Shown here one piece after another: positions 1 through 32,000 of a DNA stretch of 32,000 nt (the stretch's first letter is position 1; each line of letters starts with the position of its first letter). The DNA is taken from the NCBI GenBank assembly GCA_030041295.1, contig JASHOD010000038.1:2973-34972 (forward strand). The letters are read 5' to 3'. The translations under genes were made by a program, and so were the position numbers. The notes under the pieces were generated by a model. It had not been told where the DNA came from, searched no databases, and saw nothing but the letters and a program-made list of their open reading frames with translations. The DNA comes from Nitrososphaerales archaeon (GTDB lineage Archaea; Thermoproteota; Nitrososphaeria; Nitrososphaerales; CADDZS01).

Positions 1-890
1 GTGTTAACAGCCACCGAGGAGTTTCCATGATTGCAGACGAATGCCACTATATGTTTTTGATCGTTCAATTCCGGAATGAGCTTTCGCAGCGCTTCTTTCA
101 ATTGGTTGAATTCTCCCCTTTGAACTCTTTGTAATATCGGGGTCTTTGATGACTCCATTGCCAGAGGAAGAAGCGGGTCGATCAGGAATCCTCCCTCAAG
201 CTGTTTGATCGAGACGTCACCGTTTTCACTTCCTTCCTTGGTTTCGGGCAAAGCGCGTGGCTCGCTTCTCGCTTTCCTAGCACAATGGAGAAGAATTGCC
301 CTAGATTCCCCGTCAAGCCCAGCAAGCATAGTCCAATAGTACACCACACTCCTTCCTTGTCTCTGAGAAAGTGATTCCAGGTCAGAGAGTGCGTATTCGC
401 TTCCGATTGTAAGAATACTTCCGGCTGACTTTAACACGGCTGTTTTGATCTCGTCGGATACGTCTAGCCTCGATAGCACGGCGATGAACTCGATTCCTAG
501 TAGTTTTGCTATCTCAGCGAGGCCCTTGCCGGTATTTCCTGAAGTGGGTTCTATCCAGACTTTCCTTGATCCTGATGCAGAGTAGATGCTTCCATTTCTT
601 ATTCCGTGCAATACCATAGAAGCAACCGCCCTCCCCTTTACCGACTCTGTGAGCTGATTCTTGTATTCCTCCTTGACAAAGAATCGATTGCCGATTAGAC
701 TCGGATTGCGGATCCTTAACACTTCATCAAGTTTGTCGGTTATGTCCGCGACGGACGTGGCATGAAGGGCCCTTCCGGAATCATAATCATAGAAAGGGGC
801 CTGAATCTGAGAGATGTAGGCTTTGACAACCGAGTAATCATTAAGGGCAACTGCCTGATTTCCAATTTGAGTACTTTGCATTCTAATCAT
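1..890 (-). CDS. PLP-dependent fold-type II enzyme (cysteine synthase / TrpB-like). Only the 5' portion (~296 codons) is present; the gene runs off the window start.
   Basis: The ORF track omits it because the window edge truncates it. My minus-strand translation from ATG (888-890) reads MIRMQSTQIGNQAVALNDY... It contains the PLP-lysine context 'LTESVKGRAV' and the phosphate loop 'EPTSGNTGKGLAEIAKLLG'. The frame stays open to position 1. Confidence 0.6.
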   Translation of the reverse strand, partial: MIRMQSTQIGNQAVALNDYSVVKAYISQIQAPFYDYDSGRALHATSVADITDKLDEVLRIRNPSLIGNRFFVKEEYKNQLTESVKGRAVASMVLHGIRNGSIYSASGSRKVWIEPTSGNTGKGLAEIAKLLGIEFIAVLSRLDVSDEIKTAVLKSAGSILTIGSEYALSDLESLSQRQGRSVVYYWTMLAGLDGESRAILLHCARKARSEPRALPETKEGSENGDVSIKQLEGGFLIDPLLPLAMESSKTPILQRVQRGEFNQLKEALRKLIPELNDQKHIVAFVCNHGNSSVAVN

Positions 891-1249
891 ATTAGCCTAT
901 TACTGGCGGAATTCCACACTCTGCTAATCAGAGGGGCGCTTCGAGATTGGGCATTAGACAAATATTGTAACAGTTTACAAGATCCACTAACATTGATGGT
1001 CTTTCTAAGATAACCATTGTACACTATGAACAGACAGTATGCACCATCTTCATTTATTGCCTCTTATCGAGGCACAGGACTCCATAGAACATGCAAATTA
1101 CGCATCAAAATTCGCATCGGAAAAGATGTACTAAGAACTTATCCTCTTTGGACAGGAGAAAGTTAGAAATTGGCAGTGGTAAGGCCTTAGCTGCGATCTT
1201 TGTAGTTGGGCCCTTCGAAGCAATTCAGTAATAGGCCCTGAAACACATT

Positions 1250-1957
1250 CTAACTGACAGTCTTTTGCGAAAGGCCCTGCTTATCTGATGGCACACTAAC
1301 CGCGGCGGTTTTCTTGTTTCTCGAAAAGTCAAAGAATCCAAGCCATAGCAGGACTATGCCAAAAAACTCTGAATAGTACAGGAAGGCAGGAAAAGAAGCG
1401 ATGTACAAAGAACCTGCGATGCTTACCACCACGACTCCTGCAATTATTGAAAGCATCTTTCGGCTGTGCGTCTTGCGATACGTTAGTGCGGCCGTCGCAA
1501 TCAAAACTGCCGCAGCTGGGAAGGTAATGACGGAACTCGCGACTAAATCTCCGAGGGGAGGGCTGCCTGCCACCACATAACTTTTCAAAATGTTCCCGAC
1601 CGTTTCAGTTGCAAGAAAATATGCCAACGCAACGCCCGATGCGACGGAGAAGGCGTAGTACGATGTCTTGACAGGCCTACCTTTGACTAACTGTAATGAT
1701 CCAAGTGCAAGCAATTCGACGAGCACTGCGACTATGCCAAGATATGATCGAATCAGTAGTTCGGTGTAATAACCGGCGGAGAACAATATTTCCAAAGCCA
1801 CGCCAAGTGCGAAGAACCACAGACCCAAGCTCCAAAACAGATAACTTCTCATTCTCTTTTTCATGTAATTCTGAGTAAGAAAGAGTGCAAGCATTATCGT
1901 CAACACAAGTATTAGCGACGTTGAAAACTCGACAAATTCCTGGCTAGCGATGTTCAA
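1250..1957 (-). CDS. Integral membrane protein (~7 hydrophobic helices), unknown family; probable third gene of the cyd operon
   Basis: 235-aa ORF on the same strand, 9 nt downstream of the cydB-like stop. About seven hydrophobic segments by eye. No motif I recognise. Confidence 0.55.
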   Translation of the reverse strand: MNIASQEFVEFSTSLILVLTIMLALFLTQNYMKKRMRSYLFWSLGLWFFALGVALEILFSAGYYTELLIRSYLGIVAVLVELLALGSLQLVKGRPVKTSYYAFSVASGVALAYFLATETVGNILKSYVVAGSPPLGDLVASSVITFPAAAVLIATAALTYRKTHSRKMLSIIAGVVVVSIAGSLYIASFPAFLYYSEFFGIVLLWLGFFDFSRNKKTAAVSVPSDKQGLSQKTVS

Positions 1958-1966
1958 AATCCGAGA

Positions 1967-3031
1967 TCATTTGCTCCTTCCTTGATGGATTTTAACAAGG
2001 GTTGCTTTTATTTTATATGCTATAAAGTTTAGATTCTGCGCTTTTTCTTCACGACTTATCGAAGGAATTTTCTCTTCGCCGCTCGAGAACATTCTTTTCT
2101 GACGCGTCGCAACTACTAGATAGACCCCGATCATGACCGCTAGAATAGCCCCTCCAACCCACGTCGTAACGTAGAACACGGGCACCATCGGACCACTCGT
2201 TGTGAATGAATCAATTGAGAGCGCCTGACCTATGAACTTTGGATATATCAGAGGTTGTAAGGAGAAAATGATTATCGAAAGTACTGCTAAGAAAACCGCT
2301 TTATTTGCAACGATATGCGCTGTGCTTTTCCAAAGATACAGACCGGCCACTACCAGTGTCAACAATGCAGGGATTGCGATGAAACCGCCCACAAGCGTTG
2401 AAGAGTAGAGATAATACGCTCCAATCGAAACCAATACTCCGACTACAGCTAGAGGTATGAATTTCTTAGCAAATGGCCTGATGTCAAAGAAGATCGGAGC
2501 TATTCCGACACCAATCAAAAGCGTTCCAGCTACGAAGAGCCAGCTGCCGGATTTTGAGGCCCAGGCAAAGATGTTGAAAGGCGTCGACAGCGCTGATGCG
2601 CCGTTGCTCAAGACGCCTGCGCCACTAACAAGCGAAGACAGTAGAATTAGAGCAGTGATACCGAGCAGCAGAGTCGAAATAGCGTAAGCTTGGTATAGTT
2701 TCCTCGCATCAAGCCATCGCTTCTTGATTATGAATTCGGCGAACACTATAGTCGAATTCCTCGCGACAAGAGTTATCAGGAATATGATGATGAGTGCTCC
2801 AAAAATCGTAGCCACCGGTATCAAGAGTGTAGGGTATGCCATATCCCCAGTAACAACCCAGAAAGCGGCGAAAGTCCCGGTGACTTCCCAGATAGGGACC
2901 ACATACTCGAGTACTTTGCTCTTTGCCGCGTCATAGAACAGCAGTAGCACGACTGATGCGACTATTTCGCTGATCAGCAAGGCTGCGAAGATAGAAAAGA
3001 TGGCATAGTTTGTTTCGAAGATTAGGTTCAT
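1967..3031 (-). CDS. cydB: Cytochrome bd oxidase subunit II-like (divergent CydB)
   Basis: 354-aa polytopic membrane protein, 3 nt downstream of cydA. 'VPIWEVTGTFAAFWVV' resembles the CydB P-x-W-D-x-N-E-x-W-L region. Otherwise highly divergent. Confidence 0.7.
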   Translation of the reverse strand: MNLIFETNYAIFSIFAALLISEIVASVVLLLFYDAAKSKVLEYVVPIWEVTGTFAAFWVVTGDMAYPTLLIPVATIFGALIIIFLITLVARNSTIVFAEFIIKKRWLDARKLYQAYAISTLLLGITALILLSSLVSGAGVLSNGASALSTPFNIFAWASKSGSWLFVAGTLLIGVGIAPIFFDIRPFAKKFIPLAVVGVLVSIGAYYLYSSTLVGGFIAIPALLTLVVAGLYLWKSTAHIVANKAVFLAVLSIIIFSLQPLIYPKFIGQALSIDSFTTSGPMVPVFYVTTWVGGAILAVMIGVYLVVATRQKRMFSSGEEKIPSISREEKAQNLNFIAYKIKATLVKIHQGRSK

Positions 3032-3034
3032 CTA

Positions 3035-4417
3035 TCAATAATTCACCTCTAACGCGACTGGGGACGGTTTCTTTGCATCAACTTCCTTTATCTCTTCATC
3101 CGGTCTGCTTGAATTGAAAACCCTGATGAAAAAGTAGAATGTCGTGGGAACAATAACAAAATAGAAAACCATGATCAATATTCCGGGAATTATCAAAGAA
3201 GTGCTCTGGTTTGCAGCTTGCGCGACGGTCACAACGCCGTAAACGATCCAGGGTTGGCGTCCCACCTCGTCGGTTATCCATCCGAACTGGTACACGAGAT
3301 AGGAACCGATGGCGGCCGCAATTTGAAGATACAGTAATACCTTGGATTCGAAGGGCCTCTTCTTGATCAGCCACCCGAGAATGTAGAGAAGAAAGTATCC
3401 GCCCGCCAGAAATGCGCCAAGTACCATGAGGTCGAAGGTCGTGTTTACATAGAGAGGCGGCCAAGTTGACGGATTAAATTGGGAAAGGCCCGGCAGCAGC
3501 GATTTTCCAGTCTCCGTCTTTGCAAGGAGAGATTGCAGCCCAGGAATAGTAAGTCCGAAGAAATGTTCCCCGAGATTTGATCCTGGGGTCAGGTTATGAT
3601 CCAAGGCAGCGTACTTCTCCGGTTGATCCAGAAGAAGTGTTGCCATTTCGTTTGTCCCACTTAGCCCTGCTAAAATCAAAGTTACGATGCTCGTTACCCA
3701 TGTTAGACGTAATCCCTTCGTTAGCAGAGTTCGTTCCTCGGGTTTCCTGTTTCGGATCAGTCTATAGGCGAAATACCCACCAATTATCATCGATCCCGTA
3801 AAGACGGTCGTCGAAAGCACGTGAGCTATCTCTGCGAAAGTCGATGGAGTAAAGAACGGGGCCCATGGATTAACTCCAGTGACGACAAGCTGCCCAGTTT
3901 TCAAGCCTTGAGTAAGCGCCGACGCATTAAGGCCGTTTGGTGTATTCATCCACGCATTGACTGCTACAATCAGAACCGCAGAAATCAGAGTACCTGCTGC
4001 GACTATACAGCCTACGACGAAATGGGTCCATTTTCCTCTAAATGCGTTCGCGTAATAGACGTACAACACTAAGAAAATCGTCTCTAAGAAGAAAGCAAAT
4101 ACTTCAAAGTAGAATAACTCGATCACTCCAGTTTGTGCCCCGACTGTAATAAAGGCAGGGAACAGGGTGACGAGCTCGACCGCCATCACAATGCCACTTG
4201 CCGTACCGACTCCAAACGAAATTGTGAATACTTTGGTCAGCCTTTTCCCAAGGTTCGCAAAGTATGGATCATGTCGCCTAATCGATAGAAATTCCGCAAG
4301 AACTATTGTGATGATTAGAGCGATACTCGTAGTAACTAGTGTGATGTGGGATGCGATCGTGAACGCAAACAAGAATCGGTCAAAAGTAGTCATCGTTCCG
4401 AAAAGAAGAATGCTCAA
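3035..4417 (-). CDS. cydA: Cytochrome bd ubiquinol/menaquinol oxidase subunit I
   Basis: 460 aa. TM1 His ('FTIASHITL'), 'FYFEVFAFFLETIF', 'NAWMNTPNG', 'FAEIAHVL', and the hallmark 'GWITDEVGRQPWIVYG'. Confidence 0.9.
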   Translation of the reverse strand: MSILLFGTMTTFDRFLFAFTIASHITLVTTSIALIITIVLAEFLSIRRHDPYFANLGKRLTKVFTISFGVGTASGIVMAVELVTLFPAFITVGAQTGVIELFYFEVFAFFLETIFLVLYVYYANAFRGKWTHFVVGCIVAAGTLISAVLIVAVNAWMNTPNGLNASALTQGLKTGQLVVTGVNPWAPFFTPSTFAEIAHVLSTTVFTGSMIIGGYFAYRLIRNRKPEERTLLTKGLRLTWVTSIVTLILAGLSGTNEMATLLLDQPEKYAALDHNLTPGSNLGEHFFGLTIPGLQSLLAKTETGKSLLPGLSQFNPSTWPPLYVNTTFDLMVLGAFLAGGYFLLYILGWLIKKRPFESKVLLYLQIAAAIGSYLVYQFGWITDEVGRQPWIVYGVVTVAQAANQSTSLIIPGILIMVFYFVIVPTTFYFFIRVFNSSRPDEEIKEVDAKKPSPVALEVNY

Positions 4418-4470
4418 TTTTTCCGACTTCCAAATAACTTTCTTCTAACACATTATAAATTGGGCACACG

Positions 4471-4488
4471 ATTCTCAAAAATGAGAAT
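4471..4488. promoter_or_regulatory. Perfect palindrome ATTCTCA-AAAA-TGAGAAT upstream of the cydA promoter (candidate operator)
   Basis: 14/14 match to the recurrent motif. A TATA-like 'ttataaat' (4453-4460) lies 10 nt toward cydA (start 4417). Confidence 0.6.
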
Positions 4489-4789
4489 ACAATCAGGGTC
4501 TACGGAGTTCCTCTTTTTCCTTCAAGAATTTCCATTGATGTGATGCATGCAAGCAGAGGTAAAGCGAAAACGCAGCATTACTGATCTCTTTGGATTCCTA
4601 GAACCAGTGACGCAGAGATTCGATTCGGGACAGTATTATTGTTGAACGAAAGAGCCGTTATTGAAGCCAAATCCAAGAAAGCGAATCGAATAAAGAAAAT
4701 TGGTGTCGCATCGACGAGTTAACTTGACTAGATTCAAAGGTCTTGCGAAAAGGCATAAAGCTCCTTCTCCCGACAGACCCTCTACTGGT

Positions 4790-6454
4790 TCAGTGAACGC
4801 CGATTACTTGGCCTTCGCGAGTCAAGTAGATGTCTTCAGCAGCTGGGTGAAGCGGCAGCCCGGGCATCGTCATAATGCTCCCCATGTAAACGACATTGAA
4901 TCCCGCGCCGGCTGCGACGCGGATTTCGTCAACTTTCGTTTTGAAACCACGGGGCCTTCCCAACTTTTGCGGATCATCAGAAAGGGAAGATGGTGTCTTC
5001 GCGATGCAGACTGGAAGTTTGTCAAAGCCGTATTTTTCTATACGGGCAACATCCTTCATCGACGAGGGAGAATACTCTTCTCCAACCCCCCCATAAATCT
5101 TCGTGACTACTTTCTCAATCTTTTCGCGAGTCGTATCTTCGAGCGAATAGAGCGCTTTTGATCTGGATCCTTTCTGCGAGGCTTCAATCGCAAGCATTGC
5201 TAATTCAATAGCTCCTGAGGATCCTAGTTCAAATGCCTCCGAAACGGCGCAAGATACGTTCAGGTTTCTACAAGCTTGTTTCACCATGTTTATGTCGTCT
5301 TGGCTGTCGTCCGGGAACTTGTTGACAGCGACAATCGGGGTTATTCCGAGGAGCTCCATATTTTCAATGTGTTTTGCAAGATTCTCAACGCCCCCAATGA
5401 GCTGCCCGTAATTTTGAGAAAGTAACATGGAGGAACCTGACGTGCTAAAGTAAGTAGAACTCAAAGGCTCAGATGTTTTTGAGTGATATTTTAGCGCTCT
5501 AATTGAAGCCACTATTATTGCACAATCGACGTTGAGTTCTCCGATCCTCGAGACGATATCAACGAATTTCTCTCCTCCGAGGTCGCTTCCAAAACCTGCC
5601 TCGATGACACAATAGTCAGCCAGGCTCAACCCAAGATTTATTGAAACGAGGCTGCAAGTTCCGGTCGCCAAATTTCCGAAGGGGCCTCCGTGAATCAAGG
5701 CCGGTGTTCCCTCGCAGGTCTGTGACAGGTTCGGCAGAAAGGCATCTTTCAAAATCGCTGCCATTGCCCCTGATGCTTTGACATCCGAAGCAGTTATGGG
5801 CTCATCGTTTGAATTAGACCCAATTATTATTCTTCCGAGCTTGTCACTAAGATCAGAATAATTCTTTGAAAGACAAAACGTTGCCATGACCTCTGAAGCC
5901 GCTGTAATCATGAATCTATCCTCTCTCGGAGCCATGTGTTTTTCTTCTGAGAGCCCTACTTTGATCCTTCTCAAGGCACGGTCCTCCATGTCGACTGCTC
6001 TCGTCCAGGAAATCGAGTTTGGATCTATGCAGAGAGAATTTCCGTGGAATATTTGATTATCCACCATGGCGGCGAGCAGGTTGTGCGCTGCGCTGATCGC
6101 GTCAATGTCGCCGGTGAATCGCATGTTGATCTCGGTCGAAGGCTCGACTGTACATTTTCCTCCTCCAGTCGCCCCACCCTTCACGCCAAACAAAGGGCCG
6201 AGCGAAGGCTGCCTGATGATCGAAATGGCTCTATGACCTAATTTATTGAGTGCCATTGACAAGCCTATGGCGGTGACCGTCTTTCCCTCACCATGCGGTG
6301 TCGGGGTCATTGCCGTAACCAATACTACCTTCGCGTTTCGTCGGCGATATCGATCGATTACTTCTAAACCAATCTTTGCGGCGTAATTTCCGTAAGGCTT
6401 CACAGCGCCGAGAGGGATGTCAAGGTCTTTTGCTATTTCAAGGATATTCTTCAT
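4790..6454 (-). CDS. fhs: Formate--tetrahydrofolate ligase
   Basis: 554 aa. 'TPTPHGEGKTVTAIGL' nucleotide-binding loop and full-length colinearity with FTHFS. Its start overlaps the ilvE stop (ATGA at 6451-6454). Confidence 0.93.
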   Translation of the reverse strand: MKNILEIAKDLDIPLGAVKPYGNYAAKIGLEVIDRYRRRNAKVVLVTAMTPTPHGEGKTVTAIGLSMALNKLGHRAISIIRQPSLGPLFGVKGGATGGGKCTVEPSTEINMRFTGDIDAISAAHNLLAAMVDNQIFHGNSLCIDPNSISWTRAVDMEDRALRRIKVGLSEEKHMAPREDRFMITAASEVMATFCLSKNYSDLSDKLGRIIIGSNSNDEPITASDVKASGAMAAILKDAFLPNLSQTCEGTPALIHGGPFGNLATGTCSLVSINLGLSLADYCVIEAGFGSDLGGEKFVDIVSRIGELNVDCAIIVASIRALKYHSKTSEPLSSTYFSTSGSSMLLSQNYGQLIGGVENLAKHIENMELLGITPIVAVNKFPDDSQDDINMVKQACRNLNVSCAVSEAFELGSSGAIELAMLAIEASQKGSRSKALYSLEDTTREKIEKVVTKIYGGVGEEYSPSSMKDVARIEKYGFDKLPVCIAKTPSSLSDDPQKLGRPRGFKTKVDEIRVAAGAGFNVVYMGSIMTMPGLPLHPAAEDIYLTREGQVIGVH

Positions 6455-7392
6455 GCCCTAACTTTCACTTTGCGCTCAAGTACGACATAATCGAGCCAGT
6501 CACGGTACTTCCTGTTGCGACCGTGAATTACATCCGAATACTCTTTTCGTATTTTGTCGGCGTATGGCCATTTGCCGTTTCCGATTCTTCTGCCGTCGAC
6601 TTCTCTGATCGGTGTTATACCGGCAGCTGTTCCCGTGAGCAAGAGTTCGTCGGATGTGTATAGTTCCTCGCGAGATATAGTATTCCTCCTGACCGTCATT
6701 CCATTATCGGTAGCGATCTTGATGACCGTGTCTCTAGTAATGCCTCTCAAAGCTCCATCTGAAGCTGGCGGGGTGCTCAGGATTCCATCCTTCAATCGGA
6801 ATATGTTCTCCCCCGTCCCCTCTGTCACATTGTTGTTCAGATTGAGCATGATTGCTTCGTCATACCCTGCCTTGACGGCCTCGATCTTGGCGAGGCTTCC
6901 ATTGGCGTAATTCGCAGTTGCTTTGGCTTGCGGAGGGAGTATTGCAGAATTGACTCTCTTCCAAGAAGATACTTGGCACTTTACGCCTTTTTCTTCGGCG
7001 TCCTTGCCAAGATAGGTCCCCCATTCCCAAGCGGCAATCGCCACATCCACCCTGTTGGGAAGAGGGTTCACTCCCATCTCGCCATAGCTGTAGTAAGCTA
7101 TCGGTCTAACGTAACACTCTTGCAGGCTGTTCACTTCTACCGTTTCCTTGACAGCGTTTACGATCTCCTTGGGGCTGAAGGGGATGTCCATCATGTAAAT
7201 TTTCGCGCTGTCGTAAAGCCTGCTGATGTGATCATTTAGTCTGAAAACTGCTGAGCCATCCTCGGTACGGAAGCATCTAATTCCTTCAAAAATCGCGGTT
7301 CCGTAATGCAGAGCATGGGTAAGCACATGGATTTTAGCGTCCTCCCACTTGCGAAGCCTACCGTTCATCCAGATCAATTGTGATTGTTGCAT
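6451..7392 (-). CDS. ilvE: Branched-chain amino acid aminotransferase (class IV)
   Basis: 313 aa. The N-terminus 'IWMNGRLRKWEDAKIHVLTHALHYGTAIFEGIRCF' is typical of IlvE. Confidence 0.9.
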   Translation of the reverse strand: MQQSQLIWMNGRLRKWEDAKIHVLTHALHYGTAIFEGIRCFRTEDGSAVFRLNDHISRLYDSAKIYMMDIPFSPKEIVNAVKETVEVNSLQECYVRPIAYYSYGEMGVNPLPNRVDVAIAAWEWGTYLGKDAEEKGVKCQVSSWKRVNSAILPPQAKATANYANGSLAKIEAVKAGYDEAIMLNLNNNVTEGTGENIFRLKDGILSTPPASDGALRGITRDTVIKIATDNGMTVRRNTISREELYTSDELLLTGTAAGITPIREVDGRRIGNGKWPYADKIRKEYSDVIHGRNRKYRDWLDYVVLERKVKVRA

Positions 7393-7442
7393 TTGCCGTC
7401 AAAGTACATTTCCCGCACCATCCGCTTTAAGAGCATACCTTA

Positions 7443-7460
7443 ATTCTCAAGAATGAGAAT
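7443..7460. promoter_or_regulatory. Perfect palindrome ATTCTCA-AGAA-TGAGAAT in the divergent ilvE / hypC intergenic region
   Basis: 14/14 match. TATA-like octamers sit 10 nt away on both sides ('ctttaaga' 7425-7432 and 'tttaagca' 7471-7478). Confidence 0.6.
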
Positions 7461-7567
7461 TGGTAAGAAGTTTAAGCATGCTATCTGATTTGATAATACG
7501 TGAAACAGATAATACTCCAAAAATCGTATAGCTCTTCGAGCAACACGATGGCAGGGGGAACATTACA

Positions 7568-7798
7568 TTGTGCATTACTAGAGTTGGAAAGATAGTTTCG
7601 CTTAAAGAATCAAAGAGTGCGACTGTCAGATTACTCGGCGACGGTAAGATTGTTGAAGACGTCGACGTCTCTATGATTAAAGCCAAGTTAAACTCTTTTG
7701 TCGAAGTTTATGCTAACCTTGCTTTGAGGAAGCTCAGCACTGCAGAGGCGGAAGAGCGAAGTCAAGTCTGGGTAGAAATCATGCGGGCGAGGAATTGA
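7568..7798 (+). CDS. hypC: HypC/HupF-family hydrogenase maturation chaperone-like protein
   Basis: 76 aa with a TTG start, preceded by a GGGGGA ribosome-binding site 8 nt upstream. The N-terminus 'MCITRVGKIV' matches the HypC 'MC(L/I)xxPG' pattern with the essential Cys2. The C-terminus 'FVEVYANLALRKLSTAEAEE' parallels E. coli HypC 'WVLVHVGFAMSVINEAEARD'. Confidence 0.75.
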   Translation: MCITRVGKIVSLKESKSATVRLLGDGKIVEDVDVSMIKAKLNSFVEVYANLALRKLSTAEAEERSQVWVEIMRARN

Positions 7799-7802
7799 TC
7801 TC

Positions 7803-8576
7803 ATGCCATTGGTAGACGCTTCGGGGGCGCTTTTTCACGCAAAACATGCGTTCATGCCTAACAAGCTAGGTTACTGCGGTCCCGACGATAGAGGGATGAT
7901 CCTAGACCGCCTCAGAGAGTCGACGGTCGATGATAGACTTGTCGCAACGCTAAAAAATTTCGAAGCTGCGTACCCCTTCATTCGGCTAATCGGGAAATCC
8001 AATCAAAGAGACCCCTTTGATCTAAAAGTGGCAGATGCCTACTGGATCGGGAACAAACTACTAAGCAACGTATCACCGAAAGCATTTTACAATTTTGCAC
8101 TCGAAGACCTTCGAAAGAAAAACGGAGAAGAGATCCGTTCTTTGTTTCTTGCCTTGCGAGACAAGGCAATCCCTCACCACACTTTCTATGTGATAAGCAC
8201 GACCATGAGTATAATCTCGGATTTTCACCATACGAGCGGAGCCAATCCGAACAAACTCTCTGAAACAATGGATAATTGCAGAATTTCTTGGGGAGAGGCG
8301 ACCAAAATCGAACGTGATCAACTCAAGATTCGCTATCGACCACTTCGCTTCGAAGATGGATGGCTATCTCTGGGCCCAATGAAGACAAAGACTATTGAAT
8401 ACGACAGATCCGTCTCTCCGTTCGATAAGATTGCGGTAGGAGATTACGTCAGCATTCATTGGAATTTTGCATGCGAGATTCTCTCGGAAACACAGCTCAG
8501 AAATATACAAAATTACACAAAGAAGGATATCCAAGCGGTGAACGTCTTCCTGGAAGCAACAAAGCGATCCAAGTAA
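7803..8576 (+). CDS. Unknown His/Cys-rich N-terminal domain fused to a C-terminal HypC-like OB domain
   Basis: 257 aa, starting 4 nt after the hypC-like stop, with a GAGGAA ribosome-binding site. Residues ~157-240 ('DNCRISWGEATKIERDQLKIRY...VGDYVSIHWNFACEILSETQLRN') align by eye with full-length HypC ('MCIGVPGQIRTIDGNQAKVDV...VGQWVLVHVGFAMSVINEAEARD'). The N-terminal domain carries 'HAKHAFMPNKLGYCGPDD', 'IPHHTF' and 'DFHHTSG'. Confidence 0.7.
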   Translation: MPLVDASGALFHAKHAFMPNKLGYCGPDDRGMILDRLRESTVDDRLVATLKNFEAAYPFIRLIGKSNQRDPFDLKVADAYWIGNKLLSNVSPKAFYNFALEDLRKKNGEEIRSLFLALRDKAIPHHTFYVISTTMSIISDFHHTSGANPNKLSETMDNCRISWGEATKIERDQLKIRYRPLRFEDGWLSLGPMKTKTIEYDRSVSPFDKIAVGDYVSIHWNFACEILSETQLRNIQNYTKKDIQAVNVFLEATKRSK

Positions 8577-8625
8577 CAAAGATATTCTCTGTTTCCAAAG
8601 TCGAAAAAAATAGGCGACTAGTTAC

Positions 8626-9891
8626 GTGTCCGAAACTAAAGCTATTCAGATTCGTGGCAAGTTAGGAGCATCGTCATTTTTCCTCTTCGTAATGACGCTG
8701 GGCTACGCAGTTTTCGCTGTAGATCGAAGCGTACTCTCCGCTGTCCTAGTCCCTATGGCACACAGTTTTGGGGCATCAACATCGCAAACACTCTTTCTCC
8801 AGGCGGCGCAGTTTATCGGAGTATTTTGCTTCGTATTCATTGCAGGACACCTTTCAGATAAATTTGGGAAATGGTCAGTTCTGACCGCTGGAGTAATCAT
8901 ATTCACCGTTTTTACCTGGATGATCGGATTTGCAACAAGTTATGCAGAGGCGTTCGTATTCAGGTTGGTCAGTGGTTTCGGAGAAGGTATATTCTGGCCC
9001 GTCGCGATGGCGTGGGTCGCATCGTACTTCGGTTTTCGAAAGGGCCTCGCGCTAGGAATTTTCTATGTGGGTTTTGATATCGGAAGTATAGGAGGACTTT
9101 TCATAGGAGGAGCTTCCTTTGCATTATACAATACATGGCAACCCGCCTTTTTCATTGCTCCGTCGATTGGATTGATTGTACTTGCTGGCGCTCCGTTCCT
9201 AAGACAGAGACTCGGCTCCTCAAATAATGATGACCCTGTCGGAGGAGAGTTTCAGCCTTTTAAGCTCGGGAGAGAAGCAGTTCCTCTGCTAAAGAACAGA
9301 AATGTCGTACTGCTCATGTGTTTTGCTTTCTTCGCAACGTGGGCCTCCCTTTGGCAGAGCGCCTTCCTTCCTCTTTACTTCAATAAGGTCGCACATTTCT
9401 CGATTCCATATGCCGCATTCATGACAATCCCCGTGCTTGCTGCAGGAGCAGTTGGTAAAGTCACGCTCGGGGGGATCTCAGATCGCTCGAGGAGAAATTT
9501 GATGTTGTTTTCAATTTCAATAATTGTTCTCTTTTGTTATGCGATTTTCTTTTTCGTGGACAATTTTGTACTAGATATTGTCGCTGCTCTGGGTATGGGT
9601 TTCTTCAGCGCGGCTTCGTTCCCAATACTTCAAGCACTCGTCGTTGACAGCTGTCGGATAGCGAGGGCGGGTACGGGCTTAGGGCTGACAACATCGGCGC
9701 AGTCACTGGGAGCTATTTTCTCTGTTTCCTTTACGGCGTGGCTATCTTCCTTTGGAGTTAGCAGAACGCTAGCTTTGAACGCAATGGTACCGACCGCGAT
9801 GATAGCGGTCATCGCTATCTTTCTAGTAGAGCCTAGGATGGCAAAGCACAAACAAAGTCAGAATTCAATTGCTCGAGGACGCACGAGATAG
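8626..9891 (+). CDS. MFS transporter (12-TM type)
   Basis: 421 aa with a GTG start. Polytopic, with the MFS motif-A-like 'GHLSDKFGKW'. Confidence 0.8.
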   Translation: MSETKAIQIRGKLGASSFFLFVMTLGYAVFAVDRSVLSAVLVPMAHSFGASTSQTLFLQAAQFIGVFCFVFIAGHLSDKFGKWSVLTAGVIIFTVFTWMIGFATSYAEAFVFRLVSGFGEGIFWPVAMAWVASYFGFRKGLALGIFYVGFDIGSIGGLFIGGASFALYNTWQPAFFIAPSIGLIVLAGAPFLRQRLGSSNNDDPVGGEFQPFKLGREAVPLLKNRNVVLLMCFAFFATWASLWQSAFLPLYFNKVAHFSIPYAAFMTIPVLAAGAVGKVTLGGISDRSRRNLMLFSISIIVLFCYAIFFFVDNFVLDIVAALGMGFFSAASFPILQALVVDSCRIARAGTGLGLTTSAQSLGAIFSVSFTAWLSSFGVSRTLALNAMVPTAMIAVIAIFLVEPRMAKHKQSQNSIARGRTR

Positions 9892-9897
9892 AAGGTA

Positions 9898-10230
9898 TCA
9901 GCCATCAAAGTTCTCGACTCGTTTCTCTCTCTTCAACCTAGCCTCTCTCAATTCTTCTACATTTTTTAGCATAGTGTGAAGAATATTTTCGGTTCCTCTT
10001 GATTCCTGTTCGAGTTCGCCAAGAGCCTTTTTCAATTCCAAATTATCTGATTCGCTGGCAATTTTGCGATAGCTATTTGCGAGGTCCTCTTCCACCGCTA
10101 TCCATTGGAGTACGTTCTCTGCTATTGGATCACAGTAACCCGTTCGTATGGTCTGCTCGACCTTGAGAGCCTGCCCAAGATTTTCGATCTCAACAATTAC
10201 TCTTTCACGAATCAATGAAAAATGTAGCAC
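9898..10230 (-). CDS. Hypothetical all-helical acidic protein
   Basis: 110 aa with a GTG start and a GGAGGT ribosome-binding site 9 nt upstream. Coiled-coil-like C-terminus. No family recognised. Confidence 0.5.
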   Translation of the reverse strand: MLHFSLIRERVIVEIENLGQALKVEQTIRTGYCDPIAENVLQWIAVEEDLANSYRKIASESDNLELKKALGELEQESRGTENILHTMLKNVEELREARLKREKRVENFDG

Positions 10231-10640
10231 CTCTTACTAACCTCCCCAAGACAATTTCCTGCATAAGAGCGTTTCATTCGCCCATTTTTGAGGCATGGAG
10301 ATACTCATGTTATGGATTGTAACGTTCGCGAGTCGAGATTATCCTTGACTCGCTTCGCTGGTATGTGGCTACGGGAACTAATCTTCGTATTTCTGCCCAA
10401 GAAACTATGGAAGGATCATAATCAAAATAGATTTTCTCTGAATAGGGGATTTACGTAGACTCGAAGCACTCCTTCCCACTGTATAAGATTCTTCTAACGT
10501 GCTCCGAATTTGCGAACAAATCTCTTTCGATGACCTTCAATATTCCTGTGAATTTGTTACCAGATTGCTGATTCGAAATTTACCCCTTTCTTCCAATCAA
10601 CTAAATACGAGAGGGCTACTTTGATACTTTAAAGCTCGAG

Positions 10641-10652
10641 CACGATTCTCAA
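10641..10652. promoter_or_regulatory. Perfect motif half-site CACGATTCTCAA; left arm of a 12-bp inverted repeat with 10698-10709
   Basis: ATTCTCA at 10645-10651. The downstream half is degenerate (TCATAAT after a 3-nt spacer). A TATA-like 'ctttaaag' (10627-10634) lies 10 nt to the left. Confidence 0.4.
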
Positions 10653-10687
10653 CATCATAATAAAACAGGAAGTGGATTCGTCTTCTC

Positions 10688-10709
10688 ATTATCGCAATTG
10701 AGAATCGTG
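10688..10709. promoter_or_regulatory. Motif copy ATTATCG-CAAT-TGAGAAT (12/14) upstream of the GNAT gene; includes the right arm TTGAGAATCGTG
   Basis: The gene-proximal half is perfect. T-rich TATA-like 'ttttttac' (10717-10724) lies 11 nt downstream, and the ATG at 10748 is about 27 nt from the TATA centre, which suggests a leaderless mRNA. Confidence 0.5.
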
Positions 10710-10747
10710 TCTTCCCTTTTTTACAAAGGGATTTCCAGACTATCTGT

Positions 10748-11302
10748 ATGCCGACTGACCTTACACATTATGTTTGCAGGGTTTCGCTGAAAGGTGGAAT
10801 CAGTGTTGAACTACGACCGATACGTCCAGTCGACGAAGTGATGGAAAAGGACTTTATCCAGAGGCTAGGGCCCGACAGCGAATACAATAGATTCTTCGGC
10901 TACTTCAGGGACCCCTCTCCTGAAAAGTTAAGATCTCTATGCAACGTTGATTATGAAACAGAAATGGCAATCGTAGCTCTACTCTCCCCGCGCTCGGGTT
11001 CCGAAATGATAATCGGAGTCGGAAGAATGATCGAGTCAACTCAGAACAGGGCTGAACTTGCTGTAGTGGTAGCAGACGAATTTCAGCACTTGGGCTTAGG
11101 GACGAAACTGGTAGAAATGCTCTTAGATTTTGCCAAGGTTAGGAAATTCTCAAGCGTCTACGCCGCAGTACTTCCTGACAATGGAATCATGCTAAGGATG
11201 CTGAAGGATAAGTTCAATTTCAAGATTAAGCATACCGGAGAAGGGCTTGTAATAGCAGAACTCCCCATTGAATTAGCCAGTCCGAAACTAATGTCGCCCT
11301 AA
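10748..11302 (+). CDS. GNAT family acetyltransferase (stand-alone Pat-type C-terminal domain)
   Basis: 184 aa. 'LRPIRPVDE', 'YNRFFGYF', and the acetyl-CoA loop 'VADEFQHLGLGTKLVEML'. It resembles the GNAT domain of Pat-type protein lysine acetyltransferases. Confidence 0.8.
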   Translation: MPTDLTHYVCRVSLKGGISVELRPIRPVDEVMEKDFIQRLGPDSEYNRFFGYFRDPSPEKLRSLCNVDYETEMAIVALLSPRSGSEMIIGVGRMIESTQNRAELAVVVADEFQHLGLGTKLVEMLLDFAKVRKFSSVYAAVLPDNGIMLRMLKDKFNFKIKHTGEGLVIAELPIELASPKLMSP

Positions 11303-12786
11303 CTTATAATCCCAAGAAAAATCGCAGGAACGACCCCCGTCAAGACACTTAGAGCCAATAAGAAGACGGGTACTGCAATTGATTTGGGATATCCATTTGT
11401 CGATGTCGGGGTAGGAGAAGCCGTTGATGCGGTCTCATTACTTGGGCTCAGTACGACGTTGTTGATTATCCTAAAGTAGTATGCGATCGAGAGGAAAATA
11501 TTCAAAACAATTATGATTGCAACAAAGAAGAACAATCCACGAAGGACGGACCCGACTGCAAGCAGTGACTCGACGATCAGAAGCTCCCCCCAAAACATTC
11601 CAAAGGGAGGAGACCCGACCATAGCTAAAGAGGAAGCAGTGTAAAGAACTCCCAGAAACTTGTTCTTTCGCCCGATTCCTTTCATTTTATCGAGATCGGT
11701 CTCCTCGTACCTGTCTCGGCCGATGCCACTGAGCATGAAGAAATTTGATTTAACTAACCCGTGGTTCCAGATTTGGAATGCCGCTGCGATGAATCCGAGC
11801 GGAGTCAGAGTCGCTATTGCAGCAAGAATGTAGCCAATCTGGGCTATCGAGCTGAAGGCGAGCATCCTCCGAAGATTGTTTTGTCCCATCGCCCCGAAAT
11901 TTCCTACAAACATCGTACCAACTGCAAACCCGATTAATGCAAGCTGAATCCCATGCACGACAGAAGAAGGTACCGTGCTCGGCACGAGCGGCTGGACGAT
12001 CTTGAGCATCGCGAAAACGAGTGTCTCGTTCACTACCCGACCGTGAAGCGCCCCCGTCAAGGCGGGAGCTGAACCATAAGCATCCGGTAACCACGTGTGG
12101 AATGGGAAGATAGCCACTTCGGTGCCTAGGCCGGCGAGTACCATTACCAGCGCGAAAAGGCCAGTGCTGCTGTTTTGTTGCATTAACGAGGAAAGCGAGG
12201 AGAACTGAATTCCGCCTTGGACGGAATACAAGAGCGCTACCCCGTAGAGATACACCAGACTTCCCGCTCCAGCGAGAAAGAAGTATTTTAGAGCAGCTTC
12301 GAGCGAAACGTTTCTACGCTCGAAAGAAACGAGCCCAAAAGCTGCCACACTAATTCCGGTCCAGAAGAGAAAGAGAGTAAGAAAATCCCCTGAGGAAATC
12401 ACACCAATGGAAGATGTTACAAGTAACATCAGTAATGCGAAGAATGGTCCTGAATTTATTTTCGGGGAGAAACTTAGCATGCAATATACATCAACGGCGA
12501 TTCCCACTACAAGAATTGTGAGAATTACGAGCAAGCCTAGCCGATCAAGGGAATAAAGACTGGAGAGAACTGAAGTGATAGGCTGGAGGAGTAGCGGGGC
12601 AGAAAAGACTCCTGACCAATTCGAAAGGAAAATTAGAAGAGTAACCAAAAGCGCCACGAGCGCGACACTTCCTACAAAGTACGCCCTGTATTTTCCGTAG
12701 TATTTCTTTCCGAGATCAGTGCCAAGCGCCGCCATTGCTCCGATGAATTGTATTTCGAGCATAGTTATGAGAAAGTTCGTGGGCAT
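11299..12786 (-). CDS. nuoN: NuoN-like antiporter-type membrane subunit of a complex-I-like hydrogenase
   Basis: 495 aa and polytopic. 'SLEAALKYFFLAGAGSLVYLYGVALLYS' matches the NuoN 'EAxxKYfxLG' signature. Last gene of the operon. Confidence 0.8.
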   Translation of the reverse strand: MPTNFLITMLEIQFIGAMAALGTDLGKKYYGKYRAYFVGSVALVALLVTLLIFLSNWSGVFSAPLLLQPITSVLSSLYSLDRLGLLVILTILVVGIAVDVYCMLSFSPKINSGPFFALLMLLVTSSIGVISSGDFLTLFLFWTGISVAAFGLVSFERRNVSLEAALKYFFLAGAGSLVYLYGVALLYSVQGGIQFSSLSSLMQQNSSTGLFALVMVLAGLGTEVAIFPFHTWLPDAYGSAPALTGALHGRVVNETLVFAMLKIVQPLVPSTVPSSVVHGIQLALIGFAVGTMFVGNFGAMGQNNLRRMLAFSSIAQIGYILAAIATLTPLGFIAAAFQIWNHGLVKSNFFMLSGIGRDRYEETDLDKMKGIGRKNKFLGVLYTASSLAMVGSPPFGMFWGELLIVESLLAVGSVLRGLFFFVAIIIVLNIFLSIAYYFRIINNVVLSPSNETASTASPTPTSTNGYPKSIAVPVFLLALSVLTGVVPAIFLGIIS

Positions 12787-12789
12787 CGA

Positions 12790-14529
12790 TTAGATTACTC
12801 CTATCACTATCAAAACCGCCGTGATGATTAGTGCCGCGAAAAGTATCGCAATGTTATTCTCCAAAACGCCCGTCTGAAGCCCTTTTGCCCCCCGAACAAG
12901 GGGGCCGGTAATCCATTTTTCAAGAGAAAGATATGCCTTGTCAAATTCAAAATCTTCGACAAGCACGGTTATCACGCCATGCAGAAACGGGCTTGTCTCT
13001 ATCAGAGAATTCTTCGAAGCGACCTTCTTGACGAAAGCATAGTAGGAAATTCCAAGACCTACAAATAGAACTGCTACGGCTGTTGAAGCGGATTCTAGGT
13101 TCAAAGACATATTCAGGGAAGGAATGAAAATCTTCTGAACGCTAAGGACTAGCCAGCCGACTACGACACAGATTACAAGCGTAATCATCGGAGCGACCAT
13201 AAGGAGTTCAGATTCCTTTGCATCGCCCTTTCGTTCACCGTGAAACACCCGAAATAGCGCCCTAAAGCCGTAGAGAGAAGTTAATACGGAAGCAAGGGCT
13301 ATTACTAGGAAAGCGTAGTCATTTGTGGCAAGAGCTCCCGAAAGAATTGCGTCTTTGGTCCAAAATCCCAGAAGGGGCGGAAGGCCTACCATCGAGAGCA
13401 TTGAAAACAGGAAAGCGAGGTACGTATATTTCATCACTTGACGCAGTCCTCCCATGCTCGCTATGTTTCTCGTACCAATTGCTTCGATCACGGATCCCGC
13501 GGCCATGAAAGCTAAAGCCTTGAAGACTCCCTGTCCAATCAGCTGATAAATAGCTCCGGATGTATTCTGTAAACCTACAGCGGCGAACATCAATCCCAAC
13601 TGACTGATTGTGGAATAGGCAAGGATTCTCTTGAGGTCCTGTTCTGCGCAGGCGCAAGATGCCCCAACGACCATACTCAGGAGACCAATGACAATCAGTG
13701 CAGTCGAAAGAGACTGATACGCGGAATAGATTGGAGACAATCTAATAATGAGATACACACCTGCGTTGACCATCGTAGCGGCGTGAATTAGGGCGCTGAC
13801 CGGTGTTGGACCTTCCATTGCATCGGGAAGCCAGACATGTAGCGGAACTTGGGCTGATTTACCCATTGCTCCTACTATAGTTAGTGCGCCGATGAGAAAC
13901 CAAGTAGAGTTGAGGGTATGAGTTTGAACATAAGTAGAAATCGACGCGAGATTTGTTGTTCCTAAAGTGGTAAGGACAAGAATCACAGCAATAAAGAGAG
14001 CAATGTCGCCAAACCTTGTTACTACGAATGCTTTGAGACCTGCTTTTCTTGCGGCTTCCCTATCGGACCAAAAGGCGATCAGGAGTGCAGAGCATATTCC
14101 GACAATTTCCCAGAAGAAATAAAGTTGGATTAGATTTCCAGCCATAACGAGACCGAGCATTGCTCCGATGAAAATAAGAACAAGAGAATAGAATCTAGCC
14201 TGCCCCTGCTCGAGTTTCATGTTCTCTACGGCATAGAAGACTATAACGAAGGAAAGGAACGAGACGAATGCTGCAAGAAGTACGGATAGTCCGTCTACTT
14301 GAACTTGCAAGGATACCGAAGTGTTAGAGACTATAATCCAGTTTCCGACACTTTCGGTAAAGGAGCTTATAAAACTAAAGGACTGATAGATTCCGACGCC
14401 TGCTGTGATCGCGCTTACGACAACTGCGAACCATTTACACGCCTTGTCGTTTACGAAGGATACCAGAATAACGAATGGAGAAGCTACAAACGGAAACAAC
14501 CAAATTATCCAGGGAAGTAAATAGTTCAC
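12790..14529 (-). CDS. nuoL: NuoL-like antiporter-type membrane subunit
   Basis: 579 aa. 'FFWEIVGICSALLIAFW' (NuoL 'WExvGlxSylLIgfW'). The C-terminal segment 'FLHGVITVLVEDFEFDKAYLSLEKWI' followed by a final TM resembles the NuoL lateral-helix region. Confidence 0.85.
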   Translation of the reverse strand: MNYLLPWIIWLFPFVASPFVILVSFVNDKACKWFAVVVSAITAGVGIYQSFSFISSFTESVGNWIIVSNTSVSLQVQVDGLSVLLAAFVSFLSFVIVFYAVENMKLEQGQARFYSLVLIFIGAMLGLVMAGNLIQLYFFWEIVGICSALLIAFWSDREAARKAGLKAFVVTRFGDIALFIAVILVLTTLGTTNLASISTYVQTHTLNSTWFLIGALTIVGAMGKSAQVPLHVWLPDAMEGPTPVSALIHAATMVNAGVYLIIRLSPIYSAYQSLSTALIVIGLLSMVVGASCACAEQDLKRILAYSTISQLGLMFAAVGLQNTSGAIYQLIGQGVFKALAFMAAGSVIEAIGTRNIASMGGLRQVMKYTYLAFLFSMLSMVGLPPLLGFWTKDAILSGALATNDYAFLVIALASVLTSLYGFRALFRVFHGERKGDAKESELLMVAPMITLVICVVVGWLVLSVQKIFIPSLNMSLNLESASTAVAVLFVGLGISYYAFVKKVASKNSLIETSPFLHGVITVLVEDFEFDKAYLSLEKWITGPLVRGAKGLQTGVLENNIAILFAALIITAVLIVIGVI

Positions 14530-14846
14530 CCGCGCAACCTCCTAATCTCTGATGGGTTGAGAGTACCGTACTTTCGATAGACGCCTACGATGATCGCTAT
14601 TCCCACAGCTTCGACACTAGCGCTTGCGAGTATCGAGAAGAGCAGGAGTGAATCCGAGACGACGGGAAACTCGGATCCTAGGCTCGAAGAAAATAGTGCG
14701 AGATTTGCGCCAATTACTACGACTTGGAAAGACATAATCGTCTTGATCAGATGTTTTGACAAACTCATTGAACCGATGCCAAGGAAGATCAGTATAGTCG
14801 CCGTTGTTAGAAAGACAATCTGGTTCGTTAGAACTAAAGCCGTCAA
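14526..14846 (-). CDS. nuoK: NuoK-like membrane subunit
   Basis: 106 aa with 3 TM. 'ASASVEAVGIAIIVGVYRKYG' matches the NuoK C-terminal motif. Overlaps nuoL and nuoJ by 4 nt each. Confidence 0.75.
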   Translation of the reverse strand: MTALVLTNQIVFLTTATILIFLGIGSMSLSKHLIKTIMSFQVVVIGANLALFSSSLGSEFPVVSDSLLLFSILASASVEAVGIAIIVGVYRKYGTLNPSEIRRLRG

Positions 14847-15343
14847 GATTGGGAGTCCTCCTTAGAAAACAAATTAGTGACAACAACCATCGCTGAAGCG
14901 AATATTACGAGAAGAATCAACAAATCCCACGGTCTGTATTCCCAGACAAATTGAAGGAGATTGGAAGGCGAGAATGCTCCTGCGCTGCTGCTTGCAGCTG
15001 AACTTGAATTAGGAAGCCCTACAAAGAAAGGCGACGCGCCGACGACAAAAACCCCAATAGCTGTCGCAAGTAGAATGATCTTTAGATTATGGGCACCTAT
15101 GTCGAGTTTTGACTCCCCCGTCATGAGAATAGCCGTGAGCATTAACACGGACACGGCCCCGGCGAAGGTAATGATTTCTAACAAGCCCACTATGATGCTG
15201 CCGTATATCGTGAAGATTATCCCGAGGGCGATGCTTGCATAAAAGAGTCCAATTAACGAAACAGAAACAGATTTGGAAAATAGTGCAACAACGACGGCGG
15301 CGATCAACACTACTGAAAGAATGAGCGCAACCTCAGCTGACAT
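14843..15343 (-). CDS. nuoJ: NuoJ-like membrane subunit
   Basis: 166 aa. 'GLLEIITFAGAVSVLMLTAILM' closely parallels E. coli NuoJ 'GALEIIVYAGAIMVLFVFVVMM'. Confidence 0.75.
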   Translation of the reverse strand: MSAEVALILSVVLIAAVVVALFSKSVSVSLIGLFYASIALGIIFTIYGSIIVGLLEIITFAGAVSVLMLTAILMTGESKLDIGAHNLKIILLATAIGVFVVGASPFFVGLPNSSSAASSSAGAFSPSNLLQFVWEYRPWDLLILLVIFASAMVVVTNLFSKEDSQS

Positions 15344-15770
15344 TTTTGAGTGCCTTGTCCATAACGAGAGAATCTTTGTTTACAGTCGCAAGCTCAAATT
15401 CGTGGGTGAGTACTAGTGCTCCGAACCTGCAATCGTCGACGCATTGGCCACATGAAATGCAACTGTATAGGTCAAACGTAGGCCTCTTGGTCTCGATTTC
15501 TCTTGATCCAATTTTTCGCGTTCCTGTGTGAACCATCTGGATAACCGCGGCAGGACAAACGGCCTCGCATACGCCGCAGCCGGTGCATTTGACTGGATCG
15601 ATGTCAAGCTTGCCGCGGAATCTCTCGGCCACCTGAGGAGCTCCGAATGGATACTCCTTAGTTATGGGTCGTTGGAATGCAGTTCGGAACATTTCACCGA
15701 GAGCGCTTCCTACCTTTCTTCGACTTGCCCTTCCCTTTTCTCCTTTCGATCCATTTTCATTGGCTTTCAA
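15333..15770 (-). CDS. nuoI: NuoI-like 2x[4Fe-4S] ferredoxin subunit
   Basis: 145 aa. Two cluster motifs, 'CTGCGVCEAVCP' and 'CISCGQCVDDCR'. Confidence 0.85.
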   Translation of the reverse strand: MKANENGSKGEKGRASRRKVGSALGEMFRTAFQRPITKEYPFGAPQVAERFRGKLDIDPVKCTGCGVCEAVCPAAVIQMVHTGTRKIGSREIETKRPTFDLYSCISCGQCVDDCRFGALVLTHEFELATVNKDSLVMDKALKNVS

Positions 15771-15777
15771 TTTCTGC

Positions 15778-16749
15778 TCACCTCAGTACTAGAACAAGTC
15801 CTAGCTGCAAAAGACTCAATGGTGTTAGGACAGTCCAGAAAAGATTTGCGGCTTGGGAGATCCGGACTCTGGCAAGAGCTGTTTTGATTGAAAAAATGGC
15901 AAACCCTATCGCGAAAACCTTGAGCAAGAAATAGCCTAGGTATACTATGCTCTGGAGTAGAGGAATCTGAGTAACTACCGGACCCGAGGTTCCGCCTAAA
16001 AACAAACTTGCAGCAAGAGCCGAAAGGAAAACGTAGCTCAAGCTCTCTGTTAGCTTCACATAAGCCAGAGGTCGTCCAGAAAGCTCCGTCATCCATCCCG
16101 CAGCAATCTCTGTTTTTGCGTCCGGAATATCAAACGGTGGTTTTTCGAGCTCGGCCAAAGACGCCACAATGAACACACTGAAACTTATTGGAGCGAACGC
16201 AATATACCAATGAAAGTCAGCTTGAGATTGTACTATGCCACTTATTGAAAGAGATCCGGCTATCACGGCGGGTGTAATTATCGAAATTAAAAGTGGGATC
16301 TCGAAACTTGCGTACTGCATTATCAATCTTCCAGTAGCCACTGTCGAAAACCTTCCAGCGGAAGCGTATCCGAGCATGCTAGCCATAAGCGTAGAAAAGG
16401 CGAGAATGAAGAGAATAAACAACAAATCAAAAGGGCTCGACACGATGGCGCTCAATCCGATTACTGGAATGAAAATTGTCCCGATTGCTGGGGCTGCAAA
16501 GAATAGTGGCGGCCCCCACTCGAATACGAATTTATCGGAAAACTCTGGAATAATTTCTTCCTTCGTCGTGAGTTTGAAGAAATCTGCTACCGGTTGTAGG
16601 ACGCCTCTTGGGCCCGCAAGAATTGGACCCAATCTTCCTTGCATTCTAGCTGTGGTTTTCCTATCCAGCCATTCGAATACAAAGGATAGCCAGACGAAGA
16701 AGGTGAGCCCTGGGAACAGAAGTATTTCTATGACCTGAAGGGTGTCCAA
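15778..16749 (-). CDS. nuoH: NuoH-like membrane subunit
   Basis: 323 aa. 'RKTTARMQGRLGPILAGPRGVLQPVADFFKLTTKEEIIP' is the canonical NuoH/HycD/MbhM N-terminal motif. Confidence 0.85.
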   Translation of the reverse strand: MDTLQVIEILLFPGLTFFVWLSFVFEWLDRKTTARMQGRLGPILAGPRGVLQPVADFFKLTTKEEIIPEFSDKFVFEWGPPLFFAAPAIGTIFIPVIGLSAIVSSPFDLLFILFILAFSTLMASMLGYASAGRFSTVATGRLIMQYASFEIPLLISIITPAVIAGSLSISGIVQSQADFHWYIAFAPISFSVFIVASLAELEKPPFDIPDAKTEIAAGWMTELSGRPLAYVKLTESLSYVFLSALAASLFLGGTSGPVVTQIPLLQSIVYLGYFLLKVFAIGFAIFSIKTALARVRISQAANLFWTVLTPLSLLQLGLVLVLR

Positions 16750-16752
16750 TGC

Positions 16753-18036
16753 TCAGCTTGTCCTACCTCTTGTCTGCATTCCGTTGTAGTATCTGATTCC
16801 AAAATCGCGAAGTTCCCTCCCGCGGATAGACCACTCCTTTTGCTTGTCGACTTGCAGAACGGCGATTCTATCCATGCAGCCAAAACAGGGGTCCATTCCT
16901 GTGAGAACTATCGGAACATCGGCGAGAGTGTATCCCTTTAGCATTGAGATTACTGTAAGGACGTTTGCCATGGTTGGTGTCCTAATTTTCACGCGTTCTG
17001 GGATGGTACCTCCTGGTGAGCGTACATAGTAGAATAATTCACCTCGCGGAGCTTCGACATGGAACGCATTTTCTCCCTTCGGAACAGATCTAGGAGCCGT
17101 CAACTTCACCGGGCCACTGGGGATCTTTTCCAATGCCTCTAGTACTAATCTGCATGATTCAAGAGCTTCTTCTGCCCTAATAACTAGGAGCGAAGCAATA
17201 TCTCCATCGGTGCTCGACTTTACTTCAGGTATTATCTCGTCGTAGGCCGCATAAGGATCTTCGACCCTTACATCCCTTGCAATCCCTGTGCTCCGTAATA
17301 GTGGGCCCACCGGGGAGAATTTTCTCGCAATATCTGAATCGATCTTTCCGACTCCCTTCGTTCTAGATACGAGGGTTTCTTCGCTTGTGACCAGTTCTTT
17401 GTAGTATTTGATTCTCCTTTGGAGATAGTCCATTTCTTTCTTAATGCGGGGCTCTATGTTGTCAGGTAGATCTTTTCTTACACCAGTTAATGTACTGTAT
17501 GATTTGTGTACCCTGTTTCCTGTGATAGCTTCTACAAGATCGAGGACGTGCTCGCGATCTTTCCAGATCCACATGAAGAGCGTATCAAAACCAGTCCAAT
17601 ATCCGACCAGCCCGAGCCAGAGCATGTGTGAGTGGATACGCTCGAGTTCGGCCACGATTACCCTGATGTAGCGAGCTCGCCTCGGAACTTCGAACTGCAA
17701 AATGCCCTCGACAGCCTGCACGTATGATAAGCTGTGCGCAAAACTGCATATCCCGCAGATTCGCTCGAATAGGTAGATGTTCTTGACCCATGTCCTATCC
17801 TGAGCGGCCCGCTCTATTCCTCTGTGTACAAAACCGATTCTCGGTATGGCATCGACAATTTTTTCCCCCTCCAGTATGAGTTTGAAATACTCGGGTTCAT
17901 GAAGCGCGGGATGAACCGGTCCAAAGGGCATAAGATTCTCGGGCGAATACTCCATCAAGCCCGCCGAGACTTCTTTTCTCGGAACCTGACCTTCCTCGCC
18001 GGGAATTGGCTGGTAGTCTTTGTTCTCTTCACTCAA
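16753..18036 (-). CDS. nuoD: NuoD-family subunit that retains both [NiFe] Cys pairs, i.e. a group 4 [NiFe]-hydrogenase large subunit with a 37-aa C-terminal extension
   Basis: 427 aa. N-terminal 'RICGICSFAH' (nt 17734-17763) and C-terminal 'DPCFGCMDR' (nt 16867-16893), followed by 'IAVLQVDKQKEWSIRG...RGRTS'. Bona fide NuoD has lost these cysteines. Confidence 0.9.
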   Translation of the reverse strand: MSEENKDYQPIPGEEGQVPRKEVSAGLMEYSPENLMPFGPVHPALHEPEYFKLILEGEKIVDAIPRIGFVHRGIERAAQDRTWVKNIYLFERICGICSFAHSLSYVQAVEGILQFEVPRRARYIRVIVAELERIHSHMLWLGLVGYWTGFDTLFMWIWKDREHVLDLVEAITGNRVHKSYSTLTGVRKDLPDNIEPRIKKEMDYLQRRIKYYKELVTSEETLVSRTKGVGKIDSDIARKFSPVGPLLRSTGIARDVRVEDPYAAYDEIIPEVKSSTDGDIASLLVIRAEEALESCRLVLEALEKIPSGPVKLTAPRSVPKGENAFHVEAPRGELFYYVRSPGGTIPERVKIRTPTMANVLTVISMLKGYTLADVPIVLTGMDPCFGCMDRIAVLQVDKQKEWSIRGRELRDFGIRYYNGMQTRGRTS

Positions 18037-18490
18037 GTCCCATCATCTTTCTAATTTTTGCAGGATCTGCTTCCTTTCTCAGTGGAGGGGGCGCTTCAGC
18101 TGGATAAGAATCTGGCAGGATCAGTTTTTGTCGGCAGACAGGATTTCCTTCGAACTTTACTCCCAGTAGATCTTTTACTTCTGCCTCATAGAGTAGTGCG
18201 GCCGGAACTATGTCGGAGATTGAATCTATGGTGGAGTCTTGTTTTGGCACGCTGGTCTTAATGGAAAGAAATTCCTTTCCTTTCCAGAAATGGTAAATGA
18301 CGGTAATCATTGCTCCATCATCATATCCTGAAATCGTGGATAGATGGTAATAGTCCGGCATTTCTTGCTTGAAAATTCTGAAGGCATCCCGGATCCTATC
18401 AGGGCATACGGTCAGGATAGTCGACTTACGATCCCTTGTGATTTGGGCTTCGGATCTTACGGCTATTTCCTCGAGCTTTGCATCACTCAC
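18029..18490 (-). CDS. nuoC: NuoC-like subunit
   Basis: 153 aa. 'YHLSTISGYDDG...VIYHFW' and 'ALLYEAEVKDLLGVKFEGNP' match the NuoC/HycE-N/MbhK family. Confidence 0.8.
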   Translation of the reverse strand: MSDAKLEEIAVRSEAQITRDRKSTILTVCPDRIRDAFRIFKQEMPDYYHLSTISGYDDGAMITVIYHFWKGKEFLSIKTSVPKQDSTIDSISDIVPAALLYEAEVKDLLGVKFEGNPVCRQKLILPDSYPAEAPPPLRKEADPAKIRKMMGLE

Positions 18491-18492
18491 GA

Positions 18493-19005
18493 CTATTGTG
18501 ACACCTTACCTTGTCCCAACTGAATGTCCGTGCCCTCTATCTCATCCTTCTCATCTTCTTTCGGCTCCTCTGCGACCACTTCTCGTCTCGGATGCTCACC
18601 AACTAGCGTCAAAATTCCATATAGGATCGCTTCAGGTCGTGGAGGGCATCCGGGAATGAAGAGGTTGACGGGTATGACCTTGTCCACCCCATGGCCAACG
18701 TTGTAGCATCCTTTCATCACGCCTCCGCCTAGCGCACATGCCCCAACTGCCACGACGAGCCGAGGATCAGGCATCTGTTCATAGATTCTCTTCAAGATGT
18801 CTCGCGTCATCGAGTTTGCAGTCCCTGTCACCAGGAGGACGTCCGCGTGGCGAGGGCTCGCGACTAACTCGACTCCTAGTCTTTCAGCATCATAGCGCGG
18901 AATGAGCGAAGCAAGAATTTCAATATCGCATCCGTTGCAAGACGCAGCATTGACGACGAAAACCCAGATTGACCTCTTCCTAGCCCACTTTGTTATGGCA
19001 CTCAA
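18493..19005 (-). CDS. nuoB: NuoB-family [4Fe-4S] subunit of the hydrogenase small-subunit type
   Basis: 170 aa. 'SCNGCDIE' has the C-x-x-C form found in group 4 hydrogenases, not the tandem CC of NuoB. Also 'VGACALGGG' and 'IPGCPPRPE'. Confidence 0.9.
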   Translation of the reverse strand: MSAITKWARKRSIWVFVVNAASCNGCDIEILASLIPRYDAERLGVELVASPRHADVLLVTGTANSMTRDILKRIYEQMPDPRLVVAVGACALGGGVMKGCYNVGHGVDKVIPVNLFIPGCPPRPEAILYGILTLVGEHPRREVVAEEPKEDEKDEIEGTDIQLGQGKVSQ

Positions 19006-19346
19006 ATCTTACCCCCTCCCACGATTAAGAACCACCAGACACTGATCATTATGACCGCGCTGCCCCCTAGGAGAAAGAGCAAGGGGTAGAAATTGCTCGC
19101 CGCTGCGTATGATCCAGCGAGTAAAAGTGCGAAAGCTTCTACGATTAAAAAGAGCATACCGAACACGAAAAGCTCTGATCTGTACACTCCTCTCTTCGGG
19201 ACATCGAGCTCTCCTCCCGTGAAGGGTTCATACTTTACTCCCTTTCCAGACGATCTCTTACCGAGCTTCCCTGCTATAAGATAAATTATGATATCGACAA
19301 CAACAATGAGGACAGGAGCTACTACGACGTCAAGGGTTGATGTCAA
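19002..19346 (-). CDS. nuoA: NuoA-like small membrane subunit
   Basis: 114 aa with 3 TM. 'KYEPFTGGEL...RGVYRSELFVFGMLFLIVEAFALLL' resembles NuoA 'YE(C/S)G...fy...lFiiFDvE'. Its position before nuoB fits. Confidence 0.6.
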   Translation of the reverse strand: MTSTLDVVVAPVLIVVVDIIIYLIAGKLGKRSSGKGVKYEPFTGGELDVPKRGVYRSELFVFGMLFLIVEAFALLLAGSYAAASNFYPLLFLLGGSAVIMISVWWFLIVGGGKI

Positions 19347-19876
19347 TTTTTGTCTATCTCCATTCCAACTATGTAATCGCTCACTCTTTCGACGATTCGA
19401 TCTGCGGAAGAACGCACCGTGTTCGAAAGACCCTCTCCTATCTCCAGGTTCTCTGGCTGAATTCCTACTACGAAAATGCCCGCGAGGCTTGGCCGGAGAT
19501 CAGAAAAAAGTTTCAGCGGAATATTGTGGGTTCCGAAGAACCCGTATTTAGTGTCTGCTAAACTAGCAAAAACAATTGACCCGGGATCTAGGTTTGCCTC
19601 TACTGAATCAATGATTAGAAAAGTTTCGTTAAGCCTCTTCGTTCTCGCGAAATTTGAAAAAACTCTCTCCGGCGTTAACTCCTTGGTAATGCGAACATAT
19701 TTGTTGGGATTGGCTCCGTACCTACGTCTCAGTTTTGAAGCAACATAAAGGCCCGCAAAATCATCACCCTTTATCGGATTGCCAACACCTACAAGTGTCA
19801 CATGCTTTGGCCTATCGACGGAGTCCAAGAAGGCTAGCAACTCATTGGCCCACTTTTCGTCCATAACTTTGCTCAC
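19343..19876 (-). CDS. hycI: HycI-type [NiFe]-hydrogenase maturation endopeptidase
   Basis: 177 aa with a GTG start and a G-rich ribosome-binding site. 'LVGVGNPIKGDDFAG', 'FLIIDSVEANLDPGSI', 'GTHNIPL' and 'VVGIQPENL' parallel E. coli HycI 'LLCVGNSMMGDDGAG', 'LLIVDATDMGLNPGEI', 'TTHNMPL' and 'FLGIQPDIV'. Its stop overlaps the nuoA-like start by 4 nt. Confidence 0.85.
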   Translation of the reverse strand: MSKVMDEKWANELLAFLDSVDRPKHVTLVGVGNPIKGDDFAGLYVASKLRRRYGANPNKYVRITKELTPERVFSNFARTKRLNETFLIIDSVEANLDPGSIVFASLADTKYGFFGTHNIPLKLFSDLRPSLAGIFVVGIQPENLEIGEGLSNTVRSSADRIVERVSDYIVGMEIDKN

Positions 19877-20001
19877 CCAAACGTCCCCCCTTCGCTACAA
19901 GGGCGTTAAAATCAAAACTCAAAAACTTATTCCGATTTATATCGAGAGGTTGTTCTTCCTTGAATTAGACTTGGCTTTTGGACTTTAAAGAGAATACTCA
20001 G

Positions 20002-20019
20002 ATTCTCATTAGTGATAAT
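20002..20019. promoter_or_regulatory. Motif copy ATTCTCA-TTAG-TGATAAT (13/14) upstream of the hycI-nuo hydrogenase operon
   Basis: TATA-like 'ctttaaag' (19983-19990) lies 11 nt toward the operon. A second TATA-like 'atttatat' sits near 19935-19943. On the other side, 'aaatttat' (20030-20037) lies 10 nt away. Confidence 0.5.
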
Positions 20020-20086
20020 AACGAGAACGAAATTTATCTCTTCCATCAAGGGGTAAAAGTAAGCAATGCTAGACAAATTCTAGTCA

Positions 20087-20233
20087 TCAAGTTGGTCTCT
20101 TTCTACGAATGAGGAGCCAAACCTTGCATTTCGGAACAGCATTGAAAGAACTATCTTTGGCCTCGACGTAGTGCATGTTTTTTTCAGAGCAGATACAGCT
20201 CAGCTCGTTTTCAACGACTGGTACATATACCAT
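20087..20233 (-). CDS. Small hypothetical protein (48 aa if started at the MVYV Met)
   Basis: The track ORF 20087..20275 starts at a TTG that abuts a TATA-like 'ttttattt' (rc of 20275-20282). The internal ATG at 20233 fits that promoter better. Sequence: MVYVPVVENELSCICSEKNMHYVEAKDSSFNAVPKCKVWLLIRRKRPT. Confidence 0.3.
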   Translation of the reverse strand: MVYVPVVENELSCICSEKNMHYVEAKDSSFNAVPKCKVWLLIRRKRPT

Positions 20234-20399
20234 AGGTCGCTGTGCCTTTATGACGGGGATGTGCCTTGATTGCAAATAAAATGATTGATCTCTTCATCAT
20301 TAGGCGGTTTCATTTCTTGGTCTGAGACAAGCGCGTAAATATTGGGATATGCCACGTTCTAGTGTGGGGATCTCAGTAGATTTGAGCTCAACAGAAGTT

Positions 20400-20525
20400 A
20401 TGATACTATGCGTCAACTGCGGCGAAAATACAAGGACTTCCATTGAAGGCAGAGTTTGCGTTCAATGCCAGAAACCCGTGCACGAGTGCGACTGTCTCCC
20501 ACTTTGGAAGATAGAAATCGAATAA
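20400..20525 (+). CDS. Small zinc-ribbon-like protein (41 aa), below the ORF-track size cut-off
   Basis: My translation is MILCVNCGENTRTSIEGRVCVQCQKPVHECDCLPLWKIEIE, with C-x2-C ... C-x2-C plus C-x-C. A TATA-like 'taaatatt' lies about 60 nt upstream. Confidence 0.4.
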   Translation: MILCVNCGENTRTSIEGRVCVQCQKPVHECDCLPLWKIEIE

Positions 20526-20628
20526 AAAAGTCTAGAAACTCGCATTATTTTCATGGCTAATGTCAGTAATCAACCATCCTCGAATTTTAAGGACGACGGA
20601 TACTTTTCCAGAATCTCTGAATCGGTGC

Positions 20629-20886
20629 CTACTTTAGCTCGTCGGCCCATTTCCCTAAAAGGTCGGTCGGAAACATTCGCAGTGCCTTTCTGCTTTCAAA
20701 ACCAGTTCCCTTCGTTAGGATAAGATCGATGACCTTCTCTCTCTTATCATAAGCCTTTTCGAGCCTGTTCATTATGTCCTTTAGATCGGTCGACTCTTTT
20801 AGAAACACTTCAATGGGTGTATCCCTTTTCAAGTCTTCAATATCGACAAGCATACGCTTTGTCTCAGCTACTTCTTGACTACTCAT
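20629..20886 (-). CDS. Small charged helical protein (85 aa), unknown function; shortened version of the track ORF 20629..21078
   Basis: The internal ATG at 20884-20886 is preceded by an AGGTGA ribosome-binding site, a TATA-like box (20950-20957) and a motif copy (20968-20985). All three would lie inside the longer ORF. Sequence begins MSSQEVAETKRMLVDIEDLKRD... Confidence 0.55.
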   Translation of the reverse strand: MSSQEVAETKRMLVDIEDLKRDTPIEVFLKESTDLKDIMNRLEKAYDKREKVIDLILTKGTGFESRKALRMFPTDLLGKWADELK

Positions 20887-20967
20887 TTTGACTCTCACCT
20901 TGCCTGCGGCGATCAAGCATGCGCGCATGATCGCCTGAGCGAGAGATCGATAAAAATCCCGCACTCG

Positions 20968-20985
20968 ATTCTCTATTTTGAGAAT
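20968..20985. promoter_or_regulatory. Motif copy ATTCTCT-ATTT-TGAGAAT (13/14) upstream of the 85-aa ORF
   Basis: GATTCTC...GAGAATC arms are perfect. TATA-like 'ataaaaat' (20950-20957) lies 10 nt toward the gene. Confidence 0.55.
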
Positions 20986-21013
20986 CAGGATTAAGAGGCG
21001 AACCCTTGGTCTG

Positions 21014-21379
21014 CTACAGTTGTTGGGAGTTATCGAAGTTGTCAGCAATGGTTTCGGGCTCGAGTTCATCGATAGCATCCACGAGCGGTTTCAGATGACC
21101 TAACACTGGACCGCCGTGCATAAGTACCGCCATTAATCCAGCTTCTATGGTTTCCTCTCTTGTTGCACCTGCGGAAGCCGCGGCCTGAACATGAAATGCA
21201 ATGCACCCATTCGCACTGTGCTGCTACTCCGAGAGCGATATTGATCAGGTCTTTGAACTTGCTGGTAAGGGCAGGACCCTCCTCGGCTTTTCGCATAAAG
21301 TTCATGAAGGCAAGAGTTTCATCAGGATACTCTGCAATCGTTTTACAAGAGCTTCAAACTCTTGCAAGCGATCCTTCAT
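21014..21379 (-). pseudogene. Carboxymuconolactone decarboxylase / AhpD-like (CMD family) gene disrupted by two frameshifts
   Basis: Three frame segments read 'MKDRLQEFEALVKRLQ' | 'EYPDETLAFMNFMRKAEEGPALTSKFKDLINIALGVAAQCEW' | 'CIAFHVQAAASAGATREETIEAGLMAVLMHGGPVLGHLKPLVDAIDEL...'. Joined, they give a canonical CMD protein with the CxxC..H motif. The shifts are at about 21330-21334 (one G missing) and 21206-21208 (one extra G in 'tggg'). Confidence 0.75.
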
Positions 21380-21463
21380 ATGGCCCTGTACGTTTTTCCG
21401 TTGTTTGCAACTATTACACCAAGTGATAGCTCCTCGTTTTTGGAGATTTAAGTACCGTACTTA

Positions 21464-21481
21464 ATTCTCAACTGTCATAAT
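21464..21481. promoter_or_regulatory. Motif copy ATTCTCA-ACTG-TCATAAT (12/14) upstream of the CMD pseudogene
   Basis: The gene-proximal half is perfect. TATA-like 'atttaagt' (21446-21453) lies 10 nt toward the gene. Confidence 0.45.
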
Positions 21482-21665
21482 GACTCTTTGGGCCAAACCC
21501 TACTAATTTGTAACAATAATTGTTTGGCGATCTAATTCCTTAAATTCTTCAAATCAGAATTTTTGGTGAAAAAACTTTAGTTCGCGCAGAGAGATTTCAC
21601 CGAAACGATTTCACGGCAGACAAAAAAGCAAAGGTAGAAAATTCTTCTATGCGTGTTAATATGCG

Positions 21666-22853
21666 GTGATATTCGACCTGTCAGATACCTTGAGCCAACT
21701 TGAGACTGAAGACTCGGAAATAAAGAAAAAGGAAGAGAGCGTAATCTCTTCAGAGTCAACAAGGAAAATCGTCACGTCATCGACTGGCTCTGATACCGCT
21801 GATCCCAAGGTCGCAAAGAAAGACAAATCTCAATCTCTAGATTTTCGAGGTTTTGTCTCTTCCCATCACCTAGCGTTTTCTCTAGCGTTTACTGTTCTCT
21901 TGCTAATTGGCGGAGTTATACTACTCCTATCGTCATTGTCTAGTGTATTTCCTCATAGGGGGATTCCGAGCATTTTTGGTATATCGCTCCCTCAAGAGAT
22001 TGGAATTGTTTTTGCTGCCATTGGAATCCTGTTTTTGATAAGTCCATCATTTTTCAACAGATTCGTGTTCGATGCCCTAAATTATGAAAGAGACCTCAGA
22101 ATTCGGGCGCAAAAATCTACTCGCGAAGCTCAGCTTCTTCAAGATATACTTACGCATGACGTTCGAAATTACAATCAGGTTTCAAAATTGAGCGCGGAAC
22201 TTTTGGCCGAGGAGTTCAAGAATAATGCCAATGCGCAAGAGCTTGTCGACCGCCTCTTGGAGTCAATAGACGGCTCCACTCTTCTGGTTCAGCGTGCGAA
22301 GATGCTCGGGAAAGTAATTTCTGATCAGTCGCTCAATCAGCACCCGGTAAATGTTCTCTCCAGCATAAAACGTTCGATGAACCTGACTACAACTTCAACT
22401 CCCGGGAAGACAATTACCACAGTAGTCAAATTGGGTTCAAATGCAATTGCCCCACTTGACAAATTGGACCCAGAGGCAGAACCTGTAGACGTTATGGCAG
22501 ATGATTTGATCGACGAAGTCTTTGCTAACTTGTTTTCAAACTCGGTCAAGTATTCTAAGGACGGAGAAGATGCTTTTGTTGGGATTGAGATTCAAAGGGA
22601 ACTCGTGAAGGATCTTAAGAACAAGGACTGCTGGAGAATCGCAATCTCAGATACTGGCAAGGGAATTCCCGACGAGTTGAAACCCGCCCTTTTCTCAAGA
22701 TGCTTGGATGGCGCAAAAGGAAGTGGCCTCGGCTTGTCAATAGTTCACGCTCTTGTTGTGGGTCGCTATGAGGGCAAGATTCAAGTCGAAAATAGGAACG
22801 ATAGAGATCATTCAGAAGGAACCGTCGTGGAGCTGTTCCTTCCCGCGGCTTAA
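21666..22853 (+). CDS. Membrane-anchored sensor histidine kinase (no cognate response regulator adjacent)
   Basis: 395 aa with a GTG start. Two TM helices separated by a ~16-aa loop. H-box 'LTHDVRNYNQV', N-box 'FANLFSNSVKYS', G1 'DTGKGIP', G2 'GSGLGLSIV'. Confidence 0.85.
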   Translation: MIFDLSDTLSQLETEDSEIKKKEESVISSESTRKIVTSSTGSDTADPKVAKKDKSQSLDFRGFVSSHHLAFSLAFTVLLLIGGVILLLSSLSSVFPHRGIPSIFGISLPQEIGIVFAAIGILFLISPSFFNRFVFDALNYERDLRIRAQKSTREAQLLQDILTHDVRNYNQVSKLSAELLAEEFKNNANAQELVDRLLESIDGSTLLVQRAKMLGKVISDQSLNQHPVNVLSSIKRSMNLTTTSTPGKTITTVVKLGSNAIAPLDKLDPEAEPVDVMADDLIDEVFANLFSNSVKYSKDGEDAFVGIEIQRELVKDLKNKDCWRIAISDTGKGIPDELKPALFSRCLDGAKGSGLGLSIVHALVVGRYEGKIQVENRNDRDHSEGTVVELFLPAA

Positions 22854-22891
22854 GCAAAGTATTTGCCTTGTAAATCCGCTGCTCTCTCTCC

Positions 22892-23737
22892 CTAAACTTC
22901 GCGCCACCTTGCTTTCCTGCTGGCAATTAGGAAAAGGGCGACGGTCACGGAGATCAGAACTATCCAGTCGATTGTGGCTGTCTCGAAAGATAAAGAAATG
23001 AATCCCGCAACGTTTTGTGCTAACTCTGCAGCATATGTTGTTGGCGACAGATACGCCAAGTATCTGAACGGATACGGAATATAGGTGATGGGATAGTACA
23101 CAGGAGGAATAGTGGAAAACAGCGTGGAGAGCAGCCGGGAAAATGCGAAACTCTGCACAATGTCGCTCGAGAATGTCGCGAAGGTGTAACCGACTGCGAT
23201 AGAGGCGATGAACATCATCAAGAGGATCGCAAGAAATTCCAGAATACCGAACGCGCTTAGATGTAAGAAATAGCTTGCGAGAACACCGAGAACTATTAGC
23301 GCGGGCAGGGAGTAAACTAGTTCAGATGTTGCCATGCCGGCGAGATAGACTCTCCACGAAGTGGGGGAGCTCACGACCATGTCTTGGAGCTTGAAGTCAT
23401 TCTTCAAGTGCGAGAGATCTGTCTGGAGAGACATCCCTGCGGAAAACATGCTCATTATGAAGCCTCCTTCAATTGCGACACCAAGTAAAGCTCCGCGGCT
23501 GACGAATTCTATCAAGACAAGAAGAGAAAGCGGAGAGAGAACAGTGTTCACCAGTACGACGGGATAGTTTCGCATTTCAAAAAGGGCGTTGACGAATATC
23601 GCTGCGATGTACTGGCTGAACCTGTTTCGATGTTGGAGCATGGGGATGTATTCGTCATGTGAAATGCTAGTTTTCTTGCTCGGATCTGCTTCTTCCTCCT
23701 CCTCCTGATTGTCGTTCTTTCCGATCTCTTCTTCCAA
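22892..23737 (-). CDS. ABC-2 type transporter permease
   Basis: 281 aa with an acidic N-terminus followed by ~6 TM. It lies directly downstream of the ABC ATPase (6-nt gap). Confidence 0.75.
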   Translation of the reverse strand: MEEEIGKNDNQEEEEEADPSKKTSISHDEYIPMLQHRNRFSQYIAAIFVNALFEMRNYPVVLVNTVLSPLSLLVLIEFVSRGALLGVAIEGGFIMSMFSAGMSLQTDLSHLKNDFKLQDMVVSSPTSWRVYLAGMATSELVYSLPALIVLGVLASYFLHLSAFGILEFLAILLMMFIASIAVGYTFATFSSDIVQSFAFSRLLSTLFSTIPPVYYPITYIPYPFRYLAYLSPTTYAAELAQNVAGFISLSFETATIDWIVLISVTVALFLIASRKARWREV

Positions 23738-23743
23738 TACTTT

Positions 23744-24715
23744 TCACCTGCTCACCTGGCGATTAACAAGATAGAAGAAAATATCGTCTAGGGTGACTGG
23801 GTTGATAGCAAATCTGTAGTTTAGCCGAGATAGGTCGCGCGAGATTCGAAAGGCCTCATCCTCTACAGTTAGAATTCTGTATCCATCTTTTCCTTGAACA
23901 ATTTCGCCGTTCCCAACTTTGAGACTAGGAGGCAACGCAGGTGACAAAGGAATCTTCAAGCTATAGTTGTAGTTGACACTACTTCGCAGCTGGTCCAGTG
24001 TTCCCAAACCGACGAGTTTTCCCCTGTCCAACACTCCGATTTCGTTTGCGAGCTCTTCGGCTTCCTCAAGGTAATGCGTTGTTAGAAATGTAAAGCGCTC
24101 CTTCCCAATCGCTCTAAGAAAATCCCAGAATTCTCTTCTCGATATTGGATCTAAACCTGTTGTTGGTTCATCGAGAAATATGATCTCGGCTTCAGACGCT
24201 AAGACCGTCGCGACAAGTACTTTCCTCCTGTTCCCCCCGGATAGCGTTCTGTTAAGGTGCTTCGCGGAATCCCCTAGGCCCAGTCTATCGAGAGTCTCAA
24301 ACGCCCTTTTCTTCGCGTAAGAATAATCAAACCCTCTCCAGAGGAGATAGGAGTAGACCGTTTGGAGCGGCGTCATCCATGGAACCGTTCGAGATTCCTG
24401 GGGAACGATTGCGATTTTTCGTCGAATTGAATCGGCATCGCGCATCACATCCATTCCGTTGATAGTAGCATTCCCTGCGGTAAGTTCGAGCTCAGTTGAA
24501 AGAATTCTAACTAGCGTAGTCTTGCCGGAGCCGTTTCGCCCAATTAAAACAAAAATTCCCTTTGTCGGGACTGAAAAGGTGAGAGAGTCTAACGCCCTCC
24601 GGTTTTTCGAATTCGGATAGATCTTGACTAGGTTGTTCACCGAAAGCTGTCTGTTTTCATCTTCTTCTATTTCGGTGGTGAGCATGATCGGATCATTATT
24701 GAAAAAATCGGGCAA
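23744..24715 (-). CDS. ABC transporter ATP-binding protein
   Basis: 323 aa. Walker A 'GRNGSGKTT', signature 'LSGGNRRKV', Walker B 'IIFLDEPTTGLD'. Confidence 0.9.
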   Translation of the reverse strand: MPDFFNNDPIMLTTEIEEDENRQLSVNNLVKIYPNSKNRRALDSLTFSVPTKGIFVLIGRNGSGKTTLVRILSTELELTAGNATINGMDVMRDADSIRRKIAIVPQESRTVPWMTPLQTVYSYLLWRGFDYSYAKKRAFETLDRLGLGDSAKHLNRTLSGGNRRKVLVATVLASEAEIIFLDEPTTGLDPISRREFWDFLRAIGKERFTFLTTHYLEEAEELANEIGVLDRGKLVGLGTLDQLRSSVNYNYSLKIPLSPALPPSLKVGNGEIVQGKDGYRILTVEDEAFRISRDLSRLNYRFAINPVTLDDIFFYLVNRQVSR

Positions 24716-24762
24716 CCGTTCAATTGTTGCAAGCTGAATGAAATACTTTCTTCTTTCAGCTT

Positions 24763-25092
24763 CTATCTCTTGTTCTCTACAAGAATGTCCCCATAAGCTC
24801 TTGCAAAGTATTCTAGGGCTTTCCCTAAAGTAACCCTGCCTTCCTTCGTTAGCGAATATACGGTCATCCGCCCGTGTGATTTCACGGTCACGAATTTTCT
24901 TTCGGCGAGTTCTCTCAAAGCTGGATAGATGGTCCCGGGATTTGGTTTCTCCCCTTTCCTCCTTCCGATTTCCTCAGCGATTTCTTGGCCGTACATTTCA
25001 TGCTTTGAGAGAAGAAAGAGAATCATGAAGGATAGCATGCCGCGCATATCGCAGCCTGAGCCCTGCGCGCTAACTCTTTGCTTCAGAGTCAT
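24763..25092 (-). CDS. PadR family transcriptional regulator
   Basis: 109 aa. 'MLSFMILFLLSKHEMYGQEIAEEI...GTIYPALRELAERKFV' is a typical PadR winged helix. The start may instead be the internal 'MRGML' Met, because the long form overlaps the upstream MFS gene by 23 nt. Confidence 0.85.
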   Translation of the reverse strand: MTLKQRVSAQGSGCDMRGMLSFMILFLLSKHEMYGQEIAEEIGRRKGEKPNPGTIYPALRELAERKFVTVKSHGRMTVYSLTKEGRVTLGKALEYFARAYGDILVENKR

Positions 25093-26623
25093 TTTGGCCC
25101 CCGATCGCTTTTGGAATTTCCTCGTTGTTATCGGCGTTAGTTGTCTCCACTGAAAATTCGCTTTTCGCTTTCTTACCCATTACTTCCTGGCCCAGAAGCG
25201 ATAGGACCAACCCGACTACGAAGGAGGCTGCCGCGACATAGTATGTATATTGAAATGCCGCTGTAGTCGGAGGATGGAGAACTTGTCCTTTGAAAACCAG
25301 AGTAAGCGTGAAAGTGGACAAGATGGACGCAGCTATAGGTGCTCCCAGGCTCTGCCCTACGTTACGAAATACAGTGTTGGTCGCCGTTACAAGGCCCATC
25401 TCCCGCGGTTTCACAGAAAGGACAAGCAGATTCTGCATAGATACCATCATCATCGCGAGGCCGACGGATGCGATGGCGAGGTACCCTGCTATCTCAAGAG
25501 CTGAATGCGTTTCTGCGAGTAAAAGAAAACCGATAGCTCCAATTATACTGCCAACAATTAGGAACGGCTTGACTCCAATTCGCGAGATAAGAATTCCGAG
25601 CGGATAAGCGAGGGCGAGCATCACGATTGCCAGTGGAAGCAAATATAGCCCTGTCGTAAAAATGTCAAAACCATAACCAACTGGCTTTGAATCTTCCAGC
25701 TGAAAAACTATGGATTGAAACGCCAATAGCATTCCCATTCCGGAGATTAACCCAAGCACGTTCGAAACCAAGACGTTTCTTTGGCGAAGCTGAGCGAAAT
25801 TCAACACGGCTACTTCCTTCAATTTCATTTCGTAAGGTACCAATGGGATGAATAGCATGAGGCCAACGACGATAAGTCCAAGGACTGGCGCAGACGTCCA
25901 GCCCCAGTATGAGCCTTGGGACAACCCTAGCACCACTAGCGCGACTGCAACTCCTAAGAGTCCCGCACCAACATAGTCCATCTTTGCTTCGGGGTTTCTA
26001 AAGGGAGATTCCCTGACTGCGAAGAAAATCAAAACTGTTAGTACAATAATGAATGGCGTTGCGATATGATAGTTGGTCTGCCAACCATAGTTGTTTGCGA
26101 CAAACGCTCCTACTGGAAGTCCGAGTGCCAAACCTGCGCCGAACATGGCGCTCACAAGTCCCTGCGCTCTTGGGACTAACTGACGCGGAAACTGTTCCCT
26201 GACTAGACTGAAGGCAAGAGGGAAGATTCCCAGTCCTACTCCTTGGAAGGTTCTCGAAATTACGAGAACAGTAAAGTTAGGGGCAAACGAGGTGATCGTA
26301 ACCATTATTGAATAAGAGACTAAAACGTACATCAGAACCTGTTTCTTTCCATAGATGTCGCCCAATTTTCCTACTATTGGATTAATGGCTGTTCCAAAAA
26401 CGGTGTATAAGGAAAGAATCAGACTTACCTGTCCGATAGTTACGTTGTACTGTTTTTCAATCGAAGGTAGAGATGGTGTGAGCATTATTTCGATGTACAT
26501 CACTGAGGCAGCAAGAAGGGCGAAGAGTATGAGATTCCGATTGGCGTAAGCCAGATCAAACTGCTGCAGATTTTGTTTTTGGCCCTGAGATGATGCCGCG
26601 GGTTTCATTTGATTTTCTTCCAT
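25070..26623 (-). CDS. MFS drug/H+ antiporter-like transporter (14-TM DHA2 type)
   Basis: 517 aa with ~14 hydrophobic helices. Motif-A-like 'VGKLGDIYGKKQV'. First gene of the MFS-PadR-ABC cluster. Confidence 0.85.
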   Translation of the reverse strand: MEENQMKPAASSQGQKQNLQQFDLAYANRNLILFALLAASVMYIEIMLTPSLPSIEKQYNVTIGQVSLILSLYTVFGTAINPIVGKLGDIYGKKQVLMYVLVSYSIMVTITSFAPNFTVLVISRTFQGVGLGIFPLAFSLVREQFPRQLVPRAQGLVSAMFGAGLALGLPVGAFVANNYGWQTNYHIATPFIIVLTVLIFFAVRESPFRNPEAKMDYVGAGLLGVAVALVVLGLSQGSYWGWTSAPVLGLIVVGLMLFIPLVPYEMKLKEVAVLNFAQLRQRNVLVSNVLGLISGMGMLLAFQSIVFQLEDSKPVGYGFDIFTTGLYLLPLAIVMLALAYPLGILISRIGVKPFLIVGSIIGAIGFLLLAETHSALEIAGYLAIASVGLAMMMVSMQNLLVLSVKPREMGLVTATNTVFRNVGQSLGAPIAASILSTFTLTLVFKGQVLHPPTTAAFQYTYYVAAASFVVGLVLSLLGQEVMGKKAKSEFSVETTNADNNEEIPKAIGGQNDSEAKS

Positions 26624-26786
26624 GATATATCGAATCTCCCATTATGATAAAGTCCTGTACGCTACTTCTCGTAAGAAGTCAGTTTAGTTACAGGAAATGA
26701 ATTATTGGTTATCCAATAAATCTAGTTTTAAATGTTGTCATCTAAGGACAAAAAAAGTTGGTCAAGGATCCCCTTGAGGGATTCGA

Positions 26787-27116
26787 TCACTGTCTTGCGC
26801 GTGAATCTTGCGAGGGAATATGTTCTGCTTCTCCGTCAGAATCCAAACTTTCGAAAAGCCCTTGGTTTATCGTCCACCTGTAAAGTCGAAAGCTCCACAA
26901 GACCAGCTTCTTGTCAAGGATATTGCCCAGCGCGTAAAAAACAAGAATCATTGAAGAACAGAGGAGAAGATTCGCCGTGGCAATATATTGTTCAGATTGA
27001 AAAGCGATGATCAATGCATTGACAGACGCTATTACGATACTCGCAAGCAAAATTCTGAGCACGTACGGGAAGCTGTTCGTTGTGCTCTCGGTCTTTCGTT
27101 GCGCCGTATCACTCAA
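26787..27116 (-). CDS. Small membrane protein (2 TM), unknown function
   Basis: 109 aa with a TTG start. Preceded by a TATA-like box (27161-27168) and a motif copy (27178-27195). Confidence 0.45.
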   Translation of the reverse strand: MSDTAQRKTESTTNSFPYVLRILLASIVIASVNALIIAFQSEQYIATANLLLCSSMILVFYALGNILDKKLVLWSFRLYRWTINQGLFESLDSDGEAEHIPSQDSRARQ

Positions 27117-27177
27117 AGACGCTCGCTTAACCCCTACATGACACTGATACGCGATCCGTTCAATTAAAGCAAGTGTC

Positions 27178-27195
27178 GATTCTCAAAACTGGGAA
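27178..27195. promoter_or_regulatory. Motif copy ATTCTCA-AAAC-TGGGAAT (13/14), flanked by CG...CG
   Basis: TATA-like 'aattaaag' (27161-27168) lies 9 nt toward the 109-aa ORF. Confidence 0.55.
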
Positions 27196-27244
27196 TCGGA
27201 TTCATGTAAAAATTGTGCGGGGGGAGAATTTTTGTTGAAATTTT

Positions 27245-27730
27245 CTATCTGACAGTTACTTTGTGAGTTTTCATTTCGGTTGGATTTTTCTTTGGAACGA
27301 TAACTTCCAAGACACCGTCTTTTACCTGCGCGTCAGCCTTTTCTGGAATAACTTCTTCAGGAAATGCAAGCTCCCGTCTGACCTTCGACCAAGTCCTCTC
27401 TTTGTGAACATAACCCTCATTTTCTTCGTCTATTGTCTTTTCAGCTTCCCCTTCGATTTTTATTCCTCTTGAATTGACAGATATGTTCAGTTTCTCCTTT
27501 GGTATCCCTGGGACTTCCGCGTGAACGCGGTATTCCTTTCCCGTATCAATGAGGTCGGCGAATGCTCGCCTTGTTTCAGGAAATTCGAATGATCTCCACC
27601 ATCTCGGTCCAAGCCACCCTCCTGGAGACAATCCTGGCCAGCCGAATGGGCGATTGAAACTAGGAAGATTTTCTTCATTCCTTCTCACTGCGAGCTCAGT
27701 ATTCCTTTTCGACTTTCTCTTTTGCGGCAA
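27245..27730 (-). CDS. hsp20: Hsp20 / alpha-crystallin family small heat-shock protein
   Basis: 161 aa with a TTG start and an AGGA ribosome-binding site. Alpha-crystallin domain 'YRVHAEVPGIPKEKLNISV...ADAQVKDGVLEVIVPKK'. Confidence 0.9.
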   Translation of the reverse strand: MPQKRKSKRNTELAVRRNEENLPSFNRPFGWPGLSPGGWLGPRWWRSFEFPETRRAFADLIDTGKEYRVHAEVPGIPKEKLNISVNSRGIKIEGEAEKTIDEENEGYVHKERTWSKVRRELAFPEEVIPEKADAQVKDGVLEVIVPKKNPTEMKTHKVTVR

Positions 27731-27791
27731 AATAGATCATCCTTTTACCAATATCTCGAGAGCTCTTCCTACCTAATTTCTTTTTCTCCCA

Positions 27792-27809
27792 ATTCTCAAG
27801 CGTGAGAAT
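27792..27809. promoter_or_regulatory. Perfect palindrome ATTCTCA-AGCG-TGAGAAT between the divergent hsp20 and nfeD-like genes
   Basis: 14/14 match. A/T-rich boxes lie about 10 nt away on both sides ('taatttct' 27774-27781 and 'tttattat' ~27819-27826). Confidence 0.6.
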
Positions 27810-27938
27810 CGACTTTTAGTTTATTATTTTGATTTGCGTAAAAAATAACTGAAGCAAGCAAAAAATTGCGTAGTTTCGGACTGATAATGAAAATAACCGA
27901 ATTAGAACGAGTTAAGACCGAAGGTAGGAAGCCCAAAA

Positions 27939-28235
27939 ATGATTAATCCGTATGTTACAGCTCTGGAAGTTGCCATTGCGATAATCATCGCAATCTTCGC
28001 TTGGTATGCAATCTCCCTTTTTAGAAAAAAGCCAGTTACAGGATCAGAATCTTTGATTGATGCGAAAGGCGTCGTTCATAGCGACGAGCTTGCCCCAGAC
28101 GGCGAGGTTAGCATAAACGGCGTGATATGGAGGGCCCATCTTGTAGATCCGACAGGTGGCCAACTCAAGAAGGGCGACCCGATTATAGTTAGAAAAATCG
28201 AGGAGCTTACTCTCATGGTAGAAAAGAGCCCATGA
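27939..28235 (+). CDS. Short NfeD-like protein (N-terminal TM plus C-terminal OB-fold)
   Basis: 98 aa. A single TM, then 'PDGEVSINGVIWRAHLVDP...KKGDPIIVRKIEELTLMVEK', typical of the NfeD C-terminal domain. No SPFH/stomatin partner gene is adjacent. Confidence 0.7.
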   Translation: MINPYVTALEVAIAIIIAIFAWYAISLFRKKPVTGSESLIDAKGVVHSDELAPDGEVSINGVIWRAHLVDPTGGQLKKGDPIIVRKIEELTLMVEKSP

Positions 28236-28247
28236 GCTCTAAGATCT

Positions 28248-28733
28248 TCATCTTACTACTAACACATTGCAATGGGCGTGGGCAACAACCCCGCTAGAGA
28301 CACTGCCAAGTAGCAGTCTCTTGAACCCTCCGAGGCCTCGCGTTCCAATCACTATAAGATCAACTTTGTTACTTACTGCAGCACCAATTATTTCCTCGAC
28401 TATGGATTTGTCAGCGCGGATAATACTGCTCGTCAATTTGGAGATTCCTTCTTTCCTGGCATGAATTATGGCTTCGTCCACGAAGCGACGTGCAGAATTT
28501 TCTTGCTGTTCATAGTATGTTTCCACTCCTGAAGCAGGCGCTCCGAATGCAGATGTCGTAATGAGGACATTAGGAGTTGAGATCACATTCAGTACCACAA
28601 GTTCCGAGCCGGAAATCTTTGCCAATCCGATTGCAACATCCAAAGCTCTCGAAGCATTGGAAGAACCATCGATAGGAACAAGCATCTTCGAAGGAAAATT
28701 AGAAACAGAATTTGCATTTATTTTCTTGCTCAT
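28248..28733 (-). CDS. Universal stress protein (UspA family); start revised from the track ORF 28248..28853
   Basis: 'KMLVPIDGSSNASRAL' ... 'DLIVIGTRGLGGFKRLLLGSVSSGVVAHAHCNVLVV'. The ATG at 28731-28733 (MSKKINAN...) lies about 12 nt downstream of the TSS predicted from the TATA-like 'acttaaat' (28767-28774). The longer form would contain its own promoter. Confidence 0.8.
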   Translation of the reverse strand: MSKKINANSVSNFPSKMLVPIDGSSNASRALDVAIGLAKISGSELVVLNVISTPNVLITTSAFGAPASGVETYYEQQENSARRFVDEAIIHARKEGISKLTSSIIRADKSIVEEIIGAAVSNKVDLIVIGTRGLGGFKRLLLGSVSSGVVAHAHCNVLVVR

Positions 28734-28784
28734 GGATTGTTCTAAGTTAAAAATTGGTTCGCTCTTACTTAAATCAGTTGCATG

Positions 28785-28802
28785 TTTCTCAGAAATAAGA
28801 AC
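28785..28802. promoter_or_regulatory. Degenerate motif copy TTTCTCA-GAAA-TAAGAAC (11/14) upstream of usp
   Basis: Same geometry as the strong copies: the TATA-like box at 28767-28774 lies exactly 10 nt toward the gene. Confidence 0.3.
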
Positions 28803-28896
28803 AATAATCTTCAACACAAAGTAATCTTGTTCAGAAAGCGAGGAACTTAGCATGAAACGTCAATATAGCAATAATTGAGGATAGGGATAATCGAGA

Positions 28897-30294
28897 TTGA
28901 GTAATAGCAAGAACAGAGACTCATTGGACTTCTTCTTCAACCCAGCGAGCGTTGCGATCATTGGGGCATCAAAGACCCCGGGAAAAATAGGTCACGAACT
29001 ACTCAGGAATTTGACCCAATCTGGATTTGGCGGGAAGATATTTCCGGTAAATCCCAAAGCCGGTAAGATTCTAGGGTACATTTGTTACAAGAGTATCGTC
29101 GATGTCCCTTCTCCCGTGGATCTCGGTATAGTAGTTGTACCGGCAGATTTGGTAGAAGGCGTAACTCGCGATTGTGTTACAAAGCAAGTGAAAGGAATCA
29201 TAATAATTACATCAGGGTTCTCCGAAGTCGGTAACAAAGAACTCGAGGAAAGAATTGTAGAAATAGCAAGAGGCAAGCTTCGAATAGTCGGACCCAACAC
29301 ATTTGGAATTTACTACGCTGGTACTAAAATGAACGCCACGTTCGGCCCGACAAAGGTTCTCGAGGGGCACACGGCATTCATCACCCAGTCAGGAGCTCTC
29401 GGTCTTGCCCTAATGGACTGGACCACCGAAGAGAAATACGGTGTATCTGCAATCGTCAGCATCGGGAACAAGTCAGATGTCGACGACGCAGACTTGATAG
29501 AGTATTTCTCTAGTGACTCTCTGACAAGATCGATTTTGATATATATGGAGGGGCTGAAAGGCGGAAGAAAATTCTACGAAATTTCGAAAAGCGCAACCAG
29601 AAAGAAACCAATCGTAGTCATAAAGGCTGGACGGTCCAAGAGGGGTGCCCAAGCTGCTTCCTCGCATACAGGCTCTATCGCAGGACAAGATACGGTCTTC
29701 TCGGCAGCTTTTGAACAAGCTGGAATAATGCGAGCCGAGGGCATGACTCAGGCATTTGATTGGATACAAGCGATTAACGAGAATCCCGTACCAAAAGGAG
29801 AGAATTTGGCGATAGTTACAAACGGTGGAGGAGTTGGAGTGCTTGCGACAGATAAATGCGAAGCCCTGGGCTTGAAACTAACGGACATTTCTACAAATTT
29901 GGCAGATGATCTGAAACAGATCATGCCCAGTTTCGGATCTGTAAAAAATCCGATCGATATTACTGCAAATGCAGATGACGTTCTATACGCAAAAGTTCTT
30001 GATGTCTTATTTCGAAGTGAGGACGTTGATTCGATTATAGCGTTATTCTGCCAGACAGCGAACATTGATCCCGTGCTATTTGCCCAAGCTATCATTTCCT
30101 TGCGTAACAAAGAGAATTTCAAAAAGCCATTGACATGCGCATTTATAGGCGGTCATTTATCTCAGATTGCTTATTCGACAATGCTAGAAGGACAATTTGC
30201 CGCCTATCCTACGGCAGAGCGCGCGGTCGATTCGATGTACGCTCTAACAACAAGATATAGACAATTGAGTCGGTGGAAAGCGGAAGAGGTTTGA
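28897..30294 (+). CDS. acdA: ADP-forming acetyl-CoA synthetase, alpha subunit
   Basis: 465 aa with a TTG start. 'FFNPASVAIIGASKTPGKIG' (CoA-binding Rossmann fold) and the phosphohistidine loop 'ASSHTGSIAG'. Confidence 0.9.
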   Translation: MSNSKNRDSLDFFFNPASVAIIGASKTPGKIGHELLRNLTQSGFGGKIFPVNPKAGKILGYICYKSIVDVPSPVDLGIVVVPADLVEGVTRDCVTKQVKGIIIITSGFSEVGNKELEERIVEIARGKLRIVGPNTFGIYYAGTKMNATFGPTKVLEGHTAFITQSGALGLALMDWTTEEKYGVSAIVSIGNKSDVDDADLIEYFSSDSLTRSILIYMEGLKGGRKFYEISKSATRKKPIVVIKAGRSKRGAQAASSHTGSIAGQDTVFSAAFEQAGIMRAEGMTQAFDWIQAINENPVPKGENLAIVTNGGGVGVLATDKCEALGLKLTDISTNLADDLKQIMPSFGSVKNPIDITANADDVLYAKVLDVLFRSEDVDSIIALFCQTANIDPVLFAQAIISLRNKENFKKPLTCAFIGGHLSQIAYSTMLEGQFAAYPTAERAVDSMYALTTRYRQLSRWKAEEV

Positions 30295-30300
30295 AGGACG

Positions 30301-31047
30301 ATGAGGAAAGAGAGCGAACAATCTAAGACAAGCAAGTTGATAGCCGACGCTTTTGGCTCGGGAAGAAAATCTCTCCTAGAGCATGAAGCCGAATTGGTTG
30401 CGAGAGAATATGGAATAAAGGAGCCAGCGTCTAAGCTGGCTACAAATGAAGAACAAGCTCTCTCTTTTGCAAAGCGAGTTGGCTATCCCCTAGTCATGAA
30501 AATTGTCTCGCAGGATATTTTACACAAGTCTGACGTGGGCGGTGTCAAGACCGACATATCATCTCAAAAATTAGTAAGGCCTACTTTCAAAGAGATTTTG
30601 AGAAATGCAAAGAAATCGAATCCTAAAGCGAGAATAGGTGGCATTCTGATTCAAAGACAGGCGGAGAAAAGTTACGAATTTGTAGTAGGAGCTACACGCG
30701 ATCCACAATTTGGACCAACGATAATGTTTGGTCTAGGCGGCATTTACGTTGAACTCTTCAAGGATGTGGCCTTCCGATTGGCGCCAGTTAGCCGGGAAGA
30801 AGCCCTTGACATGATAAAAGAGACAAGATCATACAAACTCTTAACTGGATTTAGAGGGTCTAAACCACTTGATACAAATGCAGTAGTTGACACGATAAGA
30901 GCGGTGGGTGAGTTGATGGTCCGTGAACCGCACGTAGAATCCTTGGACATCAATCCGTTGTTTGTGTATCCGAAAGGTGCTTTGGCAGTTGATGTAAGAA
31001 TAATTTTGGAACAGAAAGTTCCGCTTTTGCAACCAGCTAAAGCCTGA
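30301..31047 (+). CDS. acdB: ADP-forming acetyl-CoA synthetase, beta subunit (ATP-grasp)
   Basis: 248 aa. 'LLEHEAELVAREYGI' and 'YPLVMKIVSQDILHKSDVGGV'. Starts 6 nt after acdA. Confidence 0.9.
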   Translation: MRKESEQSKTSKLIADAFGSGRKSLLEHEAELVAREYGIKEPASKLATNEEQALSFAKRVGYPLVMKIVSQDILHKSDVGGVKTDISSQKLVRPTFKEILRNAKKSNPKARIGGILIQRQAEKSYEFVVGATRDPQFGPTIMFGLGGIYVELFKDVAFRLAPVSREEALDMIKETRSYKLLTGFRGSKPLDTNAVVDTIRAVGELMVREPHVESLDINPLFVYPKGALAVDVRIILEQKVPLLQPAKA

Positions 31048-31068
31048 GAAGTTGTGAAAAGTAATTTT

Positions 31069-31446
31069 TCATGATTGGGACGAAATTGAGAGCGCGAACA
31101 TCTTACTCGGGGCTGCTCTGAGTTCCTCCGGATTGGTTCGCCTAGGCACGGAAGCGCTGAGAATAATTCCAATAATCAAAATAATTGCGCCTATTACTAC
31201 GATTTTCACGTCGTTTGCCATGACTAGATTATAATTTGGGCAAAGACTAGAAGGATTTGGCTCGCACCTAGTCATGGCGTAAGACGATACAAAATAAGAG
31301 AGCGTCCCGAAACCTCCGATAACGGCTCCAGAACCGATGAGCAGGAACACTACAAATAGCTTCATTGCATTATCCAGGGCAACCACCTTCTTAGACAAAC
31401 ATTTGTTGCCTTCATTAACTAATTTGATGGGCGAGATATTTAACAT
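31069..31446 (-). CDS. Small membrane protein (2 TM), unknown function; the true start may be the internal Met at 31365
   Basis: 125-aa ORF. A strong TATA-like 'atatttaa' (31435-31442) lies inside the 5' end of the long form. 'MKLFVVFLLIGSGAV...' looks like a natural N-terminus. Confidence 0.4.
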   Translation of the reverse strand: MLNISPIKLVNEGNKCLSKKVVALDNAMKLFVVFLLIGSGAVIGGFGTLSYFVSSYAMTRCEPNPSSLCPNYNLVMANDVKIVVIGAIILIIGIILSASVPRRTNPEELRAAPSKMFALSISSQS

Positions 31447-31455
31447 CGAGATACG

Positions 31456-31473
31456 ATTATCAATTGTGATATT
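31456..31473. promoter_or_regulatory. Degenerate motif copy ATTATCA-ATTG-TGATATT (11/14) between the 125-aa ORF and adh
   Basis: The palindromic character is retained. A/T-rich boxes lie on both sides (31435-31442 and ~31483-31490). Confidence 0.3.
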
Positions 31474-31528
31474 GAGGTTCAGTCATAATGTCTGCTCTTT
31501 CTAACAGATTCGGAGGTCCGAAAATGTA

Positions 31529-32000
31529 TTGAAGGCTATGGTGCTTCAAGAGACTTCGGAGGTGGAAACGCATCCTTTGAAGTGCGAGGATCTCGAGGAT
31601 CCGAAACCACAGGAAGATCAGATTCTTGTTAGAGTAAGGAATTGTGGCGTATGTCGAACTGATCTTCACATCGTTGAAGGCGACATACCTGCCCTCGTTC
31701 CGCATATAATTCCAGGTCACGAAACTGTCGGAGAGGTTGTTCAAGTCGGAAATAAGGTTCGGACACTCACAGAAGGAGAGCTTGTAGGAATTCCTTGGTT
31801 GCATCATACCTGCGGCAATTGTGAATATTGTATCAAGGGCAGGGAAAATCTTTGCGACGACAAGGTCTACACGGGGTACGGCGTGAATGGAGGTTACGCG
31901 GAATATACAATCGGGGAAGAAGGGTTTGTATTTCGTCTTCCAAAACAAGCTGAGCCCGCAAAGATTGCGCCTTTTCTATGCGCAGGGATAATAGGCTACA
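31529..32000 (+). CDS. adh: Zinc-dependent alcohol dehydrogenase (MDR family), 5' portion; continues past the window end
   Basis: Not in the track because it is truncated. TTG start at 31529, 11 nt after a GGAGGT ribosome-binding site, giving 'MKAMVLQETSEV...'. 'CGVCRTDLHIVEGD', 'PGHETVGEVVQVG', and the structural-Zn cluster 'CGNCEYCIKGRENLC'. Confidence 0.85.
   Translation, partial: MKAMVLQETSEVETHPLKCEDLEDPKPQEDQILVRVRNCGVCRTDLHIVEGDIPALVPHIIPGHETVGEVVQVGNKVRTLTEGELVGIPWLHHTCGNCEYCIKGRENLCDDKVYTGYGVNGGYAEYTIGEEGFVFRLPKQAEPAKIAPFLCAGIIGY

Follow-up and report, generated by a model that had tools for sequence, protein, structure and literature searches.

The window considered here, a stretch of 32,000 nucleotides from a Nitrososphaerales archaeon, raises the question why a single 18-bp palindrome, ATTCTCA-N4-TGAGAAT, should stand at ten of its promoters, each time some 10 bp ahead of the TATA box. 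To our knowledge no regulon of the Nitrososphaerota has been defined so far, which makes such a motif of interest. As argued below, the palindrome very probably binds a widely conserved putative regulator whose targets would be stress, redox and metal genes, and the window is an unusually dense island of these sites in a non-ammonia-oxidising member of the phylum.

Palindromes in the window

A mismatch scan of the window recovered all ten palindromes listed in the initial annotation (Table 1), nine of them at the start position given there and one at 27179 instead of 27178. With up to three mismatches allowed, 14 matches were observed where 3.09 ± 1.70 were expected, and none of 100 shuffles reached 14, in agreement with the claim that there are more copies than chance would provide. 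The remaining four matches with three mismatches (22552, 23858, 23909 and 25731) are intragenic and lack the TATA geometry, which agrees with the chance expectation. When a weight matrix built from other loci only was used, the window scored 12 bits or more at these ten sites alone, the mean in shuffled sequence being 0.47 matches. The gene identities proposed earlier were confirmed by Pfam, and all ten copies are indeed intergenic after correction of start codons; the true start of usp is ATG 28733, and the 85-aa ORF is called as a 99-aa protein starting at 20928. Two finer points fared less well. The lone half-site reported at 10645 is not above chance, as the window holds three extra copies of each 7-mer, and the better conservation of the gene-facing half-site, although real in the window, is not found in other loci, where 56 oriented sites gave 17 versus 19.

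Table 1 Palindromic sites of the window, the genes that they adjoin and the associated promoter elements (distances in nt from the palindrome)
Site	Matches	Gene or operon	Strand	TATA or TATA-like box	Start codon	Remarks
4471..4488	14/14	cydA-cydB-membrane protein operon	minus	4453..4460	4417 (+53)	ATTCTCAAAAATGAGAAT; proximal flank CGT
7443..7460	14/14	ilvE-like/fhs	minus	7425-7432	ATG 7392 (+50)	divergent promoters
7443..7460	14/14	hypC-DUF6390-MFS	plus	7469-7476 (TATA-like)	7568 (+107)	divergent promoters
10688..10705	12/14	GNAT acetyltransferase	plus	10717-10724	ATG 10748 (+42)	CGT flank; 28.4 bits
20002..20019	13/14	hycI/group-4 hydrogenase (Nuo-like) operon, 19876..11299	minus	19983-19990	+125	
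20968..20985	13/14	lineage-specific 85/99-aa protein, 20629-20928	minus	20950-20957	ATG (+39)	
21464..21481	12/14	CMD/AhpD-like gene, frameshifted	minus	21446-21453	ATG 21379 (+84)	
27179..27196	13/14	109-aa membrane ORF, 26787-27116	minus	27161-27168		
27792..27809	14/14	hsp20, 27245-27730	minus	27774-27781 (TATA-like)	+61	between hsp20 and nfeD
27792..27809	14/14	nfeD, 27939-28235	plus	27820-27827	+129	between hsp20 and nfeD
28785..28802	11/14	usp	minus	28767-28774	ATG 28733 (+51)	degenerate; 14.7 bits
31456..31473	11/14	125-aa membrane ORF	minus	31437-31444	ATG 31415 (+40)	variant, ATTATCA-type half-sites; CGT flank; 24.8 bits
31456..31473	11/14	adh (possibly also served)	plus		ATG 31538 (+64)	

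With its first start codon at +125, the hycI hydrogenase operon should have a leader of some 85 nt. The CMD gene, which is frameshifted in the window, is intact in the related locus L002, and adh extends past the end of the window.

Promoter geometry and conservation

The elements follow one another in the order palindrome, CGT, about 8 nt and TATA box, with the start codon usually 40-65 nt past the palindrome. In 68 of 69 sites with an A/T-rich box (at least 7 of 8 positions), 8-12 nt separate the palindrome from the start of the TATA element, and this interval also holds for the TATA-like octamers that had been marked in the window. The start codon lies at +40 to +65 in most of 91 site-gene pairs, which places the centre of the palindrome near -50, with transcription starts derived from the spacing of TATA box and start codon. 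The CGT extension is asymmetric and occurs on the TATA side only, certain sites are common to two divergent promoters, and the site was found neither overlapping a TATA box nor downstream of one. Between CGT and TATA the top base reaches only 28-40% per position, a figure to be read with the caution that sequence alone is no gauge of BRE strength in this phylum.

Related contigs show this architecture again, as do genomes of Nitrososphaerota/Thaumarchaeota ranging from 33 to 66% GC, among them Nitrososphaeraceae and Ca. Nitrosopelagicus; ammonia oxidisers are represented, and chance matches in other organisms lack it. Of 115 genome matches, about 25 were Nitrososphaerota MAGs (36-66% GC), marine Ca. 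Nitrosopelagicus loci were also matched, and Nitrososphaerota loci carried about ten times more additional sites than other loci. Where a perfect match is followed by CG, an A/T-rich octamer is present at +8 to +13 in 27 of 30 cases in Nitrososphaerota versus 13 of 95 in other organisms, and a T comes next in 23 of 30 versus 15 of 95. The element is present at 23 of 82 promoters in motif-linked loci; as these were selected by the motif, estimates of regulon size are biased upward. Site density is uneven, with no site in 21 kb of L246 and three in L245.

Orthologous promoters provide natural footprints. Comparison of the cydA promoters in L003 and in the window leaves only the palindrome-CGT-TATA block in common, all homologues of the 85-aa protein in L002, L003 and L004 carry the site, and the site of the 109-aa ORF is retained in L002, where it is perfect, and in L245. 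In L245 the orthologue of the window's usp site matches 13/14 positions. Conservation of the usp, 109-aa and 85-aa promoters is seen among L002-L004 and L245, and Hsp20 carries the site also in L016 and L169. Enrichment at promoters, absence from coding DNA and conservation upstream of orthologues, by which a transcription-factor regulon is recognised, were all observed, and the fixed promoter spacing on which the initial annotation had staked its proposal has held.

These observations also decide against a non-regulatory origin of the palindrome, be it as a miniature mobile repeat, as the hairpin of a terminator or by chance alone, which is refuted already for the archaeal sites, so that we attach almost no probability to it. 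A 7-bp hairpin is possible, and 10 of 120 metagenome matches represent one repeatedly sampled bacterial terminator, with a CCG...CGG-extended stem followed by a T-run. The archaeal loci, however, have no T-run, and their sites lie upstream of the inferred transcription start. ATTCTCA and ATTATCA half-sites occur together without restriction, 29 sites having one of each, which disrupts pairing and, with hairpin covariation absent, points to recognition of DNA instead of RNA structure; no Rfam match was obtained at the sites, and intrinsic terminators and structured RNAs were rejected on these grounds. Extended flanking similarity of the kind left by MITEs was looked for among the copies and not found: nothing is common beyond the CGT and TATA elements, orthologous promoters keep the site while their flanks diverge, and the sole repeat family touching the sites is a 25-nt block from TATA to half-site (72-76% identity) in unrelated flanks. 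Chance is further opposed by the very large excess over shuffles.

Possible roles of the site at the promoter

The reading that we prefer, with a probability of roughly 0.6, is that of a composite-promoter site for a dimeric transcription factor present throughout the phylum and most likely activating. The palindrome would form one half of a composite promoter, palindrome-CGT-about 8 nt without conserved BRE-TATA, from which transcription would start about 25 nt past the TATA box to give leaderless or short-leadered mRNAs. With its centre near -50, the site would be immediately upstream of the place where TFB binds, and a bound dimer would contact and stabilise TFB/TBP at promoters that have no good BRE; since the site is symmetric, a single copy could drive two divergent promoters. 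That the effect is activation seems most likely from the location of the site upstream of BRE/TATA and not over the TATA box or the start, the spacing rigid to ±2 bp, the CGT-TATA gap without conserved BRE and the sharing of sites by divergent promoters. A position upstream of the BRE may also be compatible with repression by blocking of TFB.

A precedent for such an arrangement is TFB-RF1 (PF1088) of Pyrococcus furiosus, described in one report (PMC5937170) as an activator with a site upstream of BRE/TATA, a weak BRE and recruitment of TFB. TFB-RF1 and Ptr2 of Methanocaldococcus jannaschii share with the present element a site directly upstream of the core promoter, the upstream-adjacent position seen at 68 of our 69 sites, and they act on weak-BRE targets through proposed recruitment of TFB or TBP, a mechanism that may operate here as well. 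They are euryarchaeal, serve one or few promoters and have unrelated site sequences, whereas the element described here is phylum-wide in Nitrososphaerota, adjoins dozens of promoters per genome and keeps its spacing to ±2 bp.

It is possible, although we consider it unlikely, that the same site is the operator of a global repressor, a dimer which from its position upstream of the BRE, with a footprint including CGT, would hinder TFB or bend the DNA and keep stress genes silent until a signal frees it. Most characterised archaeal regulators do repress, and hsp20 and usp are classic derepression targets; yet known archaeal repressor sites overlap TATA/BRE or the start and have no need of rigid spacing, whereas here the TATA box is left free and the spacing stays within ±2 bp across the phylum. 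The CGT flank stops only a few bases short of the BRE position, and the adh start codon is only 64 nt from its site (other promoters extend up to +130), which would suit blocking; promoters without recognisable BRE, on the other hand, would rather need help.

Improbable, more so than repression, is a promoter-class determinant in which palindrome and CGT are read by or with one TFB paralogue, comparable to a stress promoter of an alternative sigma factor. Thaumarchaeota encode 8-11 TFBs (PMC4084955). The element is abundant in motif-linked loci, always joined to the core promoter at a fixed distance, and extended by CGT on the TATA side only, as such a determinant might be. However, TFB contacts some 6 bp beside the TATA box as a monomer, whereas a perfect 7-4-7 dyad whose halves are spaced by one helical turn is the hallmark of dimeric helix-turn-helix proteins; moreover, a BRE-sized gap separates dyad and TATA box, and none of the sites was seen to be linked to a TFB gene.

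Gene set, known systems and candidate regulators

If an activator does bind these promoters, the site would define a large regulon, partly clustered in islands. Genes that recur downstream of it encode Usp, Hsp20, CBS proteins, cytochrome bd, hydrogenase with its maturation proteins, ferredoxin and hemerythrin, as well as copper proteins (cupredoxins, multicopper oxidase), metal transporters, response regulators in which Pfam matched the receiver domain alone, and several transcription factors (HTH_10, PadR, Lrp and ArsR-like). Since surface proteins, metal uptake and catabolic enzymes are also included, the set is broad and points only loosely to hypoxia or redox as the signal; from gene content, the stimulus may be redox, oxygen or stress, including energy stress. 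The earlier proposal of a recurrent operator-like palindrome adjoining BRE/TATA and marking an undescribed stress/redox regulon is supported by the fixed geometry throughout the phylum, the orthologous promoters and the recurring gene families. More tentatively, and with considerable doubt, one may think of a phylum-wide master stress or low-oxygen programme that includes the globally abundant ammonia oxidisers, in which one ancient activator, possibly with a dedicated TFB paralogue, stands atop a cascade of HTH_10, PadR, Lrp and ArsR-like factors. Such a programme would play in archaea the part that general stress or dormancy regulons play in bacteria.

[quoted passage not shown] SurR, TrmB/TrmBL1 and Phr of Thermococcales are dimeric winged-helix regulators with palindromic sites (SurR GTTn3AAC; TGM TATCAC-N5-GTGATA; Phr A/T-rich), and SurR and TrmBL1 activate from sites upstream of TATA and repress from sites downstream. 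Judged by these consensus sequences, the SurR, TGM and Phr operators differ from the motif in both half-sites and spacing, the variant half-sites TATCA-N4-TGATA being set apart from TGM by 3 bp of spacing; these regulators also belong to another phylum, and the site here never lies downstream of TATA. In bacteria, class I/II CRP/FNR sites are dyads with halves a short, constant distance apart (FNR TTGAT-N4-ATCAA) that occupy discrete positions ahead of the core promoter, from which activation by protein-protein contact governs large regulons responding to oxygen or energy state. The likeness would be one of logic only, as these sites serve sigma-70 RNA polymerase instead of archaeal TBP/TFB and are unrelated in sequence, nor is any CRP/FNR protein implicated. 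The mycobacterial DosR/DevR regulon resembles the present one in gene content only: it combines multiple Usp, alpha-crystallin/Hsp20, a CBS protein, ferredoxin and hydrogenase in the hypoxia response, under control of a LuxR-type response regulator that binds a different palindrome of 20 bp. A DosR-like dormancy regulon was rejected, since the palindrome is another one and the downstream response regulators matched the receiver domain only; the gene set here also holds copper, iron and surface proteins.

Within the phylum, the only promoter motifs that we found described are those of Nitrososphaera viennensis under copper limitation, TTCSGSMTTTGWACYANT and RATTTAAABATAGATTTAAATAATAAS, located at -35 to -70 from start codons of genes that include multicopper oxidases and ArsR (PMC7785015). 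Position and some gene classes are similar, but the sequences are not this palindrome.

As for the regulator itself, the local PadR and the 85-aa protein, both put forward earlier, found no support: the PadR gene of the window has no site, and the 85-aa protein is a helical hairpin that gave no match to a DNA-binding fold. HTH_10 is counted against as well, because another palindrome, particular to its gene, lies at the start site and because it is not universal in the phylum. Nevertheless, among transcription factor genes only that of HTH_10 carries the site without exception, and it keeps the site at +49 down to 38% protein identity.

Sites in the window and promoter anatomy

The palindrome ATTCTCA-N4-TGAGAAT is interpreted here as a regulator-binding site that defines a regulon, a reading to which we give a probability of roughly 85%. 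A search of the window with at most three mismatches yielded 14 matches, whereas 3.09 ± 1.70 are expected from dinucleotide shuffles, none of 100 of which reached 14. As initially annotated, the sites at 4471, 7443 and 27792 are without mismatch and those at 10688 and 21464 carry two; among the sites described as matching at 13 of 14 positions, 20002 and 20968 stand, and the one placed at 27178 truly starts at 27179, one nucleotide further. The annotated 11/14 sites, 28785 and 31456, belong to the matches with three mismatches. The other four matches of this class lie within histidine kinase, ABC and MFS genes, with no TATA-like box nearby, and agree with what chance would give. When a weight matrix was trained exclusively on other loci and used with a cut-off of 12 bits, it retrieved exactly the ten annotated sites and nothing else in the window (shuffled windows, mean 0.47); the annotated list is therefore accurate and without omissions. 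A lone half-site at 10645, which had been reported as well, is at chance level. The gene names were supported by Pfam, which recognised cytochrome bd subunit I, formate-tetrahydrofolate ligase, a class IV aminotransferase, HypC, a GNAT acetyltransferase, HycI with a Nuo-like group 4 hydrogenase operon, Hsp20, NfeD, Usp, ADP-forming acetyl-CoA synthetase and PadR. No exact match to the formate-tetrahydrofolate ligase (FTHFS) of the window was obtained in a look-up.

The TATA-like boxes indeed stand at a fixed distance, as had been proposed: at every site an A/T-rich octamer lies 8–12 nt past the palindrome edge that faces the nearest gene. Alignment of 77 oriented sites from all loci gave the consensus ATTCTCA a..t TGAGAAT CGT.T ...... 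TTTATAT, in which the CGT extension occurs on the TATA side only (C 70%, G 76% and T 68% in sites not selected for it) and the 6 nt at the BRE position show no consensus. The better conservation claimed for the gene-facing half-site holds within the window and is not a general rule. Distances to the start codon are based on corrected start codons, that of usp being set by alignment with two relatives. Archaeal TATA boxes are centred about 26–27 nt upstream of the transcription start; the palindrome should therefore span roughly −59 to −42, and most site-bearing mRNAs would be leaderless or short-leader.

Positions of features and distances from palindrome edge to start codon
Feature	Location	Distance (nt)
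cydA		53
ilvE-like		50
GNAT		42
85/99-aa gene	window 20629-20928, minus	39
109-aa ORF		62
hsp20		61
usp	window, site 28785-28802	51
Membrane ORF	window 31415	40
CMD/AhpD-like pseudogene	window 21066-21379, minus	84 (longer)
hypC		107 (longer)
Hydrogenase operon (hycI)	window, gap 19877-20001	125 (longer)
nfeD		129 (longer)
adh (runs off window)	window, start 31538	+64
PadR with histidine-rich tail	L107:4973-5515; L225:816-1346; L153:7334-7858	+49
CCTAA-N4-TTAGG	L052:2559-2672 and 3412	
CCTAA-N4-TTAGG	L120/L121/L122 around 5834-5993	
CCTAA-N4-TTAGG	L124:5903 and 9688	
CCTAA-N4-TTAGG	L011:2483, 4198, 5799	

Three promoters deserve separate mention. At hycI an unusually long stretch separates the palindrome from any possible start codon. 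Either the leader measures about 85 nt or a small ORF has gone unrecognised here, in contrast to the short leaders at most other sites. Downstream of site 21464, a 1-nt insertion frameshifts the CMD/AhpD-like gene, whose 119-aa counterpart in the syntenic locus L002 (9554-9913) is intact; the promoter elements of the window gene are conserved all the same. At usp promoters the site matches at 13 of 14 positions in the related locus L245 (3489-3506) and at 11 in the window, and has decayed further in L002 (about 2155), which is site turnover within an otherwise conserved promoter.

Conservation across the phylum

Locus L002 is syntenic with the window at 83–84% DNA identity, and the related loci L003 and L004 are more distant. 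At no more than two mismatches these contain four, nine and six sites, respectively, always in the order palindrome, CG(T), TATA box, gene. Between the window and L003, alignment of the cydA promoters is confined to the stretch that begins with the palindrome and ends with the TATA box. A scan of a genome collection with the pattern plus CG found at least 115 stretches; about 25 among the 115 listed are MAGs labelled Nitrososphaerales, Nitrososphaeraceae, Thaumarchaeota or Nitrososphaerota, with 36–66% GC. Among the matches listed, the Nitrososphaerota loci carry further sites (three perfect, nine with one and 14 with two mismatches in 177 kb), whereas the 86 other loci have none that is perfect, three with one and six with two mismatches in 620 kb. 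Likewise among the matches listed, an A/T-rich octamer at +8 to +13 on the CG side accompanies 27 of 30 thaumarchaeal sites but only 13 of 95 from other organisms, and a T directly follows CG in 23/30 versus 15/95. With the composite pattern, 120 more stretches were obtained from a metagenome collection, including loci of 33–34% GC whose Cys-rich 82-aa protein is annotated as Candidatus Nitrosopelagicus. As to the window itself, all named homologues of its acetyl-CoA synthetase alpha subunit with at least 58% identity are from Nitrososphaerales, Thaumarchaeota or Nitrososphaerota, and Thermoprotei homologues do not come in until about 50%, which assigns the window to this phylum. A lineage that does not oxidise ammonia is suggested by the presence of cytochrome bd and group 4 hydrogenase genes.

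If the palindrome were part of a mobile repeat, extended flanking similarity would be shared between copies. The only repeat family touching the sites is a 25-nt block from TATA box to half-site with 72–76% identity, and the flanks are otherwise unrelated. A hairpin acting in RNA would be expected to leave correlated changes in the two half-sites, of which no clear excess was seen once the seed sites were set aside. Two half-site variants occur, ATTCTCA and ATTATCA, and 29 sites mix both; such mixing would break a hairpin and thus counts against RNA structure. No Rfam match was found anywhere in the window. A real hairpin does occur in 10 of the 120 metagenome matches (L150, L152, L170, L182, L197, L204, L222, L226, L242 and L244), all from one bacterial population: an intrinsic terminator with the stem CCGATTCTCAG...CTGAGAATCGG followed by a T-run, located upstream of a sigma-70-type promoter and a gene for a 143–147-aa membrane-anchored protein. 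Its stem contains the pattern by chance, and this class of matches would contaminate any naive motif count.

Proposed mode of action and significance

The half-sites of the dyad are one helical turn apart, an arrangement that fits a dimeric helix-turn-helix protein. Such a protein, bound to the dyad and touching TFB or TBP, could bring about activation, and the symmetry, together with the shared sites, suggests that one site would serve divergent promoters. Activation is the mode that we consider reasonably likely: the sites are positioned upstream of the BRE, no BRE is conserved, and spacing is kept within ±2 bp across the phylum. Repression, by a bound protein that hinders TFB, appears unlikely. 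Ptr2 is an activator that touches TFB or TBP. TFB-RF1 is described in the same way (PMC5937170). Of four features to be expected of activators of this type, three (the position, the lack of a conserved BRE and the spacing) were observed at the palindrome promoters, and the fourth, service to divergent promoters by one symmetric site, is suggested by the dyad and the shared sites. The arrangement is parallel in logic to bacterial CRP/FNR class I/II sites. As an alternative that we hold to be improbable, the palindrome might mark a class of promoters whose recognition involves one dedicated TFB paralogue; Thaumarchaeota have 8–11 TFBs (PMC4084955).

Nitrososphaerota include the ammonia-oxidising archaea, which drive much of global nitrification, and to our knowledge no transcription-factor regulon has been experimentally defined in this phylum. 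The palindrome is presumably distinct from the SurR, TrmB and Phr sites. [quoted passage not shown] The only promoter motifs found reported for the phylum concern copper limitation in N. viennensis, and their sequences differ from the palindrome (PMC7785015). We file the palindrome as an archaeal upstream regulatory site with its regulon, notable for breadth and rigid architecture. The 18-bp site is sharply defined and conserved in genomes of 33% to 66% GC, which makes it a usable bait for the regulator; it also allows prediction of co-regulated genes in uncultured genomes (MAGs) and may serve as a metatranscriptome marker by which the stress state of Nitrososphaerota can be read from environmental data. 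Its rigid placement relative to the core promoter would offer a rare natural system in which eukaryote-like archaeal machinery is activated at many promoters at once.

Probable regulon members and candidate regulators

The first ORFs 3' of the sites were clustered and then annotated. Recurrent families are Usp, receiver-only response regulators, Hsp20, CBS-domain proteins, cytochrome bd, a small ferredoxin, FAD-binding oxidoreductases, serine-rich surface proteins, cupredoxin/COX2-like proteins, a VKOR/His-Cys-rich family, PadR with a histidine-rich tail and an HTH_10 regulator. One or a few loci contribute NiFe hydrogenase small subunit, DUF6390 (which follows hypC in the window), hemerythrin, molybdopterin oxidoreductase, multicopper oxidase, FTR1 iron permease, a CobW-like GTPase, a metal ABC transporter, and Lrp and ArsR-like regulators. 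The theme is stress, oxygen/redox and metal handling, too broad for a single signal to be named with confidence; in our view it recalls the mycobacterial DosR regulon. A similar stress island is present in a locus of 34% GC resembling the marine ammonia oxidiser Ca. Nitrosopelagicus (L175:4079-9260), with four palindromes within 3 kb and genes for Hsp20, Usp, cupredoxin, two small zinc-ribbon/Cys-rich proteins, a MEDS-domain protein and two putative DNA-binding proteins, one an ArsR-like winged-helix and the other CopG-like.

In loci chosen via a regulon member, 23 of 82 promoters have a site (intergenic stretches of at least 45 nt, at most three mismatches, at most 100 nt from the start). Of two relatives chosen via the non-target acetyl-CoA synthetase gene, L245 has three sites in 21 kb, and a stretch of equal length in L246 has none. 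Given this uneven density, the sites are clustered, with the window as a particularly dense island; a fair guess for a whole genome is from dozens of sites to somewhat more than a hundred.

None of the candidate binders tried could be established as the regulator. The local PadR, proposed in the initial annotation, has no site at its operon promoter in the window and is treated as a local regulator. The 85-aa protein (85–99 aa), proposed likewise, is modelled as a long helical hairpin (pLDDT 86) with no fold match in the PDB. It is lineage-restricted, with only 12 homologues, one being identical and from the window's own contig, and has an invariant GxGFES..ALRMFPT motif. All four lineages observed have the palindrome upstream of its gene, and in L003 and L004 a Usp gene follows; the protein is a conserved target, with nothing pointing to a role as binder. 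Retrieval by the motif brought up 13 loci with a small winged-helix family of ArsR type, but the site is upstream of one member only, so that the link is one of co-location; Lrp is a site-bearing gene in a single locus (L171). The CBS-only protein HhpR binds DNA as an archaeal activator, but because its target is A/T-rich DNA (PMC11705074), a CBS-only regulator is only an idea here.

The PadR with a histidine-rich N-terminal tail (HEHHHHHDDHEHGHEHEHH) was observed in three loci, always with a perfect palindrome. Opposite it is a family of small Cys/His-rich proteins that also precedes the metal ABC transporter in L003, a hint that the regulon may include a metal-sensing branch.

Among regulator genes, HTH_10 is the one most consistently associated with the palindrome: the site stands 44–50 nt before its start in L052, as it does in each of four more orthologues retrieved, at protein identities as low as 38% and from 43% to 66% GC. 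The HTH_10 gene has a second palindrome, CCTAA-N4-TTAGG, located past the TATA box and before the start codon; this one also adjoins the divergently oriented gene for a V4R-domain protein, as well as cupredoxin and multicopper-oxidase genes in the vicinity. There are two to three perfect copies per locus, only in HTH_10-gene loci and L011, and none in the window or L002–L004. This is probably the operator of HTH_10 itself, serving a local copper-protein regulon. With its own palindrome and a family of only 47 clusters, HTH_10 was rejected as regulator of the main palindrome and is judged to be a downstream, second-tier regulator of the copper-protein cluster. In L011, both palindromes occur at one promoter.

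Follow-up and report, generated by a model that had tools for sequence, protein, structure and literature searches.

A HypC paralogue and a DUF6390 protein beside a group-4 [NiFe]-hydrogenase operon in a Nitrososphaerales archaeon: a candidate accessory for hydrogenase maturation

Why should an archaeon encode two HypC-like proteins side by side, the second of which carries its HypC-like part behind a long N-terminal extension, and what could such a protein do for a hydrogenase? The question is raised by a window of 32 kb (the whole stretch of DNA that was analysed) from a Nitrososphaerales archaeon, assembly GCA_030041295.1, contig JASHOD010000038.1. The usual account of [NiFe]-hydrogenase maturation comprises six Hyp proteins and a few extras from Proteobacteria. 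The gene pair and its parts are as follows.

7568..7798, + strand: HypC-family chaperone paralogue of 76 aa (TTG start, Met-Cys N-terminus; Pfam HupF_HypC match)
7803..8576, + strand: DUF6390 protein of 257 aa (ATG start; open reading frame with full-length Pfam PF19927 match)
7803..8270, + strand: all-helical N-terminal domain of the DUF6390 protein, residues 1-156 (Pfam PF19927, conservation, AlphaFold models)
8271..8576, + strand: HypC-like OB domain plus helix of the DUF6390 protein, residues 157-257 (hhalign, sub-threshold HupF_HypC match, Foldseek, PDB profile search)

A sequence-only reading of this DNA had described the pair as a HypC-like chaperone and, 4 nt downstream, a protein in which a further HypC-like domain lies internally. 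The ORF coordinates confirm the 4-nt intergenic gap (7798 to 7803), and Pfam, hhalign, AlphaFold and Foldseek together bear out the description of the two products. The smaller protein begins MCITRVG, its first two codons being TTG-TGC at 7568-7573, with the cysteine directly after the initiator methionine. The TTG start is supported by the orthologues in loci L001, L002, L003 and L043, which show ATG-TGC at the equivalent alignment position. Like members of the HypC/HybG/HupF family (PF01455; structures 2z1c and 3vys), it has a Met-Cys start and the length of an OB barrel plus helix, and it passes the Pfam HupF_HypC threshold (30.3 bits, cut-off 28.5, E 4.8e-7), residues 1-68 aligning over the full length of the profile (positions 1-65). 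It differs from them in lacking the usual Pro6, in placing Tyr48 (in FVEVYANLAL) at the position of the canonical His51, and in falling below the stricter NCBIfam TIGR00074 cut-off (20.2 bits vs 48). Among its relatives that are linked to DUF6390, Met1-Cys2 is invariant in all 20 that were aligned (20/20), and His is found at position 51 in 5 of the 20, the others having Gln, Tyr, Phe, Asn or Glu.

The larger protein had been described as carrying some 155 residues that could not be assigned to any domain. These residues belong to a catalogued family, since the whole protein scores 179.9 bits (cut-off 25) on the Pfam profile DUF6390 (PF19927), with residues 6-250 covering profile positions 3-241 of 244. 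It is an ordinary full-length member in which all family-invariant residues are present. Pfam already lists DUF6390, without an assigned function, and its membership runs into the thousands (650 clusters at 50% identity; at 90% identity, 1,414 clusters in one search and 4,615 in another). Literature searches found no paper naming DUF6390, nothing on HypC with EamA or on the locus tags MSMEG_2700, 2701 and 2704, and nothing relevant on Gagatemarchaeaceae or on hydrogenase maturation in CPR bacteria.

The HypC-likeness of residues ~157-240, proposed from the alignment of the two products, is real but remote. In hhalign, an alignment of the HypC neighbours matches residues 159-239 with a probability of 82% (E 1e-5) and pairs Cys159 with HypC Cys2, so that this residue is indeed the internal counterpart that had been suggested. 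In the AlphaFold model residues 162-226 form a beta barrel and residues 229-256 a helix, and Foldseek of the 257-aa model retrieved only OB folds, HypC included (TM by target length 0.69 for 2z1c_B and 0.82 for 3vys_A); the C-terminal region thus folds as a HypC-like OB domain in the model, with Foldseek E values for HypC of only ~0.04-0.06 and similar scores for the OB folds of ribosomal S17 and SSB. When the DUF6390 family profile was run against the PDB, HypC chains were the sole matches, at E~0.09. A check against the HupF/HypC profile gave a divided answer: the 76-aa protein passes, whereas the C-terminal domain of its neighbour reaches 18.2 bits (E 0.0028, residues 207-235 only), below the 28.5 cut-off. 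Across 103 DUF6390 members, HupF_HypC was matched at E<=0.01 by 10, and no other Pfam family recurred.

The N-terminal domain is another matter. Its model is all-helical, and Foldseek against the PDB, run with the full-length model and with the domain alone, found no neighbour (best E 2.4, TM<=0.23). The full-length protein is predicted with a pLDDT of 90 and a pTM of 0.90, and the pLDDT falls to 78 when the N-terminal domain is modelled alone. Direct-coupling analysis of 488 DUF6390 sequences (Meff 251, a modest depth) gave inter-domain couplings H15-S217 (rank 2), L46-R160 (16), D78-Q231 (21), D78-I161 (22) and F59-I235 (27). On these three grounds, the helical domain is predicted to pack onto the HypC-type OB domain, and the protein is best modelled as one integrated unit.

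Which residues might matter can be read from the family alignment. At least 12 polar residues are invariant, namely Asn20, Cys25, Glu78, Asn84, His125/126, Asp157, Cys159, Arg160, Ser162, His219, Gln231, Thr239 and Asn247. In the N-terminal domain the invariant elements are Asn20, Cys25-Gly26 (Cys25 codon 7875-7877, on a low-confidence loop of the AlphaFold model), the EAYWxGN helix (78-84) and Pro124-His125-His126 (His126 codon 8178-8180), with His126 invariant and His125 kept in ~90%. In the C-terminal domain they are the motif MDNCRISWG, which holds Cys159 (codon 8277-8279), His219-Trp220 (8457-8462) and Cys224 (8472-8474). Four stretches had been put forward as potential metal ligands, and half of them withstand comparison: GYCGPDD (Cys25-Gly26) and IPHHTF (His125-His126) are kept across the family, but HAKHAF is replaced by the consensus FARYAF and DFHHTSG falls in a variable, gap-rich, low-confidence loop.

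Cys159 and His219 occupy the positions of HypC Cys2 and His51, and both are invariant in the 103 sequences. In HypC, C2 and H51 are the proposed iron ligands (PMC12134894). The C-terminal 100 residues thus resemble HypC/HybG/HupF in their OB barrel plus helix and in this Cys/His pair; they differ in their sub-threshold profile score and in the internal position of the cysteine, which follows a 158-residue region, there being no free N-terminal Cys. Canonical HypC requires a free N-terminal Cys, and the chemistry of the two therefore cannot be identical. Such a terminus could arise if the protein cleaved itself at Asn158|Cys159 through Asn cyclisation, an idea weakened by residue 158, where most members have Asn but some have Gly, Arg, Gln, Ser or Glu. 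A standalone form beginning MCRISWG was absent from the 150 best representatives. A 236-aa mycobacterial HypC fusion protein was also examined as possible kin and rejected, since its HypC part alone aligns.

The rest of the window supplies a plausible client enzyme and one further neighbour.

8626..9891, + strand: MFS transporter of 421 aa (Pfam MFS_1, 188.6 bits), 49 nt after the DUF6390 gene
11299..19876, - strand: group-4 [NiFe]-hydrogenase operon with nuo-like subunits (Pfam matches)
16753-18036, - strand: group-4 large subunit (motifs RICGICSFAH and DPCFGCMDR)
19343-19876, - strand: HycI-type protease (TIGR00072, 71.5 bits)

The operon encodes the HycI-type protease, NuoA-like, B, C, D (the large subunit), H, I, J and K proteins, and two antiporter-like subunits; the same arrangement adjoins HypC-DUF6390 in L043 and L001-L003. 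It had been stated that no hypA/B/D/E/F lies nearby, and for the 32-kb window this holds: neither Pfam and NCBIfam scans nor tblastn with genuine Hyp proteins, two genuine HypDs among them, gave a match. The group-4 hydrogenase is the probable client of the HypC, DUF6390 and MFS genes.

A single neighbourhood can mislead; linkage is better judged across many genomes. A [NiFe] large-subunit gene lies within 10 kb of DUF6390 in 28/39 related loci and in 15/16 of those with full flanks, and precomputed Pfam annotation shows the same linkage in L043, L045, L048, L049, L051 and L052. A HypC-family gene is present in 31/39, its reading frame often overlapping or nearly abutting that of DUF6390. The tie to [NiFe]-hydrogenase genes is thus strong, and the suspicion that the pair might be widespread in genomes without any hydrogenase runs against these counts. 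The idea of an accessory for the nuo-type group-4 enzyme specifically did not survive, since at least four hydrogenase classes are involved: group-1-like (with cytochrome b), mycobacterial-type, group-3b-like and group-4. Hydrogenase-linked members span Thaumarchaeota, Chloroflexota, Actinobacteria, Sulfobacillus, CPR and DPANN, and from mycobacteria to Thaumarchaeota and the CPR and DPANN lineages the gene is embedded in hydrogenase or hyp operons.

Because DUF6390, with its HypC-like domain, is nearly always found beside HypC and hydrogenase genes, and usually beside a membrane transporter gene as well, it probably takes part, as a helper not described before, in assembling the metal centre of the hydrogenase. 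We tentatively favour the reading that the 257-aa protein is a cytoplasmic accessory of [NiFe]-hydrogenase maturation which acts, with the upstream HypC paralogue, in the HypC/HypD branch that handles iron and Fe(CN)2CO. From conservation and the modest-depth coevolution we infer that Cys25, His126, Cys159, His219 and Cys224 cluster in one site. Such a composite Cys/His pocket at the domain interface would be lined by Cys25, Glu/Asp78 and His126 from one side and by Cys159, Arg160, Ser162, His219 and Cys224 from the other. The pocket may bind a metal species, with iron or an intermediate that contains iron as the likeliest candidate, and exchange it with the partner HypC, in which the N-terminal Cys is present but the His is frequently missing; the next partners of HypC would be HypD/E/F and the large subunit. 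For most lineages, supply or removal of the species concerned could fall to a co-translated membrane transporter, of MFS type here and of EamA or ABC type elsewhere.

Gene order supports the iron branch, for DUF6390 travels with hypD and hypE where hypCDEF are clustered. In Mycobacterium and Mycolicibacterium the order is hypE-hypC-hypD-DUF6390, the DUF6390 start overlapping the hypD stop; in Sulfobacillus it is hypF-hypC-hypC'-hypD-hypE-tatA-DUF6390; and in the records of all three hypA and hypB are located elsewhere. With hypC at MSMEG_2703 and hypD at MSMEG_2702 in the published gene order, the DUF6390 gene of Mycolicibacterium smegmatis is probably MSMEG_2701. Retention of the HypC iron-ligand positions in Cys159 and His219 points the same way, as does the coexistence of separate nickel transporters with DUF6390 in its clusters (NicO in L048, HoxN on a Mycobacterium intracellulare plasmid). 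The earlier proposal of an accessory for cofactor or nickel delivery thus keeps its link to hydrogenase, and delivery of nickel is not favoured.

The MFS gene at 8626-9891 had been overlooked in the sequence-only reading; it is the most conserved partner of DUF6390 after HypC. A transporter gene lies within 500 nt of DUF6390 in 33/39 loci, and the recurring module consists of a HypC paralogue, a transporter (EamA, MFS or ABC) and DUF6390, here in the order HypC, DUF6390, MFS. Orthologous MFS genes adjoin HypC-DUF6390 in L001-L003, L005, L018, L043 and L048, and the gene in the window takes, in Thaumarchaeota, the place that EamA or ABC transporters have beside DUF6390 elsewhere. Its substrate is hard to guess by homology: the MFS protein matched no specific NCBIfam subfamily, the DUF6390-linked EamA gives a weak generic match only, and one ABC system is weakly PhnS2/Fbp-like (that in an operon with a GntR-DUF6390 fusion). 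The linkage hints at specific transport across the membrane of something that the cofactor requires. To our knowledge, no transporter family associated with DUF6390 is among the known iron importers, which speaks against the iron branch. The actinobacterial and Sulfobacillus loci lack a neighbouring transporter, so the transporter is inessential to DUF6390 function.

In several Chloroflexota operons, ABC genes of Opp/Nik type follow DUF6390 directly (L010, with a 9-nt gap, L022, L045 and L051), and the best NCBIfam match of the binding protein is NikA. This counts for nickel and against the iron branch, and it invites the reading that DUF6390 is a cytoplasmic acceptor of nickel or a nickel chelate, which it would receive from the adjacent importer and hand on either to HypA or to the large subunit bound by HypC. 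One might add that hypA adjoins HypC and DUF6390 in group-1-like and DPANN clusters, that HypB is usually missing from those operons, that one DUF6390 fusion carries an ArsR-type HTH (a metal-sensor family) and that the conserved residue set is rich in Cys and His. We nevertheless consider delivery of nickel unlikely. The NikA match, at 139 bits, is far under its curated cut-off of 393; NicO, HoxN or a Nik-like ABC system occurs in the same cluster as a DUF6390-linked MFS or EamA (L009 and L021 hold Nik-like ABC systems alongside EamA); in clustered hyp genes the company is hypD and hypE, not hypA or hypB; and the HypC residues retained are the proposed iron ligands of HypC.

If the iron branch is preferred, does DUF6390 stand in for HypD? 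The two are alike in that DUF6390 would also supply a Cys and a His complementing the Cys/His pair of a HypC-type partner, and in position, the mycobacterial gene directly following and overlapping hypD. They differ in that DUF6390 has no GPGCPVC, GFETT, Fe-S cysteine cluster or PF01924 match, and DUF6390 coexists with HypD and is therefore not a HypD substitute. Full hypABCDEF sets occur together with DUF6390 in two records (Sulfobacillus and Mycobacterium), which rules out a general replacement of HypD/E/F and makes DUF6390 an add-on. Well-studied maturation systems use the six Hyp proteins with HypX, HoxV/HupK and HoxL/HupF, and no such protein (PMC12134894); as they mature hydrogenase without DUF6390, its role should be auxiliary or lineage-specific.

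A more ambitious version, which we think doubtful and well short of the favoured reading, is that DUF6390, its dedicated transporter and the HypC paralogue jointly supply the iron half of the cofactor by a route not recognised before (the iron atom or a precursor of the diatomic ligands) in lineages that do not follow the E. coli route. Under it, DUF6390 could replace part of the HypD/E/F pathway in the small genomes of CPR and DPANN, since neither hypD nor hypF turned up within 10 kb of any locus there. In a variant, cleavage before Cys159 would free a HypC-like chaperone with an N-terminal Cys.

The closest precedent for an accessory working beside a dedicated HypC paralogue is found in Proteobacteria, where HoxV/HupK serves as an intermediate scaffold for Fe(CN)2CO and HoxL/HupF is the dedicated paralogue (PMC12134894). 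Like these, DUF6390 is encoded in hydrogenase clusters and is additional to HypA-F, and it could be a functional analogue that parks or protects the finished Fe(CN)2CO before insertion. The pairing parallels HoxL-HoxV and HupF-HupK (PMC12134894), and many aerobic hydrogen oxidisers carry DUF6390 with no HupK in the cluster. The invariant Cys159-Arg160-x-Ser162 could offer a thiolate together with hydrogen-bond donors to cyanide; Arg and Ser of [NiFe] large subunits play that part. We regard this as distinctly improbable all the same. HoxV and HupK are homologous to large subunits, whereas DUF6390 has no NiFeSe_Hases/Pfam match and no similarity to large subunits or HupK in sequence or fold; it occurs in anaerobic CPR and DPANN lineages too; and the scaffold leaves the transporter linkage and fusion and the HTH fusions unexplained. 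We know of no linkage or fusion to transporters or HTH domains for HupK.

A 2025 review leaves open both the CO ligand's origin under anoxia and the electron donor to HypD, and DUF6390 is missing from the machinery it describes (PMC12134894). If the favoured maturation role is true, the family would be a missing cofactor-assembly step in organisms responsible for atmospheric hydrogen oxidation, and the orthologues in cultivable Mycolicibacterium species make it a genetically testable candidate. One may go further and suppose that the helical domain is an enzyme, making or delivering a precursor of a diatomic ligand (e.g., CO in the absence of oxygen) from a transported organic substrate to iron on the HypC domain. 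The invariant polar residues exceed the needs of a simple metal site, the transporters resemble carriers of organic anions or metabolites more than ion channels, and the CO source is precisely an open point. We would give this very little weight, for DUF6390 resembles no enzyme family or fold and has no conserved nucleotide- or cofactor-binding motif, and E. coli and Thermococcus, as far as is known, build the cofactor anaerobically without it (PMC12134894).

EamA is fused in frame to DUF6390 in two independent assemblies, and four independent HTH-DUF6390 fusions represent three HTH classes (GntR, ArsR and XRE); the GntR form recurs on 9 contigs, its gene overlapping an ABC importer operon at the latter's start. 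Two further fusions were set aside from the main evidence: P0299, an apparent HypC-DUF6390 fusion that looks like a frameshift artefact, and P0364, a fragment of the DUF6390 N-terminal domain joined to HEAT and cNMP-binding domains, which may be another.

The HTH fusions would count toward a ligand-binding capacity of DUF6390. They might also mean that the family mainly senses a ligand, the fused forms being one-component transcription factors and the standalone protein tuning a transporter or regulator, and so expression or uptake. The variety of HTH classes, the position of the GntR fusion and, if genuine, the cNMP-binding partner of P0364 fit such a role, which we nonetheless think quite improbable: HTH fusions are a small minority (4/150 best representatives), the standalone protein is translationally coupled to hypD or hypC, as one expects of a stoichiometric assembly partner, and a HypC-type OB domain that keeps the iron-ligand positions would be unexpected in a pure sensor. 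The HTH-fused proteins themselves keep every conserved Cys and His and are found in the same HypC, transporter and hydrogenase contexts as the rest of the family.

The 257-aa protein is very probably an accessory protein associated with [NiFe]-hydrogenase, acting together with the HypC paralogue encoded beside it. The two adjacent ORFs lie on the same strand with exactly the coordinates and starts proposed in the sequence-only reading, and are followed by a transporter gene and a hydrogenase operon:

7568-7798, forward strand: 76-aa protein, TTG start, MCITRVGK...
7803-8576, forward strand: 257-aa protein, ATG start, 4 nt past the stop of the 76-aa ORF
8626-9891, forward strand: MFS transporter, 421 aa (Pfam MFS_1, 188.6 bits), 49 nt after the DUF6390 ORF
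11299-19876, reverse strand: nuo-like operon with a HycI-type protease at its head, downstream of the HypC/DUF6390/MFS genes

The TTG start is borne out by orthologues from four related loci, which have ATG-TGC at the equivalent aligned position. Family scans and tblastn with genuine Hyp proteins found no hypA, B, D, E or F across the 32-kb window, as first noted. Between the module and the operon lies an ORF of ~105-110 aa (9898-10230, reverse strand) with no family match; the related Nitrososphaerales contig L043 has a counterpart in the same place (10780-11097, reverse strand), and the ORF may encode a conserved small partner.

Both [NiFe]-binding motifs (RICGICSFAH and DPCFGCMDR, both CxxC) are intact in the NuoD-like subunit, which makes the window enzyme a genuine group-4-type [NiFe]-hydrogenase. 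This subunit also carries a C-terminal extension, and its top NCBIfam match is NuoD (335.9 bits, slightly below the cut-off of 360); the operon, nuo-like and complete, is that of a true [NiFe]-hydrogenase in a thaumarchaeon. Related Nitrososphaerales contigs carry the operon too, along with pyruvate:ferredoxin oxidoreductase genes (L043), and the window arrangement is repeated beside it in thaumarchaeal loci, including one 1.96-Mb contig.

Profile search supports the HypC identity of the 76-aa protein, which begins with Met-Cys and is above the Pfam HupF_HypC threshold (30.3 vs 28.5 bits), though under the stricter TIGR00074 cut-off (20.2 vs 48 bits). The usual Pro6 is missing, and Tyr48 occupies the position of HypC His51. 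Cys2 is kept in the DUF6390-linked HypC paralogues (alignment A3, loci L001-L038), and the His51 position holds His in 5 of 20 and Gln, Tyr, Phe, Asn or Glu in the other 15. The matching His is invariant in DUF6390 and often lost in the partner HypCs.

The 257-aa protein matches Pfam DUF6390 over its full length (179.9 bits) and is an ordinary member of that family. The internal HypC-like domain suspected from the sequence was recovered by profile-profile comparison with 20 HypC sequences (probability 82%, E 1e-5), in which Cys159 falls on HypC Cys2 and the alignment runs through residue 239. Against Pfam HupF_HypC the C-terminal part is sub-threshold (18.2 bits, E 0.0028); 10 of 103 DUF6390 members match that family at E≤0.01, no second family recurs, and PDB matches of the family profile are HypC chains only (E~0.09). 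The AlphaFold model from 103 sequences (pLDDT 90, pTM 0.90) has helices up to residue 159, then strands (162-226) and a long helix (229-256), the predicted arrangement of these last two being the HypC architecture. A Foldseek search of the PDB returned OB folds only, HypC among them (TM 0.69-0.82 normalised by target); because the HypC matches are weak (E ~0.04) and ribosomal S17 and SSB score about equally, the fold is best described as an OB fold compatible with HypC. It is the sequence profile that gives the HypC specificity. The preceding domain, modelled by itself (pLDDT 78), has no fold neighbour in the PDB (best E 2.4).

Conservation was scored over 103 diverse members, and the following residues are invariant or almost so: Asn20, Cys25-Gly26 (in a low-confidence loop), Phe53, Pro58, (Glu78)-Ala-Tyr-Trp-x-Gly-Asn84 and Pro124-His125-His126-x-Phe-x-Val; Met156-Asp-Asn-Cys159-Arg-Ile-Ser-Trp-Gly164; and, in the C-terminal part, Gly213, His219-Trp220, Cys224, Gln231, Thr239 and Asn247. 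Four putative ligand motifs had been singled out from the sequence; GYCG and PHH are conserved across these members, HAKHAF and DFHHTSG are not. His219 sits at the HypC His51 position, and HypC C2, possibly H51, and HypD C41 have been described as iron ligands (PMC12134894). Mean-field direct-coupling analysis (488 family sequences, effective number 251) placed several inter-domain pairs high in the ranking, namely H15-S217 (rank 2), L46-R160 (16), D78-Q231 (21), D78-I161 (22), F59-I235 (27) and F11-E225 (40). Consistent with the high pTM of the model, these indicate that the conserved N-domain helices pack on the CRISWG strand, the HW...C hairpin and the C-terminal helix; a single composite Cys/His pocket is proposed.

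DUF6390 is widespread, with 1,414 clusters at 90% identity using a profile of diverse members, 4,615 at 90% with a mycobacterial query (E≤1e-20) and 650 at 50% with the N-domain alone. Scanning a single genome for each species confirmed 39 loci, spread over Nitrososphaerota, Chloroflexota (several classes), Dormibacterota, Patescibacteria/CPR and Woese-/Nanoarchaeota, with a few in bins that bear other labels; neighbours were counted as clustered flanking ORFs, with representatives checked by Pfam and NCBIfam. A HypC-family gene is present in 31 of the 39, and the expected co-occurrence with hydrogenases holds, a [NiFe] large subunit lying within 10 kb in 28 (15 of the 16 with full flanks). 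The enzymes vary in kind: group-1-like with cytochrome b (loci L015, L017, L022, L038 and L045), mycobacterial- or Thermomicrobiales-type with Rieske/NifU proteins, sulfhydrogenase-like group 3b in CPR and DPANN, and nuo-like group 4 in Thaumarchaeota, so that a tie to the last type alone must be abandoned. In 33 of the 39 loci, some transporter gene lies no more than 500 nt away; EamA/DMT is directly upstream in 26, MFS in 5 and Opp/Nik-type ABC in others. Usually, hypC, EamA and DUF6390 follow one another in that order inside the structural operon, their reading frames overlapping.

Fusions were surveyed by Pfam scans and sequences of the 150 best representatives (P numbers) of the N-domain search, most of which are 230-270 aa long:

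L049, 6001-7692, forward strand: in-frame EamA-DUF6390 fusion (P0288), 563 aa, 10-TM EamA
L048, 7918-8972, forward strand: ArsR-HTH-DUF6390
L046, 1468-2499, forward strand: GntR-HTH-DUF6390
L051, 4413-5516, forward strand: XRE-HTH-DUF6390

The EamA fusion, from a candidate-phyla-radiation bacterium, occurs in two independent assemblies and adjoins genes for a protease and hydrogenase large and small subunits, with an Nramp gene upstream; it favours physical coupling to the transporter, on the cytoplasmic side. The HTH fusions have hydrogenase, HypC and transporter contexts. The ArsR type (P0241, 56% identity to the window's N-domain) is flanked by a HypC gene and an MFS gene; the cluster also encodes NicO, a hydrogenase, HycI, HypA and an Mrp-like ATPase. 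At L048 the called start cuts into the ArsR domain, which is complete when translation is taken from the ATG at 7918, farther upstream. The GntR type (P0296) was seen on 9 contigs; its gene runs into the beginning of an ABC importer operon, and a hydrogenase small-subunit gene is located at a distance of 8 kb. Of the XRE types (P0291 and P0246), the former has hypC on one side and an SBP_bac_5 ABC system on the other. In all EamA and HTH fusions the conserved Cys and His residues are present. The HTH fusions are probably one-component regulators with DUF6390 as sensor, and argue that the module binds a ligand worth sensing; a sensor or regulator role for DUF6390 at large is one rival to the iron model proposed below.

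Among 49 metagenomic or genomic loci, hypD and hypF are absent and hypE was seen once. In contrast, two annotated plasmids and one Mycolicibacterium genome are rich in hyp genes. Sulfobacillus acidophilus has hypF-hypC-hypC'-hypD-hypE-tatA-DUF6390, then structural genes, then hypA-hypB; Mycobacterium intracellulare and Mycolicibacterium have hypF-hypC-(HypC fusion)-SIS-hypE-hypC-hypD-DUF6390-hypothetical, where the DUF6390 start overlaps the hypD stop and hypA/hypB are elsewhere. DUF6390 can thus occur alongside the full set of six Hyp proteins and, wherever hyp genes are clustered, is part of the hypCDE(F) unit, not of hypAB.

We regard as plausible, though slightly short of an even chance, that the composite Cys/His site would take iron or an iron-containing intermediate, exchanged with the partner HypC, and that the protein would act at the HypC/HypD stage. 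This iron model is proposed because HypC ligand positions are retained, partner HypCs are frequently without the His, DUF6390 is linked to hypD/hypE, and separate nickel transporters coexist with it. A nickel role is the main rival, favoured by nearby Nik-like ABC systems and adjacency to HypA; a ligand-precursor enzyme is another.

DUF6390 is already catalogued as a domain of unknown function, and some sources call its members 'hydrogenase maturation factor'; we found no paper naming it in the literature. A 2025 review of [NiFe] cofactor biosynthesis covers HypA-F, HypX, HoxL/HupF and HoxV/HupK, and no DUF6390-like protein (PMC12134894); a holding scaffold resembling HupK/HoxV is a further rival to the iron model. 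What is new here is the assembled functional context, not the sequence family: DUF6390 as a hydrogenase accessory factor derived from HypC, joined to a new partner domain and linked to a transporter.

The mycobacterial hyp clusters hold a second HypC fusion of ~236-241 aa (L042, 16070-17433; L052, 6024-7426; both forward), in which a CxxC-containing region with no similarity to DUF6390 precedes a C-terminal HypC domain; the SIS-domain protein comes after it. There, DUF6390 is followed in overlapping frames by a soluble protein of ~280 aa (L042, 20723-21565; L052, 10753-11592; both forward) without a Pfam match in either record, a candidate for another uncharacterised hyp-operon member.

Three further features of the window concern its host, which the names of homologues place in the Nitrososphaerota (Thaumarchaeota):

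4790-6454, reverse strand: formate-tetrahydrofolate ligase
3035-4417, reverse strand: cytochrome bd oxidase subunit I
28897-31047, forward strand: ADP-forming acyl-CoA synthetase pair

The ligase is not a conserved neighbour of DUF6390 in related loci; together, these genes suggest that the host is a facultative anaerobe and a heterotroph, a thaumarchaeon without ammonia oxidation.

Follow-up and report, generated by a model that had tools for sequence, protein, structure and literature searches.

A ten-subunit variant of the Hfo-type [NiFe] hydrogenase design predicted in soil and peat archaea

Complex I-like hydrogenases and the present locus

The closest described system is Hfo, an 11-subunit [NiFe] hydrogenase with Fpo/Nuo gene order that Loh, Hervé and Brune reported in 2021 from Bathy-6 Bathyarchaeia, with near-identical gene clusters in Ca. 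Methanomethylicus mesodigestum and Pyrodictium delaneyi (PMC7886697). Hfo belongs to HydDB subgroup 4g, comprising the authors' lineage 4g-6 and sister groups, and the subgroup is known from genomes only, no member ever having been assayed (PMC7886697). Moparthi and Hägerhäll had predicted in 2011 a complex I-like 11-subunit ancestor with a NiFe site on NuoD, at a time when all known 11-subunit complexes lacked the C-terminal Cys pair (PMC3144371).

We analysed a 32-kb stretch of DNA from a Nitrososphaerales archaeon (the window), in which a nuo-like operon is a distinct variant of the already described Hfo design; HydDB subgroup 4g is the most likely placement of its hydrogenase. The locus shares with Hfo a Nuo/Fpo-colinear gene order, a D subunit with the L1 and L2 NiFe motifs, the absence of FpoF/FpoO, NuoEFG and an Mrp Na+ module, a presumed ferredoxin partner and the fact that both are known from genomes alone. 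It differs in having ten structural subunits rather than eleven, with two antiporter-like subunits (L and N-like) and no M, in the hycI gene that leads the operon, in lineage-specific neighbours (orf110, hypC-like and DUF6390 genes) and in a D subunit that forms its own 100%-bootstrap clade in Nitrososphaerota (with nested Thermoplasmata copies) of soil and peat. The original prediction that group 4 hydrogenases do not display the full nuo-like order is contradicted by Hfo (PMC7886697) and by an operon on Bathyarchaeota contig L051, while its description of the type as biochemically uncharacterised still holds (PMC7886697). No earlier mention of a ten-subunit version in abundant soil archaea was found in the literature searched.

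The MBH of P. furiosus (group 4d, PDB 6cfw) is a ferredoxin-dependent, ion-translocating [NiFe] hydrogenase that matches the mechanism proposed here, and MbhJ, MbhL and MbhG are among the best structural matches of the window's B, D and K subunits. However, MBH has 14 subunits, including an Mrp-type MbhA-C plus MbhF sodium module, a single antiporter-like subunit and another gene order, whereas the window has nuo order, no Mrp module and a NuoL-like L subunit (276 bits versus 178 bits for MbhH). E. coli FHL (Hyc/Hyf, group 4a, PDB 7z0s) provides the top PDB match of D (HycE, 272 bits) and has in common the small-subunit motif and C-terminal processing by HycI, which is predicted for the window, but its make-up includes the HycB and formate dehydrogenase modules, its large subunit is a CD fusion, its genes come in another order and it has no NuoA or NuoJ homologues. 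The window's H and L resemble their Nuo counterparts far more than HycD and HycC. The 11-subunit complex I (NuoABCDHIJKLMN/Fpo-like) agrees in order and subunit set, M excepted, as well as in an L of NuoL type with its charged residues and a predicted lateral-helix-like tail, and in an H nearer to NuoH than to HycD. In contrast to complex I, however, D has NiFe ligands instead of quinone-site residues and a presumably cleavable tail with a dedicated protease, B features CxxC instead of CC, and the membrane arm has two pumps where complex I has three. The ancestor of Moparthi and Hägerhäll is theoretical, whereas the window's family is extant and has one pump fewer.

Operon layout and the NiFe site

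Eleven tightly packed minus-strand genes run from 19876 to 11299, with neighbours overlapping by up to 11 nt or separated by up to 7 nt. All eleven ORFs were found at the coordinates given below on the (-) strand, and family assignments agree with a leading hycI followed by a nuo-like A-B-C-D-H-I-J-K-L-N order, which bears out the predicted layout. The first gene (19343..19876, (-)) encodes a 177-aa hycI-type maturation endopeptidase that matches TIGR00072 (71.5 bits, cutoff 47.45) and Pfam HycI (24.4 bits, cutoff 23), is 27% identical to E. coli HycI and features a GVGNPIKGDD motif.

Subunit D (16753..18036, (-); 427 aa) is a [NiFe] hydrogenase large subunit/NuoD homologue with matches to Complex1_49kDa (E = 6e-65) and NiFeSe_Hases (E = 5e-14). 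Its best PDB matches are HycE (272 bits), MbhL (260 bits) and Nqo4 (234 bits), and the best NCBIfam model is NuoD, at 336 bits below the cutoff of 360. Of the two Cys pairs that ligate the NiFe site, the N-terminal one lies in the L1 motif RICGICSFAH (17734..17763, (-); residues 92-101), which aligns with HycE RVCGICGFAH and MbhL RMCGICSFSH, and the C-terminal pair lies in the L2 motif DPCFGCMDR (16867..16893, (-); residues 382-390), which aligns with HycE DPCYSCTDR. Both pairs had been predicted, and the motifs and coordinates proved exact when aligned with HycE and P. furiosus MbhL. Conservation of these ligands in close orthologues, on which the prediction had been made to depend, is complete: among 120 relatives that diverge down to 69% identity, the CGIC of L1 is invariant and L2 is identical in every one, so that 120/120 keep all four Cys residues, whereas NuoD has no Cys at the L1 position. 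Among protein clusters built at 50% identity, the ~100 nearest to D all feature both Cys motifs, and NuoD types that lack the Cys residues reach no more than 267 bits.

Past the L2 Arg, D continues for 37 residues (16756..16866, (-)), a presumed HycI cleavage substrate that aligns with the HycE tail beyond the same Arg. Removal of the HycE tail by HycI is established. A tail of 30-44 aa is present in 119 of the 120 relatives, and Cys-less NuoD proteins stop at DR. The small subunit/NuoB homologue B (18493..19005, (-); 170 aa; Oxidored_q6 E = 2.5e-31) has four Cys residues for one [4Fe-4S] cluster (C23, C26, C90 and C120), and its SCNGCDIE sequence aligns with MbhJ and HycG, confirming the predicted hydrogenase-type CNGC where complex I has CC; its best PDB matches are MbhJ (171 bits), HycG (137 bits) and NDUFS7 (133 bits). 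At the level of sequence, the assignment of the locus as a genuine group 4 [NiFe] hydrogenase is supported.

NuoC/30-kDa homologue C (18029..18490, (-); 153 aa; Pfam Complex1_30kDa E = 1e-21) is a separate gene product, and its nearest relatives are the C portions of fused CD proteins from Infirmifilum and Bathyarchaeota. Subunit I (15333..15770, (-); 145 aa; TIGR01971 NuoI E = 2e-24) is a NuoI-like 2x[4Fe-4S] ferredoxin subunit with two CxxCxxCxxxC motifs.

Within the membrane arm, the NuoH-like anchor H (15778..16749, (-); 323 aa; Pfam NADHdh E = 2e-78) scores 122 bits against E. coli NuoH and 69 against HycD by BLAST. The 114-aa subunit A (19002..19346, (-)), a NuoA/ND3-like protein with three TM helices, gave no family match as a single sequence, but a profile of 25 orthologues matched ND3 in the PDB (E = 0.039) and a NuoA alignment by hhalign (82% probability, E = 1e-5), and its conserved KYEPFTGGE loop is the counterpart of NuoA PFE(C/S)G. 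Similarly, NuoJ-like subunit J (14843..15343, (-); 166 aa) is weak as a single sequence (Pfam Oxidored_q3 E = 3e-4, below cutoff), whereas its 25-orthologue profile matched NuoJ in the PDB (E = 1e-3; hhalign 97% probability, E = 1e-11). The NuoK/MrpC/MbhG-like K (14526..14846, (-); 106 aa; Pfam Oxidored_q2 E = 3e-14) has MbhG (43 bits), MbsG (37 bits) and NdhE (31 bits) as best PDB matches. With L NuoL-like, H nearer to NuoH than to HycD, and B, D and K of Mbh/Hyc type, the locus does sit close to the transition between hydrogenases and complex I, as had been proposed.

The NuoL-type antiporter-like subunit L (12790..14529, (-); 579 aa) scores 430 bits against NuoL TIGR01974, above cutoff, and its PDB matches are E. 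coli NuoL (276 bits), MrpA (218 bits) and MbhH (178 bits). It keeps the E. coli NuoL charged residues E144, D178, K229, H254, K342, K399 and D400, and a ~55-residue amphipathic stretch followed by a terminal TM helix at its C-terminus may form a lateral-helix-like element. The last structural gene (11299..12786, (-); 495 aa) encodes a second antiporter-like subunit of NuoN/MrpD/MbhH type, matching Proton_antipo_M (E = 3e-51), NCBIfam NuoN (192 bits, best) and NuoM (175 bits), and MbsH (137 bits), MbhH (114 bits) and NuoN (105 bits) in the PDB. Its counterpart in the Bathyarchaeota operon is the N subunit (160 bits) rather than the M subunit (119 bits). Thr replaces the canonical TM5 Glu in the window and its closest relative, and Glu replaces the TM7 Lys throughout the family, so ion pumping by the N-like subunit may be altered.

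Distribution, phylogeny and neighbouring genes

The gene order is common to ~36 species-level loci, whose hosts are mostly non-ammonia-oxidising Nitrososphaerota from soil and peat; three loci belong to Thermoplasmata and are nested within the clade. The D family forms a separate clade (100% bootstrap) that shares no more than 49% identity with outgroups. Closest among these to the window's D (49% identity) is the protein encoded on Bathyarchaeota contig L051, with a weakly supported sister placement; its independently found [NiFe] hydrogenase operon reads A-B-CD-H-I-J-K-L-M-N, with C and D fused rather than separate as in the window. The deep nodes of the neighbour-joining tree, which would place the family relative to the NuoD root, have 0-24% bootstrap. 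Phylogeny, the ground on which the original prediction had staked a new type, essentially speaks against it in that 4g/Hfo shares the gene order, yet the clade is separate and one pump shorter. Each subunit has its closest counterparts in other Hfo-like operons rather than in canonical Nuo or Hyc/Hyf. In Infirmifilum, a canonical nuo operon stands next to a separate operon of Hfo-like type, which shows that the Hfo-like enzyme and Nuo are distinct enzymes.

A conserved 110-aa soluble protein with no significant family match (orf110; 9898..10230, (-) in the window) is encoded directly after N and on the same strand in 31 related loci, so it may act as an accessory protein or in assembly. The window differs in that a GNAT gene (10748-11302, (+)) sits between N and orf110. 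Twenty-one loci, the window among them, have a hypC-like chaperone gene close to the operon. In the window it is 3.5 kb away (7568..7798, (+)), and its 76-aa product begins (M)CITRVGKI and covers the full Pfam HupF_HypC profile (30.3 bits, cutoff 28.5; E = 4.8e-7). In 21 loci, always after the hypC-like gene, there is a gene for a DUF6390 protein (7803..8576, (+) in the window; 257 aa; Pfam DUF6390 E = 8e-53). Its AF2 model (pLDDT 89) consists of an unknown helical domain and a C-terminal HypC-like OB domain that resembles HypC structures 2z1c_B and 3vys_A, suggesting that DUF6390 may be tied to hydrogenase maturation. Furthermore, 21 loci have hypA next to the operon, and in three (L013, L031 and L032) it is flanked by hypCDEF; the named closest relatives of a HypD found beside the operon are all from Thermoplasmata. 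Of the Hyp maturation genes, hypA and hypC-like genes thus occur near related operons, but hypB, hypD, hypE and hypF were not demonstrated for the window's genome or any Nitrososphaerota-labelled locus.

Proposed function and alternative readings

The locus probably encodes a ten-subunit, membrane-bound, energy-converting hydrogenase of Hfo type that would be driven by ferredoxin, evolve H2 and pump ions, as judged from its sequence. Reduced ferredoxin would donate electrons to the NuoI-like subunit, its probable entry point, and these would pass from the two [4Fe-4S] clusters there to the one [4Fe-4S] cluster in the NuoB-like subunit and on to the NuoD-like subunit, at whose [NiFe] centre H+ would be reduced to H2. 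The free energy would drive a complex I-type membrane arm (NuoH, A, J and K homologues with the antiporter-like N-like and L subunits) that may export H+ (or Na+) and feed ATP synthesis, both the ion and the stoichiometry being putative. Maturation of D would involve cleavage of its 37-residue tail by HycI, assisted by Hyp proteins. The H2-evolving reaction is probably reversible, and group 4 [NiFe] hydrogenases are reversible (PMC5037454).

Genes for NuoEFG, FpoF, formate dehydrogenase and CODH were found neither in the window nor in the conserved flanks of the 36 related loci, and this lack of a dedicated donor module makes ferredoxin the likely partner, in line with the original prediction. 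The sole ground on which we infer this partner and the reaction direction is that no alternative donor module was found. The window includes a gene for cytochrome bd oxidase, and hosts of the family are published as aerobic heterotrophs with terminal oxidase genes (PMC10640624); both count against this reading by blurring the conditions under which the enzyme would be used. The window features a formate-tetrahydrofolate ligase gene 5 kb from the operon. It also encodes an ADP-forming acetyl-CoA synthetase, which is typical of archaeal fermenters.

Distinctly less likely, though worth serious consideration, is that the same enzyme operates in reverse, oxidising H2 while the membrane potential drives electrons uphill onto ferredoxin. 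Eha, Ehb and Ech of methanogens run in this ferredoxin-reducing direction. Loh et al. favour it for Hfo in acetogenic Bathyarchaeia (PMC7886697), and group 4 enzymes are reversible (PMC5037454), whereas the present family is described as heterotrophic (PMC10640624). The ligase gene hints at C1 metabolism that needs a low-potential reductant, but the acetyl-CoA synthetase suits fermentation, and the window shows neither the Wood-Ljungdahl pathway nor methanogenesis nor any other evident autotrophic route that would consume ferredoxin.

It is improbable that the hydrogenase uses formate, CO, F420H2 or NAD(P)H, in the manner of formate hydrogenlyase or the Coo system, through a module at another genomic site: in the FHL, Coo and Fpo systems known so far, the donor module is part of the operon or adjoins it, and none was found in the window or the conserved neighbours of the 36 loci. 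The window does represent 32 kb of a 35.5-kb contig, so unlinked partner genes are possible, and some group 4g clusters adjoin FrhB (PMC12533140).

Finally, a non-hydrogenase ferredoxin:quinone respiratory complex (11-subunit complex I/Fpo-like) with merely ancestral Cys residues is very improbable: despite complex I-like gene order and L, H, A and J subunits, NuoD as the best, below-cutoff NCBIfam model of D and terminal oxidase genes in these organisms (the window; PMC10640624), the four Cys residues and their L1/L2 contexts are invariant in 120 relatives, with the tail in 119, B has the hydrogenase CxxC and not the complex I CC, Cys-less NuoD is markedly more distant, hycI, hypA and hypC are co-located with the operon, and Infirmifilum has both kinds of operon.

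Operon layout and the NiFe site

The prediction of an eleven-gene operon in nuo-like order was confirmed in full: eleven consecutive minus-strand ORFs run from 19876 to 11299, tightly packed so that neighbours overlap by at most 11 nt or stand at most 7 nt apart, and each was assigned to a family. Pfam and NCBIfam models identified the first ORF as a HycI-type hydrogenase maturation protease, B as NuoB (Oxidored_q6), C as NuoC (30 kDa), D as NuoD or hydrogenase large subunit (Complex1_49kDa and NiFeSe_Hases), H as NuoH, I as a NuoI-type two-cluster ferredoxin and K as NuoK. L is a NuoL-type antiporter-like protein that exceeds the TIGR01974 cutoff, while N is a second antiporter-like protein for which NuoN was the top NCBIfam model. 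These are the only two Proton_antipo_M proteins in the operon, and all loci of the family formed by this large subunit and its close relatives encode L and one further antiporter-like subunit. As single sequences, A and J gave weak matches; as profiles of 25 orthologues, A matched only ND3/NuoA (PDB E=0.039; hhalign 82% probability, E=1e-5) and J matched only NuoJ (PDB E=1e-3; hhalign 97% probability, E=1e-11). With every one of the eleven ORFs assigned, none was MrpE-, F- or G-like. The claim that no electron donor module lies near the operon also held, as neither the window nor the conserved neighbours of related loci encode such a module, whether NuoEFG, FpoF, formate dehydrogenase or CODH. 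A TATA-like element (GATATAAAT; window 19935-19943, minus strand) precedes the hycI start codon by ~60 nt and is a candidate archaeal promoter of the operon. An Rfam scan of the window gave no match.

Both Cys-pair motifs predicted to ligate a [NiFe] site in D were found at exactly the expected positions. The N-terminal motif (L1, RICGICSFAH) occupies residues 92-101 and the C-terminal motif (L2, DPCFGCMDR) residues 382-390, and both align with the [NiFe] ligand motifs of Escherichia coli HycE (7z0s) and Pyrococcus furiosus MbhL (6cfw). Conservation of these ligands in close orthologues was checked across the 120 closest database clusters (69-100% identity to the large subunit): CGIC is kept in 120/120 and L2 is letter-for-letter the same in 120/120, so that all four Cys are invariant. 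The Arg of L2 is followed by a 37-aa tail, which aligns with the HycE tail removed by HycI and has a counterpart of 30-44 aa in 119 of the 120 relatives, and the gene for the cognate endopeptidase, hycI, heads the operon. In contrast, NuoD of complex I lacks the NiFe ligands and ends at ...DR; neither Cys pairs nor tail are present in E. coli NuoCD or Infirmifilum NuoD.

The small subunit, B, is likewise of hydrogenase type, as had been predicted from its CNGC motif. The segment SCNGCDIE aligns with the CNGC of MbhJ and HycG, whereas NuoB of complex I carries a tandem Cys pair there. C23, C26, C90 and C120, the set for a single proximal [4Fe-4S] cluster, are all present, and the top PDB matches of the small subunit are MbhJ and HycG. 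By every score the large subunit stands nearer to group 4 hydrogenases than to NuoD/FpoD. Among PDB entries, it scored highest against HycE (272 bits), followed by MbhL (260) and Nqo4 (234). A search of 1.84 billion representative proteins returned only Cys-bearing hydrogenase large subunits as the nearest ~100 clusters (418 to about 270 bits), with Cys-less NuoD-type proteins at 267 bits or less in the same search, and by BLAST the large subunit gave 392 bits to a Bathyarchaeota hydrogenase versus 217 to Infirmifilum NuoD. An AlphaFold model of the large subunit, built with 53 close homologues, reached a pLDDT of 61, with active-site segments below 50.

Relationship to complex I and to other complex-I-ordered hydrogenases

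The further claim that this gene order is new among [NiFe] hydrogenases could not be upheld. An 11-subunit, NiFe-bearing ancestor of complex I was predicted by Moparthi and Hägerhäll in 2011, when none was known (PMC3144371), and Loh, Hervé and Brune have since described Hfo in Bathy-6 Bathyarchaeia, a [NiFe] hydrogenase whose eleven Fpo-like subunits are encoded in the fpo/nuo arrangement and whose L1 and L2 motifs are both intact (PMC7886697). Clusters that hardly differ from it were reported there for Ca. Methanomethylicus mesodigestum and Pyrodictium delaneyi, and HydDB puts Hfo (lineage 4g-6 of that study) in the heterogeneous subgroup 4g, which has no biochemically characterised member (PMC7886697). 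Our own comparison agrees: the outgroup sequence closest to the window's large subunit (P0121, 49% identity) belongs to a Bathyarchaeota operon, L051, with the order A-B-CD-H-I-J-K-L-M-N. Together, the present family and Hfo provide a living example of the postulated NiFe-bearing, complex-I-shaped ancestor (PMC3144371).

The window operon resembles Hfo in its order A-B-C-D-H-I-J-K-L-N, which is conserved in about 36 loci and is colinear with fpo/nuo with only M missing, and in having neither an FpoFO/NuoEFG donor module nor an Mrp-type Na+ module (MbhABCF). The two differ in subunit number, since Hfo comprises eleven subunits with three antiporter-like proteins (L, M and N), whereas the window operon encodes two. 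M was identified as the missing subunit because the second antiporter-like protein pairs with Bathyarchaeota N (160 bits) over M (119 bits). In addition, C and D are separate genes in the window but fused in the Hfo-like L051, and the window differs from Hfo in the presence of hycI inside the operon and in an extended locus with a 110-aa ORF (orf110) and a hypC-like/DUF6390 gene pair. The system is real and conserved, its kind is already known (Hfo; probably group 4g), and it is best described as a shorter variant of that published kind in a new host phylum, with some unexplored accessory genes.

Related gene sets with other arrangements were found in both archaea and bacteria. Infirmifilum sp. 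NZ (L052; CP094288.1, 9580-21629) carries an Hfo-like hydrogenase operon with the order B-CD-(A fused to I)-H-J/x-K-L-N, where the A-I fusion is indicated by a match of the window's A to the N-terminal portion of a 230-aa 'I' protein. This operon lies directly upstream of a canonical, Cys-less nuoABCDHIJ operon, and as Infirmifilum is a cultured genus, it offers a route to the first biochemistry of subgroup 4g. An Anaerolineales MAG and another bacterium (L054, 4557-13019, and L056, 4968-13025) feature these same ten subunits circularly permuted, as J-K-L-N-A-B-C(D)-H-I, with hycI at the operon end in L054. Another archaeal contig has the order D-B-I-A-H-J-K-x-N-N, and an Asgard contig has A-B-CD-H-I.

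A neighbour-joining tree of large subunits was constructed from the 150 closest representatives at 50% identity, with HycE and MbhL added (357 columns, 100 bootstraps). In this distance-based tree, which was built without curated HydDB subgroup references, the family forms a clade with 100% bootstrap support, while its sister link to the Bathyarchaeota Hfo-like sequence reaches only 24% and deeper nodes lack resolution. The original prediction had viewed the locus as an intermediate between group 4 hydrogenases and complex I, which stands in part: the affinities of the subunits are a mosaic, but the notion of a 'uniquely intermediate' large subunit was rejected. The family's large subunits rank among the hydrogenases closer to the Cys-less, NuoD-type clade, and Thermoprotei and Bathyarchaeota sequences lie closer still.

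Within this mosaic, B is nearest MbhJ, D is nearest HycE and MbhL, K is nearest MbhG, and H is nearer NuoH than HycD. L scores 276 bits against E. coli NuoL, 218 against MrpA and 178 against MbhH. It keeps E144, D178, K229, H254, K342, K399 and D400 of E. coli NuoL, with Gln at both of the central-axis His positions (H334, H338) that remain His in the L proteins of Infirmifilum, Anaerolineales and Bathyarchaeota. For the N-like subunit, MbsH and MbhH are the closest matches, with NuoN next. Its TM5 Glu (E. coli NuoM E144 / NuoN E133) is replaced by Thr in the window and in the closest relative, L001, and is kept in 17 other orthologues; the TM7 Lys is Glu across the whole family and in the N-like subunits of Infirmifilum and Bathyarchaeota, and the TM12 position is also Glu. 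The membrane part differs from that of MBH (group 4d), which has a sodium module of MbhA-C and MbhF (MrpEFG/B-like) that has no corresponding ORFs in the window operon, and a single antiporter-like MbhH where the window has two such proteins, one of NuoL type. Ehr complexes have a group-4-like large subunit without the NiFe Cys ligands, whereas in the window these ligands are present and invariant. With its two pumps and a putative NuoL-type lateral helix, the window complex would be a natural minimal system in which to study how redox chemistry at the NiFe/quinone site powers antiporter modules.

Maturation genes and accessory ORFs

A hypC-like gene (7568-7798, plus strand) lies 3.5 kb from the operon; its product has an N-terminal (M)C and matches Pfam HupF_HypC above cutoff. 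Downstream of it, across a gap of 4 nt, lies a DUF6390 gene (7803-8576, plus strand), and this hypC-like then DUF6390 pair, convergent to the operon, accompanies it at 21 related loci. The 243 DUF6390 homologues found are apparently confined to Nitrososphaerota. An AF2 model of DUF6390 (pLDDT 89) features an all-helical domain of no known type and a HypC-like OB domain, and Cys25, His126, Cys159 and His219 are invariant. DUF6390, with its hypC-like partner, is a candidate lineage-specific hydrogenase maturation factor.

The soluble 110-aa orf110 (9898-10230, minus strand) has no family match. Its homologues (107-110 aa) are encoded directly after N on the same strand in 31 related loci, including those of Thermoplasmata, so orf110 is probably the twelfth gene of the operon. 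In the window it is displaced from N by a GNAT acetyltransferase gene (10748-11302, plus strand), which is convergent with N with a 4-nt overlap and is absent from the gene clusters common to at least six related loci. An assignment of orf110 as HycH was dropped: tblastn with E. coli HycH found no homologue in any related locus, so orf110 is not recognisably HycH. A tblastn search of the outgroup loci found no homologue of orf110, the hypC-like gene or DUF6390.

Of the standard maturation genes, hypA adjoins the operon at 21 related loci, and flanking hypC, D, E and F genes are confined to the Thermoplasmata-labelled L013, L031 and L032. No hypB, D, E or F was seen at any Nitrososphaerota locus, including the window with its 32 kb of a 35.5-kb contig. 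The named top matches of a HypD query from a family locus were all Thermoplasmata, and this search therefore has no bearing on hypD in Nitrososphaerota.

Direction of catalysis, hosts and distribution

Judged by its identified parts, the window complex would most likely catalyse ferredoxin-driven, ion-translocating H2 evolution. Reduced ferredoxin would give electrons to the NuoI-like clusters, from which they would pass via the NuoB-like cluster to the NiFe site, where protons would be reduced to H2; H, A, J, K and the two antiporter-like subunits would link this reaction to the export of H+ or Na+. A hydrogenase reaction of this type would be reversible in principle, and the main rival to H2 evolution is the opposite direction, in which H2 drives a membrane-potential-dependent reduction of ferredoxin, as Loh et al. 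proposed for Hfo (PMC7886697). A non-hydrogenase, complex-I role for the assembly is very unlikely because of the invariant NiFe ligands, the C-terminal tail and the co-located maturation genes.

Elsewhere in the window, genes for cytochrome bd oxidase subunit I (3035-4417, minus strand), formate-tetrahydrofolate ligase (4790-6454, minus strand) and the two subunits of an ADP-forming acetyl-CoA synthetase (28897-31047, plus strand) hint at a lifestyle that could be microaerobic or facultatively anaerobic/fermentative. The source organism is a non-ammonia-oxidising member of Nitrososphaerota (Thaumarchaeota), and the named relatives are Nitrososphaerales and Nitrososphaerota MAGs from soil, peat (SPRUCE) and Danish soils, one of them labelled Ca. 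Gagatemarchaeaceae. A genomic study portrays Group I.1c / Gagatemarchaeaceae and relatives as aerobic heterotrophs and mentions neither hydrogenase nor nuo nor ferredoxin (PMC10640624). Uptake hydrogenases of groups 1 and 2 are stated to be absent from the phylum (PMC11630254), and for ammonia-oxidising Thaumarchaeota a review reports only Cys-less Ehr complexes (PMC10432482). In the open-access literature we found no description of an enzyme of the present kind in Thaumarchaeota/Nitrososphaerota, an absence that is not proof. Non-ammonia-oxidising Thaumarchaeota are abundant in acidic soils and peat, and an energy-converting hydrogenase conserved across about 36 species would add anoxic H2 production or consumption to their role in soil carbon cycling.

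The full order hycI-A-B-C-D-H-I-J-K-L-N was found in about 36 species-level loci; L001 and L040 differ in that their hycI is encoded on the opposite strand, at another position of the locus. The same operon is present in the three Thermoplasmata-labelled loci, with large subunits of 69-71% identity that nest inside the Nitrososphaerota family tree. Because of this nesting, and because the flanking HypD has Thermoplasmata relatives, these sequences suggest an inter-phylum horizontal transfer of the operon into Thermoplasmata. A broader reading, which we hold to be doubtful when all its parts are taken jointly, would make the family a separate, streamlined, ten-subunit, two-pump lineage with its own maturation and assembly set (orf110, hypC-like and DUF6390) that may supplement or replace part of the Hyp pathway. 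Such a lineage would give the abundant, supposedly aerobic Group I.1c soil Thaumarchaeota a previously unrecognised anaerobic metabolism that evolves or uses H2, and would have moved horizontally into acid-soil Thermoplasmata.

Two irregular copies were observed among the related loci. On the contig of L018, about 145 kb away from that locus, an orphan second copy (L037, 9901-11198) stands without the other subunits; it comprises the last ~26 residues of C and a large subunit with a shifted frame (79% and 66% identity), and represents either a pseudogene or a frameshift introduced by long-read sequencing. In L040, the D gene is split over two frames.
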